Made by a program: the position numbers and the translations under genes. A stretch of DNA of 64,000 bases, taken from the NCBI GenBank assembly GCA_965248925.1, contig CBDFLE010000004.1, forward strand, positions 32,001-96,000. The letters are read 5' to 3'. The notes below the pieces were generated by a model, which was not told the DNA's origin, did not search any database, and saw only the letters and a program-made list of their open reading frames with translations. Source of the DNA: Candidatus Multivoradales bacterium. GTDB taxonomy: Bacteria > Acidobacteriota > Thermoanaerobaculia > Multivoradales > J023. This document shows positions 1-64,000 of this stretch, piece by piece. Each line of letters begins with the position of its first letter. The first letter of the stretch is position 1.

Positions 1-99
1 ATTGGCAACGATGGCGAGGGTCAGGGCTACTTCGAGAGTGATCAACCAGAAACGCGCCTTATGATACATCAAGGCGCGGAATATGGGTCCAAAATGCAT
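1..99 (-). CDS. ABC transporter permease (MacB/FtsX-like), N-terminal part, runs off the window
   Basis: Hand translation MHFGPIFRALMYHKARFWLITLEVALTLAIVAN; GAGGAG RBS upstream; follows the first permease in the operon. Confidence 0.8.
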   Translation of the reverse strand, partial: MHFGPIFRALMYHKARFWLITLEVALTLAIVAN

Positions 100-126
100 T
101 GTAAGTCTCCTCTTGAATCCGCGGCG

Positions 127-1440
127 CTACTGGATTTTCAGGTAGGTTGCTGGCGCTACCCGACAGATTCTCCAAGAAGGATAGAGACCGGCGATCAAAC
201 CGGCCACCAGCGACAGAAACAAACCGGCCAAGATCATCCTGGCGTCGAGGTGAAAGTCCATGTTGTCGCCGAATAGGCGGTTGATTCCGGCCAGGGCCAC
301 TAACGACAGCCCGAGACCGAGCGTGCCTCCGAGAACGCCGATCAGCTCACATTCGACCAAGTGTTGCGTAAAGACCGAGGACCGGCTGGCGCCCAGCGCC
401 CGCCGCACGCCGATCTCCGGCGCTCGGGCGAGGAACTTGCCAAGCAAGATACCGATCAAATTGACCGAGCAAACGATCAGGAAGAGAAGCCCGACGATCA
501 GCATGGTGCGGGCTTCGTCTGGTGTCGCCTCTTGCTCGTCGAGCCATTCCATGACAGATGGCAACCGGTTGTTGAGCGGTCGTTGGAAGCGGCCCGCCGC
601 ACGCTGTTCTAGAGCCCAAGCATCGAGGTAGCTCTGGTAGGCCTGCTTCTGTTCGGCGGTATCGAGCTGCACCCACATCTGCAGCCAGATGCTCTCCGAG
701 GCCAAGTTATCCTCGAAAGTGTTGCCGGCCTGGTACTTCCAACCGTTGTCGTTGCCAGCGGTGCTGATCTCCATTGGCCTGGTCAACGACAATGGAAGAA
801 AGAGCGCTTCGGGATTTTGGAAAGTGTTATTGGTCAAGTCATAGAACTTCACGGTCGGGTTCCACGGCTTGAGGACGCCAACCACGGTGAAGGTGCGGTC
901 TTCGATGCGCACTGAATTACCCACCGAGTCTTCGCCGCCGAAGAGCTTTAAGTTGGAGGCGTGATCGAGTACTACAACAGTCTCGGCGTTGCGATCGGCG
1001 TCGGCATTCCAGGCGCCGCCGAAGGCGAACGGAATCTCAAAGAGATCGAAGAAGTCGGCGGTACAGAGGCGGCTGAGAGAACGATAGGGTCGCCGGCCTT
1101 CGCCTGCCGGATGAATCGTCAGATCGGCTTTGAACATGGCACTCTGAGCGGTTGGAATGCCAGAGGCCATGGCGCCTTGAGAATCCATCCAAGTGAGCTG
1201 GTCAGGCGGCTGCTCCGGTCGATCTGAGTCGTAAGGGCCGTCAGGGCTCCAAGCGTCCATTTGAACGTAGAACAAGCGGTCGCTTTTCTCCGGAATGGGA
1301 TCTTGCTCGATCAGGTAGTACGCCGCCACGGACGACGTCGAAACCGCGACCCCGAGACCAATGCCGAGGACCAATAGGATCGACAGCACCGGTGTCCGCA
1401 GCATGCTTTTCCAAGCGATGCGAAGTTGGTAAGCGAACAT
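127..1440 (-). CDS. ABC transporter permease (MacB periplasmic core + FtsX)
   Basis: N-terminal TM, large periplasmic domain, EIGVRRALGA motif and C-terminal TMs; start set at MFAYQLR after AGAGGAG. Confidence 0.9.
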   Translation of the reverse strand: MFAYQLRIAWKSMLRTPVLSILLVLGIGLGVAVSTSSVAAYYLIEQDPIPEKSDRLFYVQMDAWSPDGPYDSDRPEQPPDQLTWMDSQGAMASGIPTAQSAMFKADLTIHPAGEGRRPYRSLSRLCTADFFDLFEIPFAFGGAWNADADRNAETVVVLDHASNLKLFGGEDSVGNSVRIEDRTFTVVGVLKPWNPTVKFYDLTNNTFQNPEALFLPLSLTRPMEISTAGNDNGWKYQAGNTFEDNLASESIWLQMWVQLDTAEQKQAYQSYLDAWALEQRAAGRFQRPLNNRLPSVMEWLDEQEATPDEARTMLIVGLLFLIVCSVNLIGILLGKFLARAPEIGVRRALGASRSSVFTQHLVECELIGVLGGTLGLGLSLVALAGINRLFGDNMDFHLDARMILAGLFLSLVAGLIAGLYPSWRICRVAPATYLKIQ

Positions 1441-1450
1441 AGCTTCTCCT

Positions 1451-2185
1451 CTAGACCCGAACGCGGGGTTCGGGAGCGATGATCTCGGGGCGGTAGAGCG
1501 GCGTTGGCCTTTCTTGCTGATCGACATCGAGCAGGCGACCATCGAGCACATAGAGCTGACGCCCGGCGCGCGCTGCCATCTCAGGGTCATGAGTTACCAC
1601 CACCACGGTGGCGCCAATCTGATTGACTTTCTCGAGCAGGTCGCGGATCTCGTTGGCCATCGCCGTATCCAGGTTTCCTGTGGGCTCGTCGGCGAGAATC
1701 AACTGCGGTTTGCCGACCAGGGCCCGCGCCACCGCCACTCGCTGCTGCTGGCCGCCGGAAAGTTGCGACGGGTGGTGATGAATGCGCGACGACAGCCCGA
1801 CGATGTCCAGAGCTTCTTCGATCGCGGCTTTGCGATCGCGGGCGCCGACGCCGCGGTAGCGTAGCGGCACGTCGATGTTGTCGAAGACGTCGAGATCCGG
1901 AATCAGATTAAAGCTCTGAAAAACAAAGCCGATCTTCTCGTTGCGGATGCGCGACATCTGTCGGTCGGAGAGCCGCGACACGTCCGCGCCGTCGAGCTCA
2001 TAGGTGCCCTCTTCAAAGGTGTCGAGTAGCCCGACCACGTTCAGTAAGGTGGTTTTGCCCGAGCCCGAGGGACCCATCACCGAGACGAATTCACCGCTAT
2101 CGATTTTGACCGACAAACCAGCCAGGGCGTGGGTCTCTACATGTTCCGTACGGTAGATCTTTCGAACGCTCTTCAGGTGGATCAT
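1451..2185 (-). CDS. ABC transporter ATP-binding protein (LolD/MacB-like)
   Basis: Walker [17 protein letters not shown] signature, Walker [12 protein letters not shown]. Confidence 0.95.
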
Positions 2186-2283
2186 GCCCTCGTTCTCCTT
2201 CGCTTGCCGGTGCTGCCGGCGACGCTCACTTCTGGTAAACAGCTCAGATTTCTAAACCCATCTGGCAAGCTTGTTCTCGATCA

Positions 2284-3546
2284 CTAGTCGCGAACCAAAA
2301 CCCTTTCGGCGTCTTCGAAGCGCCGGGTGTCGGAGACGATGATGCGCTCGCCGACGGTCAGCCCACTGAGGATCTCGACCTCGGCAACCGACAAGGCGCC
2401 AATCTCCACCGTTCTGAGGACCGCCACGCCATCGGCGAGGACGTAAACAGCGCGCCCGCCACCGGCTTCGAGGAACGGTCCGCGCGGTACTTTGAGAACA
2501 TCCTCGTAGGTGTTGAGCACCAATCGGACCGAGACCCGTTGGTTCTGTTTCAGGCCGTTGGGGGATTCGCCGTCGAAGACGACGATCGCCGGTACTCGGT
2601 TGCCTTCGATCTGCGGCGCGATGCTCTTGACGCTGCCCGCCCACTGCCGACTGGCATAAGTGATCACCGCCGGCGTACCGGGCCGGGCATCGTCGGCGTA
2701 AGCTTCTGGGACGGGAACTTCGACTTCGAAGGCCGAGAGGTCGACAATCGTCACCAGCGCTTGGCTCTGGGCGACGGTGTCGCGATCAGTGGCTTCGACT
2801 CGGGCCACCAGACCATCGACTGGCGCCCGCAGAGTGAGCTCATCGACCTGGCGCTCGAACTCCTCGACCGCTAGCCGCTGGCGCTCGACTCGTGCTTGAC
2901 GATCACGGGTTTCGAAACCGAAGCGCTCGTCATCGAACCCGGTTTGATTGCGAGCTGCCACCAGGCGCATCTCAGCGACCGTTACGCCGTCTTCAGCCGC
3001 TTCGAGCTGAACCTTGTTGACCAAGCCCTCGACCTCTAACAAGCGCTGCCGCGTGAGAGCCTTTCGGGCCGCTTCGAGCTCGACCGAACGCAGGGCGCTG
3101 GCTGCCTCGTTGCGCAGCCGGGATTGCTTGGCCTGCACCCGTTGGCGTTCGAGGTCAGCGCGCAGCGACAGTAGGGTGGATTGTTCCTGCTGCAACAAGC
3201 TCCGGACCTGCGGGCTCTCCACTTCGACCAAGGCGGCGCCAGCCGTCACGACTTCACCAACCCTGACCCGCACTCGCACCGTACCGGCAGCCGGACTGGA
3301 GAGGGTTGGCGAGAACGCCGCGACCACCTGTCCCTGGACGGCTACCTCGCGGACAAGATCGCCGCGGGTGACTTTGCCAATTCGCACGCGGCTCGAGTCG
3401 ACCGAAGTCTCCGAAGTCGCCCAACGCCGCACCGGGGGGTAAGCGAGCGCCGCCAGGAGGCCGATGGCTAGAATCCCAATGACCCAGCGCCATTTCGTTG
3501 GACCTCTTTCAACCGCCCGGTCCATTTCTGCTGTGCTTTTGATCAT
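2284..3546 (-). CDS. Efflux periplasmic adaptor (membrane fusion protein)
   Basis: N-terminal TM, lipoyl half-motifs (SPAAGTV, RAPVDG) flanking a coiled coil; first gene of the ABC operon. Confidence 0.9.
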   Translation of the reverse strand: MIKSTAEMDRAVERGPTKWRWVIGILAIGLLAALAYPPVRRWATSETSVDSSRVRIGKVTRGDLVREVAVQGQVVAAFSPTLSSPAAGTVRVRVRVGEVVTAGAALVEVESPQVRSLLQQEQSTLLSLRADLERQRVQAKQSRLRNEAASALRSVELEAARKALTRQRLLEVEGLVNKVQLEAAEDGVTVAEMRLVAARNQTGFDDERFGFETRDRQARVERQRLAVEEFERQVDELTLRAPVDGLVARVEATDRDTVAQSQALVTIVDLSAFEVEVPVPEAYADDARPGTPAVITYASRQWAGSVKSIAPQIEGNRVPAIVVFDGESPNGLKQNQRVSVRLVLNTYEDVLKVPRGPFLEAGGGRAVYVLADGVAVLRTVEIGALSVAEVEILSGLTVGERIIVSDTRRFEDAERVLVRD

Positions 3547-3573
3547 CGTGTTCGTCCTCTTGCTGATCACAAC

Positions 3574-3590
3574 AGCAACTCTTGTGCCAC
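3574..3590 (-). promoter_or_regulatory. Sigma-54 (-24/-12) promoter of the efflux operon
   Basis: Minus strand reads TGGCAC-AAGAG-TTGCT, matching TGGCAC-N5-TTGCW, about 30 bp upstream of the adaptor start. Confidence 0.8.
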
Positions 3591-3671
3591 TACCCGGAGC
3601 TGGATGGTAAGTATTTATTTTCAGTCACTTGAAGAAACCTAGAGGGCCTGGGCGGCAGCCCGCTCGGACGA

Positions 3672-3704
3672 GTGTCCGGCAACCACCCGGACACCTGTCC
3701 GGTT
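3672..3704. promoter_or_regulatory. Putative enhancer (UAS) for a sigma-54 activator
   Basis: Inverted repeat GTGTCCGG-N7-CCGGACAC plus a further TGTCCGG half-site, about 85-115 bp upstream of the sigma-54 promoter; AT-rich IHF-like tract at 3608-3632 lies between. Confidence 0.55.
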
Positions 3705-3821
3705 GCCGCGCTGTGGCCATCGAAGGCAGCGCGAGGCGCTTTCTTTGCCTTGTGATATTTTGCTTTCGCAGGCGTCCTGGGCGGGGCGGTTTGTCCGCCG
3801 AGGGGCAGTACTAAACCATCA

Positions 3822-3915
3822 GAGGCCGCACTGGGATGCAGGGAAGTGGAGAAAAAATTCCGCCGCCCCGCGACTGTCAGCGTCACCTTCGGGTAGGCGT
3901 GAGCCAGATTCCTCG
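3822..3915 (+). ncRNA. Cobalamin-riboswitch-like element
   Basis: Ordered motifs AGGGAA, hairpin, GCCCCGCGACTGT, UUCG hairpin, GAGCCAGA, closed by GAGG/CCTC pairing. Confidence 0.55.
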
Positions 3916-3959
3916 CCCCCTCCCAGATACCTCGTCCCCCCCAAGAAGGTGCCCCCCCA

Positions 3960-4450
3960 AGAAGGGCCGGTGGCATGAGCAAAGGGGACGCAAAACGTTC
4001 AGGCAATCTTGCGGTGGAGGGCGAGAAACTTTGATAACCCCAGTAAGAGGGCGCCATCCTCTTGAACGGCTCGGAATTACCCCGCAAGGTCTGGTGGGAT
4101 CGGCCTCCCAGCAACCCCGCCTTCCGCCGCCTTTCTGAGCAGCTAGGATCAGTCGTAGAAGGTGACTGATTTTGGCTGAAAACGCGGAGCGGCCGCGCCC
4201 TCGTCGGAGCAGGGCGTCTTGGCAAGGAAGTGATACGGCAGATGAAATACCGACATCAACAGCGGCGGGCGTCGACGGACTCTTCCTACGCTCGAGAAGG
4301 CCCAGGAAACCCACCCCTTGTGGGGGCAGGAAATCTGACTAAGTAGAGGTTTCGGAAACTAAACAAGCGCCTGAAAACAGGCGTGTTGCTCTTCGTCCCG
4401 CCAGGGACGTCACACCATAGCGAGGGATTTCAATCCCTCGTGGACCTACA
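3960..4450 (+). ncRNA. Candidate large structured ncRNA of unknown family
   Basis: No credible ORF; dense run of hairpins (AAGAGG/CCTCTT, CCGCAAGG, ATCAGTC/GACTGAT, GTTTCGGAAAC, CGCCTG/CAGGCG, CGTCCC/GGGACG, CGAGGGATT/AATCCCTCG). Confidence 0.5.
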
Positions 4451-4466
4451 AATCCTCTTCGATCAC

Positions 4467-6242
4467 CTACTCCGCCACGTCGGCCAGCGCCGCCAACCGC
4501 GCGGCTTCAAACTCATCGCCCTGGTTCCAAGTCGGCATCTGATCCGCGTTGGCGATGTGCAGACCGGCAAAGAAGCCGGCACGGGTATCTTCGATGACCC
4601 CATCCCAGACCCAATGGTCTTCGAGTTCGTCGCTAGGCTGGTGGTAGTCGATCTCGGTCCAGCGCTCCATGGTGGCCAGCACCGAGCCGTCCGGGTCGTC
4701 GCGGAAATCGACGCCGCCATCGAAATAGATCGCCGGCACGCCGATCTTCGCCAGGTTGAACTGATCGGAGCGGTAGAAGTAACCCCGATCCGGGTGCTGG
4801 TCGCCGACCACGGTGCGGTCTTGGCGCGCCGCCACCGCCTCGACCACTGCGTCGAGACTGCTCTTGCCATAGCCGATGAAGGGCAGATCGCGAGTGCGGC
4901 CCCAGATGTTGGCGCCGTCGAAGTTCAGGTTGGCGGCCAGCCGACCGGGGTGGACGCTGGGGTGAGCGGAGTAGTGTTTCGAGCCCAGCAGACCTTGCTC
5001 TTCCGCGGCGACGAAAGCAAACAGGATCGACCGTCGCGGCGCCTGCGGTAGCTCGCTGAAGGCCTTGGCGATCGCCAGCACGGTGGCGGTGCCGGCCGCG
5101 TTGTCGAGGGCGCCGTTGTAGATTCCGTCGCCGGTGTCGTCGGCCTTGCCGATGCCGAGGTGGTCGTGATGAGCGGTGAAGATCACCACCTCTTCGGCGA
5201 GTTCCGGGTCGCTGCCGGGCAGCAGACCCAGCACGTTGGCGGTCTCGGCGCCGGGGTTGATCTTGTTGACCAGCTCGAGCGAGGTGGTCAGGCCCAGGGG
5301 CACCGGGGCGAAGTCGGGGGATTTGGCGCTCTCGATCAACTGTTCGAGGTCGTGGCCGGCGGCCTGCATCAGCTTGCCGGCGGCATCCCAACTCACCCAG
5401 GCTTCGACCGGAACGCGGGGTTCGTCGCCGGCCGGCAGCTGGAACTGCTCGCCGGTCCAGGAGGTCTGCACCACCTGGAAGGGATAGCCGGCCGAGGGGG
5501 TGGTGTGGATGATGATCGCACCGGCCGCGCCCTGGCGGGCGGCGCTCTCATATTTGTAGGTCCAGCGGCCGTAGTAGAGCCGGCGATCACCTTGGAAGAG
5601 CTCAGGATCCCAATCCGGGTCGTTGTTGAGTATCACCAAGGTCTTGCCGCTCAGGTCAGTCCCTTGGAAATCGTCCCAGCCGTATTCCGGCGCCTCGATG
5701 CCGTAGCCGACGAAGACCAACTCGGAGTCGCTGATCACTGAACGCTCTTGTTGGATACCGCTGCCGGCGATGAACTCGTCCCAAAAAGCTAGATCGATGG
5801 TCTTGCCGTCGGTGCTGGAGAAGGACCAGGTGTCGGGGGCCGTGGTGTCGATGCCGACCAGCTGGAAACTCTGTTCCCAGCTGCCATCGCTGCCGCCGGG
5901 CTCGAGGCCCAAAGCTTGTAGCTCTTGGATCAGGTAGTGGCGGGTTTTGGCGTCGCCGGCGCTGCCCGGTCCTCGACCCTCGTAGCTGTCGTTGCCGAGT
6001 TCGGCAATCGGCGCCCGCAGCAGCTCGGCGGTGATCACCTCGGCGGCCTGCTCGGCGCCCTCGGGGACGATCAGCAAAAATGGGTCGGGCTTGGTGGTCG
6101 GCTCGCTCGGTGCCTCGGCCGGGGTGCAAGCCTGAGTCGTGGCCAGCAGCAGGGCCAGCATCGGGTAGCTGATTAGGTGAGTCACCGCGCCTCTACGCTG
6201 TTGGCGACGGTGCAATCCGGGAAGACGGTCGGAATCGGCCAT
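4467..6242 (-). CDS. M28 family metallopeptidase with PA domain, probable lipoprotein
   Basis: TAHHDHLG, GALDNAAG, AEEQGLLGS, RSD and YHQPSD motifs; lipobox-like TQAC; GGAG RBS. Confidence 0.9.
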   Translation of the reverse strand: MADSDRLPGLHRRQQRRGAVTHLISYPMLALLLATTQACTPAEAPSEPTTKPDPFLLIVPEGAEQAAEVITAELLRAPIAELGNDSYEGRGPGSAGDAKTRHYLIQELQALGLEPGGSDGSWEQSFQLVGIDTTAPDTWSFSSTDGKTIDLAFWDEFIAGSGIQQERSVISDSELVFVGYGIEAPEYGWDDFQGTDLSGKTLVILNNDPDWDPELFQGDRRLYYGRWTYKYESAARQGAAGAIIIHTTPSAGYPFQVVQTSWTGEQFQLPAGDEPRVPVEAWVSWDAAGKLMQAAGHDLEQLIESAKSPDFAPVPLGLTTSLELVNKINPGAETANVLGLLPGSDPELAEEVVIFTAHHDHLGIGKADDTGDGIYNGALDNAAGTATVLAIAKAFSELPQAPRRSILFAFVAAEEQGLLGSKHYSAHPSVHPGRLAANLNFDGANIWGRTRDLPFIGYGKSSLDAVVEAVAARQDRTVVGDQHPDRGYFYRSDQFNLAKIGVPAIYFDGGVDFRDDPDGSVLATMERWTEIDYHQPSDELEDHWVWDGVIEDTRAGFFAGLHIANADQMPTWNQGDEFEAARLAALADVAE

Positions 6243-6389
6243 CGGAGTCTCCTATAGGGTGTTTCTGTAGGGTGTTTTGGGGAAGTCGTCGGGGCCTGTG
6301 AACTGGCGGCGGAGACGGTGATACTAGCAGTGGTGCTCCGTCTTTTCAGGATTGGCGCGGTGACCAGGCGCGAAGGATAGAATCCCGGA

Positions 6390-7145
6390 ATGAAATTGGG
6401 ACTGGCGCGAGATTTCTTGTACGTCAACTGGGCGCTGCCGCTGGCCGCCGCGCCGGCGCTGCCGGCCAATCTGAGCTACGAGGTACACCGTGCCGCCGAC
6501 GGCCGGCAGATGATCTTTGTCTCGGCGTTGCTGTTTCGTTTCTCCGGGCCACAATTGCTGTCGACACCGGTGATGCGCCTGTCCTATCCGCAGATGCACC
6601 TGCGCACCTACGTGCTTGACGAGGGCCGGCGACAGGCGGTGCTGTTCCTGCACTGGCTGGTGCCGCCGTGGGTGCTGCCGGCCTCGCGCTTGCTCAGCCG
6701 CCGGCCGGCGAAGGCAGCTGAGTTTGACTATCCGTCGTCGATTCAGCAGCAGGATAAGCACGGCTGGAGCTGGAGGATCCGCCGTCTTGCCGGTCTCGAG
6801 ATTCGCGGACGCTTGTCGGTACCCAGTGCTCCGCGTCCGCCGCGGGTCGGTAGCTGGAGCGAAACCGTGACTTACTTCAGCCAGCGGTCTCGCGGCTACG
6901 TGCTGCACCAGGGTGGCCTGCGCAAGATTCGCGCCGCCCGCTCGCCGGTAGAAGTCTGGCCACTGGCGATCGAAGTTCGCGAGTTCGGTTTGTTGGCTGA
7001 TATCCTCCCTGGCCCGGCCCCCGAGCTGTGGTCCGAACCGCACTCCGCTTGGTTGTGTCCCGACATGCCCAGTGTCTTCGAACTCGACCTCTCCCTGCGC
7101 AGCGTGCTGCCACGATCGCCGACCCCGGTGGCCGAAAGCTGCTAG
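6390..7145 (+). CDS. YqjF/DUF2071-like protein
   Basis: DFLYVNWA...YPQMHLRTYV...AVLF pattern resembles this family. Confidence 0.6.
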   Translation: MKLGLARDFLYVNWALPLAAAPALPANLSYEVHRAADGRQMIFVSALLFRFSGPQLLSTPVMRLSYPQMHLRTYVLDEGRRQAVLFLHWLVPPWVLPASRLLSRRPAKAAEFDYPSSIQQQDKHGWSWRIRRLAGLEIRGRLSVPSAPRPPRVGSWSETVTYFSQRSRGYVLHQGGLRKIRAARSPVEVWPLAIEVREFGLLADILPGPAPELWSEPHSAWLCPDMPSVFELDLSLRSVLPRSPTPVAESC

Positions 7146-7408
7146 CCCAGCCGTTGCGTAGTGGTAAGAGCTGAACTGTTTCCCGGTTCCGAGATCGGGC
7201 CAGGGGGGTGTGGGTCGGGGCGGCTAGGATCGGCGGCTGGCAAGGGTAGAATAGGCCGGTAGCCGAGACGGTGGTGCGGGCTTCTCCGTACCATCGGGTG
7301 AGGATTCATCCGGTCGTCGGCGCTGGCGCCGGGACCGTAGCTTGCCGATGCACAGCCCACCACATCGACCCCATTCGGCAGCCAAGGCTGCCCGACAGCT
7401 AGGAGCCC

Positions 7409-8326
7409 ATGGCTTTGGCTACCGCTGAAACGCGCTCCAGCGCCGCCCCCTGGGCTCGGGTTCTGGGCGCCTACCTCGATGCTCTGACCGCCGAGCGTGG
7501 ATTGGCGGCGAATTCGGTGGCGGCCTATGGTCGCGATCTGCGTCGTTTGGCAGAGGATTTGAAGTCTGCTGACCAGCTGCTCAGCGCTGGTCCTGCCGAG
7601 TTGCAAGCCCACCTGCGCCGGCTGCGCCGCCGCGGCTTGGCGTCACGCTCGATCAGTCGTGCCCTGGCCTCGATCCGTGGCTTCTACGGCTGGCTGGTGG
7701 AGACCGGCGAGCGCGGTGACGATCCCGCCGTTCACCTGGTGTCGCCCAAGACCTGGCGCTCGCTGCCCAAGGTGCTGGGCGAAGGGCAGGTCGAGGCTTT
7801 GCTCGCCGCCCCGGACACCGAGACTCTGCTCGGCTTGCGTGACAAGGCGATGATCGAGCTGCTCTATGCCTCGGGCTTGCGGGTCAGCGAGCTGGTCGGT
7901 CTGACTCTGACCCAGCTGCGCCTCGACAGCGGCTTCCTGATCGCCTGGGGCAAGGGGCGCAAGGAACGGATCGTACCGGTCGGCGAGGGTGCCGAGCGCT
8001 GGTTGGGACGTTGGCTCGGGGAGGGACGGCCGGTCCTGGTGAAGGGGCGCCACGAGGTGGTATTCGTCAATCGCCGAGGGGTCGGCATGACCCGCCAAGG
8101 ATTCTGGAAGATCCTCCGCGGCCATGGCCAGCAGGCCGGCTTGGCCGAGGTCTCGCCGCACATGCTGCGCCACAGCTTCGCCAGCCACTTGCTGGAGCAC
8201 GGTGCCGACCTGCGGGCGGTGCAGATGATGCTCGGCCATGCCGACATCACGACCACCCAGATCTACACCCACATTCATCAGCGGCGCTTGAAACAGCTCT
8301 ATGAGGAGTTCCATCCCCGTGCCTGA
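7409..8326 (+). CDS. xerD: Site-specific tyrosine recombinase XerD
   Basis: ERGLAANSVAAY, LYASGLRVSEL, GKGRKERIVP, MTRQGFWK, SPHMLRHSFASHLL, LGHADITTTQIY. Confidence 0.9.
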   Translation: MALATAETRSSAAPWARVLGAYLDALTAERGLAANSVAAYGRDLRRLAEDLKSADQLLSAGPAELQAHLRRLRRRGLASRSISRALASIRGFYGWLVETGERGDDPAVHLVSPKTWRSLPKVLGEGQVEALLAAPDTETLLGLRDKAMIELLYASGLRVSELVGLTLTQLRLDSGFLIAWGKGRKERIVPVGEGAERWLGRWLGEGRPVLVKGRHEVVFVNRRGVGMTRQGFWKILRGHGQQAGLAEVSPHMLRHSFASHLLEHGADLRAVQMMLGHADITTTQIYTHIHQRRLKQLYEEFHPRA

Positions 8327-9065
8327 GCCGCGTCCGAAGAGGCGCCATCGGCGACCTCGCCAGCGGTGCTGGCGGCCCTTGCTCGGCTTGACCCTGATGG
8401 TGGCCGGCTTGATCGCCGGCTCTGGACGCTCTTTCGCTGAGTTGGTGGTGTTCACCGACGGCCGCTTCACCAAGGTGGTGAGCTACGCCGTCGAGGGCGA
8501 TCGGCTGCGGCTGGGCATGCCCTTTGGGGGTGAGATGGTGGTGTCGATGTTGCGGGTGGATCGCATCCTCGAAGACGAGATCGTGGCCCAACCTGAGCCG
8601 CTGCCCGAGCCTGAGCCGCAGGTGTTCTCGCTGCGCTTCGCCGAACATCAACCGGTGCCGACCGGTCCCCATGCGGAGTTGATCTACGCCGCGGCTCGCC
8701 GCCACCAGCTCAATCCGGCGTTGGTGGTGGCGGTGATCCGCGCCGAGTCTGCCAATGATTCGACAGCGGTCTCGCCCAAGGGCGCGCAGGGCTTGATGCA
8801 GCTGATGCCCGCCACCGCCCTGCGTTTCGGGCTGGCTGGCGACGCGGTCTTCGAGCCGCAGGGCAATATCGACGCCGGCACCCGCTATCTGCGCTGGCTG
8901 ACCGATCATTTCGAGGGCCGGCTGCCCTGGGTGTTGGCCGGCTACAATGCTGGCGAGGGGACCGTGGCACGCTATGGCGGCGTGCCTCCCTATCGCGAAA
9001 CCCGCGAGTACATCCGCCGCATCTACCGTTTCCTCGGCCTCGATCTCGACGCAGAGGCGTTGTAG
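8319..9065 (+). CDS. Lytic transglycosylase (SLT domain)
   Basis: AVIRAES, AVSPKGAQGLMQLMP, AGYNAGEG and PPYRETREY motifs; N-terminal signal or TM segment. Confidence 0.9.
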   Translation: MPEPRPKRRHRRPRQRCWRPLLGLTLMVAGLIAGSGRSFAELVVFTDGRFTKVVSYAVEGDRLRLGMPFGGEMVVSMLRVDRILEDEIVAQPEPLPEPEPQVFSLRFAEHQPVPTGPHAELIYAAARRHQLNPALVVAVIRAESANDSTAVSPKGAQGLMQLMPATALRFGLAGDAVFEPQGNIDAGTRYLRWLTDHFEGRLPWVLAGYNAGEGTVARYGGVPPYRETREYIRRIYRFLGLDLDAEAL

Positions 9066-9198
9066 GCCAGCAGCTCTGCGGCACGCCGTCCTTGCCCTGC
9101 TAGCATCATCCTTCGAGCTTGAGAGGTCTGATCGCCGCTACCACCAAATACCTGGTGGGTCGAAGTGGCGTCGACGGCTCGGTGCAGGAGGTTCGTTG

Positions 9199-9678
9199 AT
9201 GAAGTACCGCACGATCACCTTGCTAGCAGTGTTCTTTCTGCTGCTGCTGTTCGCGGCGTTGAACTGGGAAGCGTTCTCGTCGACCACCACCTTGAATTTG
9301 CTGGTCGGCAAGATCGAGGCGCCACTGGGCGGGGTCATGCTGGCCACCGTGGCCATTCTGACCTTGGTCTACTTGCTGCTGTTGGCACGTCAGGAAGCCG
9401 CCTCGCTGATCGCCAGCCGTAGTCGGCAGAAAGAGCTCGATAAAGCTCGCAAGCTGGCCGACAGCAAAGAGGCATCGCGGATCCACGAGCTCGAAGAGTT
9501 GGTCAAGAGCGAGTTGGGTGAGCTGCGGCAGAGGCTCGATCTGGTGGTCGAATTCGTCCAGGAGACCGATGTGCTGGTAGGCCGACCGGCGTTAGCTGTC
9601 GGTCCGGTGCCGGCCGCTGAGGCGGCCGGCACCGGCGATTCGATCGAGCCCTCGACGGCAGACGAACCAGTTCCTTAG
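9199..9678 (+). CDS. LapA-like membrane protein
   Basis: Two TMs with FAALN...LNLL...EAPLG then a coiled coil; AGGAGG RBS. Confidence 0.65.
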   Translation: MKYRTITLLAVFFLLLLFAALNWEAFSSTTTLNLLVGKIEAPLGGVMLATVAILTLVYLLLLARQEAASLIASRSRQKELDKARKLADSKEASRIHELEELVKSELGELRQRLDLVVEFVQETDVLVGRPALAVGPVPAAEAAGTGDSIEPSTADEPVP

Positions 9679-9727
9679 ACTTGCTCCGAAGCCGGTGGTG
9701 GGACGCTGTTCACCGACTTCTGAGAGT

Positions 9728-10492
9728 TCAGCGCTCGACCCGTTCGAAGCCGCTGGTGCGCTCGCTGCCGTCGGGCATGTGGCGGCTGCGCTGGATGCCA
9801 TAGGGCGGCACATCGGCGATCCAGTGGCGCTCGCGGTAGTCGATGCCGCGGTAGGCGGCCTCGACCACCCAGGTGTCGTACTTGCGTCCATCGCCGCCTT
9901 TGATCGTCTCGCGGCCGGTGACCTTCAGATCGACCCAGCTGGTGGAGAAGGTCTGTTTGGAAAGGCTGGCGGTGAGGATTGGAATGGCGGCGCCCCAGCC
10001 CTTTTCCAGCGGCAGGGAGGCGAGCATCAGATCGAATAGATCTTCCTGAAAGACCGGCGCTTCTAGCTCCTCGTCGAGTAGCCGGGGTGGACGCCCGTCG
10101 AGGGGGATCAGCGAACCGCTCAATTGGCGCCCGCCGACGTGCATTGCCAGGTAGTCCTTGCCCAGGGCGAAGTAGGGGGAGAAGCGAAAGTTGACCGCCA
10201 GCGTCTTGGCGTCGACCACCATGTGGTCGACCATTGGGCCAGCCGGAGTGTTGACCGTCTGGACGACGTGCAGCAGCGCCTGCCCCTCGACTTTGCCGAA
10301 TGAGACATCGCGGCGGCCCCACGAGGTGTGGCTGGTGAAGGCCTTGAGTGGGCTGGTGTTGAGCAGCTTGTCACCCGGCAAGAGCTGCCGAGTTGTTGCT
10401 TCGGCGTGCGCCGTCGAGCTGAGACTCGCGGCCAGGCAGAAGGTAAGGAAGATCAGGCTCAGAGGACGGTAGGGCAGAGTTGGTCTGTTCAA
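9728..10492 (-). CDS. Secreted hypothetical protein (DUF3108-like)
   Basis: Signal peptide ending AHA; LASLPL...VTGRETI...DTWVV pattern; TTG start after GGAG (start uncertain). Confidence 0.6.
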   Translation of the reverse strand: MNRPTLPYRPLSLIFLTFCLAASLSSTAHAEATTRQLLPGDKLLNTSPLKAFTSHTSWGRRDVSFGKVEGQALLHVVQTVNTPAGPMVDHMVVDAKTLAVNFRFSPYFALGKDYLAMHVGGRQLSGSLIPLDGRPPRLLDEELEAPVFQEDLFDLMLASLPLEKGWGAAIPILTASLSKQTFSTSWVDLKVTGRETIKGGDGRKYDTWVVEAAYRGIDYRERHWIADVPPYGIQRSRHMPDGSERTSGFERVER

Positions 10493-10597
10493 CTTGGATC
10501 TCCAGTAGGTCGAGCGCCCCATCGCCGACTGATGGCCAGGCGCGGTGCAAGGTTCAGCGACAGATTGGCGGTGATCTAGCGCCACGCCAACAGCTGA

Positions 10598-10649
10598 GTC
10601 ACCAGCCGGCTCGGTCGTGTCATCAGCCTTGGGGTGGATGCAACAGAGC
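10598..10649 (-). promoter_or_regulatory. Putative LytTR-binding direct repeats
   Basis: GTCACCAGCC (10598) and GTCATCAGCC (10619) 21 bp apart, weaker third copy at 10640, between lytS and the divergent secreted gene. Confidence 0.5.
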
Positions 10650-10821
10650 GCGGCAGTGCCCGGCGAAGCGGCAATCCGGCTGCCGGCCGAAGGCGACGGC
10701 CGGCTGATGGTCGCGTTGGGCCGGGCGACGCCTCGGCCGGGCCGGCCGGTGACCCCGGACGGCTCCCCTGCGCTGTCTTCGTTAGGATGTCGGAGCCTGA
10801 TCTGGAGCCAGCAGGATAGAG

Positions 10822-12060
10822 ATGAGCGAGCGAACAGAAGCCTTGGCACGACCCCTGGCGGCGTCGCGCCTGCGACCGCGGATCCCCGATGGGACGACCG
10901 CCGGCCGCGGAGTGCTGCGTTGGCTGGGGTTGTTCGCGCTGTGGTCCTTGCCGGCGGTATTCTCGGGCAGCGATGCCTATCTGTGGCTCAGTGGCCAGGG
11001 TCGGCAGGTCTCTTGGAGCAAGTTGGTCGGCCTCCACCTACCGCAGTGGATCCCTTGGGCGTTGGCAACGCCGCTGATCCACCGCCTGGCCTGCCGGTTT
11101 CCCTACCACCGCCAGCGTCGGCTGCGCTTTGCTGCCGTGCATACGCTGGCCGCCGGCAGCTTGTCGGGGGTGATGCTGATCTACGCCGCCGCGGTCGAGG
11201 CCTGGTTGCAGTCCGGCTGGAGCGGCCTGTCATGGGGCGCGCTGAGGCTTTGGTTGGGGCGCTTGCTGCCCGGTCGGCTGGGCCTCTACTTGCTGCTCTA
11301 CGGCGCGATTCTCGGCGTCGCTATCGCCATCGAGTCCTATCGCGCCTTGCGCGAGCGTGAGCTGCGTGCTTCGCGCCTCGAGACCCTGCTGGCAGAAGCC
11401 CGGCTCGAGGCCTTGCGGTCGCAGCTGCAGCCGCACTTTCTATTCAATACTCTGCACAGTATCGCGACCTTGGTGGAGGACAACCCGGCGGCGGCGAGAA
11501 CCATGATCGCCCAGCTCGGTGATCTTCTGCGCGCCAGCCTCGGTCAGCTCGCTCACCAAGAGGTGACCCTGGGCGAAGAGTTCGAGATGCTCGACTGCTA
11601 CCTCGATATCGAGCAGACCCGCTTTGGAGATCGACTGCGGATCGAGCGCCAAATCAATGCTGACCTGCTCGCCGCTCAGGTGCCCTACCTGGTGTTGCAG
11701 CCGCTGGTCGAGAACGCTATCCGCCACGGTATCGCGGTGTCTTCACTGGCCGGGCGGTTGGCGATTGGCGCCGCGGCGGCCGGCGAGCGGCTGCTGCTGA
11801 CGGTGAGCGATGACGGTCCAGGTTGCCCCCAGGGAGGGGCGGTGGAGGAGGGCATTGGCCTGAGCAACACCCGAGAGCGGCTGCAGCAGCTCTATCCTGG
11901 GAACTACCGTGTCGAGGCCGCCAACTTGCCCCGCTGCGGTTTCCAAGTGGTGCTCGATCTGCCGCTGCGGTTTGCGGTCGGCGAGGTCCCCGAGGTCGCC
12001 ACGGTGAGCTCAGCGTTGGATCGACCGTCGACAGGCAGCTCGCCGAGGTCGGGGGAGTGA
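10822..12060 (+). CDS. LytS/YehU-family sensor histidine kinase
   Basis: N-terminal TMs, LRSQLQPHFLFNTL H-box, LQPLVENAIRHG, DDGPG, GIGLSN. Confidence 0.92.
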   Translation: MSERTEALARPLAASRLRPRIPDGTTAGRGVLRWLGLFALWSLPAVFSGSDAYLWLSGQGRQVSWSKLVGLHLPQWIPWALATPLIHRLACRFPYHRQRRLRFAAVHTLAAGSLSGVMLIYAAAVEAWLQSGWSGLSWGALRLWLGRLLPGRLGLYLLLYGAILGVAIAIESYRALRERELRASRLETLLAEARLEALRSQLQPHFLFNTLHSIATLVEDNPAAARTMIAQLGDLLRASLGQLAHQEVTLGEEFEMLDCYLDIEQTRFGDRLRIERQINADLLAAQVPYLVLQPLVENAIRHGIAVSSLAGRLAIGAAAAGERLLLTVSDDGPGCPQGGAVEEGIGLSNTRERLQQLYPGNYRVEAANLPRCGFQVVLDLPLRFAVGEVPEVATVSSALDRPSTGSSPRSGE

Positions 12061-12064
12061 GGCA

Positions 12065-12865
12065 TTGAGGCCGATCCGAGTCTTGATCGTCGATGACGAG
12101 CCGCTCGCCAGGCAGCGCCTGCGGCGCTTGTTGGAACAGCAGCCCGATTGCCACCTCGCTGGTGAGTGCGCCACCGGCAGTGAAGCGGTTGGCCAGATCT
12201 TCCGGCAGGCTCCGGAGCTGGTCTTCCTCGACGTGCAAATGCCCGATCTCGATGGCTTTGCGGTGATCCGGGCGATCGGATCGGAAGCCATGCCGGAGGT
12301 GGTCTTCGTCACCGCTTTTGATCGCTATGCCCTCGACGCCTTCGAGGTCTGTGCGGTGGACTATCTGCTCAAGCCCTTCTCCGACGAGCGCTTCGAGCGC
12401 GCCCTCGGTCTGGCTCGTGAGCGCTTGCGGCGCAGCTCCATCGACCAGCTGGGTGGGCGGCTGCTGGCTCTGCTCGAGCATCAGTCGGGTGAGTCGCTAG
12501 CTGCCCAGGCCGCGCCGCCAGTCGGCCGGCCAGCTCGCCGCCTGGCGGTGCAGACCGGTAAGAAGGTACGTTTGGTGGAGGTCGAGGAGATCGACTGGAT
12601 CGAGGCGGACGGTCCCTACGTCAAGCTCCACGTCGGCCTTACCTCACATCTGACTCGCGGATCACTGAAGAGCCTCGAGCAGCGCCTCGATCCTCAGAGC
12701 TTCGTCCGTATCCACCGCTCATCGATGGTCAACGTGAGTCGAATTCGTGAGCTGCAGCCGTTGTTTCACGGCGAGCTTCTGCTGATCTTGGCCGGTGGCA
12801 AGCGCCTCAAGGTGAGTCGAACTTACCGCGAGCGGTTGCGCGGGGTGATTCCTCTGCCGATTTGA
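12065..12865 (+). CDS. LytR/AlgR-family response regulator
   Basis: Receiver domain (VDDE, FLDVQMP, TAFD, LLKP) plus LytTR domain (FVRIHRS, VSR). Confidence 0.93.
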   Translation: MRPIRVLIVDDEPLARQRLRRLLEQQPDCHLAGECATGSEAVGQIFRQAPELVFLDVQMPDLDGFAVIRAIGSEAMPEVVFVTAFDRYALDAFEVCAVDYLLKPFSDERFERALGLARERLRRSSIDQLGGRLLALLEHQSGESLAAQAAPPVGRPARRLAVQTGKKVRLVEVEEIDWIEADGPYVKLHVGLTSHLTRGSLKSLEQRLDPQSFVRIHRSSMVNVSRIRELQPLFHGELLLILAGGKRLKVSRTYRERLRGVIPLPI

Positions 12866-13091
12866 TCTTCGCTGCGCCGTATCGCGGCTTGCTCAGGCGC
12901 TAGCCAGCGGCGTTACCGCCTGGGCGAGAAGCCGATTTGCCAGTTAGCTCGGGGGATGCGCTCGATGACAGCCGGCAGCCGGTCTGGTAGCATAACCAGG
13001 TCAGTAGGTGACGATCGGCGGCCAAGATTCAGGGCACGAATCTCGCGCCCTGAGCTAGAAAAGCAGATTTCTATTAGAAGGTTCCAGATCG

Positions 13092-14972
13092 ATGACCAGC
13101 CGTGCATCTATCGACCGTCCAGTCGCTACCGGTAGCGCCCCCAGCACCCAGCCGGAGAAGCGCGCCGATGTGGTGATCCGCTTTGCCGGCGACAGCGGTG
13201 ACGGGATGCAGCTCACTGGCACCCAGTTCACCAACACTTCGGCGATCTTCGGCAACGATCTGTCGACACTGCCTGATTTTCCGGCGGAAATTCGCGCTCC
13301 TGTCGGCACCCTGGCTGGGGTTTCAGCGTTTCAGGTGCGCATAGCCGACTACGAGATCCACACTCCGGGCGACACCCCCGACGTGTTGGTGGCGATGAAC
13401 CCGGCGGCGCTGAAGGCACATATCGCCGATTTGGTGCCGCATGGCGCGGTCATCGTCAACAGCAACGAGTTCAACTCGCGCAACATGAAGAAAGCCCATC
13501 TCGAGACTAACCCGCTCGACGACGGCAGTTTGGATGGCTTCCGGGTGATCAAGGTCGAACTCACCAAGCTCACGCGCCGCGCTCTTGAGGATTCGGGGCT
13601 GACCACCAAGAACGTCGATCGGTGCAAGAATTTCTTTGCCCTCGGCATGGTCTACTGGTTGTTCAGTCGCGAGATGGACAACACCATCGAGTGGTTGCAC
13701 AAGAAATTCGCCAAGAAGCCGGAGATCGCCGACGCCAACGTGCGGGCGCTTAAAGCGGGGTGGAACTACAGCGACATTACCGGGGTTTTTCAAACCCGTT
13801 ACATCGTCGATCCGGCAAAGCTAGAGAGCGGGGTTTACCGCAACATCAACGGCAACTCGGCGTTGGCCATTGGCTTGGTCGCCGCCAGCCGCCGCAGTGG
13901 CTTGCCCCTATTCCTCGGCTCCTATCCGATCACCCCGGCCTCGACCGTGCTGCACGAGCTGGCCCGCTACAAGCATTTTGGGGTGACCACCTTCCAGGCT
14001 GAGGACGAGATCTCCGCGGTGTGCGCGTCGATCGGTGCGGCGTTTGGCGGCGCGCTGGCGGTGACTTCGACCAGCGGGCCGGGCCTGGCGTTGAAGTCCG
14101 AAGGGATGAATCTGGCGGTGATGACCGAATTGCCGCTGATCGTTTGCAATGTGCAACGCGCCGGGCCCTCGACCGGCATGCCGACCAAGACCGAGCAGAC
14201 CGACTTGCTGCAATCGATCTATGGCCGCAACGGTGAGTCGCCGGTGCCGGTCATCGCTCCGTCCTCACCGGCCGACTGCTTTGACGCCGCCCTTGAGGCG
14301 GCGCGCATGGCGGTGCAGCACATGGTGCCGGTGATCCTGCTGTCGGACGGCTACCTGGCCAACGGCTCGGAGCCTTGGCGGCTGCCGGCGGTCGAGGATC
14401 TGCCCGATCTGCGGGTAGAGCACCATCGCGACCCGCAGGAGTTCGAGCCCTACCGGCGCGACCCCCGGACACTGGCCCGCCCGTGGGCGATCCCCGGCAC
14501 GCCGGGGTTGGAGCACCGCATCGGAGGATTGGAAAAACAGGAGGTCACCGGCGATGTCTCCTACGATCCTGAGAACCACCAACGGATGACCGAGCTGCGG
14601 GCCGAGAAGGTCGAACGCATCGCTGAGGACATCGGTCCTCTCGAGGTCAACGGTCCGGCCAGCGGCAAGCTGCTGGTGCTGGGTTGGGGGAGTACGCTGG
14701 GAGCGATCACCGGTGCGGTCTTGCAAGCCCGCGGGGAGGGTTTGGCGGTCAGCCGGGCTCATTTGCGGCACCTGGTACCGTTGCCGAAGAATCTCGGCGA
14801 GGTGCTGGCAAGCTTCGAGCGAGTGCTTTTGCCGGAACTCAACAGTGGCCAGATGGCCTTGCTGCTACGCGGTCGCTACTTGAAGGACATCATCACCCTG
14901 TCGAAAGTGCAGGGTAAACCCTTTACCCGTGGTGAGATCCACGGCAAGCTCGTCGAGCTGCTGGAGGCTTGA
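13092..14972 (+). CDS. korA: 2-oxoacid:ferredoxin oxidoreductase alpha subunit
   Basis: [37 protein letters not shown]. Confidence 0.92.
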
Positions 14973-14975
14973 GCG

Positions 14976-15989
14976 ATGGCTAGCACAGAGATGGCGCTGA
15001 CCGCCAAAGATCTAAAGTCAGATCAAGAAGTGCGTTGGTGTCCGGGCTGCGGTGACTACGCCATCCTGAAGGCGATGCAGAGTGTGCTCGCCGGCCTCGG
15101 CGTGCCGCGGGAGAAGCTGGTGATCATTTCCGGCATTGGCTGTTCGAGCCGCTTCCCCTACTACATGGAGACTTACGGCTTCCACACCATCCACGGCCGC
15201 GCGCCTGCCTTTGCCACCGGCTTGAAGGTGGCGCGCCCAGACCTCGACGTGTGGGTGGTTACCGGCGATGGCGACAGCCTGTCGATCGGCGGCAACCACC
15301 TGATTCATGCTTTGCGGCGCAACGTAGGCATCAAAATTCTGCTGTTCAATAACCGCATCTACGGCCTGACCAAAGGGCAGTATTCGCCGACCAGCGAGGT
15401 CGGTAAACGCACCTCGTCGACACCGTTAGGCTCGATCGACCCGCCGTTCAATCCGCTCGCCCTGGCGCTCGGCGCCGGTGCCAGCTTCGTTGCTCGCTCG
15501 GTGGATATCTTCGTGCCCCATCTGAAGTTGGTGCTCGAGCGAGCCGCTGCCCATCAAGGGACAGCCTTTGTCGAGATCTACCAGAATTGCAACATCTTCA
15601 ATGATGGCGCGTTCTCCTACATGACGGCCAAGGAGGCCCGTGCCGACGAGGTAGTGCAGGTCGAACATGGCAAGCCGCTGATCTTTGGTAAAGATGGCGA
15701 CCAGGGACTGAAGCTCTCCGGCATGGGTCTGGAGAAGGTACAGCTGGGCGATGGCATCAGTGCTGAGGACTGCCAGGTCTGGGACGAAACCCAGCCCAAC
15801 CCGGCGCTGGCCACTATCTTGGCGCAAGCGCAGCCGCCGCTGCTGCCGACGCCGATCGGTGTTCTGCGGGCGGTCGAGCAGCCGGTGTTCGAGACTGGTG
15901 TCATCGACCAGATCGAGCAAGCCAAGGCTCAGTCTGATGCCACCACCTTGAAGGACTTACTGCATGGCGGCGATACCTGGACCGTTTGA
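14976..15989 (+). CDS. korB: 2-oxoacid:ferredoxin oxidoreductase beta subunit
   Basis: WCPGCGD, SGIGCSS, HGRA, TPP motif GDGD...NNRIYGLTKGQ. Confidence 0.92.
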   Translation: MASTEMALTAKDLKSDQEVRWCPGCGDYAILKAMQSVLAGLGVPREKLVIISGIGCSSRFPYYMETYGFHTIHGRAPAFATGLKVARPDLDVWVVTGDGDSLSIGGNHLIHALRRNVGIKILLFNNRIYGLTKGQYSPTSEVGKRTSSTPLGSIDPPFNPLALALGAGASFVARSVDIFVPHLKLVLERAAAHQGTAFVEIYQNCNIFNDGAFSYMTAKEARADEVVQVEHGKPLIFGKDGDQGLKLSGMGLEKVQLGDGISAEDCQVWDETQPNPALATILAQAQPPLLPTPIGVLRAVEQPVFETGVIDQIEQAKAQSDATTLKDLLHGGDTWTV

Positions 15990-16122
15990 CCGCGTTCTGG
16001 CACCATCGACCGGCGGTTCGTGGAGGAGTTGGTAGTGGTCAACTGTCAAATGCGGTCGAGTACGATTGCCCCTTTTATGTTGGTTGAGGGACGATTATGG
16101 GAAGGATTTGGCGAGGTTTACC

Positions 16123-16875
16123 ATGACCGACGAAGAACAGACTGCTGATTCGCCAGCACTCCAAGGCTCGCAGCCCAACGAAGAGACTTCGGTGTGGCGC
16201 CGGCGTCGTCGGACGCTGTGGCGGGAGTGGTTCAAGCCGCTGCTGATCATCGGTACGGTGATGTTCTCCTTTCGCTCCTCCGTAGCTGACTGGAACGACG
16301 TGCCGACCGGCTCGATGAAACCGACCATCTTGGAAGGCGACCGGATCTTCATCAACAAGGTGGCCTACGATCTCAAATTCCCCTTCACCACCTTCCGCCT
16401 AGCCGAGTGGGACAACCCGGTGTGGGGCGACATTGTCGTGCTGCGTTCGCCGGAGGACAGCAAGCGTCTGGTCAAACGGGTCGTGGGGCTGCCAGGCGAC
16501 ACGGTTGAGTTGCGCTATGGCCACTTGCGGGTCAACGGTCAGCCGGCTTTTTACGGCGATCTCGACGCCGAAATCGTCGATCAGCTCGACTTGGACTTCC
16601 CTGAGAGGTTTAGGTTTCAAAGCGAGACCTTGAACGATCGCGAGCATGCGGTGATGTATTCCAGCGGCGCGCGGCTTTCTTTTGGCCCCAAGCTAATTGG
16701 CGCTGATCACTACTTTGTGATGGGTGACCACCGTAACAACAGCCACGACTCGCGCTATTTTGGTGCTGTTCACCGCGATCTAATCCTCGGCCGCGCCACC
16801 GCCGTGGCTCTGTCGTTTGACCGCGACGCCTACTTCTTGCCGCGCTGGAAGCGCTTCTTCACCAACTTGCCTTGA
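16123..16875 (+). CDS. lepB: Signal peptidase I
   Basis: PTGSMKPT (catalytic Ser), VKRVVGLPGD (catalytic Lys), GDHRNNSHDSRYFG. Confidence 0.93.
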   Translation: MTDEEQTADSPALQGSQPNEETSVWRRRRRTLWREWFKPLLIIGTVMFSFRSSVADWNDVPTGSMKPTILEGDRIFINKVAYDLKFPFTTFRLAEWDNPVWGDIVVLRSPEDSKRLVKRVVGLPGDTVELRYGHLRVNGQPAFYGDLDAEIVDQLDLDFPERFRFQSETLNDREHAVMYSSGARLSFGPKLIGADHYFVMGDHRNNSHDSRYFGAVHRDLILGRATAVALSFDRDAYFLPRWKRFFTNLP

Positions 16876-16925
16876 GGCGGCGCGGTGGCTGGTCCGCGGC
16901 GTTGTCGGCAGCTGTCGAGCCCTGG

Positions 16926-18485
16926 CTAACGCTCCAAGTCGTGCATCATCGGATCGCGCAGCACGCGATAGTAGTGGTGGCTGCCGTAGAATGCGAAGTT
17001 GCTGACCCGCGAGGTGTAGAGGCAGGCAAAATCGTCGACTTGGGAACCGAAGAAGCTCTTGTTGCTGCCCTGCTTGAAAACCGAGCCCCAATAAGGGTTG
17101 AGAGCTTTGGAGATCCTCTCCTGCAGGCGTTTGACGTGCTTGCGTAGAGCCTTGTGTTCAGCCGCTAGGCCGCCCAGATAGGTCTCGGTCTGGGCGGCGA
17201 CTTGGCTGGCCTCAGGCTGGTCGTTGGCGTGCAGGCGATAGAGGCTAAGCACGTCCCGCAGGTCGTCGACCTGGTGGCCGAGTTCGGTGCTCTCAGCGCG
17301 CAAGACATCCAGGTGGCGCAGTTGCGAGACCAGTCCCTGCTGAATGGCGAGTTCATCCTCGAGCTCTCGCACCACCATCGCGGTACGCCAGGTGGAGGTC
17401 AGTTTCGATGACAAGATATCGCCGTAGATATGATCGCCAACGTAGAGAACCTCTTCTCCTGGGCAGTCGAGCAGGTCCATCAGCGCAGCTCGCGAGCCGC
17501 CGATGTAGCTCTTTCCCCACTCCGGGCGCTCAACCTCGGCCCCTGCCTGGCCATCGGCGCCGACTTCGCGGAAGGGCAGGGGCTTCTTGAAGAAGGTTGG
17601 CTTGCCGGCGAGAAAGACCACCAGGTCGAAGATCTGCCGCCAATTCTCGACTCCTGGCACCGCGCCTTCGAAAAGGTGTTTGCAAAGGGCGTCGGTGTAG
17701 TAAGGCTCGCTGTTGGTGATCAGGATCAAGCGCCGGCCACCCATTGACAGGCGCTCCAGAGCCAAGCTGAGCTGTGGATCGAGGGGCAGATAGCGGGGCA
17801 GGTCGGCCAGGATGTGACTCTTCAGCGAGCCGTCGGCGTGGATGCCGTCGATCGCTTTGCGACCATCTTCGAAGATTCTGCGATAGCTAGGTAGTGCATC
17901 GCCGAGGGTCTTCTTCAGCTCAACCAGCTCCGAGAATACGTTGACTTCAGGCAGCTCGAAGAGGGTGTCGACAAAGTAGAAGCGCTCGCTGGCCGGATTG
18001 ACCGGCTCGCGGCGGTAGAGTTCGGCTCGTTCTTCAGGGGGCAAGAAAGTGCGGCCATGAAAAGCGCGGCCGACGTAGCGGTGGCGGCTCATCTTGACCA
18101 CCGTGCCGGCGCGGGTGTCGATCAACTGACCCCGGCGGAGGAACTCGGCACGAAATTCCGCTTGCAGAATCTGCCGCGGATAGTCGAAATGCTCGACCAA
18201 GCAGGTCAGGGTGAGCTCGAAAGCCAGCTTGGCCATGGAGTCCTGATCGTAGTCGGCCAAGGTCCAATCGAGGTCAAAGCCGACGTAGCGGATCTTATCC
18301 ATGCGCAGCGTTCGGTTGACGAATACCCGGCGGCTGGAGGGCGGTCGCTGGTCAGCCAGTGCGTGGTGCAGCAGGCGGCTACCGGCGGAGGGTTCGAGAG
18401 CATCTAAAGCTGTAGCGTCGATCAAGTCATAGCTCCTGCTAAATCCTACGGATCGTCGGCCCCAAGGGTCCGAATTCTCTGGCAC
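16926..18485 (-). CDS. HAD-IG family 5'-nucleotidase (cN-II-like)
   Basis: VFVNRTL, GFDLDWTLA, LITNS, KPTFF, YVGDHIYGD, ACLYTSRVSNF; true start may lie further downstream. Confidence 0.88.
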   Translation of the reverse strand: MPENSDPWGRRSVGFSRSYDLIDATALDALEPSAGSRLLHHALADQRPPSSRRVFVNRTLRMDKIRYVGFDLDWTLADYDQDSMAKLAFELTLTCLVEHFDYPRQILQAEFRAEFLRRGQLIDTRAGTVVKMSRHRYVGRAFHGRTFLPPEERAELYRREPVNPASERFYFVDTLFELPEVNVFSELVELKKTLGDALPSYRRIFEDGRKAIDGIHADGSLKSHILADLPRYLPLDPQLSLALERLSMGGRRLILITNSEPYYTDALCKHLFEGAVPGVENWRQIFDLVVFLAGKPTFFKKPLPFREVGADGQAGAEVERPEWGKSYIGGSRAALMDLLDCPGEEVLYVGDHIYGDILSSKLTSTWRTAMVVRELEDELAIQQGLVSQLRHLDVLRAESTELGHQVDDLRDVLSLYRLHANDQPEASQVAAQTETYLGGLAAEHKALRKHVKRLQERISKALNPYWGSVFKQGSNKSFFGSQVDDFACLYTSRVSNFAFYGSHHYYRVLRDPMMHDLER

Positions 18486-18806
18486 TGGCGAGTGTTCCTG
18501 GCGTGACTTCGCTGCTGTCTAGGAGATCAGCAGTTGGATTGGCGGCCAGCGAAAAAGGAATCGCCTGGGTACATGCTATTCGATGGCCGCCAACCGAGTG
18601 TCTTTTCCGGGCTCGATGGCCGGATCGCCGTGATAGCCTGGACGGGTTCAAGCGGGGGCTGCTGCCCTCCACCAAACACCTCATCCAAGCACGAACATCG
18701 GGAAATCAGGCCGCGTTCCTCGGGCTAGCGGGGGATGAGGTGGGCTCGAAGGAACACTCGGGTCAGAGGGCCGACCTCTGACCACGGTTGGAGGGAGTGC
18801 CGGCAA

Positions 18807-20501
18807 ATGACGCGAAGAGTCTCAATTTTGTGTTCCTTGGCTACACTTTACTTGATTTGGGCAGCCTTGGTGCCTGACGCCGTCGAAGCTGCTCCGACAG
18901 CTACTCGCCAGGTGGTGCGGATCGCCCTCGAGCAGGATCCGGCGCGCCTGCAAGCTCTGGTGGCGGCGGTCGATGTCTGGGGTTATCAGCTCAGCGAGGG
19001 GGTGGTGATCGCCGCGGTCTCGCCGAATCAACTCGCTGAGTTAGTTGCCGCCGGATGGCAGGTGAGCATCGACGAGCAGCGCAGCGCTGAGTTGGCGACC
19101 CCACGCCGCCGCTTGCCGGGCCAGACTCGAGGCGTTCCTGGTTTTCCCTGCTACCGCACGGTGGAGGAGACCTACGCCGATCTCTCGACCCTGGCGCAAC
19201 AGCATCCGACCCTCGCTTCCTGGATCGATATCGGTGACAGTTGGGAGAAGTCCAGCGGTTTCGCTGCTGGCTACGACATGCAAGCCTTGGTGCTGCGCAA
19301 CGACGCGGTTCCCGGTCCCAAGGCGCCTTTTCTGTTGCTGGCGGCGATCCATGCCCGCGAGTACACCACCGCTGAACTCGCCACTCGTTTTGCCGAGTTG
19401 CTGCTCGCCGGCTACGGCGTCGACCCGGACTTGACTTGGCTTATTGATCACCGTGAGATCCACATCGTGCCGCAGCAGAATCCGGACGGTCGCAAGCGGG
19501 CCGAGGAGGGGTTGTCCTGGCGCAAGAACACTGACAACGACCACTGTTCGGGAAGCAATTTCCGCGGCATCGATTTAAATCGCAACAGCGCTTTCCTATG
19601 GGGCAATAGCGGCTCCTCGGGCAGTGCTTGCAGCGACATATACCGCGGTCCGGCAGCCAGCTCGGAGCCTGAAACGCAGGCCATCGAGGCTTATATGGCG
19701 ACGGTTTTCGCTGATCAGCGGGGCGAGATGCTCACCGACGCGGCGCCGATCGACACCACCGGCTTGTTTATCTCCCTGCACAGTTTCAGCGAGCTGGTGC
19801 TCTATCCTTGGGAAGGGGTTGGCAGTTTGGCGCCCAACAGCACCGCCCTGGCGACTCTGGGACGCAAGTTCGGCTTTTTCAACGACTACAGCGTCTGCCA
19901 GACTTGCTTGCCGACCGCGGCGGGAACCACCGTCGACCAGGCTTACGGCACCTACGGCGTGGCGGCGTATACTTTTGAGCTTGGCACCAATTTTTTCCAG
20001 AGTTGCAGTGCCTTCGAGGACGATATCTTGGCGGCTAACTTGGATGCTTTGGTCTACGCCGCCAAGGCAGCGCGGCGCCCCTATCAAGAGCCTGCCGGGC
20101 CAGAGGTGATGGCGGTGGCCCTGGGCGACGGAACCGCGCCCCTACTCACCGCTACCGCTGACGACAGGCGCTTCGATAGCAACGGTTTTGGCGGCGAGCC
20201 GGTGCAGGTCGTGGTGGCGGCCTACTACTCCATCGATACGCCCCCCTGGCAAGTTGCATCTGGCACTGCCATGAGTGCGGCGGATGGCACCTTCGACGGA
20301 TTCACCGAGGCTGTCGAGGCCACCCTCGACCTCAGTGGGCTGGCCAACGGAAGGCATTTGGTGTGGGTGTGGGCGGAAGACGCCGCCGGCAACCTCGGTG
20401 TACCGAGCACAGTTTTTCTGCAGATTCTTGAGTCCCCTCTGTTCGCCGATGGGTTTGAGAGCGGCGATACCGGTGGCTGGGACTTCACCGATTCCCCTTG
20501 A
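18807..20501 (+). CDS. Secreted M14 zinc carboxypeptidase
   Basis: Signal peptide, IHARE, NPDG, RKN, GIDLNRN, SEPET, SLHSFS, YTFELG; C-terminal FADGFESGD tail. Confidence 0.9.
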   Translation: MTRRVSILCSLATLYLIWAALVPDAVEAAPTATRQVVRIALEQDPARLQALVAAVDVWGYQLSEGVVIAAVSPNQLAELVAAGWQVSIDEQRSAELATPRRRLPGQTRGVPGFPCYRTVEETYADLSTLAQQHPTLASWIDIGDSWEKSSGFAAGYDMQALVLRNDAVPGPKAPFLLLAAIHAREYTTAELATRFAELLLAGYGVDPDLTWLIDHREIHIVPQQNPDGRKRAEEGLSWRKNTDNDHCSGSNFRGIDLNRNSAFLWGNSGSSGSACSDIYRGPAASSEPETQAIEAYMATVFADQRGEMLTDAAPIDTTGLFISLHSFSELVLYPWEGVGSLAPNSTALATLGRKFGFFNDYSVCQTCLPTAAGTTVDQAYGTYGVAAYTFELGTNFFQSCSAFEDDILAANLDALVYAAKAARRPYQEPAGPEVMAVALGDGTAPLLTATADDRRFDSNGFGGEPVQVVVAAYYSIDTPPWQVASGTAMSAADGTFDGFTEAVEATLDLSGLANGRHLVWVWAEDAAGNLGVPSTVFLQILESPLFADGFESGDTGGWDFTDSP

Positions 20502-20533
20502 GCTGAAGCGGCGCACGGCTGGTCCCCTCAGTC

Positions 20534-21088
20534 CTACGTCCCGATGGACTTCCCTGCCTCCCAAGCCCGCTGGATGTCGAGGATGATGCGCTCGTGATGA
20601 CGGTGGTGGATGCTCAGGAAGCGCAACCAATCGAGGATCGTCAGCTGGCCGAAGAGGGGATGTGGGTGGGTCCCTGAGGAGCTTGCGATATCACTCAGCC
20701 GTTCTCCCAAAGCCCCTAAGCGACGGTGTTGATGCTCACTGAGAGCAGCGAGTTCAGCTTGCTCCAGCCCCTTCGGTCGCAACGCCTTTGGAGCTTGGCC
20801 ACGGCCGCGCGGAATGCGTCCGAGGGTCAAGAGAATGCGGCCGGCGACGGTGAAATGGCGGGGCTTCTGAGTCGCGGGATCATCGGCCAAGATCTTCTCC
20901 AAGCCGTCCAGGATGGCCGAGTCGGCCAACGCCAAGTGCTCCAGGTGGTGACCGATGCTCCACCGCGACACCCTCTCGCTGCGCGCTGCCACCACTTCCG
21001 GTCGACTTGCCAACTCACTGGCTCGGGCAAGGAACCGCAGGGCTTTTCGCCATCTCTGGCTGGTTTTGGCGGAAGGGTGGGTCGTCAA
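20534..21088 (-). CDS. DinB-family protein
   Basis: WSIGHHLEHL...HPLFGQLT...WLRFLSIHHRHH; TTG start overlaps the ampG stop. Confidence 0.8.
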   Translation of the reverse strand: MTTHPSAKTSQRWRKALRFLARASELASRPEVVAARSERVSRWSIGHHLEHLALADSAILDGLEKILADDPATQKPRHFTVAGRILLTLGRIPRGRGQAPKALRPKGLEQAELAALSEHQHRRLGALGERLSDIASSSGTHPHPLFGQLTILDWLRFLSIHHRHHERIILDIQRAWEAGKSIGT

Positions 21089-22365
21089 GGGTTGGGGTTC
21101 TCCGGGACGGGGTCGTTGCTGGTGCCAGCCTGCCACGGGGCGACTCGACTCAGCAATAGTAAGCCGGGGATGGCGATCAAGGTGCAACCGAGGAAGTAGA
21201 GCGGCCAGCCGAGGGCCGCTACCGCGTAGCCAGTACCGGCCGAGAACACAGATCGTGGCACCCCGACTATGCTGGTCAAGAGAGCATATTGGGTGGCGGT
21301 GAATTTCTTGTTGGTGCGGGCTCCGTTGAAGGCGATCAGGGCCGCCGCCCCGCAGCCGGTTCCGAGGTTCTCAAACGAAATCACCGCGGTCAGCAAAGGC
21401 AAGCTGGCGCCAACCTTGGCCAACACCACGAAGCCGGCGGTGGAGACCATCTGCACAAAGCCGAAGACCCAAAGAGCTTTGTTGATACCGATGCGCAGCA
21501 TCACCACGCCGCCGAGGAAAGCGCCTCCGATGGTCATCCAAAAGCCGAATAGCTTGGTGATGCTGCCAATCTGGGTCTTCGAGAAGCCAAGTTCGAGATA
21601 GAACAGTGTCGACATCGAGCTGGCCATCCAATCGCCCATCTTGTAAATCATGATGAACAACAGCAGCAATATCGCACCATCGCGCTTGAAGAATTCGACG
21701 AAAGGCTCTACCACCGCTTCCCTAAAGTTCTGCGGGGTGCCCTCAGTCACTTTCGGTTCGGGGGTGAAGAGAGTGGTGATCAGTCCCACCAGCAGCGAGC
21801 CCGCCATGATCGCGTAGACCGCCGAATAGGGCATGCGGTCCGCCAGGATCAAGCCGCCGCCGCTGGCCAGCAGCATGCCGAGGCGATAGCCGTAGATGTA
21901 GTAGGTCGAGCCAAGGCCGAGTTCGCTGTCCGACAGATCCTCCCGCCGGTAGGCATCGATCACCGTGTCTTGGCTGGCGCTGAAGAACGATACCAAGAGC
22001 GCCATCAAGCCAACGGCGCCGGGGTCGAGACCGGGGTTCGTCTGGCCGAGGCCGAATATCGCCGCCATCAACAGCACTTGGAAAATCAACATCCAACCGC
22101 GGCGTCGGCCGAGAAAGGGGGGCGCGAATCGATCGAGCAGTGGGGCCCACAGGAACTTTAGCGTGTAGGGCAGCTGGGCCAGCGCCAAGAGACCGATCTT
22201 GCCGATGTCGACCCCTTCGTCTCGCATCCACGCTTGCAGCAGGCCAATGGTTAGCAGCAGTGGCAAGCCGGAGGCGAAGCCCATCAAGAAGCTCACCAAC
22301 ATGCGCCGGTTGACGATCGCTCGCAGGGCGGCCAGGCGCCGTGGCGGTGTTGCTTGGCTGGTCAT
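21085..22365 (-). CDS. ampG: AmpG muropeptide MFS permease
   Basis: GFASGLPLLL, KFLWAPLLD, GRRRGW, SASQDTVIDAYR, ATQYALL. Confidence 0.92.
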   Translation of the reverse strand: MTSQATPPRRLAALRAIVNRRMLVSFLMGFASGLPLLLTIGLLQAWMRDEGVDIGKIGLLALAQLPYTLKFLWAPLLDRFAPPFLGRRRGWMLIFQVLLMAAIFGLGQTNPGLDPGAVGLMALLVSFFSASQDTVIDAYRREDLSDSELGLGSTYYIYGYRLGMLLASGGGLILADRMPYSAVYAIMAGSLLVGLITTLFTPEPKVTEGTPQNFREAVVEPFVEFFKRDGAILLLLFIMIYKMGDWMASSMSTLFYLELGFSKTQIGSITKLFGFWMTIGGAFLGGVVMLRIGINKALWVFGFVQMVSTAGFVVLAKVGASLPLLTAVISFENLGTGCGAAALIAFNGARTNKKFTATQYALLTSIVGVPRSVFSAGTGYAVAALGWPLYFLGCTLIAIPGLLLLSRVAPWQAGTSNDPVPENPNP

Positions 22366-22399
22366 GATTCGGTGTCTCTTGCGCGGTTGCGGAACCCTG

Positions 22400-22861
22400 C
22401 TATGGAGGCAGTTTTTCAGGGTCTGGCGGTGGCTGGGCTAGCCCGCTGTCCTGCGGCGTCGTCTCCACCGGCGTCGTCTCCACCGGCGTCGTCTTCACCG
22501 GCGTCGTCTTCACCGGTCGCAAGCCGGTCAGCCAGAGCAGCTTGCGCTCCTTGAAGCGGACCTCGAAGTCGATCTCGATCTCGGCACCGGGAGTCAGGCC
22601 CTTCAGTAGCGCCGGGTTCTCGATCACGAAGGGCATCGACATCGCTTGCATGCCAACGATCTGGCCGTCCGCGTCGGTGAACTCCGGGATCGCCTGGTGG
22701 CGAATCAGCACTTCCGGGAGGCTCGCTCCGGCCTCGGGCAGACCGCGCAAGACGCCACGCACAGTGTAGCTCGGCGGCGGCTCGCTGGGGGTGGGTTGAC
22801 CGCTACAGGCGGTGATCAGTATGAGGATCAACGGCCAGCAGGTCGAGAGGATGCGTTTCAT
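22400..22861 (-). CDS. CusF-like copper-binding lipoprotein
   Basis: Lipobox ITAC; IRHQAIP...MQAMSMPF motif. Confidence 0.75.
   Translation of the reverse strand: MKRILSTCWPLILILITACSGQPTPSEPPPSYTVRGVLRGLPEAGASLPEVLIRHQAIPEFTDADGQIVGMQAMSMPFVIENPALLKGLTPGAEIEIDFEVRFKERKLLWLTGLRPVKTTPVKTTPVETTPVETTPQDSGLAQPPPDPEKLPP
22454..22516. repeat. 15-bp tandem repeat x4 (CGGCGTCGTCTYCAC) encoding PV[K/E]TT
   Basis: Four consecutive units seen directly. Confidence 0.9.
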
Positions 22862-22993
22862 AGCGGTGGATGTTACCGTAGCTCGGGTTCGATGACGGAT
22901 TTCTCACCCTGGTGATGAGCCGTGTATCATGAAGATATTCTGCTTGCTCACCGCGGATCAACCCGCCCAGAAACTCTCAAGGAGGCATCCCGC

Positions 22994-23542
22994 ATGCATT
23001 CACCACAAGTTCTCTTTGCCCTTCTGCTTTTACTCATTGGGCTGCCATCGCTTTTGGTGGCGGAACCGCAGCTGGAAGCCGCTGCCGCTTTCGCGCAAAT
23101 CAAGTCTCTCGCCGGCAGCTGGCAGGAGGAGGTGGGTTCTGGCGAGGAAGAGAGCGGAACGATGACCAGCCATCACGATTTTGAAGTTTCGGCCAACGGC
23201 ACCATCGTCATCGAGAGGATGAATCCGGGTAGCGAGCACGAGATGATCAACGTCTACCATCTCGATGGTGAAGAGCTGGTCCTGACTCACTACTGCTCCA
23301 GCGGCAACCAGCCGACGATGAAATTAGACCGCAGTCGGAGTAACGCTAACGAGTTGGCGTTCGACTTCGCAGGCGGCACCAACCTGGACGATGCTGACCA
23401 CTTCATCGGTGGGGCGGTCCTCCGCTTGTTGGGCGAGAAGAGCCTCGAGAGCACCTGGATTGCCTACGATGGCGACAAGCAACCAGGTCCGCCGATGTCA
23501 ATCCAACTCACCCGCCTCGACGGCGAGGGAAATTCTATTTAG
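22994..23542 (+). CDS. Secreted hypothetical protein
   Basis: Signal peptide, AAGGAGG RBS, HEMINVYHLDG..LTHYCSSGNQP segment. Confidence 0.7.
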   Translation: MHSPQVLFALLLLLIGLPSLLVAEPQLEAAAAFAQIKSLAGSWQEEVGSGEEESGTMTSHHDFEVSANGTIVIERMNPGSEHEMINVYHLDGEELVLTHYCSSGNQPTMKLDRSRSNANELAFDFAGGTNLDDADHFIGGAVLRLLGEKSLESTWIAYDGDKQPGPPMSIQLTRLDGEGNSI

Positions 23543-23607
23543 ATCCGGTTCTTGGTGGAGATTCTCGGTCAGTGGGTAAAGCGCGCCGAGCAGGGTAGGC
23601 TCTGGCC

Positions 23608-24411
23608 ATGCCCCGCCTGTCCGAGATCCTCTTGCTCATCTCCCTCCTGACTGCTGCCGATGGCTACCTCATCGAGCAGCAACTCCAGGCCGCGCAGCGG
23701 CAGCCACTCGCTCAGGTGGCAGCCTCGTCGCGTCGCCTGTGGCTGGTTCTACATCAGCGCGAAGAGTGGCCCTGGGCCTTCTACGCGCGGCCTAATCTGC
23801 GCCTGGCCGCCGACCAGCAGCAGGCGGCAGGGCTCGGTTCACGAGCCGCAATGCAGGTTCCTCGGTTGTTGGTCTATGCGCCTTACTATGTCGAGCGCGG
23901 CCGCCTGAAGGTGTTGTCGAGCATGGCGGTGGATGTCGCCGATATCTATCTGGCCGCTCTGTTCGAAGCCTACTTGGATGAGCAATTGCGCTCTCGATCT
24001 CCCTATGGCGCCGAACTCTCGGCGCGGGCGGCTGAGATGCTAGACGACGTTCCCGCAGCGCAACGGCCGGCCGCTTTGGCGAGTGCCTTGGCGGACTTCG
24101 GCGCCCACCTGACCAAGATTGCTTTGCAGGTCGAGCAGTTGTCCGATAGGCGCAACTCGCCGCGCCAGCTCTGTCCGCTGGTGCGCCAGCGGGTGGCACT
24201 GTTCGGTGCTTGGGAGCGGAACTTCGGCGAAGGCGGTTTCCCGATTCAGTATCGTCCCGCGGGCGGCGGTGGGCGGGACTGGGAGACCAGCTCGGCGAGA
24301 CTATCGAGGAGCGACAAACAGCAGTTCATCGACGCCGTTCTGGAGGGACGTTGGAGAGGCGATTCGGTGCTGGATTTCAGCTGGTTGTGCGAGCCGCTGG
24401 GTGATCGCTGA
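23608..24411 (+). CDS. Hypothetical protein, probably exported
   Basis: 267-aa ORF with a hydrophobic N-terminus; no family recognised. Confidence 0.55.
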   Translation: MPRLSEILLLISLLTAADGYLIEQQLQAAQRQPLAQVAASSRRLWLVLHQREEWPWAFYARPNLRLAADQQQAAGLGSRAAMQVPRLLVYAPYYVERGRLKVLSSMAVDVADIYLAALFEAYLDEQLRSRSPYGAELSARAAEMLDDVPAAQRPAALASALADFGAHLTKIALQVEQLSDRRNSPRQLCPLVRQRVALFGAWERNFGEGGFPIQYRPAGGGGRDWETSSARLSRSDKQQFIDAVLEGRWRGDSVLDFSWLCEPLGDR

Positions 24412-24439
24412 ATTCGCGCTAACCATCGCTAGTTGCGGG

Positions 24440-24760
24440 TCTTAAGGGCCGTTGATAGCGACCGGCCTATATCAACTGTGGAAAAGTCGTCGCCGGTAGC
24501 CCTCGCCAGGCTTGGAGCCTCCTCTGAGAAATTTTACTAAGTCTTTTGTTTTTAAGACTTAACTATAGTTGCACAGATTGGTGTGCAAATCGCATCAGAT
24601 CCCGAGAAACTCAGTCTTTTTGGTCGTTTTAGGGTGAGTTTTCCACAGGGATTTCCACGTTTTCTGTTGAAAGTGCCTGAAACCGTTGTAAGAGAGACAC
24701 TTACACCTTTTGAGGTACATCCGCAGCCAGATAGAAGGGTCATAACGGCGACAAGTCGAG
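24440..24760. other. Candidate replication origin (oriC-like)
   Basis: DnaA-box matches TGTGGAAAA (24477), TTTTCCACA (24639), weaker ATTTCCACG (24651) and TGTTGAAAG (24665); AT-rich tract 24528-24570. Confidence 0.5.
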
Positions 24761-24850
24761 AGGTGGGCTTGGCGGTCGAAACTGGTGCTGGTTGGTCTAA
24801 AGTAGCGCAGCCGGTGCCCACTGCAGCGGCGCTTCGGTGGAGGTAGAAAA

Positions 24851-25864
24851 GTGGCTGTCGAGAGGTTCCTTATACACCTGGCTGCGGAACACGCTGGCCG
24901 GCGCTTGGATCAGGCGTTGGCGGCGGCCTTGCCCCAGGCCCTCGGGGCGGAGATCTCGCGACGGGCGGTGCGACGCTTGATCGCCGCCGGTGCGGTGCAT
25001 GTGAACCGCAAGCGGTTGCGGGTGGCCTCTCGTACCTTGGCGGCGGGAGCCAGCATAGAAGTCTATGTCGATCGCCAGCTGCTCGCCGGTGCCGTTCAGC
25101 AGCCAGAGCCGCCGGCTTTGCGGGTGCTGTGGGAGGATGCCCACCTGATCGCCGTCGACAAACCCGCCGGCTTGCCAGTGCAGGCGACCCGCAGTGACGC
25201 GGTGCATCATCTCGAAGCGCTGGTCCGGCGTCGGTTGGCGACGCAGGGCGGCGGCCCGCGGCCCTACTTGGCTTTGCACCAACGGCTCGACAGCGGCACC
25301 TCGGGGATCGTAGTGCTGGCCAAGAGTCGGGCGGCCAACGCTGGTCTGGCGCGAGTCTTTGCCAACCGTCAGGTCAGCAAGCTCTACCGCGCCGTGGTGG
25401 TAGAGGATGTCGAAGCAGAGTCCGAGAGTACTTGGACGGTCGAGTGCCGTCTCGACAAGGTGGTCGATCGCGATGGCCAGCGGCGCATCGCGGTGGTCGA
25501 GGAGGGTGGACGCCAGTCGCAGACTCACTTCGAGCGGTTCGGTTCGGCCGCGGGGCGGTGCTTTGTGGATGCCCGGCCGGTTACCGGTCGCACCCACCAA
25601 ATCCGCGTCCACCTGGCCGCCAGCGGTCTGCCGGTCTGGGGCGATTCGGTCTATGGCGTCGTTGCTGGCGCGTCACGGCTGATGCTGCATGCCTGGCAGC
25701 TAGAAGTCGAACATCCGCTGAGTGGTGAGCTGCTGAGTCTTGAGAGTGACTTACCGGCTGATTTCGCACCACCTGAGCGATCTGCCGCCTCCGCAGCCAC
25801 GGTGAAGGGTGGCTCAGTTGGTCTCGAACCGGACTCTGCCGACCCGCAGCTCGGTGGGGGTTAG
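24851..25864 (+). CDS. RluA/RluD-family pseudouridine synthase with S4 domain
   Basis: RLDQAL S4 domain, VDKPAGL, QRLDSGTSG, TGRTHQIRVH, LMLHA. Confidence 0.9.
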   Translation: MAVERFLIHLAAEHAGRRLDQALAAALPQALGAEISRRAVRRLIAAGAVHVNRKRLRVASRTLAAGASIEVYVDRQLLAGAVQQPEPPALRVLWEDAHLIAVDKPAGLPVQATRSDAVHHLEALVRRRLATQGGGPRPYLALHQRLDSGTSGIVVLAKSRAANAGLARVFANRQVSKLYRAVVVEDVEAESESTWTVECRLDKVVDRDGQRRIAVVEEGGRQSQTHFERFGSAAGRCFVDARPVTGRTHQIRVHLAASGLPVWGDSVYGVVAGASRLMLHAWQLEVEHPLSGELLSLESDLPADFAPPERSAASAATVKGGSVGLEPDSADPQLGGG

Positions 25865-26953
25865 AGGACTGTCGATATAGGCCAGGGAGCCGCTGGCGGC
25901 ATCGAGTAGCCAGACCCCTCGGGTGGTTCCGGAAACCAGCCGAGGAATCGCGGTCAGCTGCCGTGGTTCCTCGCTTGGCGCCAGTACTGCCGAGAGGTTG
26001 GCGGTCAGCGGCACCAAGCTGGGGGGGGCGTCGTCGCTGAGGCCGTCGAGTAGGCCCAAGGCGCCGCTCGGAGTGTGGATCAGCAGCACCGAGAGAGTCT
26101 TGCCGCCGCCTTGCAAAGGGATGGGTAAGAAGCGTTGGTCGGCGGTGTCGTTAAGCGACTCGGGGAACAGCCGGGTCAGCGCCAGTGGGCTGCGCCGAGC
26201 GGTCGGCCGGGCTGGCGCTGCTGGGTCGATATCGAGGAAGAACAGTCGTCCGCCAGCTTGGTCGACCAGCAAGAAGCCACGGGTGCCGCTAGCGCCTTCC
26301 AAACTGACCGCGGCGATCCGAGACATGGTGGGTAGATCCACCACCTGGGTCACCCCGGGTTCGGTCGACAAATTGTAGATGTCGGTGACCATCAAGCAAC
26401 CGCCGGTGGGGGCGTGGTAGAGGTAGATTGCCTCGGTACGGCCGTTGCGCGCCCTGCGGGGCAGTAGGGCGAAGGCCCCATCGACCGCCGCCAGGCGACT
26501 GAACGGCCGGCCAATGGTGGTGATCATCTGGCCGAGCTTCTGTTTGCGAGCAAAGGCGTCGAAGTAGGCTAGATAGCCGGTGCTGGTTTCCACTAGCACG
26601 GCGCTCCGCACTGAGCCATTGGCGCTGTGCAAGGGTAGCAACTGGACTTCGCCGGCTAGGGCAGGCTGATTCTCGGGTCGGCCCATGACCCCGAAGAGGT
26701 TCTCACTGAGCAGTTGCCGCCGAAGTTGCTGCGGGTTGCGGGTCAGGCGATCGACCAGGAAACCACGACCGTCGGTGCTGTCGAAGTAGATGAAAGTGTC
26801 GGTGGAGCCGCTGCTGTCGAGGCGCCAGGCGGCGATCAAAGACCGTAAAGACCGTTGTGTGGTCGGTTGGGCTGCGGCAGGGACCCAGCTGACTAACAGC
26901 AAAAGGGCTGACAAAAAGGGTAGGGCAAAGAGGTTTTTGTGCTGTGGCATCAA
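25814..26953 (-). CDS. Secreted hypothetical protein with repeated beta-rich modules
   Basis: Signal peptide ending AAA-Q; recurring [LV]D/ExxxGxLxx[LI]D units. Confidence 0.6.
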   Translation of the reverse strand: MMPQHKNLFALPFLSALLLLVSWVPAAAQPTTQRSLRSLIAAWRLDSSGSTDTFIYFDSTDGRGFLVDRLTRNPQQLRRQLLSENLFGVMGRPENQPALAGEVQLLPLHSANGSVRSAVLVETSTGYLAYFDAFARKQKLGQMITTIGRPFSRLAAVDGAFALLPRRARNGRTEAIYLYHAPTGGCLMVTDIYNLSTEPGVTQVVDLPTMSRIAAVSLEGASGTRGFLLVDQAGGRLFFLDIDPAAPARPTARRSPLALTRLFPESLNDTADQRFLPIPLQGGGKTLSVLLIHTPSGALGLLDGLSDDAPPSLVPLTANLSAVLAPSEEPRQLTAIPRLVSGTTRGVWLLDAASGSLAYIDSPLTPTELRVGRVRFETN

Positions 26954-27110
26954 TTTCGTAGCCTAGCTTGGGCACTGCGGCAGTTCAACCGAGAAGTTGG
27001 TTCTTCGACCTAGGCTCATCGCCAAGCGGCGTGGAATCTCCTATGATCAGGGGAATAGGGACACGGTGACCGAGGACGCGGTGGCTGGATCCTCCTGACG
27101 AGGGTAGAGA

Positions 27111-27809
27111 ATGAGTGACAACGAATCGAGTTATTACGAGATTGCCTTGACTAACCGCCAGGTGTTGGTGGCCTTTGTGGCGCTGCTGGTTTTGGTTTTG
27201 GCGGTTTTCTTGGGCGGTGTATGGCTGGGCCGTGGTCAGCAACGGCCGTTGGGTGAAGACCTTTTTGCTTCCGCGGACCTGGGTGATGACCAACTCGGTG
27301 AACTCGAAGAGCTAAGCTTCTTCGACTCGCCTGGCGATGTCGGCGCAGAGACCGAGGAGCTCGACAAGCCGGATCTCGGCAAGCTCGAGCCGCGCCCCGA
27401 CACCACCTTGGCGCAAGATGTCGACCGTCAACCGCGGCCCAGGCAGCAAGAGTCGCCGCCACCGGCTAGTGCCCAAGCGCCGCCCCCGCCCCGTCGCACC
27501 ACGCCGCCCCCGCCCCGGGCACAGCCCAAGCCGGTTCAGACTAAGCCGGCGCCGCCAACCGCTGCTGCTGCCGATCAGTTCGTGGTGCAGGTGTTCTCGA
27601 CCGGTGACGAGCCGCAAGCGCGCAAGATGCTCAAGCGGCTGACCGATTCTGGGTACCGCGCCTTCCTCTCACCGGTCAAAGTCAAGAATCAGACCATGTA
27701 CCGGGTGCGCCTCGGTCCCTTCGACCAACGTAGCGTGGCCGAGAAGAAGGGCAGTGAGGTCAATCGAAAATTCAAGATCGACACCTGGATCACCGCCGCC
27801 ACCAATTGA
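27111..27809 (+). CDS. SPOR-domain cell-division protein (DedD/FtsN-like)
   Basis: TM, Pro-rich linker, FVVQVFS...YRVRLGPF. Confidence 0.85.
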   Translation: MSDNESSYYEIALTNRQVLVAFVALLVLVLAVFLGGVWLGRGQQRPLGEDLFASADLGDDQLGELEELSFFDSPGDVGAETEELDKPDLGKLEPRPDTTLAQDVDRQPRPRQQESPPPASAQAPPPPRRTTPPPPRAQPKPVQTKPAPPTAAAADQFVVQVFSTGDEPQARKMLKRLTDSGYRAFLSPVKVKNQTMYRVRLGPFDQRSVAEKKGSEVNRKFKIDTWITAATN

Positions 27810-27846
27810 TCGCGGCGGCAGCATCAGAATTGGTTGGCGAGCAGCC

Positions 27847-29340
27847 ATGAGTGGAGCATTCGGTGGGCGCTGGCGTGTTCTGACGGCGGCGCTGCTAGCG
27901 ATTCTTGGCGGCCTGCTGTGGAGCCTGTGTTTTGGCCGCCAAGAAGTGCCGTGGTTGCCATGGGTGGGTCTGGCGCCTCTTTTCTTGCTGGCAGGCGGGC
28001 GGCGCCCCTTCTTGCTCGGCTGGCTTTACGGTACCGCTTTCTGGCTCGGCGCGGTGCCGTGGATCGTCCACACCTTGAAGACGTTTGGCGGCTTGTCAGC
28101 GCCGCTGGCGGTCGTCTTGCTATTCTTGATGGCACTGTACCTGGGGCTCTACTCGGCTCTTTTCGTGCGCCTGGCGGCGCCGGTTTGGCGCCGCGGTGGG
28201 GGTTGGGCCCTACTCGGCCTACCCGCCTTGTGGGTAGCAGTAGAGTGGCTTCGAGCCCATCTTTTCGGCGGTTTCCCCTGGAACTTGACGGCCTATGCCT
28301 GGGTCGAGGTCGGCGGCGCGCTGCCGCTTGCCGCCTGGGTGGGGGCCTATGGGGTGTCTTGGTTGGTGGCGTGGGTCGGAGTCGGGTTGGCGCTTGGCTG
28401 GCGCTATCGCTGCTGGCAGCTGGCGGTTCTTGCTGGGCTGGTGCCCCTAGTGTTGTTGTCGGTCGCCGGCCGCTGGAGCGGTCGGCTGGACGGAGAACCC
28501 AATCGCCCCGCTCTAGAAGTTCGCATCATCCAGCCCAACTCACCGCTGGGCAGCTCGGATCCGGCGGTCTATTGGCGGCAATATCGCCACTTGATCGAGC
28601 TCTCAGAACAAGCTTGCGATGCCAGCAAACCGCTGCTGCTGTGGCCCGAGAGCGCTGCTTGGCCCCATCGGCTGACCTTGTCGGCGGTTCTCCGAGATGA
28701 TCTCGAGCGGCTGGGCGAGCGGGGCTGTGGGGTGATTCTCAGCAGTGTTAGCCTGGGAGCTGGCGGCGAGCTTTACAACTCGGCTTTCTTGGTTGCCACC
28801 GATGGTTCGACAAGCCGCTACGATAAGCGCCAGCTGGTGCCTTTCGGTGAGTTCGTGCCCTTTGCCGAAGTGCTGCCTTTTGTCGACACCTTGGCTCGCG
28901 AGGCGGGCCACTTCACTGCAGGCCGCAACGCAGGCTTGTTGCCTTGGCGGGGTGAGCAGATCGCCATGGCGATCTGCTATGAGGTGATCTTCCCTCAGGC
29001 CGTGGCCGAACAAGTGCGGGCCGGCGCGACCCTGCTGGCGACCGTTACCAACGATGGCTGGTATGGGGACACCGCCGCTCCTTGGCAGCATTTCCGCGCC
29101 GCCCGTTTCCGCGCCGCGGAGACCCGCCGTCCAATGCTGCGGGCTGCCCTGACCGGCGTCTCTGGGTTGATCGATGCCCAAGGTGCGGTGCAGCAGTTGC
29201 TGCGGGTGGGGGAGGAAGGGGTGCTGGCGGCGCGGGTTTTCGGCGCCAGCGGGTTGACCCCCTACGTACGCTGGCCGTGGCTAGTACCCAGTTTGGCAGT
29301 CTTGCTTGGCCTCGTGTCCCTGGCAGCTGCTCGACGCTGA
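27847..29340 (+). CDS. lnt: Apolipoprotein N-acyltransferase
   Basis: GFPW, WPES, YDKRQLVPFGEF, ICYE, TNDGWYG. Confidence 0.93.
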   Translation: MSGAFGGRWRVLTAALLAILGGLLWSLCFGRQEVPWLPWVGLAPLFLLAGGRRPFLLGWLYGTAFWLGAVPWIVHTLKTFGGLSAPLAVVLLFLMALYLGLYSALFVRLAAPVWRRGGGWALLGLPALWVAVEWLRAHLFGGFPWNLTAYAWVEVGGALPLAAWVGAYGVSWLVAWVGVGLALGWRYRCWQLAVLAGLVPLVLLSVAGRWSGRLDGEPNRPALEVRIIQPNSPLGSSDPAVYWRQYRHLIELSEQACDASKPLLLWPESAAWPHRLTLSAVLRDDLERLGERGCGVILSSVSLGAGGELYNSAFLVATDGSTSRYDKRQLVPFGEFVPFAEVLPFVDTLAREAGHFTAGRNAGLLPWRGEQIAMAICYEVIFPQAVAEQVRAGATLLATVTNDGWYGDTAAPWQHFRAARFRAAETRRPMLRAALTGVSGLIDAQGAVQQLLRVGEEGVLAARVFGASGLTPYVRWPWLVPSLAVLLGLVSLAAARR

Positions 29341-29397
29341 TATATTCCACTCAAATTCGCGGGTCCGAGCCCGCCACCTTTGAGGAGGCTTTCGCAG

Positions 29398-30514
29398 ATG
29401 ATTCCCAACCAGCTCAGCGGGAAGATAGACCACCTGACCCAGCAGCTCAGCCAACTGCGGAGGTATCTTTGAACAGGGTGACCTGGAGGATCAGCTAGCC
29501 GAGATCGACGCCGAGATCGAGGCCCCTGGTTTCTGGGACCGTCCCGCCGAGAGTGCTCCGGTGCTGCAGAAGCGGCGCGGTTTGGAGAAGAAGCTTGAAA
29601 CCCGTCGGCAGTTGGCCGAGGATGCCGAAGAGTTGGCTACTTGGCGCGAGTTGTTGGCTGAGGGCGATGGGGTCGAAGAGGCCGCCGAATTCATCCGCCG
29701 GTTGATCAGCGATGTCGACCGTCTGGAACTCGAACTCAAGTTGTCCGGTCCCGACGACGCGCTCAGCGCCATCCTGGCGATCCACCCGGGGGCTGGCGGC
29801 ACCGAATCTCAGGATTGGGCCGAAATGCTTCTGCGCATGTACTTGCGCTATGGCGAACAGCATGGTTTTGCAATCGAGGTTCTCGACCGTCAGGCCGCCG
29901 CCGAGGCCGGTATCAAGAGCGCCACGATAGCCATCCGCGGCGAGAATGCATATGGCTACTTGCGTAGCGAGACCGGAGTGCATCGGCTGGTGCGGATTAG
30001 TCCCTACGATGCTGCAAGTCGCCGCCATACCTCCTTCGCTTCGGTCCACGCCTATCCCGAGATCGACGATACGGTCGAGATCGAAATCAACGACAAAGAT
30101 CTGCGCATCGACACCTACCGTTCCTCAGGCGCCGGCGGGCAGCATGTCAATGTCACCGATTCGGCGGTGCGGATCACCCATCTGCCGACCAACATCGTCG
30201 TCACCTGTCAGAACGAACGCAGCCAGCATAAGAACCGCGCCACGGCGATGAAGATCCTGCGTTCCCGGCTTTATGATCTGGAGATGAAAAAACGCGCCGA
30301 TGAGCAGGCGGAGCGCGAGGGCAAGAAGAAGGAAATCGCCTGGGGCAGCCAGATTCGCTCCTACGTTTTGCATCCCTACCGCATGGTCAAAGACCACCGC
30401 ACCAAGGTTGAAGTGGGAGATACCGATCGGGTGCTCGACGGTGATCTCGATCCTTTCATCGAGGCTTGGCTGCGCGAGGGTCTCGATGAGTCGGCCGAGG
30501 AGAACGGCGGCTAG
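29398..30514 (+). CDS. prfB: Peptide chain release factor 2, decoded via programmed +1 frameshift at 29467-29473
   Basis: 24-codon first ORF ends CGG AGG TAT CTT TGA; +1 frame contains GGTES, GVHRLVRISP, GGQ and QIRSYV. Confidence 0.95.
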
Positions 30515-30522
30515 GCCGGCCG

Positions 30523-32130
30523 ATGTCCTCGGCATTGGCCATCGATCTGGTCTCGCCGTTGCCGCCGGTGCGTTCGGGCATCGCCGACTACAGCGCCGAC
30601 CTGCTGCCGGCACTGGCCGAGTTGGCCGATCTGCGCTTAGTGGAGTTGGCTGGACAGCCGCTGGCCGAGGAGTTCCGTCGGGACTATCCGGTAGTTGCCG
30701 CCGAGCGCTGTGGTGAAGATGGCCGCTTGCCCCTCTACCAGATGGGCAACAACCGCTATCACCTGGAGGTCGAGCAGCTGGCGCGACGCTTGCCGGGAGT
30801 GATGACCTTGCATGACATCGTGCTGCATCACCTGCTCATCGAGCAGACCGCCGAGCGGGGCGACTACGAGTCCTACCGCCAGCGTCTGACCGCCGATCAT
30901 GGCTGGATCGGTGCTGCCGCCGCTTTGCCATTGCGCTGGCCGGGAGGGTCGGGCGACGCCGCCCAATTCGCCCTGGCCGCCCACCGCGGCTTGCTGGCCA
31001 CTCAGCGTGGCGTGGTGGTGCACAGTCGCTGGGCGGCTGATCTGCTCGGCGAGGAACTCGGCGCCGCGGCACGGATCGGCGTGGTGCCGATGGGCATGCC
31101 CCTCGGGGAGCGGGACGGGTTAGCGGCTGGAGAGCCCATTGGATTGGCTTTCCGCCGTCGCCACGCCTTGCCCGAATCCTCGCCGCTGCTCGGCGCCTTT
31201 GGCTTTCAGACGCCGATCAAGCGTACCGACGTGGCGATTCGCGCGCTGGCCGCTCCGGCGCTGGCTGAGGTCCATTTGCTGGTCGCTGGCGAGGTGCCGG
31301 AGATCTATGACCTTGAAGCCGAAGCGCGCCGGGCCGGAGTCGGCGAGCGAGTGCATTTTCTCGGCTTTCTCGACTTCGACGACTGGCAGGCGGGGATCGC
31401 CGCTTGCGATCTGTGCCTCAACCTGCGCTATCCGACCGCTGGCGAGACCTCGGCCTCGCTGTTGCGTATCTTGGCTCTCGGCAAGCCGGTGGTGGTGTCG
31501 GATTTCGCCCAATTCGTTGAACTGCCGGCTGCAATCGCGGTGCGGGTGCCGCTGGGTGAGGGCGAAGTCGCCGCCTTGGCCAAGAGCTTGGCCGAGTTGC
31601 TAGCCGCCCCCGGCAAGCTGGCCGAGATGGCGCTCGCGGCTCGCCGCTTCGTCGCTAGCCAGCATTCCATAGAGGCATCCGCGATGGCCTTGGTCGAGTA
31701 TTGTCGCGGCTGCCAAGAGCAGCCACCGATGGCCCTCGGCGAACCTCGCCTGGCGCCTCCCACTAGCTTGGCGTGGCAGGAGTTTGCCGGGGAAATCGAA
31801 GTCGAGGGCGCCGAGCTTCCCTGGCCGGCCGGAGAGCGCAGGCGGTTGCGGGTGCGGTTGGCCAACACCGGCCAAGCCCGATGGCTGGCCGGCGAGTGTC
31901 TGGCAGGCGGAGTGGCGGTGCAGTTAGAAGTGCTGGCGGGTGGCCGCGATTTGCGGTCGGAGGAGCCTTGGATCGGCCTACCCTTCGATCTCGATCCCGG
32001 CGAGCAGCACTGTTTCGAGGTCGAGTTGCGGCGGCCGTTGGGAGAAGTTCGCTTGCGGCTCTTGCCCCATGTGCTCGACTTCACCGGCTTTCACCACCTC
32101 GGTGGGCCGTGGTGGGAGGCGCGAATTTAG
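30523..32130 (+). CDS. GT4-family glycosyltransferase with C-terminal extra domain
   Basis: SPLPPVRSGIADYS, YQMGNN, LHD, LRYPTAGETSA, GKPVVVSD. Confidence 0.85.
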   Translation: MSSALAIDLVSPLPPVRSGIADYSADLLPALAELADLRLVELAGQPLAEEFRRDYPVVAAERCGEDGRLPLYQMGNNRYHLEVEQLARRLPGVMTLHDIVLHHLLIEQTAERGDYESYRQRLTADHGWIGAAAALPLRWPGGSGDAAQFALAAHRGLLATQRGVVVHSRWAADLLGEELGAAARIGVVPMGMPLGERDGLAAGEPIGLAFRRRHALPESSPLLGAFGFQTPIKRTDVAIRALAAPALAEVHLLVAGEVPEIYDLEAEARRAGVGERVHFLGFLDFDDWQAGIAACDLCLNLRYPTAGETSASLLRILALGKPVVVSDFAQFVELPAAIAVRVPLGEGEVAALAKSLAELLAAPGKLAEMALAARRFVASQHSIEASAMALVEYCRGCQEQPPMALGEPRLAPPTSLAWQEFAGEIEVEGAELPWPAGERRRLRVRLANTGQARWLAGECLAGGVAVQLEVLAGGRDLRSEEPWIGLPFDLDPGEQHCFEVELRRPLGEVRLRLLPHVLDFTGFHHLGGPWWEARI

Positions 32131-32132
32131 AC

Positions 32133-33887
32133 ATGTCGGGATTGACCAATAAGGGGCGTTGGGGCAACCTGGCCGGGTTCAAACTCGGACCGGAAATGCC
32201 GCTACCGCGGTTGCTGTCGTGGACCGCCTTGATCTCTACCTTGGGGCTGCTGCTGATCGGCGGGTTGTTCTATGGCCGCGACAGTTGGCCGGCGCTGCTG
32301 CCCGGCGAAGCGACCTACTTGGCGCAGGCCAGCAGTCTGCTGGAAGACGGCGATCTGCGTTATGAGCGCGGCGACTTCGAGCGTCTGCTGACCGCCTGGG
32401 GCGGTGAGCCCACGGATCTGGAGCTGGCCACCGGCTCGGCCGGCCGCTGGATCACTTTTGATCGGTCCTTCCCCTATTCCCTGTGGTTGGCACCCTTCAT
32501 GGCCTTGCTACCGCGCAGTGGCTTTGCCTTGGCCAACGCCTTATTACTGGCGCTGGCTGCCTGCGCGGCTGGGCGCGTGTTGCAGCGTCGTCTCGGTGAT
32601 CTGGCGCCGCTGTGGGTGACTTTGCTGGTCTTGGCCTCGACAGTCTTCATCGAGGTCTTTCAGGTCGATGGCGATCTTTTCTTGCTGGCCTTGACGGTGC
32701 TGGCGTTCTCGCTGATCGACGATCCGCAGAGTGGTGCTCGCAATGGCATGCTCGCCGGCACGCTGCTGGCGGTGGTGTTTATCACCGAGCCGCTGTACTT
32801 GGCATTGCTGCTGGCCGCCTGGTGGATCGCCTCTCGGCCGGCCAAAAGGGGGCTCGGCCTGGGGTTCCTGGCAGCGTTGCTGGGGTTGGTGTTGGTCGGC
32901 TGGTGGGTTGGCGGTGGGTTGACCTTCGTCGCCGTCGAGCGCTTTCGTTTCACCGCCGAGACCGGTTTTCCGCTGCTCGACTTCACCGCCGGCGAGTGGC
33001 GCCAGCGGGTGCGAGAGCTGGCCGCCTTTCATTGGCGGGGTGCGCCGCAGCTGAGCTGGGGCCTGGATCTCGGTCTGTGGTGGTGGAATGGCATCTACCT
33101 GTGGCTGGGTCGGCATATCGGCCTGTTGCCCTACTTCCCGGCCCTGCTATTGCTGGCCTTGGGTTGGAGCCGGGGGCGGCGCGGGCTGGGATTGGCGTTG
33201 GCACTGATGGCCTGGGTGGTCGGCTTGTTGCTCTTCGAGCCCTTTACCCTTGCCGGGCTGGGAGGCACGTTGGGCAACGGCGCTTTCTTGCCGGTTTTTG
33301 GCGCTCTGTGGTTTGGCCTCAGCGGGCGGTTGAAGACCTGGCTGTGGGGATTGCCGGTTCTCGGGCTGGCGGTTCTCTTCCTGCTGCCGATGTGGCTGGC
33401 ACCTTGGATGTCGCCGCGCGACTCGCTGGGTGACTACCGGCATCTCAGTGCCGCCGCCGCCCGGTTGCCTTTCGAGACCAGTCAGCGCTACGCACCCGTG
33501 GCGGACGAGGGGCGGCTGAACAGTTTCTGGGTGCGTTCGCTGGCCCCTAGCTGTTGGGTCGAATCCGGACGCGAGCGTTTGGTCATGAGTGGCACTGAGC
33601 CGGTGCGTCTGCTGGTGGCTAGCGAACTCGAGCTGGATTTCCTCAGCCTCCGTTTCGGTGCTCAGGCACCGAGTCGACTTGAGGTGCAGCTCGGCAGCTT
33701 GGAAGAGCGAGTGTTGCAGGCCGACGGCGGCATTCTTTTTCGTCTGCGTCCCAGCCTGTTGCAGCGCAGCCACCCCTCGTGGTGGACACCGCAGCGCCTG
33801 TACCTGTACGAGATCACTTTTGAATTGCCGGACATCGGCAGCGACCCCCTTCCCTTCGTGCTCGGTGGTGAAGTGCGGGGCGATTGA
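32133..33887 (+). CDS. Polytopic membrane protein, possibly a GT-C type glycosyltransferase
   Basis: Many TMs; GEATYLAQASSLLEDGDL after the first TM; directly follows the GT4 gene. Confidence 0.6.
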   Translation: MSGLTNKGRWGNLAGFKLGPEMPLPRLLSWTALISTLGLLLIGGLFYGRDSWPALLPGEATYLAQASSLLEDGDLRYERGDFERLLTAWGGEPTDLELATGSAGRWITFDRSFPYSLWLAPFMALLPRSGFALANALLLALAACAAGRVLQRRLGDLAPLWVTLLVLASTVFIEVFQVDGDLFLLALTVLAFSLIDDPQSGARNGMLAGTLLAVVFITEPLYLALLLAAWWIASRPAKRGLGLGFLAALLGLVLVGWWVGGGLTFVAVERFRFTAETGFPLLDFTAGEWRQRVRELAAFHWRGAPQLSWGLDLGLWWWNGIYLWLGRHIGLLPYFPALLLLALGWSRGRRGLGLALALMAWVVGLLLFEPFTLAGLGGTLGNGAFLPVFGALWFGLSGRLKTWLWGLPVLGLAVLFLLPMWLAPWMSPRDSLGDYRHLSAAAARLPFETSQRYAPVADEGRLNSFWVRSLAPSCWVESGRERLVMSGTEPVRLLVASELELDFLSLRFGAQAPSRLEVQLGSLEERVLQADGGILFRLRPSLLQRSHPSWWTPQRLYLYEITFELPDIGSDPLPFVLGGEVRGD

Positions 33888-33897
33888 GGGAGAGACA

Positions 33898-34494
33898 ATG
33901 AGCGACCCGCAATGGCAGAGTTGGATTATCGAGCTGCGCCGCCGTCTGCAGCTGCCGGTGGCGCGTCGCCTTCCCCCCAGCGATCATCGGCAGGCCGCGG
34001 TGCTGGTGCCGCTCTACGTTGATGCAGGGGAGCTGTGGGTGCTGCTCACCAAGCGCTCAGAGGAGCTACCGCACCACAAAGGCCAGATCGCCTTTCCCGG
34101 CGGCAGTCTGGAACCGGGGGAGGATGCTTGGGACGGTGCCTTGCGTGAGACCCACGAAGAGTTGGGTATCGAGCCGCAGCGCGTGCTGCGCATCGGCGAA
34201 CTCGATGAATCCGAGACGCCGAGCGGCTTTCGCATCGTCCCCTGCGTCGGAGCGGTGCCCTTTCCGGTCGAGACCCAGCCGAATCCGGGCGAGATCGAAG
34301 AAGTTTTCCCGGTTCCCCTCTCGGCCTTCACCAATTCGACGATGATCGAAGACCGGGTGGTCGAGATCGATGGCAAGAAACTCATGTTGCGCCTCTATCA
34401 CGTCGCCGGCCGCACGGTTTGGGGTCTGACCGCCCGCATCGTCCAAATGCTGTTAGTGCGGCTCGGCATGGAGACCGAAGAGCTACCCAATTGA
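33898..34494 (+). CDS. Nudix CoA pyrophosphatase (NudL-like)
   Basis: AAVLVPL, LLTKRS..L.HHKGQIAFPGG, ALRETHEELG, VWGLTA. Confidence 0.9.
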   Translation: MSDPQWQSWIIELRRRLQLPVARRLPPSDHRQAAVLVPLYVDAGELWVLLTKRSEELPHHKGQIAFPGGSLEPGEDAWDGALRETHEELGIEPQRVLRIGELDESETPSGFRIVPCVGAVPFPVETQPNPGEIEEVFPVPLSAFTNSTMIEDRVVEIDGKKLMLRLYHVAGRTVWGLTARIVQMLLVRLGMETEELPN

Positions 34495-34555
34495 GCCCAT
34501 TGCTGGATTGGCGCGGGAGACTCGTGGTTGTGCGATCTAGTGGCTACCTTGCCCT

Positions 34556-35209
34556 CTACGGCTCCACCCAAGAGCCGTCGTCGCTGAGGGCCGGATAGGG
34601 CTTGGCCTGGCGCCGGAACTGCTCTGCGTGTTTGGGATAGCACCACTCGAAGAGCAGCTGCTCAAACCGCCCGCTGGAGATTCGTGGCTGATCATAGAGT
34701 CCCGCCCTTGCCCTCTGCCGTTGAGCTTCGTAGAGAATCACCGCACCCGCCACTGAGACATTCAACGATTGGCCGGCTCCCATCATCGGAATCACAATGC
34801 AGCCATCGGCCACCGCCAGTGCTGATTCGCCGATCCCCTCGCGTTCGGCGCCGAGCAAGATCGCGGTCGGCTGGGTGTAGTCGGCGTCGCGGTAGTCGAT
34901 GGCGTCGGCGGTGAAATGGGCAGCAAGGATCTGGCAGTCGAGAGTTTGCCGTAGGTGCTCAGCAGCAGTCTCGTGGTCAGGGTGAGTGATCACCTTGACC
35001 CACTTGCGCACCCCGCCGGCACTCTGGTGAGAAGGTTTGAAACTGTCCTTCGGCGAAACCGCGTGGATCTCCATCACCCCCACCGCGTCGGCGGTGCGGA
35101 CCAAGGCGGAGACATTGTGCTCATTCTGAACGTTGTCGACGAAGACCGTTAGATCGGGCTGCTTGTGAGCAAGCACCTGGCGGAGTCGGCGGAAACGACG
35201 AGGAGTCAT
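34556..35209 (-). CDS. trmH: tRNA (Gm18) 2'-O-methyltransferase
   Basis: MTPRR, HNVSALVRTADAVG, GAEREG, IPMMG..QSLNVSVA, LFEW.YP. Confidence 0.9.
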   Translation of the reverse strand: MTPRRFRRLRQVLAHKQPDLTVFVDNVQNEHNVSALVRTADAVGVMEIHAVSPKDSFKPSHQSAGGVRKWVKVITHPDHETAAEHLRQTLDCQILAAHFTADAIDYRDADYTQPTAILLGAEREGIGESALAVADGCIVIPMMGAGQSLNVSVAGAVILYEAQRQRARAGLYDQPRISSGRFEQLLFEWCYPKHAEQFRRQAKPYPALSDDGSWVEP

Positions 35210-35447
35210 TGGCGGATGATATCCGATTTTTAGCGGCAGCTGGTGCCACCGGCGCCTGGAAGGGTGAAGTCTTGGGGGTGTGAACTGCCTCTCAAATCGA
35301 CTGGGCCAGAACCAGGGGAGCACGGCACTCGACCATGGGCACCCGATACGAGCACCCATCGACGAGAAAGTGAACTTTACGAAGCTGAGAATCAGCAGCC
35401 GCTGCGGATGTTGCCGAGGCGGTAGGCACGTCGTTGGGGACAGTACC

Positions 35448-35837
35448 CTACCGAGAGCGCCAACTAGCTTCAGGAACAGATCTTGCTACAACATCAATGC
35501 AATCATCATCTGTGAAAATTGCATAGTGAGTCAAGTCGAATTCTTCTAGCACGCCACCACTCTCTCTCTCAAGCCAAGCGACCCACTTAGAGTCTTCCAC
35601 TTCCAGGAGGCCCGGATGCGTCGGTGTTTCAAGCGTCCTCCAAGTCTCAAGCCTGTAACTCTCATCAATGCATCGGTATGCAACAACATCAGTAAATAAT
35701 AAGCGTAGAATATGTTCATTTGCTGTATCAATAAGTAAGAGTTCTAACCCGTCGGCTTCGTCCCTCAAGCTTAAAACGGTGAGTCTATGTGGGATGCCTG
35801 CAAGAGGGAGCCAGTCGCTATATTTCTCAACGTTCAC
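35448..35837 (-). CDS. Putative immunity protein for Rhs toxin tip 3
   Basis: Small acidic ORF of lower GC whose start overlaps the toxin stop. Confidence 0.75.
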   Translation of the reverse strand: MNVEKYSDWLPLAGIPHRLTVLSLRDEADGLELLLIDTANEHILRLLFTDVVAYRCIDESYRLETWRTLETPTHPGLLEVEDSKWVAWLERESGGVLEEFDLTHYAIFTDDDCIDVVARSVPEASWRSR

Positions 35838-37828
35838 TAATCCATCTCCAGAAATCGGATCTTAATCGGATTTGCTCCACCCTGAATCTCAAGCGTAGGC
35901 GAACCGGCTGAACTGCTCGGGCGAACAACAACTGTTCGGCCGTCGGGAAGTGTACCAACTCTGACGCCATTGCCCTTGTCCGTTACACCTTGAAGATGCA
36001 GTGCGTCAAAATCTGCGTTGGCTTGCTGAACTCCACCACTCCTCTCAAATTTCACTGCCCGGCCGTTTCTCATCTGGCCAGGATTTGTCCTCCTAGCGTC
36101 CGCGAGGATGTCATCTAGGCTCCCCCTTGGAACTGCGCGCGATCCCCGTTGAAAGACCTTACCAAGTCGAGCAAAGACAGCAGACAGCTTTGACCCAACA
36201 CTAGGAAGTGCTTTTCGAGTAACAGCGACAACAAGAGTCGTCTCGTCGACTGGCGAGAGAAGGCTGGCAGCAAACAGTGCTCCCATTCCCCGAGCATTGA
36301 TGTTCTCAATGTACTGCTCCTGGGTGATCTCGCCCCGCATCAAGCGCTGTATATCTTGTTCGAGAGCCATCGCCGCACGGCTTTCTCGCCCATTGGGGTC
36401 GATCTCGTTGATCGGGTTGTTTCCCGCATAGGAATAGCGGTTCCAGCTTCCCGGCGCGCTGGGCTTGGCGGACTTCGCCGGATCGACACTCAAGAACCGC
36501 CCCACCACCGGACTGCAATGCCGAGCATGCATGTAGTCCAGCTCGCTCCGGCTGCCTGTGCCCGTCTTGTCTCGCTCATGCCCTGTAAACTTCAGCTGGA
36601 TCTCGTCAGCTCCCGGGTTGGTCGCTTCCTGGCCAAACGGGTAATAGTTGTGCAGCGCCACCTGCTGACCACCCCGAGTGATCTGCCGAGGCGTACCTAA
36701 ATGATCAAGATGGAGATGTGAGGTCATCTCGCCACCGCTACCCTCGGGCTCGATGGTGGCGAGAGGCTGCCCGCCACGATGAACGTAGTCTCGGCTCCAG
36801 CCGAATGCGCCGCCAGCTGGCTGATCGTAGACCCGCAGAACCTCGTTCCCAAGCCCACGCAGGGTCCAGGTGAGGCTGGCGGGCTGGGTGGTGCAGGTGC
36901 TGGTGGCGCCGGGGCCGAAGCAGTCGAAGGTGAGGATCCGCTCGCCCTCTGCGTTGTAGATGTAGACCCGTGCTTGATCGGTGTTCGAGCGCAGGTGCTT
37001 CATCATGTTGGCGCCGTCGAAGGCATAGTCGAAGCTCTCGCTACCGAGGGTGATGTCGGTCAGATTGCCGGCCGCGTCGTATTGAGCGCCCGAGAGGCCG
37101 AGGCGATTGGTGGTGGCGTTGGGGTTGAGGTTGAGAGCCGCGAAACCGGGTGTTGATAGTTGCTGGATGTTGCCGAAATTGTCATAGGTCGCCGTCTGGG
37201 TGAACCGGGTGGCGCCGACGGAGGTCTGGCCGGAGCGTAATCGGCCGAGGCGGTCATAACGATAGTCCAGGTTGCCGATGGCGGAAATATTTCCAGCTCC
37301 GTCGTAGGCGAAGTTACCGCTGCTCCAGCCCGCAGAGGTGGTCAGCTGGTGCGGCCGGGCGAGGCCGTTCAAGCTGCTGACTTCTTGGCTGTCGACCACA
37401 CCATCGCCGTGGGTGAGCTGATGCAGCATGCCACCGCTCTGGTAGGTGAGGTTGTTGGCGAATCCAGGCACGGACCTGAGCATACCCTTTTCGTATTTGA
37501 AACTCACCGTGCGCTGCGGATCGTTGGTGGCACAGCCACCGTCGGCGTGCTGGCAGCTGGGGTAGTCGAGTTGCGACAAATTGCCCTGGGTGTCATACCC
37601 GAATCCCGTGGTGAAGGCGTAGTTGCCGGCGAAGAACTGGTAGCGAGTCTGCTTCTCCGACATCAAGCCCTGGCGACCGCTGTAGCGGAAGCTCTCGGAG
37701 AGCTTGACGTCGAGGGAGCCGGGCTCGGGGGCCAGGGGATTCTGGATGTCAACCCAGTTGTGGCGCACCGTCTGCACCAGCCGAGGCGGGTGGCACGTTG
37801 TTGGCATTGTTGCCGATGTGGGTGGCAT
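35837..37828 (-). CDS. Orphan Rhs module: partial core plus C-terminal toxin tip 3
   Basis: About 430 aa nearly identical to the main Rhs, DPNG cleavage motif, unrelated tip; translation start doubtful. Confidence 0.85.
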   Translation of the reverse strand: MPPTSATMPTTCHPPRLVQTVRHNWVDIQNPLAPEPGSLDVKLSESFRYSGRQGLMSEKQTRYQFFAGNYAFTTGFGYDTQGNLSQLDYPSCQHADGGCATNDPQRTVSFKYEKGMLRSVPGFANNLTYQSGGMLHQLTHGDGVVDSQEVSSLNGLARPHQLTTSAGWSSGNFAYDGAGNISAIGNLDYRYDRLGRLRSGQTSVGATRFTQTATYDNFGNIQQLSTPGFAALNLNPNATTNRLGLSGAQYDAAGNLTDITLGSESFDYAFDGANMMKHLRSNTDQARVYIYNAEGERILTFDCFGPGATSTCTTQPASLTWTLRGLGNEVLRVYDQPAGGAFGWSRDYVHRGGQPLATIEPEGSGGEMTSHLHLDHLGTPRQITRGGQQVALHNYYPFGQEATNPGADEIQLKFTGHERDKTGTGSRSELDYMHARHCSPVVGRFLSVDPAKSAKPSAPGSWNRYSYAGNNPINEIDPNGRESRAAMALEQDIQRLMRGEITQEQYIENINARGMGALFAASLLSPVDETTLVVAVTRKALPSVGSKLSAVFARLGKVFQRGSRAVPRGSLDDILADARRTNPGQMRNGRAVKFERSGGVQQANADFDALHLQGVTDKGNGVRVGTLPDGRTVVVRPSSSAGSPTLEIQGGANPIKIRFLEMD
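36480..37781. repeat. 1.3-kb direct repeat of the rhs core (second copy 46555-47856)
   Basis: Both ends align at the same 10075-bp offset; encoded proteins nearly identical. Confidence 0.92.
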
Positions 37829-37841
37829 GCCTGATGGAACC

Positions 37842-38300
37842 CTAGTCGGGCAGCGCCCTCAGAATATCCATGATGCCGGAGTAGTAGCTGCTCTCCTGTG
37901 GAGAAATCGATTTCATTTTGGAAAAAAAATGTAGGCCTGCCCTCTTGAAAGCTTCGAAAAATTCCATAGAGTACGCCTCAATTTCCTTTGATTCTCCATC
38001 CCACTCTAGCTTCATGACAACTCTCTGTGCCTTCTGAAAGTAGAGCACCGAGATGTCGATAGGCTGATCCGGGAAAGAAGTCGTGGCCTTCCCGTATTTC
38101 TTAGCTCTCGCAAGGCAGTCGACGACAAGTGACCAAAGCACTTCAATCAAGTCGCCATACTCTTCATCCATCAGTGTTCGAGAATCGCTGGAGACAAGAA
38201 GAACTCCGGCCAAGTACTCCGGGTCATGAATAAGCTGATCAAATTCATCCAAGGGAACAAAGTTCCCATTCTGTAGAAGAAGCGTACGAACAGAAACCAT
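37842..38300 (-). CDS. Putative immunity protein for Rhs toxin tip 2
   Basis: Lower-GC 152-aa ORF whose ATG overlaps the toxin stop. Confidence 0.75.
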   Translation of the reverse strand: MVSVRTLLLQNGNFVPLDEFDQLIHDPEYLAGVLLVSSDSRTLMDEEYGDLIEVLWSLVVDCLARAKKYGKATTSFPDQPIDISVLYFQKAQRVVMKLEWDGESKEIEAYSMEFFEAFKRAGLHFFSKMKSISPQESSYYSGIMDILRALPD

Positions 38301-39397
38301 CAGGCAGCACCTTCAGGAAATGCGGTGACGATTCGTCCGCGACGAACCACTACTCGATACACGATTCCATCAACGGTACCTCTCAAGACGACTCTCAAGT
38401 CGCTCCCTAACGCCATCCTGTTTCTGTTCTGCTGCAGCACGGCCCCAATTATCCCGGTGAGATCTTCGATCTTGCTACTGTCCGCAAAGAAACTCTGTAC
38501 TTTTGAGACTGACCCGTCCCAAAATTGGGGGTGATGCCGGCTCAAAATATGAGTCAGACCCTTGCGGTCAAGCTGAACAACGTTCTTTCCAAATCTGAAT
38601 CTTGTTGCTCGTATTCCTCGAGTTGCATTGGCGACTTTCTGTGGGCGAGCTACCCGAAGAAACAGCCTTGATGCCCGGGCAACCTTGACAGAAGCTGATG
38701 CTCCTCCAGGGATCCCAGGTACACTTGTCGCAGCTAAATCTAATGCGAGCGCTACGCTATCAACGATCACGCCACCTACATTTCCTGAGACGATATTCGT
38801 TGCCAAACTGGCAGTGCCGATGCTGACATTCGCTACATCCCAGACGGTTTCTATCGCCCGCCCATCCGGGTCGACAAAATTTATCGGACCGTTGGCACCG
38901 TATGTATATCGATTCCAGCTCTGTGGATGTGGAGTTGTGGCCGACTTCGCCGGATCCACACTCAAAAACCGCCCCACCACCGGGCTGCAATGCCGAGCAT
39001 GCATATAGTCCAGCTCGGAGCGGCTGCCGGTCCCGGTCTTGTCCCGCTCATGACCAGTGAATTTCAGCTGAATCTCATCCGCCCCCGAGTCGGTCGCCTC
39101 CTGGCCAAACGGGAAGTAGCCGTGCAACGCCACCTGCTGTCCGCCTCGGGTGAAGGGGACAGCCCGACGCGGTTTCCAGCTTGAGAGCTGGTAACCCTCT
39201 ATGCCTGTTCTACTTAAGCCTCGCTCGGCCCTACTGCCGGCGGGGTCTTGGTGCTCGAAGGTCCAGAGGCGAGTTTCGGCGTAGCTCGACTCGGAGATCG
39301 GCGCGATCGCTGTTGCCGGCATCGTCACCGCCAGGAGCGCGACGACCAGCCCGAGCGCCATCGTCCAAGTGCTTCTTCCTTTAGCTGCCTGCCTCAT
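38300..39397 (-). CDS. Signal-peptide leader fused to an Rhs-associated core end and toxin tip 2 (EndoU-like nuclease?)
   Basis: Signal peptide, then TRGGQQVALH...KFTGHERD...DPDGR, tip with HILSRHHP...GRIVTAFP. Confidence 0.8.
   Translation of the reverse strand: MRQAAKGRSTWTMALGLVVALLAVTMPATAIAPISESSYAETRLWTFEHQDPAGSRAERGLSRTGIEGYQLSSWKPRRAVPFTRGGQQVALHGYFPFGQEATDSGADEIQLKFTGHERDKTGTGSRSELDYMHARHCSPVVGRFLSVDPAKSATTPHPQSWNRYTYGANGPINFVDPDGRAIETVWDVANVSIGTASLATNIVSGNVGGVIVDSVALALDLAATSVPGIPGGASASVKVARASRLFLRVARPQKVANATRGIRATRFRFGKNVVQLDRKGLTHILSRHHPQFWDGSVSKVQSFFADSSKIEDLTGIIGAVLQQNRNRMALGSDLRVVLRGTVDGIVYRVVVRRGRIVTAFPEGAA
39122..39153. repeat. 32-bp perfect direct repeat bounding the element (partner 46725-46756)
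   Basis: GTGCAACGCCACCTGCTGTCCGCCTCGGGTGA in both places; rhs homology stops abruptly at 39153. Confidence 0.9.
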
Positions 39398-39861
39398 GCC
39401 GGGCCATTCTACGCCGCGGGTGGCGCTCGAAGACAGCGGCTAAAGGAGGAAGGGTGGTTGGTGCGGAGGCGGGATGCGGTTTTCTTAGGCCGCTTTCTTC
39501 GGGCAGTGGGTGTTTTCTTAGGTCGTTTTCGTTGGGCTGGTCGTCGGAGCGAGCGCGGGTCTTTCCGGCAGTTTGGTGCCGGCGGCACAGAGGGCAGCCG
39601 CCAAACCAATCTGCACGTTGGGGGCGTGGTGGCGGCGGGGCCGGAGCCGAGCACGGCGACCGCAGGGCGCCGCGCGCAGGGTACGGAGGCCACGACGCAG
39701 GGCGGGTCTTGGGAGGAGGATGGGGAGCCCCCTTGAGGGGGCGGACGGGTCCGGGCCGAGCCGTCGCAGTGCAAGTCGGTGGATCTCGGCAAGGAGGCCA
39801 AGAGCGGGGCGTGCTTCCGAAGCCGCTGACCTTCGACGGCCACCAACGTGCTCGCCCCAAG

Positions 39862-39887
39862 TTTCCATAATGCACGCGTTATGGAAA
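39862..39887. other. dif/cer-like recombination site
   Basis: TTTCCATAA-TGCACGCG-TTATGGAAA: perfect 9-bp arms with CATAA/TTATG cores and an 8-bp spacer, about 300 bp downstream of the recombinase gene. Confidence 0.7.
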
Positions 39888-40183
39888 GGCCGTAGGCCCG
39901 GAGCCGGGGCGTGTGAGGGCCAGGTCGGATAGGGCGCGCACTATCCGACAGCGACCCATGCAAGCCGCGTGACATCTGGGAGGTCCGAGGAGGGGCCCAG
40001 GTGGCGCGCGGCTTGCGGAGCGGCTGGCCCGTGCCCGGAGGGAGCGCAGCGACCGGAGGGACACACGCCCCGGCGGAGCTTGGGGCGAGCTTTCGGAGAC
40101 TCTTTTCTTGGACTACCTGAAGCCTCGCTCCGGGCCGGTGATCGGAGGGCTCAGGTGGTGGATCGCAGATGCTCGGGCGGGGG

Positions 40184-41257
40184 TCAGTCCTCCGCCTCGG
40201 TCTCGACTACATCGAGTAAGTCCTCGGCGGTCACTTCATCGCTGCCGTCTTCTTCTGTCGGCGGTGCCACCCGCCGCCCTAGCTTCGCGCCCGGATGGGT
40301 TGCCGAGTGGATCGACTTCAGTTTGCGGATCGATACCTGAGTGTAAATCTGCGTCGTCTCCAGCTTGGCGTGGCCGAGCATCTGCTGGATGAAGCGGATA
40401 TCCGCACCACCTTCGAGCATCAGCGTCGCCATCGTGTGGCGGAAGAGATGGCAAGCGCCCGACTTGCCGAGATCGGCGGCGAGCACGTAGCCGCGCACCA
40501 GCTGAGTCATTCGCGACGGCGCAAACGGCGTCCCCTGGTTGGTGAGAAAGAGCGGCCCGCCGTCCGGCTCGACCACCAGCGACGGCCGTACCTCAGTGAC
40601 GTAGCGATCGATCCAGGCCAGCGCCCGCTCGCCGATCGGGATCATCCAATCTTTCCTACCCTTGCCCTGGCGCACCATCACCGTCCCGCGTTCGATGTCG
40701 AGATCGTAACGGCCGAGGCCGATCAGCTCAGCCCGGCGCATGCCCGTGGAGTAGAAGACTTCAAGGATTGTTCGGTCGCGCATCCCGAGCGGGTCGGCGG
40801 TGTCGGGCTGGTTGAGCACCTGGTCGGCTTCAGAGGCGGTCAGCACCGCCGCCGGCAGCCGGTGCTCCAGCTTCGGTAGCTCCAGCTCCGAGGCCGGGTT
40901 GTAGAGCAGGTGGTTGGCCCGAGCCGCCCATTTGAAGAAGGCCCTTACCGGCTCCAGCCGCGAGTGCTGAGCCCGGAAAGACAGCGGCCGCCCATCCTCG
41001 GGCTTGCGGTAGTGGTAGAGCCACCTGGCGTAGCGTTCCAAAATCGGCTTGGTCACGTCCGACGGCCGCGACACTCCACGCTCGTCACACCATGCGATGA
41101 GAAACGAGAGGTATAGATGCCGGTTCTCAACGGTTCGTGGAGAGTAGTTCTTGATCGCCATCCACTCCAGGTACTGACCCGCCATCACCGCGAAGCCCCG
41201 AGGGTCGGTTGGATTGCCCGGCAAGAGGCGGATCTTGCGCTCGCCACGGCGCGGCAT
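40184..41257 (-). CDS. XerC-like tyrosine recombinase of the element
   Basis: YSTGMRRAEL, GKGRKD, HLFRHTMAT, LGHAKLETTQIY catalytic motifs; N-terminal core-binding domain. Confidence 0.92.
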   Translation of the reverse strand: MPRRGERKIRLLPGNPTDPRGFAVMAGQYLEWMAIKNYSPRTVENRHLYLSFLIAWCDERGVSRPSDVTKPILERYARWLYHYRKPEDGRPLSFRAQHSRLEPVRAFFKWAARANHLLYNPASELELPKLEHRLPAAVLTASEADQVLNQPDTADPLGMRDRTILEVFYSTGMRRAELIGLGRYDLDIERGTVMVRQGKGRKDWMIPIGERALAWIDRYVTEVRPSLVVEPDGGPLFLTNQGTPFAPSRMTQLVRGYVLAADLGKSGACHLFRHTMATLMLEGGADIRFIQQMLGHAKLETTQIYTQVSIRKLKSIHSATHPGAKLGRRVAPPTEEDGSDEVTAEDLLDVVETEAED

Positions 41258-44200
41258 CAGGCCCCCTCGACCGCCGCCGAGCCGCCGGTACGACGCCCAG
41301 ATTTACGACATGACGGGCCGTTTTCTCGCACCCCCTTATATGCGTTTTTTGCCGAAACTCCACGATTTCCGGCCGAAGTTGTTGATTCTGCTTGGGAAAC
41401 TGCACCCCGACCACCCCCCGACACCCCCCCGACTTGGGGCCGACTTGGCCCCGACTTCTCAGCTTCAGACCCCGACTTCTTTTCGTCGTACCTGAGTGTT
41501 TCGACCTCGATCAGCCCCGGCAGTCGCGGCCGCTCCGGCTCGTCGCTGGCCACGTAAACCAGCTCGTAGACAAAGCTCTGCCCCCGCCCGCCCTGATGCA
41601 CCAGCAGATACTCAAACTCCTCAAGACGGCGTAGGTGCAGCTTCAGCTGCGTATTGCCCCAGCCGGTGTGCTCGCGCACCGCCCGCCGGCTGAAACGGTA
41701 GTCCGGCCGATCCATCGCCAGCGCCTCACAGGCTTCGCTGACCATCTCGTCGATCAGCCCCAGCAGGCGCCGCGTCTGCGGCGGCAGCTCATCGAGCGAG
41801 CGCCCCAAGACTTCGTGCGCCAGGCGGTTGGCTGTCTCGATGTCTGTGGCCACCACTTCGACGTACTCCACCTCTCGCCCGTCGACCACCGCCAGCTTCA
41901 CCTCTCGCTGGTATTGATGCAAAAGAGCAATCACGTCGATCAGCGTCAGGTACTTCTCGTGGTCCCGGCGGGTGCGGATTTGCGTATCGAGAAAGGTAAG
42001 TTCCGGAGCAAAGGGATTGACCACCGCCAGCGGCCGCAGCAGCCGCTGCGCGTTCTGGTGCAGCGCCATCACCCCGTCGCGCCGGGTGCGCGAGAGTAGC
42101 CCCCCCAGCGTCCGCCGCTGCCGCTGCAGCCGGTGAATCGCCCGCGTCTGCTCTCGCGCCTCGTCCACCGAGAGCACCAAGCAGCGATTCAAAAGCTCTT
42201 CATCGATGTCGATTGCCGTGGTCGTCAAGAAGATCATCACCGGCCCTTCGACGTGGTACTCGTGCGTCACCAGCTTGCCCGTTGAAGCGTCCTTGCCGGT
42301 TGAGGCAATCGTCAGCTCGCCTTCCGATTGGAGCAGCTTCAAGGCGTAGCTAGCCCGCTCGGCGCCTTCCTCCTCGACGATCGCCAGGATCTTGTGCTGC
42401 AGATCCGTTTCGCCCATGTAGAACAGCGATTGCCCGGTCATCGCCGAGTACTTCACTTGCTCCTCACCCGGCATCAGCGACAGAACCGCATCCATCAGCG
42501 CCGACTTGCCGGCCGCCGAGCTCGACTGCACCACCACCGCCAAAGGCCGATCCAGAAAGCGCGAGGTGGCCGCCATATAGCCCATGAGCTTGTTGGTTTC
42601 CTCGCCCACCACCCCGCAGCGCTCGAAGTCCGCGAGGATGCGCACCAAGAGATCTGGTGAGCGCAGCAGCTCAAGCGCCGCTTCCTTCTCTCCCTCTGAC
42701 AGCTCCACCGCCGTCGACTGCGGCTCGAGTGCTGAGCGGATCTGCTCGTCCTGCAGCTCCTCGAGCTTCAGCAGCACCTTGCCCAGATCCTTCTTGACCA
42801 CCTGCTCCTCGACCCCCAGCTCAGCGGCTGCCGCCCGCTGAAACACCGCCCGCGGCCGCGCCGCGTAGAGATCGAAAGTGTCGACGTGGAAGGCGTCGCC
42901 CCGCGACGCCAGGACGTTGACCTTGAGCACGTCGTAGGCCAGATTCTTCGGCAGACCGCGAATGCGGTAGCGGCGATCGCCGAGCGACAAGACCACCTCC
43001 TGGTCGCGCACCTCGGCCGGCATATCTGGCGGAGGCGGTGCGGGCAATGGGGAGGCTTCGGCCGGGGCGACCGGCGCCAATACCGCCTCTGCGGCGGTAT
43101 TAGGCCGTGTCGGTTGCTCTGCCGGCGGTGCCAATGAGCCCACTATGGGCTCGTTGCCCAGTTTCACGTCGGGCGCCTTGCCTTTCCCGAGCCACTGTGC
43201 TTTGCGGATCACCACCCCCAGCGACTTCGCGGCTGGCGTCACCTTCAGCGCATATTCGTTGGCGTCCATGCCGCGCGGAAAGTGAATGCGATAGGCGTCG
43301 ATCCCGGCACCCACCAGCTTCTCGGCCAGCTTCCCGGCGGCCTTCTCGCCGGCATCGTCCCGGTCGTAGGCGATCAGCACCCGCTCGACTCCGTGGCCAC
43401 CGAAGGCTGCCAGCATCTCCGCGGTGAAACCCTGGATGCCGTAGGCGCTGGTGACGTTGCGGTAGCCCGCGCACCAGAAGGTCAGAGCGTCGATCAGCGA
43501 CTCGCAAAGGATGATCTCGGTCGAGGCCACCAGAGCTTCCGCATTGAAGATCCCTCGATGCGGACCCGGCAGATAGAGATGCAAGGGTGTCCCCTTGCGA
43601 AGATTCAGTGTGATCTTTCGGCCGTAGATCTCCACCACCTGGCCTGTTGAATCGAAGACCGGAAAGACGATCGAGCCATTGAAGTGCTCATGACCCGACT
43701 TGCGCAGCACCCCGAGCTTCTGCAATCGACCCCGGATCTCCTTGCCCGCTTTCAGCTGCTTCGATGGCAGCCGGTAGCCCAGCGTTCGGTTGGCGAAGCC
43801 AAGCCGGAAATGCTCGACCATCTCCGGGTGCTTCAGCCCCCGACTCTCCAGGTACGCCAGCGCTTCCGGGCTGTCCTTCAAAGCCTCGTGGTAGTAGCCG
43901 ACGACCTGGCCGAGCAGCTCCGCGTCCTCGACGTCCGCCACCACCGGCGAAGGCAGAGCCGGCGCCGAAGGCCGCGCCTCAGTGACCGCCGCCGCCGGCA
44001 GGTCCGAGCGCAGCAGCTCGACCGCGTGGCGAAACGACACCCCGCGATCTCGCATCACCCAATCGATCACCGAACCGCCCGCTTGGCAGGCGCCCAGGCA
44101 GTGCCAGAGGTTCTTCTTCGGCGAGATCACCAGCGACGGCTCGTGGTCGTCGTGAAACGGACACAGCCCCAGCAGGTCCGCCCCGTGCCGTTTCAGCTCT

Positions 44201-44280
44201 ACACCGCGGGCCAGGACCAGGCGTTCCACCGATACTTCTCGCTTTAGCCGCTCTACCTCGGCTTCTGGAATCCTGCTCAC
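41257..44280 (-). CDS. DNA primase (CHC2 Zn finger + Toprim) fused to a P-loop NTPase/helicase-like domain
   Basis: CPFHDDHEPS...CLGAC, ESLIDALT, YDRDDAG, SSSAAGKS, IVEEEG; GTG start overlaps the upstream stop (GTGA). Confidence 0.88.
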   Translation of the reverse strand: MSRIPEAEVERLKREVSVERLVLARGVELKRHGADLLGLCPFHDDHEPSLVISPKKNLWHCLGACQAGGSVIDWVMRDRGVSFRHAVELLRSDLPAAAVTEARPSAPALPSPVVADVEDAELLGQVVGYYHEALKDSPEALAYLESRGLKHPEMVEHFRLGFANRTLGYRLPSKQLKAGKEIRGRLQKLGVLRKSGHEHFNGSIVFPVFDSTGQVVEIYGRKITLNLRKGTPLHLYLPGPHRGIFNAEALVASTEIILCESLIDALTFWCAGYRNVTSAYGIQGFTAEMLAAFGGHGVERVLIAYDRDDAGEKAAGKLAEKLVGAGIDAYRIHFPRGMDANEYALKVTPAAKSLGVVIRKAQWLGKGKAPDVKLGNEPIVGSLAPPAEQPTRPNTAAEAVLAPVAPAEASPLPAPPPPDMPAEVRDQEVVLSLGDRRYRIRGLPKNLAYDVLKVNVLASRGDAFHVDTFDLYAARPRAVFQRAAAAELGVEEQVVKKDLGKVLLKLEELQDEQIRSALEPQSTAVELSEGEKEAALELLRSPDLLVRILADFERCGVVGEETNKLMGYMAATSRFLDRPLAVVVQSSSAAGKSALMDAVLSLMPGEEQVKYSAMTGQSLFYMGETDLQHKILAIVEEEGAERASYALKLLQSEGELTIASTGKDASTGKLVTHEYHVEGPVMIFLTTTAIDIDEELLNRCLVLSVDEAREQTRAIHRLQRQRRTLGGLLSRTRRDGVMALHQNAQRLLRPLAVVNPFAPELTFLDTQIRTRRDHEKYLTLIDVIALLHQYQREVKLAVVDGREVEYVEVVATDIETANRLAHEVLGRSLDELPPQTRRLLGLIDEMVSEACEALAMDRPDYRFSRRAVREHTGWGNTQLKLHLRRLEEFEYLLVHQGGRGQSFVYELVYVASDEPERPRLPGLIEVETLRYDEKKSGSEAEKSGPSRPQVGGVSGGGRGAVSQAESTTSAGNRGVSAKNAYKGVRENGPSCRKSGRRTGGSAAVEGA
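41407..41478. repeat. Helically phased CCGAC(TT) iteron-like repeats
   Basis: CCGAC at 41407, 41418, 41429, 41440, 41451 (11-bp period) and 41472. Confidence 0.8.
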
Positions 44281-44501
44281 TGCGCCGCCCCCGACTCCAC
44301 CGGAGTGAGCACCAAGCGATCTTGCTCGACCTCCACCCGCAGCCTCTCCCCACAGCGAAACCCCGCCGCTTCCAGCCAAGCCCCTCGCATCCGCACAAAC
44401 GGCACAAGCCGCACCGAGCACGGACCGTTGATGTAGTGCGGTGCGCGGGGCTCGTGCAGGGTAGAGATCGTCAGATGCCGCTCAGCTCTCGACTCAGACA
44501 C
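44277..44501 (-). CDS. SymE-family protein
   Basis: PFVRMRGAWLEAAGF..GERLRVEVEQDRLVLT matches the SymE pattern; GTG start after AGGAG. Confidence 0.8.
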   Translation of the reverse strand: MSESRAERHLTISTLHEPRAPHYINGPCSVRLVPFVRMRGAWLEAAGFRCGERLRVEVEQDRLVLTPVESGAAQ

Positions 44502-44790
44502 AGGCTGCTCCTGCCAGGCGACTTGCCGAGACCTCATCAATCCGGCCGATCTGATCCGCCGGCACCCACACCACCGGCTGCATTTCCCTCTCCTCCTCGC
44601 CCTCTTCCACCCGCGTCACCACCAAACGCCCGTCACCCACGACGTCCACCCGCACCTGGGCTCCAGGATAGAAGCCGGCGTCGCGCATCCACAGCCCCGC
44701 CAGCTGCAGCAGCGGTAGCTGCGCGGACTTGGGGAAGGCGTGCCAACCGTGGCGGTACAGGGCGGAGATGGTTGGCTTGTGCTCGGTCAT
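44494..44790 (-). CDS. SymE-family protein
   Basis: PLLQLAGLWMRDAGFYPGAQVRVDV...RLVVT; GGAGG RBS. Confidence 0.75.
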   Translation of the reverse strand: MTEHKPTISALYRHGWHAFPKSAQLPLLQLAGLWMRDAGFYPGAQVRVDVVGDGRLVVTRVEEGEEEREMQPVVWVPADQIGRIDEVSASRLAGAACV

Positions 44791-44959
44791 CGGTCTGCCT
44801 CCAAATTTCTTCAGTTAACTCAGATGCAACTCATCTGTGCTCTACAGTACCAATCGGTTGCATTGGTGTCAAGCCTGCAATGTCTTGACGCATACCTTCG
44901 GGTTGCCTAGAATTAACTCAGGACGGAAAAAGGCGTACAAGAAAGGACTGGAAGGTTCT

Positions 44960-45331
44960 ATGAGCCAAGAAAGCGGCACGATCAAGACACGGTTCGGCAA
45001 GCGAGTTCTTGAGCTACGCAAGACTCGCAGCTGGAAGCAAGACGAGCTTGGCAAAAAGCTCGGCACTTCGGGCGTCGTCATCGGGCGCTACGAGCGAGGC
45101 GAGGTGATGCCGTCGATCAAGGTGGCTCAGAAGATGGCCGAAGTCTTTGGTGTGACGCTCGACTATTTGGTGGGTGAGCAGGAGGTTCCCAATCTGCTCA
45201 CCCAAAGCGAAATGGTCGAACGGTGGATGACTCTCGACGCTTTGGCGACGAGCGACCGGGACCGTATCCTCTACGTCGTCGACTCGCTCATTAGGGAAGC
45301 CAAGACCCGCCAGGCTTTCGGCGCCTCTTGA
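44960..45331 (+). CDS. XRE-family HTH transcriptional regulator
   Basis: LRKTRSWKQDELGKKLG...IGRYERGEVMPS...FGVTLDYLVG; divergent from the symE-primase-recombinase operon. Confidence 0.9.
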   Translation: MSQESGTIKTRFGKRVLELRKTRSWKQDELGKKLGTSGVVIGRYERGEVMPSIKVAQKMAEVFGVTLDYLVGEQEVPNLLTQSEMVERWMTLDALATSDRDRILYVVDSLIREAKTRQAFGAS

Positions 45332-45498
45332 TCCAATATAGACGGAAACCCGGCTCTCACCGGGCTCGATCAATACAGCTCGCTGATTTCAGTTGGCTTG
45401 CGGCGAAACGCCTTCTGGCACCTCCGCAGCAGGCCGATGGACTCATCCGAGACGCACGTACCCGGCAGTCCTACGCCGCTACTTGAGCCCAGATGCAC

Positions 45499-45524
45499 GA
45501 AAGCCCGGCATCAGCCGGGCTTTC
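45499..45524. terminator. Hairpin between the convergent HTH and immunity genes, possible terminator
   Basis: GAAAGCCCGGC-ATCA-GCCGGGCTTTC, perfect 11-bp stem. Confidence 0.6.
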
Positions 45525-45565
45525 TGCGAAACGGTTGGCACCTGGCTGGCCGCTCAGGCACCTAC

Positions 45566-45889
45566 CTAAGAAGCGCTCCTGTACCGTTGCACCAGCTCCC
45601 TACATACTTTTAGGATCTCCGCTCGTATTTCGTTGAGGTAGGCGGCGACTGCCTCATCCTTCCTTCTCAGTGACTCCTCCGACCAATGCAAGCGAGTTTC
45701 GCCAAAAGGAATGTCCTCCGTTTCGGACTCAACAGCAACAATCGGTGCGAAGAGCACATCATCTCTCTCATCGAGTCGGCCAGCGAGTTGCACTAGTTGT
45801 CGGCTACCCTCCACAATACCAACATCACCCGATAGCACCTGCCGTGCTTTGTCAGCAATTCGAGCTTCAATAGACGTAGAAAGTTTCAT
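45566..45889 (-). CDS. Putative immunity protein for the main Rhs toxin (DUF2489-like)
   Basis: Directly follows the rhs stop; IVEGSRQL...ESETEDIPFG..R..W pattern. Confidence 0.75.
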   Translation of the reverse strand: MKLSTSIEARIADKARQVLSGDVGIVEGSRQLVQLAGRLDERDDVLFAPIVAVESETEDIPFGETRLHWSEESLRRKDEAVAAYLNEIRAEILKVCRELVQRYRSAS

Positions 45890-45911
45890 TCTTAAGATCC
45901 TAGCCTTTGTT

Positions 45912-48900
45912 CTATTGGAACTTCGTCTTCAGCTCAACGATTTCTCCTGTCCTCACGTTCCGATAGGCATGGACCTCAAAACTCGCGCCGTCTGCGGCCT
46001 TGAAGTTCGAACTTCGAATTTTAGCCCAATCACCTCTTGATCCACCGTACTGCCTCGCAAGGCGGTCGACATCACGAATTGGGACTCGCCCGCCTGCGCC
46101 TGCTATTGTCCGACCACCGCCGTTAGCAAGTTCGCCAACTTGCTGTTCACTTGCAAGCTGCTTCTGGAGCCTAAGCCTATTCGCTGCGCTCCGCGCTCCC
46201 GCTGTCCCATCTGCGCCCGCTCTAGCTGCGTCAGCAGCAGCAGCTGACTTCTTCAGTTTCTTTGCATTTCTTACGGCTCCTACGAGCTTCGCTCCCCTAC
46301 CAGCCACCTTCAATAGCCCAAGACCTGTGGCACCAGCCACTGCTCCGGTGACGAAAGCCCCGGCTACGCCTGTTGTGAGCTCTTCCCCTGAAAGCGCGTT
46401 GCTCGCAATTTGAATCCCAACATCTACGACTCCGCCAAGAAATGCAGTTACCAGAAACCCAAGCCTTCCGTCCGGGTCTACCTGGTTGATTGGACTGTTG
46501 CTGACGTAAGAGAAGCGATTCCAACTCTGTGGTGAGGACCGGCTACCCAGAGATGGATCCACACTCAAGAACCGCCCCACCACCGGGCTGCAATGCCGAG
46601 CATGCATGTAGTCCAGCTCGCTCCTCACCCCGGTCCCGGTCTTGTCTCGCTCGTGCCCGGTGAACTTCAGCACAACCTCGTCCTGGGCCAAGTTGGTGGC
46701 CTCCTGACCAAACGGGTAGTAGTTGTGCAACGCCACCTGCTGTCCGCCTCGGGTGATCTGCCGGGGTGTGCCCAGGTGATCAAGATGGAGATGCGACGTC
46801 ATCTCGCCACCGCTACCCTCGGGCTCGATGGTGGCGAGGGGCTGCCCGCCGCGATGGACGTAGTCTCGACTCCAGCTGAAGGCGCCGCCAGCTGGCTGAT
46901 CGTAGACCCGCAGGACCTCATTGCCGAGCCCGCGCAGGGTCCAGGTGAGGCTGGCGGGCTGGGTGGTGCAAGTGCTGGTGGCGCCGGGGCCGAAGCAGTC
47001 GAAGGTGAGGATCCGCTCGTCGCTGGCGTTGTAGATGAAGACCCGCGCTTGATCGGTGTTCGAGCGCAGGTGCTTCATCATGTTGGCGCCGTCGAAGGCG
47101 TAGTCGAAGCTCTCGCTGCCGAGGGTGATGTCGGTCAGATTGCCGGCCGCGTCGTATTGAGCGCCCGAGAGGCCGAGGCGGTTGGTGGTGGCGTTGGGGT
47201 TGAGGTTGAGAGCCGCGAAACCGGGTGTTGATAGTTGCTGGATGTTGCCGAAATTGTCATAAGTCGCCGTCTGGGTGAACCGGGTGGCACCAACGGAGGT
47301 CTGGCCGGAGCGTAATCGGCCGAGGCGGTCATAACGGTAGTCCAGGTTGCCGATGGCGGAGATATTGCCGGCTCCGTCGTAGGCGAAAATGCCGCTGCTC
47401 CAGCCCGCGGAGGTGGTCAGCTGATGCGGCCTGGCGAGGCCGTTGGAGCTGCTGACTTCCTGGGTGTCAACCACGCCATCGCCGTGGGTGAGCTGATGCA
47501 GCATGCCACCGCTCTGGTAGGTGAGGTTGTTGGCGAAGCCGGGCACGGACCTCAGCATACCCTTCTCGTAGTTGAAATTCACCGTGCGCTGCGGATCGTT
47601 GGTGGCGCAGCCGCCGTCGGCGTGTTGGCAGCTGGGGTAGTCGAGTTGCGACAAATTGCCCTGGGTGTCATAGACGAAACCGGTGGTGAAGGCGTAGTTG
47701 CCGGCGAAGAATTGGTAGCGGGTCTGCTTCTCCGACATCAGGCCCTGACGACCGGTGTAGCGGAAGCTCTCGGAGAGCTTGACGTCGAGGGAGCCGGGCT
47801 CGGGGGCCAGGGGATTCTGGATGTCCACCCAGTTGTGGCGCACGGTCTGCACCAGCTTCCCGGCCCGGTGGTCGCTGCCAGAGTTGGTGCGGGCGTAGCG
47901 GAACTGCTTCTGCAAGCGCGGAGTGCTCCCCACGCCATTGCTCGATTCGAGGACTCTGATCAGTCGGCCGGCGGCGTCGAAATCGAAGCTCAGATCGAAG
48001 GCGGTGCTGCCGATCAGGTCTTTGGAGATGGCGTTGCCGCCGGCGTCAAAGCGGTAATCGATGCGGCCATTGCCCGAGGGGCCGATCTCGGGATGGGTCT
48101 CGGAGAGTAGGAAACCGCGACCGTCATAGTCGAACAAGCGGGTCTGGCCGCAGGTCGAGCCGCTGAGGTTCTGGCACACTTTGGTCAGTCTGCCACCATC
48201 GTCATAGGAATAGCGGGTCAGCAGACCGCCACCACCACAGCTGCCAGACCAGGCGGCGGAACTGCCCTCGCAGACCTCGGCCAGACGGCCCTGGCCGTCC
48301 ATGATCTCGGTGACGTAGGTGTCTTGCTGGCCACTGGTCAGCTGCACTTTGAAGCGCCGGGTCTGCACCCGGTCGCCCTGGTAGGTGAAGAAGGTCGCCG
48401 GCTGTTCTGGCGGCTTGACCCGGCCGGGGCGGCCGAAGCGGTCGTAGGCGAGGTAGGTCGTGCGCCGGCTTTCGCCGGCCGCGGAGGCGGTGGTCCACAC
48501 CGACTCGTCCGTCTTCCAGTGACGCGGGTTCCAGGTCGTGTAGCGATGCCAGAGCTCGGTCTGGCCAGCGTTGGCGACGGGGATGCGCACGGTTTCTTGC
48601 AGCCGCCGGCCGAGGCCGTCGTAGCGGTGCTCGCGGAAGCTCATCAGATCGGTGCCGCTGCAGGAGGTCTGGAAGGGCTGGCACTGTTGCTCGGTGAGCT
48701 TGGGGGCAAGACCGGGGTTGGCGGTGGTGGGCAGGGTGTAGGTCCACTGGGTCCAGCCCAGCTCGGCCGGGCGCTGGCCGGTCAAGCGGCCTAGGCGATC
48801 GTAGGTAAAGCTGGTGCCCAGGCCCGCTGCGTCGCGGCTGGTGGCCACCAGGCCGGTGTCTGAGTCGATGTCGTAGTCGGCCAGGGTGAGGATCGCGGTG

Positions 48901-51002
48901 CCGGTGCAGTCCACCGCCGTCGACTTGCGCAGGCTGCCACTGGCGTAGACGTGGTCGGTGCGGTAGGTCGGGCCGGACAAGCTGAGGCTGCACAAGGAGC
49001 CGGTGCCGAGGTTCTGGGTGTCGCCGCCATAGACCCGCTGGCGGGTGACGAAGCCGTTGCTCGAGGTGAGGAGGCTCACCACGTCGCGGCTCTGGCGATT
49101 GCTACCGGCCAGCTGGCGGCGGCGTTCGAGGAAGCCGGTGGTGCTGCTGAAGCAGAACTCAGCCTTCTCGGTGGTCCCGCCTTCGCTCACCGACTGCTCG
49201 TCCCAGGTCTCCAAGATCCAGCGTGCGTTGTGGCTTGGCAGCACGAAATCGGTTGCCGGATCGATCGAGCTGTCCTCGGGGTTGGCGATGATGTAGGTGC
49301 CGCTGTTGGCGTTGTAGGTGGTGCTGCTGGTGCGCACGTTGGCGGCGCCGAAGCTGCCGCCGGTGGTCATGGTGCGGAAGTGGCCCAGGCCATCGAAGTC
49401 CGAGAAGGTGACTTCGCGGACCTTGCCGCCGTCGTCGTGGAAGGTCTCCTTGCGGTAGCGCAAGCGGTGGGCTTTCTCGTTGTAGTTGCCGGCGTCGCGG
49501 CCATCGCTGTCGAACTCAACGAAGATCGAGCGGAGCTTGGTTCCGCCAGCGTTGAAGAGTTCTTGGGAAAGGAAGGGGCCGGCTTCTGAGAAGCTGCCAC
49601 TGATGGGATCGCAGTAGGTGTAGGGCAGGCCATAGGACCAGCGATTGTTGGCGCCGACGGTGGAGAAATAGCTCACCGTCTCGAAGCCCAGCGGATCAGT
49701 CACTTTCATCGAGTGGAAGCAGGGGTGGCCCAGCGGATCGCCGGGGGCTTGCGGGTTTGCGGTGTCGTAGGTGTAGCTCCAGGTGGCGTAGGGGGTGGTG
49801 TCGCCGTCGTCGAGGAAGAGATGCTTGCTCTTGACTCCCCGCGCCACCGTGCCCCAATCGGGAGCGTGGAAGAGGTCGGCCAGCTGGGTTTGGAAGGGGA
49901 AGAGCTGGTAGTCGTAGCCGTAGGCGCCGCCGGTGGGCAAGCGCAGCTTCGACAAGCCGCCCGAGAGCAGGTTGTCGACAGTCAGGTAGTCCATCTCGTA
50001 GAACGAACCGTCGGGCAACACCACCCGGTCGAGCACCTGGGTGGTGAGGGTGTGCTCGGCTATCGGCACGCAGCCGGGACGGAAGCCGAACTGCCGTTCT
50101 AGAGTTTCGGTGCGGTACTGAAAGAGGAAGGTCGAGTTGCTTTGGCTGCCGAAGGCTTCGAGCCTCACCGTAGCGACTCTGCCACCGACAAAATCCACCG
50201 TGTGAGTGCGCCCTTGGCTGTCGGTCAATGTCCAGTCGCCATCGTTGGCATAGCGCACATTGATCCAATTGCCGAAGCGATCCTCCATCCGCGTCAGGCG
50301 CCAGAGATCGCCGACGGAGGCGTAGTTATGGAACTCATGCAGCTCGCCGCCAGAAAATTCTACCGTGTAGCAGCTCTGATCGACAAAGGTGCCAGACGGC
50401 AGCTCGCACACCCCCGGATTGCGCTTGCGTAGACGGAGGTACGTGCTGTCGTTGGTGAACCAGGTGCTGGGCTGCGGTGTCGCCGGGAAGCCGCCGGGAT
50501 GCAGCTCGGTATAAAACCTGTGCTCGCCGCCACTTGGATCGACGTAAATCTCAGGCGTTGTCGTCGGACTGTTACGTGGCGCGATCAGCTCTCCTAGGCT
50601 GACTCTCCAGCCGAAGCCGGCCTGCGTCTTGAGATCCTGGATCGGCAGGCTGTAGGTACGCAGCGCGAAGGGCGGATTGATGTCTTGACATTGGTGATTC
50701 TCATCGTACTCCCAGCCACCGGAGCTGTACGAGGCGGTCAGGCTGAAGCTGAGCGACGGGCCGACCGGATAGGTGATGCCGATCGGTAGAGATACGGTCA
50801 GGCTGCCGTTGAAGAGATTGATCTGATCCAGGTCGCCAATCTGGTAGGCGGTGTCGGCGGTCACTCCGCGCTGGTGGCTCGGGGGGAGTTGCGCGGTCAG
50901 CGGCAGGGCGATGCAGAGGCCGAGAAGTAAGAAGCTGAGAGGCAGAATCTGCCACGTCTGAAGTAGGAGATATTCGGTACTGAGGAAAAATTTTCGGTGC
51001 AT
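45912..51002 (-). CDS. Full-length RHS/YD-repeat polymorphic toxin with Sec signal peptide
   Basis: Signal peptide (LLLGLCIALPLTA-Q), many YD repeats, HLDHLGTPR, KFTGHERD, DPDGR, divergent C-terminal tip. Confidence 0.93.
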   Translation of the reverse strand: MHRKFFLSTEYLLLQTWQILPLSFLLLGLCIALPLTAQLPPSHQRGVTADTAYQIGDLDQINLFNGSLTVSLPIGITYPVGPSLSFSLTASYSSGGWEYDENHQCQDINPPFALRTYSLPIQDLKTQAGFGWRVSLGELIAPRNSPTTTPEIYVDPSGGEHRFYTELHPGGFPATPQPSTWFTNDSTYLRLRKRNPGVCELPSGTFVDQSCYTVEFSGGELHEFHNYASVGDLWRLTRMEDRFGNWINVRYANDGDWTLTDSQGRTHTVDFVGGRVATVRLEAFGSQSNSTFLFQYRTETLERQFGFRPGCVPIAEHTLTTQVLDRVVLPDGSFYEMDYLTVDNLLSGGLSKLRLPTGGAYGYDYQLFPFQTQLADLFHAPDWGTVARGVKSKHLFLDDGDTTPYATWSYTYDTANPQAPGDPLGHPCFHSMKVTDPLGFETVSYFSTVGANNRWSYGLPYTYCDPISGSFSEAGPFLSQELFNAGGTKLRSIFVEFDSDGRDAGNYNEKAHRLRYRKETFHDDGGKVREVTFSDFDGLGHFRTMTTGGSFGAANVRTSSTTYNANSGTYIIANPEDSSIDPATDFVLPSHNARWILETWDEQSVSEGGTTEKAEFCFSSTTGFLERRRQLAGSNRQSRDVVSLLTSSNGFVTRQRVYGGDTQNLGTGSLCSLSLSGPTYRTDHVYASGSLRKSTAVDCTGTAILTLADYDIDSDTGLVATSRDAAGLGTSFTYDRLGRLTGQRPAELGWTQWTYTLPTTANPGLAPKLTEQQCQPFQTSCSGTDLMSFREHRYDGLGRRLQETVRIPVANAGQTELWHRYTTWNPRHWKTDESVWTTASAAGESRRTTYLAYDRFGRPGRVKPPEQPATFFTYQGDRVQTRRFKVQLTSGQQDTYVTEIMDGQGRLAEVCEGSSAAWSGSCGGGGLLTRYSYDDGGRLTKVCQNLSGSTCGQTRLFDYDGRGFLLSETHPEIGPSGNGRIDYRFDAGGNAISKDLIGSTAFDLSFDFDAAGRLIRVLESSNGVGSTPRLQKQFRYARTNSGSDHRAGKLVQTVRHNWVDIQNPLAPEPGSLDVKLSESFRYTGRQGLMSEKQTRYQFFAGNYAFTTGFVYDTQGNLSQLDYPSCQHADGGCATNDPQRTVNFNYEKGMLRSVPGFANNLTYQSGGMLHQLTHGDGVVDTQEVSSSNGLARPHQLTTSAGWSSGIFAYDGAGNISAIGNLDYRYDRLGRLRSGQTSVGATRFTQTATYDNFGNIQQLSTPGFAALNLNPNATTNRLGLSGAQYDAAGNLTDITLGSESFDYAFDGANMMKHLRSNTDQARVFIYNASDERILTFDCFGPGATSTCTTQPASLTWTLRGLGNEVLRVYDQPAGGAFSWSRDYVHRGGQPLATIEPEGSGGEMTSHLHLDHLGTPRQITRGGQQVALHNYYPFGQEATNLAQDEVVLKFTGHERDKTGTGVRSELDYMHARHCSPVVGRFLSVDPSLGSRSSPQSWNRFSYVSNSPINQVDPDGRLGFLVTAFLGGVVDVGIQIASNALSGEELTTGVAGAFVTGAVAGATGLGLLKVAGRGAKLVGAVRNAKKLKKSAAAADAARAGADGTAGARSAANRLRLQKQLASEQQVGELANGGGRTIAGAGGRVPIRDVDRLARQYGGSRGDWAKIRSSNFKAADGASFEVHAYRNVRTGEIVELKTKFQ

Positions 51003-51198
51003 CTCTTCACCCTTCCGTTGGTTTGGCGGCTTGGTTGCCTCCAGGGCAGCAAGTGCCAGCATTTGCTTACACTATCTATAGGCGCAGGAAGAGCCAAGAA
51101 GTTACAAGCTTTCATTATTTGGTGGTTTCTACTGTAGTTTTTCCAGATTTGCGTCACCGAGAGAGCTGCAATCGGTGCCTTGGGGCCTAGCCCCCCGC

Positions 51199-52392
51199 CT
51201 AGCCCCCCGCCTTGCTATCCCCCGGCAGGATGCAGCCGTTGGCCTCGCAGTTGTGGGCGATGGTGTCGGCGAAACCATCTTCGATCAGTCGTGCCAAGCG
51301 CTGACGATTGATGTTGAGGAAACCCAAGGCGCCGTCGAGGCCATCGGGGGGAAAGTAGCGGTGGATGGTGATCTGTTTGTATTTCCGCTCGGTGTTGTGG
51401 CACTTGGCCATCGGACCGGCGGCTTCTAGGAAAGCCGCCAGGTCTTTGTCGTCTGGCTGAACGTCCTTGGCCTGTTGCTCCATCAGTTCGATGCCGCGAT
51501 TGAAGGCGGCGGCACGCTTGATATCGCGGTTTACCGCCGCCGCCCAGGCGATGACCTGGGAGCGATAGAGGGTCTCTAAGGTGCTGTCGAGAGCGTTGAG
51601 GGGCATTTTCTGAATATCGGTGTTCATGTAGATCACATGCAGCACGGTGGCGCCGAGCTTGATCGCCGGCTTCAGTGGCGTGTTCATCAGCACCGCGCCG
51701 TCAACGTAGGTCTGGGCTCCGACTTTGGCCGGCGGATAGAAGCCGGGCACGGCGCTCGAAGCGCGGATTGCCATCGGTCCCAGCTTGTCGCTCATGTCGT
51801 GGTTGCCGAACATCCGCACTTCGCCGAGCACCCAATTGGTGGCGGCAATCGACAGCTTCTTTGGACTCTGGCGGATCTTTTTATAGTCGATAACTTCGCG
51901 CAGGGTCTGCTCCCAGGGCTCGACCGACACCAGGCTCGATAGGTTGAAGGTGTCGAGCAGGCGCTCTAGGAAGGGTTCTTTGCCGGTGGCCAAGCGAACC
52001 GCCCGCTGGGTGCCTTCCCAGCCAAGAAAGGCAGTGTCGCCAGCCAGTTGGCGGAGGGGCTCGAGGGGATCTTCGAGATAGCGCCGGGGATCGAGCAGCA
52101 TGGTTGGGTCGAGGCGGATTCTAAAACCGCCATTGTGGCCATTGATCTCGGCGATGCGCTCTAACCACACCGTTTCTAAATGGCCTATTGCTGCCGGGCC
52201 ATAATCGTCCCAATGGGAGACCAGATAGGAGGCGTTGAACGAGCCGATCGAGGTTCCAGTGAGTACCTTGGGATCGAGCGGGCGCTGCTGGGTGGCTGGA
52301 GATTTACCGTTGAACAGCGCTTTGGCCACCCCGACCTCGTAAGCGCCATCGGCGCCGCCGCCTGAGAAAACTACCGCGTGCCTGCGAGCCAT
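51199..52392 (-). CDS. Patatin-like phospholipase
   Basis: SGGGADGAY, GTSIG, ASSAVPG, YVDGA. Confidence 0.9.
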   Translation of the reverse strand: MARRHAVVFSGGGADGAYEVGVAKALFNGKSPATQQRPLDPKVLTGTSIGSFNASYLVSHWDDYGPAAIGHLETVWLERIAEINGHNGGFRIRLDPTMLLDPRRYLEDPLEPLRQLAGDTAFLGWEGTQRAVRLATGKEPFLERLLDTFNLSSLVSVEPWEQTLREVIDYKKIRQSPKKLSIAATNWVLGEVRMFGNHDMSDKLGPMAIRASSAVPGFYPPAKVGAQTYVDGAVLMNTPLKPAIKLGATVLHVIYMNTDIQKMPLNALDSTLETLYRSQVIAWAAAVNRDIKRAAAFNRGIELMEQQAKDVQPDDKDLAAFLEAAGPMAKCHNTERKYKQITIHRYFPPDGLDGALGFLNINRQRLARLIEDGFADTIAHNCEANGCILPGDSKAGG

Positions 52393-52565
52393 GAGCTACC
52401 CCCGAAGTGGAACAGAGAAGATACTTTGAAAGAAGTCCGGTGACGTTGGTGTGCGATCTGGCCAGTTGCCGCTGTCGCGCAGGGCAGTATAGCGGCAGCG
52501 TAAGATGAGCCAATGGTGCTAGAGATAGACGGCGTTGTTCGAAATATCGAGAACCGAGGAAGTCG

Positions 52566-53501
52566 GTGCGGCGAGTAGCGATCAGCGGCGCCAGTGGCTT
52601 GGTGGGTCGGGCGCTGTCGGCGTATTTGGCGCGGCGAGGTTGGAGCGTGGTGCCCCTGGTGCGCTGTTCCGACCAGCCTGGGGTGCGCTGGGATCCGCTT
52701 GTCGGAATCCTCGACAGCGCTGCTTTGGAAGGCTTCGATGCGGTGGTCCATCTGGCCGGCGAGAGTCTGGCCGAGGGACGTTGGACGGCGGCCAAGATGG
52801 CGCGGATCCGCAGCAGCCGGGTGAGTGGCACCAGGCTCTTGAGCAGCACTCTGGCCGATCTCAAGAGGCCGCCGAGTTGCCTGGTCGCAGCTTCGGCAAT
52901 TGGCTACTACGGTGATCGAGGAGATCAGTTGCTCGATGAGAACAGCTCTGCCGGTCGGGGTTTTCTGGCCGAGGTCTGCCAAGCTTGGGAAGCGGCCACC
53001 CATCCGGCAGTCGATGCCGGTATTCGCACTGTCAACCTTCGCCTCGGCGTGGTCTTGGCGGCCCACGGCGGCGCCCTGGCCAAAATGCTGACTCCCTTTC
53101 GCCTCGGTCTTGGGGGAGTGGTGGGCGATGGTCGGCAGTGGGTGAGCTGGATCGAACTGGGGGATCTGCTGCGCGTGATCGAGCACGCGATCGAGACGCC
53201 GCGGTTGGCCGGCGCGTTGAATGCGGTCGCGGCCGAGCCGGTAACCCAGCGTCAGCTGACCCGCGCGTTGGGACGGGCGTTGGCTCGCCCCACCTTCCTT
53301 CCGCTGCCGGCATTCGCGGCGCGCTGGGCCTTTGGCAGCATGGCCGACGAACTGCTACTGGCTAGCACCCGAGTCGACGGTAGCCGGCTAGTCGACAGCG
53401 GCGCGATGCTGTGCCATCGGCGCATCGAGGAGGCCCTGGCAAGGTTGCTCAGGCGGCCTTCCAAGGTGAATCGCCTTGACCACCCCGAGGCACCTTCTTA
53501 G
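52566..53501 (+). CDS. TIGR01777-family NAD-dependent epimerase
   Basis: GASGLVG, VHLAGE...RWT, ASAIGYYG, GDGRQWVSWI. Confidence 0.9.
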   Translation: MRRVAISGASGLVGRALSAYLARRGWSVVPLVRCSDQPGVRWDPLVGILDSAALEGFDAVVHLAGESLAEGRWTAAKMARIRSSRVSGTRLLSSTLADLKRPPSCLVAASAIGYYGDRGDQLLDENSSAGRGFLAEVCQAWEAATHPAVDAGIRTVNLRLGVVLAAHGGALAKMLTPFRLGLGGVVGDGRQWVSWIELGDLLRVIEHAIETPRLAGALNAVAAEPVTQRQLTRALGRALARPTFLPLPAFAARWAFGSMADELLLASTRVDGSRLVDSGAMLCHRRIEEALARLLRRPSKVNRLDHPEAPS

Positions 53502-53590
53502 AATGGACCCGGCGGAGTCTCTATTTTGGATCGCTCTGCCGGCCAAAATCTGTTTGTTGGCCAAGATTGGCTCCGGGACCAGACCTCGAC

Positions 53591-54275
53591 GATGATCACC
53601 GGCTACAACACCGATGTGCGCTACGGCGATCTAGTGCTCCATGTCCAGACCGAGGACAAAGGGCAGACTAACCCGTGCATTGAAAGCCTGATCTACTGCG
53701 GCGGCCAGGTGGTGGTGGCGAAGCGGGCGAGCTATGCCGATCTGATCAAGCTTGGCAAGGGCAAAACCGAGGTCACCGCCTTGATGGATCATCAGCATCG
53801 GACGATGATCAAGGCGATCCAGACCGGCAAATTCGACGGCAAGATTCGCGAGTATATGCCCGACGCGAAACTCTCCAAGCCGAGCCAGGAGGGTACCTCG
53901 CCGGGTTTTCCGGCGATTGTCGAAGGGGGCCAAAGCCTAGACCAGGTCATTCTCGAGTACCTAACCAGCGAAGCAGAGCAAGAGCAGCTGGTCTTGGTGC
54001 TTGAGCAACAAGCCGAGTTGCGCGCCGGCGGGCGGCTGTCGCTGGCGTTGCGGACCCGCTCGAGCAAGAGTGGTCAGCCGGTGGCCGGGGTGGTGGTCAA
54101 CGTGAAGATGATCTCTACCCTCGGTGGCCCTAATAATCTGGCCGATGGTCGCACCGACCACGATGGGCTGGTGCAGCTGCCGATCGACATTCCGGCGGTC
54201 GACCACGGCACCGCGGCGTTGATCATCACTGCCAACAGCAGCCTGGGCCAGGCTGAACTCAAACATCTGTTGTGA
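53591..54275 (+). CDS. Conserved hypothetical protein
   Basis: MITGYNTDVRY..LHVQTED...HRTMI...SLDQVILEYL; C-terminal beta-rich domain. Confidence 0.7.
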
Positions 54276-54511
54276 GTGGGCGAATCTCCGGGCCTGGCCC
54301 TGTCGAGACCATCCGCGTGCTGCTTAACGGCGATTCCACCGAGCTTCCGGCGGAGCTTACCTTGAGTGATTTCGTCGCCCGGCTGGGGCTCGATCCGCGG
54401 GCTGTAGCCATCGAGCGCAACGGGCTAATTGCCCCCCGTGCCACCTACTCTTCGACCGTCGTCGAGGATGGAGATCGGCTGGAGGTCGTACACTTCGTGC
54501 AAGGCGGGTGA
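54272..54511 (+). CDS. thiS: Sulfur carrier protein ThiS
   Basis: VAIERNG...DGDRLEVVHFVQGG with C-terminal GG. Confidence 0.9.
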   Translation: MSGRISGPGPVETIRVLLNGDSTELPAELTLSDFVARLGLDPRAVAIERNGLIAPRATYSSTVVEDGDRLEVVHFVQGG

Positions 54512-54574
54512 GACTGGCCTAGATATTGTCTTGTCTTGCTGGTTGGATCCGGTTTAGACTCTGGGCGCCCGAGG

Positions 54575-54650
54575 GGGCCGCTAGCTCAATTGGCAGAGCA
54601 ACAGACTCTTAATCTGTGGGTTCTAGGTTCGATTCCTAGGCGGCTCACCA
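54575..54650 (+). tRNA. tRNA-Lys(CTT)
   Basis: 76-nt cloverleaf, anticodon loop CT-CTT-AA, GTTCGA T-loop, encoded CCA. Confidence 0.95.
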
Positions 54651-54870
54651 ATCGACCCACCTCACTTTCAATCGCGCCCGGTAGCAGCAGCAAACTGAAT
54701 CCAGAGGCCATACGGATAGGGCCTCGACCGGCGCGCTGAGCGAATTCACAGGCGGGTTTTTAGCGTTCCTCAACCCGCTGGTCTGGTCGAGGCTAGCGAG
54801 GATTCGGCGCCGAGGAGCGTCCAGAGAGGTGGCGCCCATTAGAAAACCGGGAGCCGATCCAGATTTCGGA

Positions 54871-54957
54871 GCGAAAGTGGCGGAATTGGTATACGCGCTA
54901 GACTTAGGATCTAGTCCCTTCATTGGGATGGGGGTTCGAGTCCCCCCTTTCGCACCA
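54871..54957 (+). tRNA. tRNA-Leu(TAG)
   Basis: 87 nt, anticodon loop CT-TAG-GA, long variable arm, encoded CCA; upstream of tig. Confidence 0.95.
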
Positions 54958-55017
54958 GTATTCAAGGACCGCTCCGGCGCCTAGGCGCGGAGCTAGAAAG
55001 AAGGTCTCAATCCGGCC

Positions 55018-56343
55018 ATGAGTGTCGTCATTGCAATCGAAGAAGCGGGTCCCTGCCGCATGCAGCTCACCATCGAGGTGCCGGCGCCGGCTGTCGAGGC
55101 CGAACTGGGACGAGTGGTGAACGAGTTTCGCAAAGAAATGAACTTGCCAGGCTTCCGCCGCGGCAAGGTGCCCACCCAGCTGATTCGCCAGCGTTTCAGG
55201 GAGGATATCGAGAAAGAGGTCGCCGATCGGCTGGTTCCTCGATATTGGAATCAGGCGCAGGCAGAGAAAGCTCTCGACCCTCTGCTTCCTCCTCGGGTCG
55301 AGGAACTCAAGATCAGCGCCGGTGAGCCGATGACCTTCGTCGCCACGGTGGAGACTCGGCCGCGCATCGAGGTGGGCAGCTTGACGGATTTCGACCTGCC
55401 GCAAGACGATCCTCAGCCTACCAAGGTCGAAATCGAAGAAGCTATCGACGAGCTGCGGCGGCGGCACAGCATGTGGGTGCCGGTCGAGCGTTCGGCTGCC
55501 CGGGGTGATCTGGCTGTCGGCAGCTTGCTGCTCGATGCCGGCGATGATGCGGAGGATGACGCTGACGACGCGACGGCGGCCTCGCCCTTTGAAGTCGAGC
55601 TGGGTGACGAGCGGGTATGGGAAGAACTCAGCCTAGCTTTGACAGGCCTGGCCGCCGGCCAGAAGGCGACCTTTGATCGCCGAACCGGCGAAGGGGAGGA
55701 GGCCGAGACCACCTGTTATCGGCTTGAGGTCACGGCGGTGAAGGAGCGTGAGCTGCCGGACATCGACGAAGACCTGATCAGCAAATTCGGTGAGTTCGAC
55801 AACGCCGAAGAGTGGCGCCAGGAGGTTGCCGAGCGGCTGGGTGAGCAAAAGACCCGGGAGCTGCGCAATCGCCGCGAAAGTGCTTTGTCCGAGCAGCTCT
55901 GCCAGCGCCATCCCTTGGAGCTGCCGGTCGGGGTGGTCGATCAAGAGGTCGAGAATCAAATGCGTGACTACGCCGAGAATCTCAGCCGTCAGGGTGTTGA
56001 TTTAGAGAACGTGCAGCTCGATTGGGAGCGCATGTCTGAGGAGTTTCGGCCGGCTAGCGAACGTCGAGTACACGTTCGCCTGGTGCTCGATGCGGTGGCT
56101 GAAGATCAGGCGGTAAGCATCGACGAGGCGGAGTTCGAGAAGTTGCTGGGTGGCTTGGCCGCCAGTCAAGGTCAGAGTTCCTTCGCCCTACGGCAGCAGC
56201 TCAGCGAAAACGGTCGTATGGAGTCGTTGCGCGCTCAAGTGCGCCGCGACCAGACAGTGCGCCAGTTGCTCGGCGAGGTTCCTGCAGAGGAGCCCGCGAC
56301 TGCCGACACCACGGATTCCGCCAGTCCAGAAAAGGAGGCTTGA
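55018..56343 (+). CDS. tig: Trigger factor
   Basis: PGFRRGKVP ribosome-binding signature; tig-clpP-clpX-lon order. Confidence 0.93.
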
Positions 56344-56348
56344 GGCTG

Positions 56349-56954
56349 ATGTGGGTGCCGTATGTCATCGAACAGACCAACCGCGGCGAGCGCTCGTACG
56401 ATATCTACTCGCGGCTGCTGAAAGACAACATCATCTTCCTCAGCCGGCCGATCGACGACGATGTCGCCAGTCTGCTGATGGCCCAGCTGCTGTTTCTCGA
56501 GGCTGAGAACCCCGAGCGGGATATCGCCATCTACATCAACTCGCCGGGTGGTTCGACCACCGCTGGCTTGGCTATTTACGACACCATGCAGCACATCAGG
56601 CCGGATGTCTCGACCTACTGTGTTGGCCAAGCGGCATCGATGGCGGCGTTGTTGTTGGCAGCCGGTACCAAGGGCAAGCGGTTCATTCTGCCCAACAGCA
56701 GGGTGCTGATTCACCAACCCTCGATGCGCGGGTTGGACGGGCAGCAGACCGATATTCAGATCCATGCTCTGGATCTGCTGGATCTGCGCGGGCGGCTCGA
56801 CAAGATCCTCGCCAAGCACACTGGGCAGACGACCGAGCGGGTGCACGAAGATACCGAGCGCGACAACATCCTGAGTGCCGCCGAGGCCATCGAGTACGGA
56901 CTTGTCGACGAGATCATGCGACGCCGGGAGCCGACCGACACGGACGGTTCTTGA
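56349..56954 (+). CDS. clpP: ATP-dependent Clp protease proteolytic subunit
   Basis: [25 protein letters not shown]. Confidence 0.97.
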
Positions 56955-57059
56955 GCCTTCGTTCGAGGGCCGGAATAGAGAGGTGACGGCGACTGTTCTA
57001 AGGAAGAAGACCTTCCCCCATGGAAAGCGGTCGCCAGTCCGCGGAGTTAAGGAGAATAG

Positions 57060-58295
57060 ATGTCGAAGAAGGACTCTAGCGAAGAGGCACTGCGGTGCTC
57101 CTTCTGCAACAAGAGCCAGCGTGAGGTCAAGAAGCTGATCGCCGGGCCGACGGTGTTCATCTGCGACGAGTGCGTCGACATCTGCCTCGATATCATCGCG
57201 GAAGATCGCCTGAACGAGCAGCAGCAGGACACCAATCTGCCGAAGCCTCAAGAGATCAAGGATCTACTCGATCAGTACGTGATAGGCCAGGAGATTGCCA
57301 AACGCAAGCTGGCGGTGGCGGTCTACAACCACTACAAGCGCATTGAGCATGCTGACCGCAGCCGCACGGATGTCGAGCTGCAGAAATCCAATATTCTCCT
57401 GATCGGCCCCACCGGCACCGGCAAGACGCTGCTCGCTCAGACCCTGGCGCGGATTCTCTCGGTTCCCTTCACCATCGCCGACGCCACCACCCTGACCGAG
57501 GCTGGCTATGTCGGCGAGGATGTCGAGAACATCATTCTCAAGCTGTACCAGGCGTCGGGCAACGACAAAGAGAAGACCCAACGCGGTATCGTCTACATCG
57601 ACGAAGTCGACAAGGTGTCGCGTAAGTCGGACAACCCCTCGATCACCCGCGATGTTTCGGGCGAGGGGGTGCAGCAGGCGTTGCTGAAGATTCTCGAAGG
57701 GACCCAATGCAATGTGCCGCCGCAGGGTGGCCGCAAGCATCCCCACCAAGAGTTCTTGCAGATCGACACCACCAACATCTTGTTTCTCTGTGGCGGCGCC
57801 TTCGTCGGTCTTGAGGATCTGATCGGCTCGCGATTGAACCAGAAGTCGATGGGCTTCGGATCGAAGATCAAGGGCCCTGACGAGCGCAATACCGTGTTTC
57901 TGGAGAGCGTGCTGCCCGAGGATCTGATCAAGTACGGTCTGATCCCGGAGTTTGTCGGCCGTCTACCGGTGGTGGCAACCCTGGAAGAACTCGACGAGCA
58001 TGCTCTGGTGCGCATTCTCACCGAGCCCAAGAACTGCTTGTCGCGGCAGTACCAGACCATGTTCGAGTTTGAAGATGTCAAGCTCAAGTTCACCGATGGG
58101 GCGATCGTCGCCATTTCCCGCGAGGCGATCAAGCGCGGCGTGGGCGCGCGGGGCCTGCGGATCATCATGGAAGAGCTGATGCTCGATCTGATGTACAAGA
58201 TCCCATCGCAGTCCAACATTAAGGAGTGCGTCATCACCGAAGAGGTGGTGTACAACAAGATCCAACCGCTGATGCTGTACAAGCAGGCTGGTTGA
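57060..58295 (+). CDS. clpX: Clp protease ATP-binding subunit ClpX
   Basis: CSFC...CDEC Zn finger, [20 protein letters not shown]. Confidence 0.97.
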
Positions 58296-58362
58296 GCCGC
58301 TGGAACCATCCCGAAAATGGATCTTCTTTTGAAATCACGTTAGATAATTCGAGAGCCAATTC

Positions 58363-60810
58363 ATGAAGTCTAGCTTCGTCAAGGCCGAGCACCTCGAGCT
58401 GCCGGTAGTCCCGCTGCGGGACATGGTGGTATTTCCCCACATGATGGCGCCGTTTATCGTCGGTCGCGAGAGTTCCGTGCGCGCATTGGAACGCGCCTTG
58501 GCCACTGCCGACAAACGCCTCTTCCTGGTCACCCAGCAGGATCCCAAGATCGACGATCCGCAGCGCGAAGACTTGCAGGATATTGGTGTCGTGGCACGGG
58601 TGATCCAGAACCTAAAGCTGCCTAATGGCAACGTCAAGGTGATGGTCGAAGGCGAGCGGCGAGCGCGGCTGGTCGGATTCATCGATGGTGAGGAAGGGTT
58701 GATGGCCGAGGTCGAGGCCTTCGAACTGACCTACCCGATGAGCGAGAAGCTCGAGACCTACATGGGTAAGGTCTTGGCCAGTTTCGAGCAGTACGCCAAG
58801 TCCTCGCACCATCTGGCCTTCGAAGGTCTGATGCCTAATCTCAAGCTCGACGACCCGGATCGTTTTGCTGACACGCTGGCTTCCCATCTGGTGATCCCAA
58901 CACCTGAGAAGCAGAGCCTGCTTGAGTTGGTCAATCCTTACGAGCGCCTGCAACGTCTGCACGACCTGATCGAAGTCGAAGTCGAGAAGGTCAACATCGA
59001 CAAGCGCATCAACGTGCAAGTCAAGAAGCAGATGGAAAAGGCGCAGAAGGAGTACTACCTCAACGAGAAGGTCAAGGCGATCCACCAAGAGCTGGGCCGC
59101 AAGGACGATCGCACCGACGAGCTGAACGAACTCAAAGAGCGAATCGCTGATTGTGGCATGCACAAGGAGGCGCGGGAGAAGGCCGATCAAGAGCTCAAGC
59201 GTCTCGAGGCGATGCCGCCGGTGTCGGCCGAAGCCACCGTCTCACGCAACTACATCGAGTGGTTGGTCAGCGTGCCGTGGAAGAAGAAGAGCCGCGAGCT
59301 GCGCGACCTCAAACGCGCTGAGCGCATCCTCGATGAAGACCACTTCGGTCTCGACAAGATCAAAGAGCGCATCTTGGAGTTCCTGGCGGTGCGTCAGCTG
59401 ACTCGCAAGACGCCGATGTCGATCATCTGCTTCGCCGGGCCTCCAGGAGTGGGCAAGTCTTCGTTGGCCAAGTCGATCGCCCGCGCCACGGGCCGAAAAT
59501 TTGTTCGTCTATCCCTCGGCGGGGTGCGCGATGAAGCCGAGATCCGTGGCCACCGCCGGACCTACATCGGTGCTTTCCCCGGTCAGATCCTGCAGATGAT
59601 GAAAAAGGCCAAGACGGTTAATCCGGTCTTCTTGCTCGATGAGATCGACAAGATGGCGATGGACTTCCGCGGCGATCCGGCGGCGGCATTGCTCGAAGTG
59701 CTCGATCCGGAGCAGAACGATACCTTCGTCGACCACTACATGGATGTCGAGTACGACCTCTCCTCGGTGATGTTCATCGCCACCGCCAACGTGCTGCATA
59801 CCATTCCGCCACCCCTGCGCGACCGCATGGAAGTGATCGAACTCTCCGGCTACACGCCGAACGAGAAGCTCTCCATCGGTCAGCAATTCTTGGTCGGCCG
59901 GCAGCTTGAAGCCCATGGTCTGAAGAACAGCAAGGTGACGATCGACGCGGCGGCGATCCGCGCGTTGATAGATGGCTATACCCGTGAGGCTGGGGTGCGC
60001 AACCTGGAGCGCGAGATCGCTTCGGTGTGCCGCAAGCTGGCACGCAAGGTGGTGGCTGAGGCCAAAGACAAGAAGCCCAAGAAGGCGATCAAGACAGTTG
60101 ATTTGTCGGTCGAGGGCGCTGAAGCGATTAGCGACTTACTCGGCAAACCTAAGTTCCGTCGTCGGCGCAAGCGCGAGAAATCGATGGTCGGAGTGGCTAC
60201 CGGCCTGGCTTGGACCGAAGCCGGTGGTGAGTTGCTCGAGACCCAGATCGGACTGATGACCGGCAAAGGCAAGCTCACCCTGACGGGTCAGTTGGGTGAT
60301 GTCATGCAAGAGTCGGCTCGCGCCGCGGTGAGCTATGTCCGTAGCCGAGTCGATATTCTGGGTATCGATCCAGAGTTCAACAGCAAGCTCGATGTTCACC
60401 TTCATGTTCCGGAAGGGGCGATTCCGAAAGACGGGCCGTCAGCCGGTATCACCATGGCGACTTCCTTAGTCTCTGCTCTAACCGGGATTGCGGTCCGCAA
60501 AGATGTGGCGATGACCGGCGAAATCACTCTGCGGGGGACGGTGTTGCCTGTTGGCGGAATCAAAGATAAGATACTGGCGGCCTTCCGCGCCGATATCACT
60601 GAGATCATCCTGCCAAGGGACAACGAGAAGGATCTGGAAGATATCCCAAGCGAGATCCGCGATGTGCTGACCGTGCATCCGGTCGAATCGATGGATGAAG
60701 TGCTCCGCGTAGCACTTGACGGCGAGATCACTCCTTTAGCCGAGGTCCAGGATAAGTTCGATAAGCCCGCGGCCGATGGCGCCGCGGACCCCGGTTCGCT
60801 GGCCCACTGA
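58363..60810 (+). CDS. lon: Lon protease
   Basis: [22 protein letters not shown]. Confidence 0.97.
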
Positions 60811-61135
60811 GGGCTGAGTCGCCAGGCCGCGGATCGCCCTAGCGAGGCGGCGGTGCCGCCCAGCGAGGGTGGGCCGAGGGTAGCGATTCCCAGACGCATT
60901 GCAATTTGAGAGTCCAGGGACGATAACCGCCCCATTCGCGCTTCGAGTATCGAGATTTTGAGCCCGACGGAGAAAGGCACTTCGGGCCTGACAGGCTCGC
61001 CAGGTGCCGGGACCAAGAGTCGTCTGGACTACGAGATATCTGGGCTGCGTGCCGCCGCGCACTTCTGACGCTTCATCATTGACAGCCATTGGCCTTGACG
61101 ATCTAGGAGAAACCACCAGGTTTCACGAGGCAAGC

Positions 61136-61746
61136 TTGAGAATTGATTCAGCAGAGTTGGCCTGTTCGGCGTATCTCGAGTCGCAGCTGCTCAGTGATGG
61201 CAGGCCGGCGGCAGCTTTCGTTGGGCGCTCCAATGTTGGCAAGTCAACGATGATGAACCGGTTGTTGGGGCGGCGCAAGTTGGCACGAACCAGTTCCAAG
61301 CCTGGTCGTACCCGGTCGGTGAACTACTTTCTGATCAATGATCGTTGGTATTTCGTTGATCTGCCCGGTTATGGCTACGCCAAGGCCTCGAAGGCTGATC
61401 GCCAAGACTGGGCGCGGCTGATCGACGCCTACTTACGCTCCTGGACGCCAGGCTCGGTGTTGATCCAGTTGGTCGATGGCAAGGTGGGTGCCACAGTGTT
61501 GGACCTGCAGGCTCACGAATACCTCTGTGACTTGGGAATCCGGCCGTTGGTGGTCGCGACCAAGATCGACAAGGTGCCGCGCGGCAAGCGGCCCAAGGCG
61601 CTGGCGGAGATCCGCCGCCGCTTGGACATCGAGGCGGACGAGATTCTGGCCTTCTCGGCTCCGTCGAACGAAGGCATTAAAGACGTTTGGAAGGCAATTC
61701 TGGCCGGTATCGAATCGACGGCACGGCCTCTAACAACGGGAACATC

Positions 61747-61750
<4 letters not shown>
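61136..61750 (+). CDS. engB: Ribosome biogenesis GTPase YihA/YsxC
   Basis: [28 protein letters not shown]; TTG start after GAGG. Confidence 0.93.
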
Positions 61751-63225
<1,475 letters not shown>

Positions 63226-63391
63226 GGTCCCGTTACCGTGTCTTCCACCCCCGGAGCGGTCCCCCGTGCCGCCCCGGGGGGGCCAGCATCTCGGCCCGCC
63301 GCTTGCTCTAGCTGGCCTTCCGTCGACCGGGCACCGGTCGTATACTCCGAGCTTGGATCCTTCTCACCATTCGACGCCTTTGCCGACCGAG

Positions 63392-64000
63392 ATGAGTCGG
63401 GACGCGACCGCGCTACGGTCCGGAGAGGTTCTCTGTGGCTGGGGGCGCTTGCCGGTCGCTGGTCGAGAGCTGCGGTCGGAGAACCTCGAGCGAGTTAGTC
63501 GAGGCTTGCCCTTGACCCGTGGATTGGGCCGTTCGTATGGCGATGCCTCGTTACCACCGCCCGGACGGCCACTGGTGGCTGGATCACGGGTGGCTGATCG
63601 TCTGCTTGGTTTCGACCCGGCAACTGGGCTGCTACACGCCGAGGCGGGCTTGTCCTTGGGCGAGATGGAGCGTGTGTTCTGGCCGCGGGGCTTCTCGCCA
63701 CCGGTGCTGACCGGCACTCGCCATGTGACCCTCGGCGGGATGGTGGCGGCCGACGTTCACGGCAAGAATCACCACGTCGCCGGCACCATCGGCCGGCATG
63801 TCGAGCGTCTGCGTTTGCTAGTTGCCGACGACTCGGTGCTGTGGTGTTCACGGCAGCAGCATGGTGAACTCTTTCGCGCCACTCTCGGTGGCATGGGACT
63901 GACCGGCCATATTCTCGAGGTCGAGTTGCGGCTCGAGGCCATCCCCAGCGCTTGGATCTACTGCGAGAGCGAGCGGGTCGCCAACCTCGATCGGTTTCTT
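63392..64000 (+). CDS. FAD-binding oxidoreductase (DprE1-like), runs off the window
   Basis: Hand translation GWGR...[11 protein letters not shown]...[16 protein letters not shown]...[11 protein letters not shown]; absent from the ORF track because it has no stop in the window. Confidence 0.88.

Follow-up and report, generated by a model that had tools for sequence, protein, structure and literature searches.

Architecture of an rhs locus in Candidatus Multivoradales bacterium suggests a probable integrative element with Rhs toxin tips as cargo

Orphan Rhs tips of Salmonella are reportedly activated by deletion or duplication between resident repeats, with no mobile element, incoming DNA or leader. 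In the accessible portion of Koskiniemi et al. (2014; PMC3967940), this compares with the locus described here in that a downstream tip is fused to the main rhs gene via shared core. The model of Jackson et al. (2009; PMC2935791), according to the available excerpt, assumes an episomal circle with a core fragment and a new tip, which integrates into a chromosomal rhs gene through one crossover and displaces the former tip to a downstream position; the result is a series of dissociated tips whose core fragments differ in length. In the same excerpt, the circle has no genes of its own and relies on RecA, and its origin and stability are left open. Kawano, Aravind and Storz (2007; PMC1891008), in the parts of the article consulted, located SymE, cHTH and Prim-Hel genes in 'mobile islands', next to genes for haemagglutinins and RHS proteins. 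Both the gene neighbourhood (2007) and the proposed episomal tip circle (2009) are already in print; no description of the present element as the vehicle of the 2009 circle was found in the literature. If the reading given below is true, the element may be the carrier of the new toxin tips predicted in 2009.

The window, that is, the whole stretch of DNA analysed here, comprises 64,000 nt of Candidatus Multivoradales bacterium (GCA_965248925.1 CBDFLE010000004.1:32001-96000), and all positions refer to it unless a contig is named. Its anatomy is the same as that of the Jackson model as excerpted, except that here the circle would bear genes, namely those for a primase-helicase, a recombinase and regulators, together with a leader. 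The gene set also equals that of the neighbourhoods of Kawano et al. (PMC1891008), including the optional second SymE and the fusion of a DnaG primase with an MCM-like helicase. The consulted parts of that paper frame the set as context for a toxin-antitoxin-like family and hold no recombinase, rhs fragment, tip cargo or mechanism. The legend of their Fig. 7 does contain the link between this gene cluster and rhs loci that the preliminary description of the window had made. We consider it likely, with considerable reserve, that window positions 39154-46756 (7,603 bp) represent, in integrated form, one copy of a widespread integrative element, which can probably also replicate as a circle. Its features are collected in Table 1.

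Table 1. Features of the rhs locus, in window positions.
Feature	Positions	Strand	Basis and remarks
Main rhs gene: signal-peptide-like N-terminus, YD-repeat core, core end and tip1	45912-51002	-	ORF 45912-51062, likely start 51002, 1716 aa
32-bp repeat, copy 1; rhs core/cargo junction, attL-like	46725-46756	-	Exact match to 39122-39153
Remaining Rhs-associated core end (to DPDGR), travels with tip1	46530-46724	-	Alignment; TIGR03696 match
tip1	45912-46529	-	Paralog-shared part, then unique C-terminal toxin domain of no known family; GC down to 53-56%
imm1, candidate immunity gene	45566-45889	-	ORF; single copy in genome
Conserved left end of backbone, just past imm1 stop	45332-45557	-	Sequence comparison of copies
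XRE / Cro-cI type regulator, divergent from replication-recombination operon	44837-45331	+	HTH_3, E 1.3e-14
Two overlapping SymE-family (AbrB-fold) ORFs	44494-44790 and 44277-44540	-	PF08845 (SymE_toxin)
Primase-helicase: CHC2 zinc finger, DnaG core and Toprim, then MCM-like AAA+ half	41257-44277	-	Pfam, TIGR01391, AF2/Foldseek
XerC-like tyrosine recombinase	40184-41257	-	PF00589 (Phage_integrase), E 2e-36; NF002331
26-nt palindrome	39862-39887		Repeat search; at edge of invariant block
Nearly invariant block of ~710 bp (distal gap, leader, 32-mer)	39122-39831	-	Copy comparison
Leader: ATG and signal-peptide-like stretch, 81 codons in frame with Rhs end	39154-39397	-	ORF
32-bp repeat, copy 2; leader/displaced-tip junction, attR-like	39122-39153	-	Exact match to copy 1
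Rhs core end and tip2	38300-39121	-	Weak Ntox10 / EndoU-like matches below cut-off
imm2, candidate immunity gene	37842-38300	-	ORF
Classical orphan: rhs core fragment of ~1.3-1.4 kb, core end and tip3	35837-37828	-	ORF; 93% aa identity to rhs residues 1069-1533
imm3, candidate immunity gene	35448-35837	-	ORF; 32% match adjoining a tip3-like tip in Massilia locus L050

ORF calls and profile searches bore out the gene order of the preliminary description. The minus strand carries the rhs core, a 32-bp repeat, tip1, imm1, the backbone, a second 32-bp repeat, tip2, imm2, a 1.3-kb rhs fragment, tip3 and imm3; within the backbone (XRE regulator, two SymE-like genes, primase-helicase, XerC-like recombinase, palindrome and leader), the XRE gene alone lies on the plus strand. 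The 1716-aa rhs ORF matches RHS_repeat (PF05593, E 3.9e-14) and has paralogs of 88-97% identity elsewhere in the genome, and the displaced tips downstream carry core fragments of the same clade. We read the paralog-shared part of tip1 as a hydrophobic pre-toxin part. Directly 3' of the three tips lie candidate immunity ORFs of 107, 152 and 129 aa, for which profile searches gave no known family above cut-off. The left end of the backbone recurs with 96.9-100% identity at five other places, each beside different immunity genes, and a remnant of it is present at C6:4017392-4017613.

The backbone probably forms a repressor-controlled operon, in which a divergent XRE gene is followed by the SymE-like, primase-helicase and recombinase genes. 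The XRE regulator, with a promoter-like site at 44885-44913, scores 75.6 bits against the RstR family, below the cut-off of 80. The SymE-like ORFs reach 31.7 bits (44494-44790) and 46.4 bits (44277-44540) against SymE_toxin (PF08845, cut-off 29), with a weak match to NF010128. Pfam recognises Zn_ribbon_DnaG, DNAG_N and Toprim in the primase, and for the helicase half (AF2 model, pLDDT 68.6) the top Foldseek matches are all MCM proteins (MCM2-7 and archaeal; E 2e-10, TM ~0.4). The protein is a DnaG-type primase fused to a predicted MCM-like hexameric-helicase fold. The recombinase gene, whose start overlaps the primase stop, ends ~1 kb before the right 32-bp repeat; its product scores 429 bits against NF002331 (cut-off 371) and shows candidate R, HxxR, H and Y residues, which we take to be the catalytic motif of tyrosine recombinases.

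The 32-mer occurs exactly twice in the window, with a spacing of 7,603 bp, and both copies read TRGGQQVALH in frame, as first described. It is not an isolated repeat as it had then appeared; the two exact copies are the perfectly identical opening of a homologous stretch of ~230-290 bp, ~78-85% alike, which codes for the Rhs-associated core end up to DPDGR. By our own arithmetic, 32 straight matches at ~85% identity have p ~0.005, so the repeat exceeds what chance would give. TIGR03696 (cut-off 32.5) gives 58.7 bits for leader-tip2 and 35.2 bits for the tip1 segment; DPDGR or DPNGR closes the core end, beyond which the tips are unrelated. Leader and tip2 form one ORF (38300-39397), whose homology to any rhs core begins exactly at 39153. 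The leader itself, with a basic N-terminus, ~20 hydrophobic residues and ATA|IAP, resembles a signal peptide and is identical at 244 of 244 positions in 12 copies. It lies within the ~710-bp block, which is nearly invariant across these copies, although the rest of them differs by 2-12%. A promoter scan before the leader gave no sigma-70-like promoter. In the gap region, direct and inverted repeats are present; the presumed dif-like site proved to be a near-perfect palindrome. Comparable CATAAY..RTTATG palindromes follow xer in 17 of 69 relatives.

The unit boundaries could be deduced from other copies in the same genome. A tblastn search found 15 backbone copies or partial copies, which by our count represent 14 backbones, one of them split by an insert. 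Every copy follows an rhs core or another copy: rhs with seven on C5, rhs with three on C6, and singles, two on C6, one at C4:254186 and the one in the window. Copies of the same backbone type have the same tip before them (twice) and different tips after them. The circle drawn in the preliminary description corresponds to the actual repeat unit, namely 32-mer, tip, immunity gene, backbone and leader. When units are cut at the 32-mer, C5u6 = C5u7, C5u2 = C6x1 and C5u4 = C5u5 (over 6.7 kb) are pairs of 100% identity; two loci, one on C5 and one on C6, share a 7,542-bp unit at 100% identity, which begins at base 1 of the 32-mer. Likewise, C6 3495909-3504001 matches C5 974206-966114 at 99.94% from exactly this base, upstream of which one copy has an rhs core and the other a leader. 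An element-free rhs paralog is 100% identical to the C6x1 core over 800 bp up to the 32-mer, and 80-90% thereafter. C5u1 and C6x1 have 1 kb of identical core upstream in common, so this pair could result from segmental duplication or gene conversion rather than from two integrations. Four runs of one sample hold the sequence as short-read contigs; their contigs, which break at every repeat and therefore cannot confirm junctions, contain no circle junction, empty rhs-tip2 allele or 'go back' joint.

Relatives of the element occur in many phyla (88 copies in 78 loci), and in 63 of 65 the recombinase follows the primase. The survey of backbone homologs suggested by the preliminary description found them enriched beside Rhs ends: of the 33 copies whose upstream flank is long enough, 17 have an Rhs end on the same strand in the 5 kb before them, compared to 576 of 20,000 random windows (2.9%), and 16 of 28 have one in the 3.5 kb after them. 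Rhs-end matches are on the element's strand in 77 of 78 cases. Immediately ahead of the Rhs homology, the element closes with a conserved DNA motif of ~90 bp, whose reading frame differs between loci (27 matches in 21 loci, all element-oriented); in Massilia locus L050, three motif-led tip cassettes follow one backbone. A second lineage, G016, has an rhs head and four units with junctions at one shared core, where the leader type tracks the upstream backbone and a perfect inverted repeat (8-6-8) forms the junction. Visual inspection shows CCCCT-N6/7-AGGGG-like repeats across the junction in four lineages whose downstream sequences are unrelated.

In E. coli, relatives are found in 56 of 5,426 complete genomes, at rhs loci and at a median of four places; strain SCU-113 has them in tandem at two different rhs loci. 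No in-frame start was found upstream of the arm in the E. coli relatives. Among circular public records that hold the backbone, Shigella flexneri plasmid unnamed3 (8,758 bp) is equal to a single repeat unit of the SCU-113 chromosome, and Lonsdalea populi plasmid unnamed1 (11,289 bp) carries xerC, primase, HTH, SymE and RelE/DinJ genes with two cassettes, each composed of ~30 aa of an Rhs end, a nuclease toxin and an immunity gene, in a record without a full rhs gene. Such small circular records could also be assembler collapses of tandem arrays. Of the initial proposal of a replicating element that swaps Rhs tips, the widespread mobile family tied to rhs 3' ends, the unit boundaries and the circular records of relatives hold, whereas the circle and its replication in the present case are what we infer.

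These data suggest the following course. The cargo would be an Rhs tip cassette, consisting of the last ~75 rhs core codons, the toxin domain and the immunity gene, and after excision and during replication as a circle, it would be read from the element's own leader, which supplies a start codon and a signal-peptide-like stretch. One crossover where the rhs fragment begins, in the present case inside the 32-mer's first ~10 bases, would insert the circle into the chromosome. This would join the full-length resident core in frame to tip1, with imm1 behind it, and the old tip2/imm2 pair would be pushed downstream, where it is now in frame with the leader and may still be expressed. The target sequence would be rebuilt at both ends, so that further copies could enter and form tandem arrays. 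As to selection, carriers would kill non-carriers, and loss of the element would mean loss of imm1.

We tentatively propose that the element's own recombinase makes the crossover, at a site spanning the leader end and the first arm bases, with the arm providing host-matched homology. Alternatively, in the same element and with the same Campbell-type tip swap, host RecA could cross over in the rhs arm, as in the model of Jackson et al. (2009), and the XerC-like enzyme would only resolve circle multimers at the gap palindrome; this is the main alternative, although it appears rather unlikely. Arm length varies from ~60 bp to 2.2 kb across the family, and the joining point falls between positions 2 and 75 of an Rhs-end profile of 109 positions and lies inside the toxin region in one lineage. 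The claim that the conserved rhs core end is targeted is to be qualified accordingly. The arm always matches the local rhs clade, and the palindrome between xer and leader in some relatives would suit multimer resolution. The invariant 710-bp block reflects strong homogenisation, indicating that homologous recombination is clearly active here and points to frequent homologous exchange, which alone could yield arrays and sharp-looking boundaries. A further argument against a recombinase site is that the inverted repeat across the window's junction (39136-39147 / 39152-39163) is imperfect, with 10 of 12 positions matching; its left arm is the leader's last bases, and the right arm consists of normal rhs coding sequence, which differs from copy to copy. 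However, RecA would have to act on short and diverged arms (81-94 bp at 78-84% identity in E. coli; 32 identical bp and then ~85% here), and the last G016 junction keeps just 19 cargo-like bases in common. Moreover, wobble variants within the 32-mer and core-end stretch go with the downstream tip or cargo, no hybrid arms were found among the compared copies, and crossovers appear to be confined to the first bases of the arm. The frame-independent motif abutting the junction is likewise unexpected for RecA.

It is improbable that the backbone is an ordinary integrative element which just happens to insert into or next to rhs orphan arrays, perhaps at some site within the leader block, with the tips being resident rather than cargo and the arrays arising by unequal crossing-over. 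Such landing would fit rhs loci as known hot spots for insertion sequences (ISEc1 sits within the E. coli arrays, and other inserts lie within C5u1, C5u4 and C5u5), and 16 of 33 copies lack an Rhs end in the 5-kb upstream flank. In contrast, cargo and backbone travel as one, the circular Lonsdalea record combines the backbone with Rhs-end-toxin-immunity cassettes, and the Rhs fragments downstream of xer are all on the element's strand, directly past its conserved end. Elsewhere, the same backbone lies 3' of a cdiA-like gene accompanied by VENN-type orphans, and this favours a functional connection with polymorphic toxins.

Still less probable is a host-domesticated, integron-like system, in which the recombinase would shuffle motif-bounded tip cassettes for the host and the replication genes would be relics. 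The element does resemble integrons in its Xer-related tyrosine recombinase, in the use of resident upstream signals by the new cassette with older ones stored downstream, and in the motif-bounded cassettes of L050. Unlike integrons, it replaces the 3' end of a gene in frame, each unit has its own recombinase and replication genes, and the recombinase fails the integrase models (TIGR02249, 100.6 bits against a cut-off of 265; NF011946, 69 against 435), so it was rejected as IntI. Domestication is also at odds with a patchy distribution (5 of 30 relatives), many near-identical copies, primase and recombinase ORFs intact in nearly all of them, and a primase-helicase ~60% identical across phyla compared to ~25-35% for rhs cores. 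The same holds for the relaxase and coupling-protein genes that some relatives carry. That the repeats and arrays are artefacts of assembling a repeat-rich metagenome bin can practically be dismissed: although the short-read contigs break at every repeat, dozens of assemblies made independently, complete E. coli chromosomes among them, show the same architecture, and in the runs the unique cargo segments have the same depth as the flank.

The integrative element preferred here has partial likenesses elsewhere. CTX-phi-type elements (IMEX) form tandem arrays, have an RstR-type repressor and integrate via host XerCD at dif with no recombinase of their own. The present element shares the arrays, the RstR-like repressor and Xer-type chemistry; membership was rejected because it encodes its own recombinase, sits inside rhs rather than at dif and is without phage morphogenesis genes. 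P4 and PICI satellites are small integrative elements with an integrase, a divergent repressor and a primase-helicase, all of which recur here, as well as packaging or helper-hijack genes. PHROGs searches with five backbone proteins returned only primase, integrase and regulators, with no packaging, helper-hijack or phage morphogenesis genes, and this, together with the polymorphic toxin tip as cargo and target and the MCM-like helicase, speaks against membership. Polyimmunity loci and the rAID clusters of Bacteroidales are further comparable systems. In the accessible part of Zhang et al. (2012; PMC3482391), polyimmunity loci contain immunity genes but no toxins competent for delivery, and neither a replication module nor an rhs-fragment arm is mentioned; they adjoin XerC/D recombinases, similar to the Xer-like recombinase beside stored toxin-immunity material found here. 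Both the Lonsdalea record and a Salmonella plasmid carry toxin-antitoxin pairs 3' of xerC.

The organization of the locus is best explained by a replicon-like element that, on strong though indirect evidence from sequence comparison, probably fuses its own toxin tip to the rhs core, displacing the previous tip. The element (positions 39154-46756) consists of a 32-bp repeat (32-mer), tip1 with its immunity gene imm1, a backbone encoding an XRE regulator, two SymE-like proteins, a primase-helicase and a XerC-like recombinase, and a leader. The gene order given for the minus strand at 35.4-51.0 kb in the preliminary description is borne out by open reading frames (ORFs) and domain matches. The two 32-mers claimed there are the only occurrences in the window, lie 7,603 bp apart and are indeed read in frame as TRGGQQVALH in both ORFs. 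Their identity holds, but they are not isolated repeats, each opening a homologous stretch of ~230-290 bp (~78-85%) that encodes the Rhs-associated core end up to DPDGR. All rhs matches of the leader ORF start exactly at 39153, and the GC content of the tips, 48-56%, lies below that of their surroundings. An Rfam search of window positions 38900-46000 gave no match at E values up to 1.

Features of the window locus and places of the element copies in the same genome (contigs C4, C5 and C6)
Feature	Position	Strand	Match or remark
rhs gene	45912-51002/51062	minus	RHS_repeat, E 3.9e-14
imm1	45566-45889	minus	ORF
XRE regulator	44837-45331	plus	HTH_3, E 1.3e-14
Two overlapping SymE-family ORFs	44277-44790	minus
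DnaG-type primase fusion	41257-44277	minus
Tyrosine recombinase	40184-41257	minus	PF00589, E 2e-36
Gap, 786 bp	between recombinase ORF and leader-tip2 ORF		GC-rich
Leader-tip2 ORF, 365 aa	38300-39397	minus	signal-peptide-like leader, then Rhs core end and tip2
imm2, then 663-aa rhs fragment with tip3, then imm3	after leader-tip2 ORF	minus
Window copy	window
rhs and 7 copies	C5
rhs and 3 copies	C6
Single copy	C6:1.34 Mb
Single copy	C6:3.62 Mb
Copy in a more distant rhs clade	C4:254 kb		leader fused to ~2.2 kb of core

The N-terminal half of the 1006-aa primase fusion carries CHC2 zinc-finger, DnaG-core and Toprim domains. No Pfam family matches the C-terminal half, and sequence and profile searches of this helicase half against PDB sequences returned nothing below E 0.4. 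When it was modelled from 31 sequences (mean pLDDT 68.6), the best structural matches were all MCM2-7 or archaeal MCM chains (E 2e-10, TM ~0.4); the predicted MCM-like character agrees with the 2007 description by Kawano et al. (PMC1891008), as far as the available text of that paper goes. Matches in a phage collection are confined to the DnaG part, at 25-28%. The recombinase exceeds the cut-off of the NCBIfam XerC subfamily model (429 bits versus 371), and the XRE protein scores just below the RstR-family cut-off. A promoter-like site lies ahead of the likely XRE start, and starts overlap the preceding stops at SymE-b/primase and primase/recombinase; this points to a single operon running divergently from the repressor gene.

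The window's own genome (8.0 Mb, 6 contigs) contains 15 backbone copies or partial copies by tblastn, with 14 backbones counted, and every copy comes after an rhs core or after another copy. The common backbone begins directly behind the imm stop (45557) and reaches as far as the leader end (39154), and within the arrays a given backbone type has the same tip before it and different tips after it. Several rhs paralogs have classical orphans, that is, displaced tips with a core fragment, without the element. Cutting the arrays at the 32-mer revealed identical units: C5u6 and C5u7 agree at 100% over 7,854 bp, C5u4 and C5u5 at 100% over 6.7 kb, and C5u2 and C6x1, on different contigs, at 100% over 7,542 bp. 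C5u1 is the same unit as the last two, interrupted by a 2.9-kb insert; it also shares 1 kb of identical upstream core with C6x1, which counts against a simple reading.

The insert in C5u1 (C5:977241-980139) splits the primase gene, with 8 overlapping bases at the break, and C5u4 and C5u5 have extra DNA (~2.1 kb and ~5 kb) between the recombinase gene and a near-invariant block. Neighbouring units are often identical pairs (C5u6/u7, C5u4/u5, C5u1/u2, and u1/u2 and u3/u4 of G016, a second Thermoanaerobaculia genome), which would fit dimer integration or recent unequal exchange. At an rhs-tip-imm locus without a backbone (C6:4017200-4017613), a 389-bp remnant comprising the backbone left end and the XRE 3' end is 98.5% identical to window 45169-45557 and looks like the scar of element loss after tip installation.

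The near-invariant block spans ~710 bp (distal gap, leader and 32-mer; window 39122-39831) and is nearly 100% identical in 12 copies of this genome, whereas the neighbouring genes differ by 2-12% (recombinase up to 5%, primase up to 12%). This, too, counts against a simple reading: homologous exchange among copies is clearly frequent. The block could be a product of concerted evolution, or it could contain a cis-acting site or an RNA, none of these being a firm explanation.

The junction between core and cargo is sharp. Near-identity between C6 and C5 units begins exactly at base 1 of the 32-mer, with rhs core upstream in one copy and leader in the other; an element-free rhs paralog is 100% identical to the C6x1 core over 800 bp up to the 32-mer and 80-90% identical beyond it. 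Two variable wobble positions inside the 32-mer co-segregate with the downstream cargo. This sharp boundary, together with the wobble positions tracking cargo, places crossovers in the first ~10 bases of the 32-mer. In G016, an rhs head is followed by four units. Unit 1 matches unit 2 at 100%, unit 3 is almost identical to unit 4, and the leader type tracks the upstream backbone. At all five G016 junctions the common core lies within a perfect 8-6-8 inverted repeat, the leader/cargo boundary falling at the edge of its left arm. The last of them keeps only 19 cargo-like bases before unrelated DNA, and the leader is joined there to the toxin region itself, not to an Rhs end. The window junction has an imperfect inverted repeat (39136-39147/39152-39163, 10/12), and a CCCCT-N6/7-AGG(G/T)G arrangement with unrelated downstream sequence was seen by eye in the C4:254 kb copy and in the relative L001.

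The inverted repeat does not hold as a universal junction feature, being convincing only in acidobacterial lineages. The elements of proteobacterial and other relatives instead end in a ~90-bp motif that stops 1-17 nt short of the Rhs homology (27 nhmmer matches in 21 of 78 loci, always in element orientation), and its conserved hexamers fall in different reading frames at different loci, which marks it as a DNA-level signal. The 'dif-like' site of the preliminary description corresponds to a real repeat, a 26-nt palindrome just outside the invariant block, whose identity as a recombinase site is uncertain; of 69 relatives, 17 have a comparable palindrome behind the recombinase gene. As a unit boundary the palindrome is disfavoured by G016, where leader type tracks the upstream backbone. 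The inverted repeat, the end motif and the palindrome are candidate recombinase sites, none of them certain. A fixed att position within Rhs is ruled out by junction variation across the family: Rhs homology after the element starts anywhere from profile position 2 to 75, and therefore the arms, the rhs-end fragments behind the junction, range from ~20 codons to whole core fragments. Within the full model, the element's recombinase quite possibly acts at a site at the leader end; that RecA acts in the arm instead is somewhat less likely. In one Massilia sp. locus (L050, 14463-18236), three tip cassettes led by the end motif stand behind a single backbone; they resemble integron cassettes, or footprints left where backbones were lost.

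Relatives of the primase-helicase were found at more than 546 loci (~60% identical) in a collection with one genome per species, in Acidobacteriota, several proteobacterial classes, Myxococcota, Nitrospirales, Chloroflexi-type bins and others, and for the MCM-like half alone, 2,124 cluster representatives match at E 1e-30 or better. We kept 78 loci with 88 copies, in which the recombinase follows the primase in 63 of the 65 copies with enough sequence. Rhs ends, detected by a profile built from Rhs ends in the same data, lie on the same strand within 5 kb upstream in 17 of the 33 copies with a 5-kb flank and, for 16 of 28, within the 3.5 kb that follow the recombinase; this compares with 576 of 20,000 random 5-kb windows of the window's own, very rhs-rich genome. 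With looser denominators, in which short flanks count where a match is present, the values are 38/55 upstream and 26/41 downstream; 77 of 78 Rhs-end matches share the element's strand. At least 9 loci have copies in tandem, and the element is present in 5 of 30 relatives of the window's genome, in several of them more than once. Ralstonia megaplasmids carry a 62%-identical copy inside an rhs locus.

On a Salmonella plasmid (L096; pCFSAN006171_1, CP074295.1 86504-105329), an HTH-primase-xerC backbone with a ParD/RelE pair lies directly behind a cdiA-like ORF and is followed by ORFs beginning at VENN-like motifs (VENN-type orphan modules). Because of this position between the two, the element family seems to serve CDI toxins too. 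Larger relatives (L009, L013/L014 and L069) have a TrwC relaxase between cargo and primase, L013 also a TrwB-type coupling protein; they are candidate mobilisable versions and a possible transfer route. The window copy has neither relaxase nor coupling protein.

Two circular database records are what a circular form should look like at the sequence level. 'Plasmid unnamed1' of Lonsdalea populi N-5-1 (11,289 bp) has xerC, primase, HTH and SymE genes, a RelE/DinJ pair and no full rhs gene; each of its two cassettes has ~30 residues of an enterobacterial-type Rhs end (…DPIG..GG…NP..W.DPFGL), then a toxin (one HNH, one non-specific endonuclease) and then an immunity gene. Shigella flexneri 'plasmid unnamed3' (8,758 bp) is 99.0% identical over 8,670 bp to one chromosomal repeat unit of E. 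coli SCU-113. It is possible that such small circular records are collapsed tandem arrays. Likewise, L056, an 8,521-bp contig with a 28-bp terminal direct repeat, and L064, a 7,136-bp contig on which two occurrences of the end motif, one near each end, lie 7,009 bp from each other, may each be either a circle or a collapsed array.

Among 5,426 complete E. coli genomes, 56 carry the element, always on the chromosome and at a median of 4 places. SCU-113 carries tandem copies at two loci, one behind a vgrG-linked rhs gene and the other behind a second rhs gene, which lies between ybfA/kdp and ybgA. At the first locus, PGAP calls 'RHS core' fragments of 84-87 bp behind each xerC; the arms there are 81-94 bp long and 78-84% alike, with identical first 13 bases, and the element-linked arms have no upstream in-frame start codon. 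The E. coli locus searched for an empty site is rearranged by ISAs1 elements and gave no clean empty allele.

The four sequencing runs containing the stretch come from one sample and give short contigs that end at every repeat, so that junctions could not be bridged; they list no joint of a circle, of an empty site or of the 'go back' type. Unique cargo has summed contig depths of 4.2-4.8, 12.6-17.7 and 13.3-14.2, the flank depths being 3.3, 12.8 and 17.3, with no sign of an amplified episome, contig depth not being copy number. The backbone is ~10-fold deeper, as expected for ~12-14 genomic copies.

Rhs and CDI toxins rank among the major weapons with which bacteria compete, and their tips are exchanged and pile up as 'orphans'. 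The vehicle that brings new tips has been in question since at least 2009. Jackson et al. 2009 (PMC2935791) proposed episomal circles, each with a core fragment and a tip, whose integration through homologous recombination displaces the tip already in place; they predicted a pool of episomal tips and noted that no integrase was known beside rhs. Zhang et al. 2012 (PMC3482391) place XerC/D genes next to polyimmunity loci. The gene cluster that the preliminary description mentions near rhs loci of other bacteria is in print in the Figure 7 legend of Kawano et al. 2007, where SymE-cHTH-Prim-Hel neighbourhoods, in some cases with a second SymE, are drawn next to haemagglutinin and RHS genes. The preliminary description knew of no account of the mechanism, and full-text searches outside subscription journals found no paper that presents this element as a carrier of Rhs tips.

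Taking these data together, we tentatively propose that small self-replicating elements with their own recombinase, one family across many phyla, are the missing episomal vehicle of C-terminal displacement in Rhs and apparently CdiA proteins. In each, a piece of the delivery gene matched to the host would precede a toxin tip and an immunity gene, and the element's tip would be spliced in frame onto the host's own delivery protein. Integration would be a hybrid of site-specific and homology-guided recombination, using a one-sided conserved site plus a homology arm, and the displaced tip would be re-armed with the element's own leader. Spread could follow a 'greenbeard' logic, in which non-carriers are killed by carriers and immunity is lost on curing. 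The target and cargo logic is unusual for an otherwise known kind of integrative, replicative element. If the element is the vehicle, it explains the source of new tips, the varying length of core fragments on displaced tips and the directionality of arrays. Such a mobile element would owe the expression and delivery of its cargo to the in-frame replacement of a host gene's 3' end. Since relatives occupy rhs loci of ordinary E. coli isolates, the question of Rhs diversification is testable at the bench.

In L097 and L098 (both SCU-113), L093 and L095, RefSeq calls the recombinase 'xerC', and the primase-MCM fusion is entered as 'DNA primase' or as 'CHC2 zinc finger protein'. A genome can therefore seem to have several xerC genes; such pipeline labels hide the element, and the helicase in the second domain goes unnamed.

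Follow-up and report, generated by a model that had tools for sequence, protein, structure and literature searches.

Leader-toxin fusion at the end of an integrative element suggests site-specific exchange of Rhs toxin tips

Orphan C-terminal toxin-immunity modules of Rhs and CdiA proteins reportedly lie behind the full-length genes. Such classical orphans have no start codon and no export signal, and their movement is thought to result from homologous recombination. Other mobile elements replace gene ends: phage 21 and e14 insert into icd at its 3' end, and islands specific for dusA restore the 5' end. In Bacteroidales, immunity genes are said to form recombinase-associated arrays (rAID). Further related systems are P4-like satellites and other islands that combine an integrase with a primase-helicase (PMC10085698).

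Here we analysed a window of 64,000 nucleotides (the whole stretch of DNA under study) from a Candidatus Multivoradales genome. An element of 7.6 kb (about 39153-46755, minus strand) carries genes for an integrase and a primase-helicase, together with those for an HTH regulator and a SymE-like protein. The genes and gene parts of the locus are as follows.

35837..37828, leaderless orphan of 663 aa
37842..38300, minus strand, presumed immunity gene B (152 aa), assigned by position only
38300..39397, minus strand, leader-tip fusion ORF (365 aa if it starts at the first ATG, 353 aa if at Met13)
38303..38857, minus strand, toxin tip B (aa 181-365), a hydrophobic glycine-rich entry-like part followed by a weak EndoU-like end
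38858..39151, minus strand, Rhs core remnant from TRGGQQ to DPDGR (aa 83-180), matching the end of a PHROG family of 2333 positions
39412..40183, minus strand, conserved non-coding spacer from integrase to leader, no Rfam family (only a chance-level miRNA match, E 0.31, in a search of 39100-40300)
40184..41257, minus strand, tyrosine integrase of 357 aa with the catalytic domain (PF00589, E 2e-36; phrog_1, E 5.9e-43)
41257..44421, minus strand, primase-helicase-like protein of 1054 aa with CHC2 zinc finger, Toprim and P-loop
44494..44790, minus strand, small SymE/AbrB-like ORF of 98 aa (PF08845, E 1.7e-7)
44837..45331, plus strand, divergent HTH_3 regulator of 164 aa
45566..45889, minus strand, presumed immunity gene A (107 aa), which follows the full-length Rhs gene and is assigned from its position alone
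45912..51062, minus strand, full-length Rhs gene of 1716 aa with tip A

The protein encoded by the fusion ORF starts with MRQAAKGRSTWTMALGLVVALLAVTMPATAIA and comprises 82 non-Rhs codons, the final ~100 residues of an Rhs core and a toxin tip. When the DNA is aligned with the full-length Rhs gene and the 663-aa orphan, the Rhs likeness sets in abruptly at TCACCCGAGG (around 39153), and the leader upstream of this point has no similarity to either gene. The stretch from TRGGQQ to DPDGR aligns with both, so the core end is present up to the DPxG(R/L) boundary; its identity to many Rhs core ends of the same genome is 53-83%. The first-pass annotation had described an ORF of 365 aa in which about 80 non-Rhs codons join TRGGQQVALH in frame, with a TAGAAT hexamer 8 nt before the ATG. 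All of this holds: the alignment gives 82 codons, and the hexamer (39411-39406) and the ATG at 39397 are read directly in the sequence. Tip B matches Ntox10 (E 1.1e-5) and EndoU_bacteria (E 3e-4) in Pfam, both missing the curated cut-offs, and finds nothing below E 0.45 in a PDB sequence search. For immunity gene B, no family was found in Pfam or PHROG; its ATG overlaps the toxin stop codon by 1 nt, and this overlap is 1 or 4 nt in three copies. Viral contigs also carry the primase, at five loci, the best of which ends at a contig edge.

The locus resembles the orphan Rhs and CdiA modules in that arrays of core end, tip and immunity gene stand behind a full-length gene with which they have the core end in common. 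It differs from them in three ways. A 6-kb integrase/primase backbone separates the cassettes here, the junction is a palindromic recombinase site, and the element carries a start and a signal-peptide-like leader. Orphans usually lack a start and an export signal of their own, and in this respect the fusion ORF departs from them: its ATG is preceded by a -10-like hexamer, and its N-terminus resembles a signal peptide.

The junction of leader and Rhs sequence is the recombination site itself, a point that the first-pass annotation had missed.

39136..39163, minus strand, recombination site at the leader/Rhs junction with 11-nt arms at 39163-39153 (left) and 39146-39136 (right) and the 6-nt spacer CACCCG at 39152-39147
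46739..46755, minus strand, left junction in the full-length Rhs gene, with spacer and right arm as at 39152-39136

The Rhs homology of the fusion ORF begins exactly at the spacer. As in a core site, inverted arms surround the 6-nt spacer, and spacer and right arm are identical at both element ends. At the left junction (46755-46739), Rhs sequence replaces the left arm and there is no inverted repeat; accordingly, an inverted-repeat search detected one of 12 nt (83%) at the leader junction and none at the main-gene junction. It follows that the leader is most likely joined to the former resident tip, which integration has displaced. Among three lineages, the spacer differs (CACCCG, GTCCCA, TCGCCG) and the arms are conserved. 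One main-gene site of this genome (C6:1342652) departs from the consensus in spacer and arm. Contigs from four runs of one sample, fragmented over 37800-47200, contained no joint across either site and revealed neither an excised circle nor an empty target; their only skip, of 213 nt, falls within the non-coding spacer from integrase to leader.

Copies of the leader occur 14 times in this genome. Twelve copies, mostly in tandem arrays behind Rhs genes, are intact and in frame with ten different cassettes of 1.5 kb each, which include two exact pairs, and the toxin tip varies from copy to copy. Every intact leader (12/12) lies 770 nt behind an integrase gene and is fused to an Rhs core end and a tip. 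We thus conclude that the arrangement is more than chance; however, the twelve leaders are 100% identical over 85 aa and therefore count as one observation only. The earlier claims that the leader belongs to the element and joins whichever tip follows in frame are both borne out by these copies. Furthermore, one cassette occurs with 100% identity both attached to main genes (C5:984653, C6:3495910) and attached to a leader (C5:974205). A related array is present in a genome of another genus (G015), where the integrase is 81-83% identical and a main toxin of 3747 aa and four leaders are joined to their tips at the recombination site. The arrays favour site-specific, in-frame integration with exchange of tips.

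The mechanism that we propose builds on the established anatomy, copy structure, site, matching of frames and recurrence of the design in other taxa. We consider it fairly probable that in-frame integration at the Rhs site swaps the tip and that the displaced tip gains the element's expression signals and export leader. The fusion ORF would then be the right-end junction gene of the 7.6-kb element, which would recombine at the short inverted-repeat site (11-nt arms, 6-nt spacer). The target would lie in frame within the conserved 'ITRGGQQ', close to the 3' end of Rhs genes whose products are exported by Sec. Integration would join the element's own cassette of core end, tip A and immunity gene to the full-length Rhs gene, whose part 3' of 46755 we read as element-borne cargo. 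The resident tip B and its immunity gene would be displaced behind the other end of the element. This end would serve as an outward module with a -10-like hexamer that is followed within a few nt by a start codon, a Sec-type signal peptide and a linker of ~50 aa that continues, in the reading frame of the target, into the site's left arm. In a circle formed by excision, the element's own cassette would stand behind the leader. The recombination is probably carried out by the element's integrase, the leader is presumably transcribed and translated, and the fusion product may be exported. The main benefit would be continued expression of the immunity gene, which is coupled by translation, and perhaps of a toxin that lacks the cage.

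The proposed integration can be compared to further known systems. As in the icd and dusA elements, it would be site-specific and in frame within an ORF, with a substitute gene end carried by the element; like the dusA islands, the element brings a promoter and N-terminal codons, here in candidate form. Those elements restore the same function; here, the substitute is another toxin that comes with an immunity gene, and the end it displaces would receive an expression and export leader rather than decay. Integrons and rAID share with this locus a tyrosine recombinase and ordered cassette arrays at one site, with the newest cassette nearest the expression signal. An integron has a platform integrase with attI and a promoter, along with mobile cassettes that bear attC but no promoter. 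In contrast, the locus lacks an attI/attC pair and a fixed platform integrase: each unit brings an integrase and a primase, hence a replication gene, of its own, the sites all belong to a single type, and gene ends serve as the cassettes that are fused in frame. Small islands of P4-like satellites likewise combine a tyrosine integrase and an HTH regulator with a large primase-helicase that has zinc finger, Toprim and P-loop. The element differs from them in that its target is a toxin ORF and not a tRNA gene and that it forms tandem arrays; no capsid-hijacking genes were seen in its 7.6 kb. A full-text literature search, at the level of abstracts, returned no description of such an element.

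We then analysed the leader, which contains the following features.

39439..39452, minus strand, upstream partner of the purine box, CTTCCTCCTTTAGC
39406..39411, minus strand, -10-like hexamer TAGAAT, 8 nt upstream of the ATG and without a -35 partner
39395..39397, minus strand, first ATG (M1), candidate leaderless start
39372..39385, minus strand, purine box GCTAAAGGAAGAAG (codons A-K-G-R-S)
39359..39361, minus strand, alternative start Met13, 10 nt past the purine box
39308..39397, minus strand, signal-peptide-like segment by a rule-of-thumb reading
39266..39277, minus strand, conserved 12-nt DNA motif GAAACTCGCCTC (read as E-T-R-L), its 3' end 114 nt upstream of the att spacer

The public protein set uses the Met13 start (353-aa form) behind the purine box, which resembles a Shine-Dalgarno sequence. 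This box is kept as DNA across genera and phyla, and in some lineages it stands ahead of the ATG as an SD-like box. The purine box and its upstream partner form an imperfect inverted repeat that flanks the -10 and the ATG. The repeat pairs in an RNA fold of 39340-39470, with an energy no better than that of shuffles (z -0.37); an RNA hairpin at this place is thus unsupported. A promoter ahead of the leader, as first suggested, would agree with the spacing of the hexamer: in five lineages, TAnAAT-type hexamers precede the start by 6-9 nt, in one case at a position that is not homologous, with hexamers comparable to TAGAAT in G025, G007 (two loci) and G015. This recurrence would be compatible with a leaderless mRNA. 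There is neither a -35 match nor a TG ahead of TAGAAT as in an extended -10, and a simple sigma-70 scan did not report the site because no -35 match accompanies the hexamer.

By rule, the leader has the layout of a Sec (type I) signal peptide: an n-region with net charge +3 (aa 1-12), an h-region with a mean Kyte-Doolittle value of 2.56 (aa 13-26), and a c-region PATA-IA with small residues at -3/-1 (A-T-A ahead of I31). Sec signal peptides are also present in the full-length Rhs genes of this genome. The reading of the leader as a signal peptide agrees with its layout, but not with its dN/dS of about 1.

This value bears on a second explanation, in which the integration holds and the leader ORF is an incidental open frame in attP-arm, operator or origin DNA, or perhaps in an outward promoter for the immunity gene, so that it would look like a signal peptide without export function. 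We regard this as unlikely, while it accounts for several observations. Between genomes, the leader has a dN/dS of 0.98-1.06 and a dS of 0.42-0.52, far below that of the adjacent integrase in the same genomes (dN/dS 0.08-0.12, dS 1.2-1.7), and therefore evolves like constrained DNA, unlike a typical protein. The two best-conserved leader blocks are DNA motifs with invariant synonymous positions, for which reason we rejected 'SYAETRLW' as a protein motif. The motif includes a rare ACT codon in 13 of 18 lineages (Thr in 15 of 18, two of them with ACA). Of 71 loci from named assemblies, 55 have the motif, and many of these 55 lack a signal peptide; signal-peptide-like ORFs that contain it were found at only 19 of the 71. 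These 19 belong to Acidobacteriota, Myxococcota, Planctomycetota, Verrucomicrobiota and Actinomycetota-labelled records. Moreover, two older leader copies are broken by TAA stops or frame breaks and yet have intact integrase and primase genes. The neighbouring spacer is crossed by long open frames in all three phases, and we estimate the chance of an 80-codon open frame at such G+C at ~13%, hence not rare.

Against an incidental frame stands what persists where the DNA does not. In planctomycete and verrucomicrobial loci, with unalignable DNA and another G+C, the hydrophobic core and the small-residue cleavage motif are kept. The order contains 30 integrase loci, 24 of them with at least 1000 nt downstream; a hydrophobicity filter flagged 12 of the 24, and 10 of these 12 start an ORF that runs into toxin sequence. 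Over three frames of all 30 downstream regions, only two flagged segments were not leaders. The motif is in the same frame in 17 of the 19 ORFs, and the start codon adjoins the -10-like hexamer in the five lineages. Furthermore, the distance from conserved motif to spacer is 131 nt in this genome and 132 nt in G015 and G025, and this difference of 1 nt matches the different reading frames of the targets. Conservation of the leader frame, which had been named as a check, is seen in part: related integrases of several phyla are again followed by leaders that resemble signal peptides, but the two older copies are broken.

A third explanation is that the arrays result from ordinary homologous recombination between Rhs cores, with the integrase element as a passenger whose att site lies elsewhere and the leader and tip as cargo. 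Within this genome, the Rhs cores have 200-550 bp of homology at 85-100% identity, which is enough for RecA, unequal crossing-over in the core would also yield duplicated units, and some orphans have no leader (663 aa at 35837..37828, 660 aa at C6:1746849). The array of G015 makes this improbable. Its main-gene and leader junctions have only 12 nt in common besides the tip itself, which is too short for homologous recombination, yet the architecture and the duplicated units are the same. There the junction of leader and tip X is a perfect 11-6-11 palindrome, and a palindrome with conserved arms lies exactly at the break in three lineages. The terminal leader runs for 6 codons into a stop and has no cargo tip. 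Lastly, cassettes are paired with the downstream and not the upstream backbone in all five duplicated pairs (2/2 in G015, 3/3 in the C5 array). As to an unoccupied site in the genus of G015, the orthologues examined contained no VPRG site; G021 has a VPFPRG stretch at the equivalent place, on one short contig only.

That the fusion ORF is an ordinary stand-alone secreted toxin gene beside a mobile element would fit its own start, its signal-peptide-like N-terminus and the adjoining immunity-like gene, but is highly improbable given that all 12 identical leaders follow an integrase at a distance of 770 nt and carry differing tips, and given that residues 1-85 matched no protein outside this genome (nine matches, all from this genome, in a word-index search that probably misses diverged leaders).

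Site-specific tip exchange at the leader junction would not be confined to this genome. Relatives of the integrase (50-85% identity) are found in Acidobacteriota, Myxococcota, Planctomycetota, Verrucomicrobiota, Actinomycetota and Gammaproteobacteria and often form tandem repeats of ~7 kb, and signal-peptide-like leaders recur behind them in other genera and phyla. Among the hosts are cultured, harmless bacteria: Allorhodopirellula solitaria CA85, Edaphobacter aggregans DSM 19364 and Microbulbifer variabilis ATCC 700307. The present genome, which is 96.9% complete, yielded no TssC gene. TssC is absent in 6/8 genomes with a signal-peptide leader and present in 3/3 gammaproteobacterial genomes without one; with a small sample of related genomes and groups picked after the fact, a tie between the absence of TssC and the leader is a lead only.

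More tentatively, and with somewhat less than even confidence, we suggest that this widespread, self-replicating element family is a dedicated exchanger of polymorphic-toxin tips that keeps displaced tips expressed and exported through the leader. Such an element would arm the delivery protein of its host with its own tip and immunity gene, and would keep the displaced tip and immunity gene alive with an element-borne promoter and start. Where host toxins exit by the Sec route, it would supply a signal peptide too. Repeated integration would then build orphan arrays in which the stored tips are expressed and exported and are not silent spare DNA.

Orphan toxin-immunity arrays behind Rhs, CdiA and similar genes are usually explained by homologous recombination that follows horizontal transfer, and the orphans are usually taken to be silent. 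Overall, the first-pass interpretation of the leader fusion is partly supported, and the locus suggests a second route, in which a self-contained mobile element exchanges toxin ends in frame at a specific site and also restores the expression and export signals that the displaced cassette has lost. If this is true, the exchange would depend on a defined 28-bp site and one integrase and would thus be testable; as relatives occur in cultured bacteria, the idea is directly testable there. Cells would remain immune to their former toxin after a swap, and stored tips would be made as small exported proteins.

When aligning the 5' part of the 365-aa ORF (38300..39397, minus strand, beginning MRQAAKGRSTWTMALGLVVALLAVTMPATAIA) with the full-length Rhs gene (45912..51062, 1716 aa) and a 663-aa orphan (35837..37828), we observed that Rhs similarity sets in abruptly at around 39153 (TCACCCGAGG...) and extends through the core end as far as the DPDGR boundary. 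Upstream of around 39153, the ORF aligned with neither of the two. Thus, 82 codons of non-Rhs sequence, here called the leader, are in frame with TRGGQQVALH. This agrees with the first-pass annotation, which had described such a fusion and a TAGAAT hexamer before the start codon; the hexamer is indeed found at 39411-39406, separated from the ATG by 8 nt. The stop codon of the ORF shares one base with the ATG of a 152-aa ORF. The toxin tip of the fusion (tip B) has only sub-threshold Pfam matches, to Ntox10 and EndoU_bacteria, and no match was found among PDB sequences. The features upstream of the fusion are the following.

Upstream of the 365-aa ORF, same strand: non-coding stretch of 770 nt
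40184..41257, minus strand: tyrosine integrase (PF00589, E 2e-36)
41257..44421, minus strand: zinc-finger/Toprim/P-loop primase-helicase, 1054 aa
44494-44790, minus strand: SymE/AbrB-like ORF, 98 aa
44837-45331, plus strand: divergent HTH_3 regulator
Farther upstream of the 365-aa ORF, same strand: small immunity-like ORF and the full-length Rhs gene

The module formed by the SymE/AbrB-like ORF and the HTH_3 regulator, located between the primase and the cargo immunity gene, is exchanged or missing in some copies of the element, and backbone homology there begins at varying points. The spacer between integrase and leader contains a 26-nt unit in two direct copies (85%), 33 nt apart (39479-39504 and 39512-39537, plus strand), which could be protein-binding iterons. 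The 663-aa orphan (minus strand) comes after immunity gene B without leader or integrase and has its own tip and an immunity-like ORF (35448-35837, minus strand). Its homology to the main Rhs gene begins at LVQTVRHNW, and a comparable 660-aa orphan lies behind an element-free Rhs gene elsewhere in the genome (C6:1746849). The block of Rhs gene, element and orphan is flanked by genes for a patatin-like phospholipase (51199-52392, minus strand) and a SpoU rRNA methylase (34556-35359, minus strand); its tip and immunity segments have a reduced G+C content of 48-53%.

At least 12 copies of the leader and spacer DNA, 96-100% identical, are present in the genome that contains the window (G000; 8.0 Mb, six contigs). 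Across 12 copies the 85-aa leader is 100% identical and always in frame with an Rhs core end and tip (12/12), and the first 1.5 kb past the junction comprises 10 different cassettes, including two exact pairs. The leader is thus fused to whichever tip follows, as had been proposed from the window alone. These 12 intact copies are one recent lineage, and they form tandem arrays behind full-length Rhs genes, located as follows.

C5, 921.9-984.7 kb: array of seven units
C6, 3,495.9-3,518.8 kb: array of three units
C6, 1,342.6-1,350.3 kb: single unit
The window: single unit

The seven-element array (C5, 921900-984700) spans 63 kb, and in three of its units the backbone or spacer is interrupted by additional insertions (1.6-2.9 kb), probably IS elements. 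A 47-nt context (ending ...CATCAGAGGCGGACAGT...) is repeated identically about 30 times on contigs C4-C6 and probably marks where a high-copy insertion sequence ends; another context, CACCCGAGCCAGCCAGC, occurs nine times on C4 and C5. In two older, more diverged copies (C4:254165-263510 and C6:3617906-3631757; 80-90% identical as DNA), the integrase and primase genes are intact but the leaders have a TAA stop or frame breaks. These copies adjoin longer Rhs pieces (1117 and 784 aa), which suggests that some variants have mid-gene targets and give rise to long orphans. The C-terminus of the 784-aa piece is the same as that of the full-length gene upstream.

At the boundary between leader and core, a repeat search detected an inverted repeat (arms 39136-39147 and 39152-39163, 83% complementary); it found none at the corresponding place in the full-length Rhs gene. 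We read this putative site as a left arm (39163-39153), a spacer CACCCG (39152-39147) and a right arm (39146-39136). Spacer and right arm are found again, exactly, at 46755-46739 within the Rhs gene, where the left arm is Rhs sequence. The clearest evidence pointing to the junction as a recombination site comes from G015, a genome of another genus, with integrase and primase identities of 81-83% and 72-74%. There, four tandem elements stand behind a 3747-aa toxin gene, all tips are joined to the main gene or a leader at GTCCCAAGGGG, the junction between leader and tip X is a perfect 11-6-11 palindrome, and the last leader reads into six codons and then a stop. Taken alone, G000 would also allow RecA-mediated exchange, with a core homology of 200-550 bp; in G015, main-gene and leader junctions have only 12 nt in common, plus the following tip, which is too short for homologous recombination. 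When seven copies are aligned as DNA (from G000, G015 and two further genomes, G021 and G025), the arms are conserved and the spacers are lineage-specific (CACCCG, TCGCCG, GTCCCA). Such a pattern would be expected at the core site of a tyrosine recombinase, where overlap region and target have to match. Tandem elements with identical leaders and different tips also occur in an Allorhodopirellula solitaria CA85 record (loci L104, L110) and a Conexibacteraceae record (L096, L133); a short inverted repeat is found there a few nt before identity stops (CTGTT-GCCCCA-AACAG; TTCTG-N8-CAGAA). A Hint-like stretch is present in one planctomycete tip.

The reading phase over the spacer differs by target (C-ACC-CG in Rhs, GTC-CCA in the G015 toxin), and a conserved upstream motif lies 131 nt from the spacer in G000, as against 132 nt in G015, in G025 and in the old C4 copy. 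With this difference in length, every leader fits the reading frame of its target. If the site lies at the junction of leader and tip, the unit excised between adjacent sites would consist of cassette, backbone and leader. The duplicated units agree with this parse: the G015 tips X, X, Y and Y precede backbones with primases of 994, 994, 1018 and 1018 aa, and the C5 array contains three cassette pairs with a matching backbone variant after each. The alternative parse, a backbone with the cassette behind it, is inconsistent in 5/5 duplicated pairs. Furthermore, a cassette attached to a main gene at two places (C5:984653, C6:3495910) and to a leader at a third (C5:974205) shows 100% identity over 1.5 kb. 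Because duplicated units pair a cassette with the downstream backbone, we read tip A, at the end of the full-length Rhs gene, and its immunity gene as the probable cargo of the window element; the resident cassette that integration displaced would be tip B with its immunity gene. Neither an excised circle nor an empty site turned up in the fragmented contigs from four runs of one sample or among orthologues in the genus of G015.

The leader itself has the following parts.

39452-39439 and 39385-39372, minus strand: imperfect 14-nt inverted repeat around TAGAAT and the ATG
39385-39372, minus strand: purine box, the downstream half of this repeat, read A-K-G-R-S
Leader aa 13-26: hydrophobic stretch (mean Kyte-Doolittle 2.56), then PATA-IA
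39277-39266, minus strand: 12-nt motif GAAACTCGCCTC, read E-T-R-L
Between the 12-nt motif and the left arm: about 40 codons

Both repeat halves are kept in G015, G021 and G025, even where the intervening promoter and ATG are replaced; as RNA, the repeat folds no better than shuffles. There are two candidate starts: M1, 8 nt past the -10-like hexamer with an n-region net charge of +3, and Met13, 10 nt past the purine box, which resembles a Shine-Dalgarno sequence. The public protein set has the Met13 form (353 aa), and both starts have counterparts, as ATG or GTG, at the equivalent positions of G025 and of one locus in another genome, G007. A TAnAAT-type hexamer lies 6-9 nt before a start codon in G000, G025, two G007 loci and G015, at a non-homologous position past an insertion of about 400 nt in the latter. 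Three other lineages show a conventional leadered layout, in the order hexamer, purine box, ATG. A sigma-70 promoter scan did not report the TAGAAT site, as it has no -35.

The evidence for the leader as a protein is mixed. Among G000, G025 and G015, its dN/dS is 0.98-1.06 (dS 0.42-0.52) compared to 0.08-0.12 (dS 1.2-1.7) for the adjoining integrase; constraint on the leader thus acts at the DNA level, to about the same degree at each codon position. In both the purine box and the 12-nt motif, synonymous positions are preserved across phyla; Thr, for example, is encoded by ACT in 13/18 lineages. Of 71 loci from named assemblies (L075-L154; 9/80 were dropped, having less than 900 nt downstream), 55 have the motif, of the GAAACTCGC[G/C]TC type, 3' of the integrase on its own strand and four on the opposite strand; the motif is thus a hallmark of the element family, with or without a signal peptide. 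It probably belongs to the recombination, regulation or replication apparatus and could be an arm site, operator or origin. The stretch from box to motif stays signal-peptide-like (basic start, Leu/Ala/Val-rich core, Ala-x-Ala-type end) in lineages with unalignable DNA. A hydrophobicity filter on all three forward frames flagged 12 of the 24 same-order integrase loci (out of 30) with at least 1000 nt downstream; ten of these begin an ORF that reads into Rhs-like or toxin sequence, and the remaining two appear unrelated by eye. The 71 wider loci include 19 signal-peptide-like ORFs with the 12-nt motif (a twentieth is a poly-F artefact), which is in the same reading frame in 17. Such loci are labelled Thermoanaerobaculia, Holophagales, Acidoferrum/Sulfotelmatobacter, Myxococcota, Allorhodopirellula, Limisphaerales/Chthoniobacter and Conexibacteraceae; related loci are non-independent and were counted as roughly a dozen lineages. 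The integrase-bearing records nearest to the window element carry Thermoanaerobaculia/Acidobacteriota labels, which point to the host taxon.

The full-length Rhs genes of G000 start with classical signal peptides, and no gene for TssC (PF05943) was found in this 96.9%-complete genome; the host's own Rhs toxins thus probably exit the cytoplasm by the Sec route. The leader would offer a displaced tip the same first export step. TssC is absent in 6/8 genomes with signal-peptide leaders and present in 3/3 gammaproteobacterial genomes whose elements are without one, an association that we regard as a lead, not a result.

Among the closest known systems are classical orphan Rhs/CDI modules, whose cassettes are alike but, to our knowledge, have no start, export signal or recombinase site. 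Phage 21/e14 (at icd) and dusA islands follow the same principle, integrating inside a gene and providing a substitute end, but there the substitute end restores the gene's original function. Ordered cassettes are also found in integrons and in recombinase-associated immunity arrays, but with a platform integrase. P4-like integrase/primase islands likewise belong with the closest known systems. In the literature outside subscription journals, we found no integrase element described as swapping toxin tips in frame or as capping a displaced tip with a leader.

Building on the anatomy, site, frame matching and array structure observed here, in-frame integration would be carried out by the integrase, and the outward-facing module of the element would express the displaced cassette. 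The immunity gene, which overlaps the toxin gene by 1 or 4 nt in three copies, would be translationally coupled to it, and the fusion protein would be exported via Sec. After signal-peptide cleavage, the product would retain about 100 Rhs-core residues including the DPDGR boundary; of all steps, action as a free toxin has the least support. By export, the cytoplasm may be kept free of a cage-less, nuclease-like tip, or the tip may be released. The main benefit is most likely lasting immunity to a toxin that is still deployed by the cell's kin.
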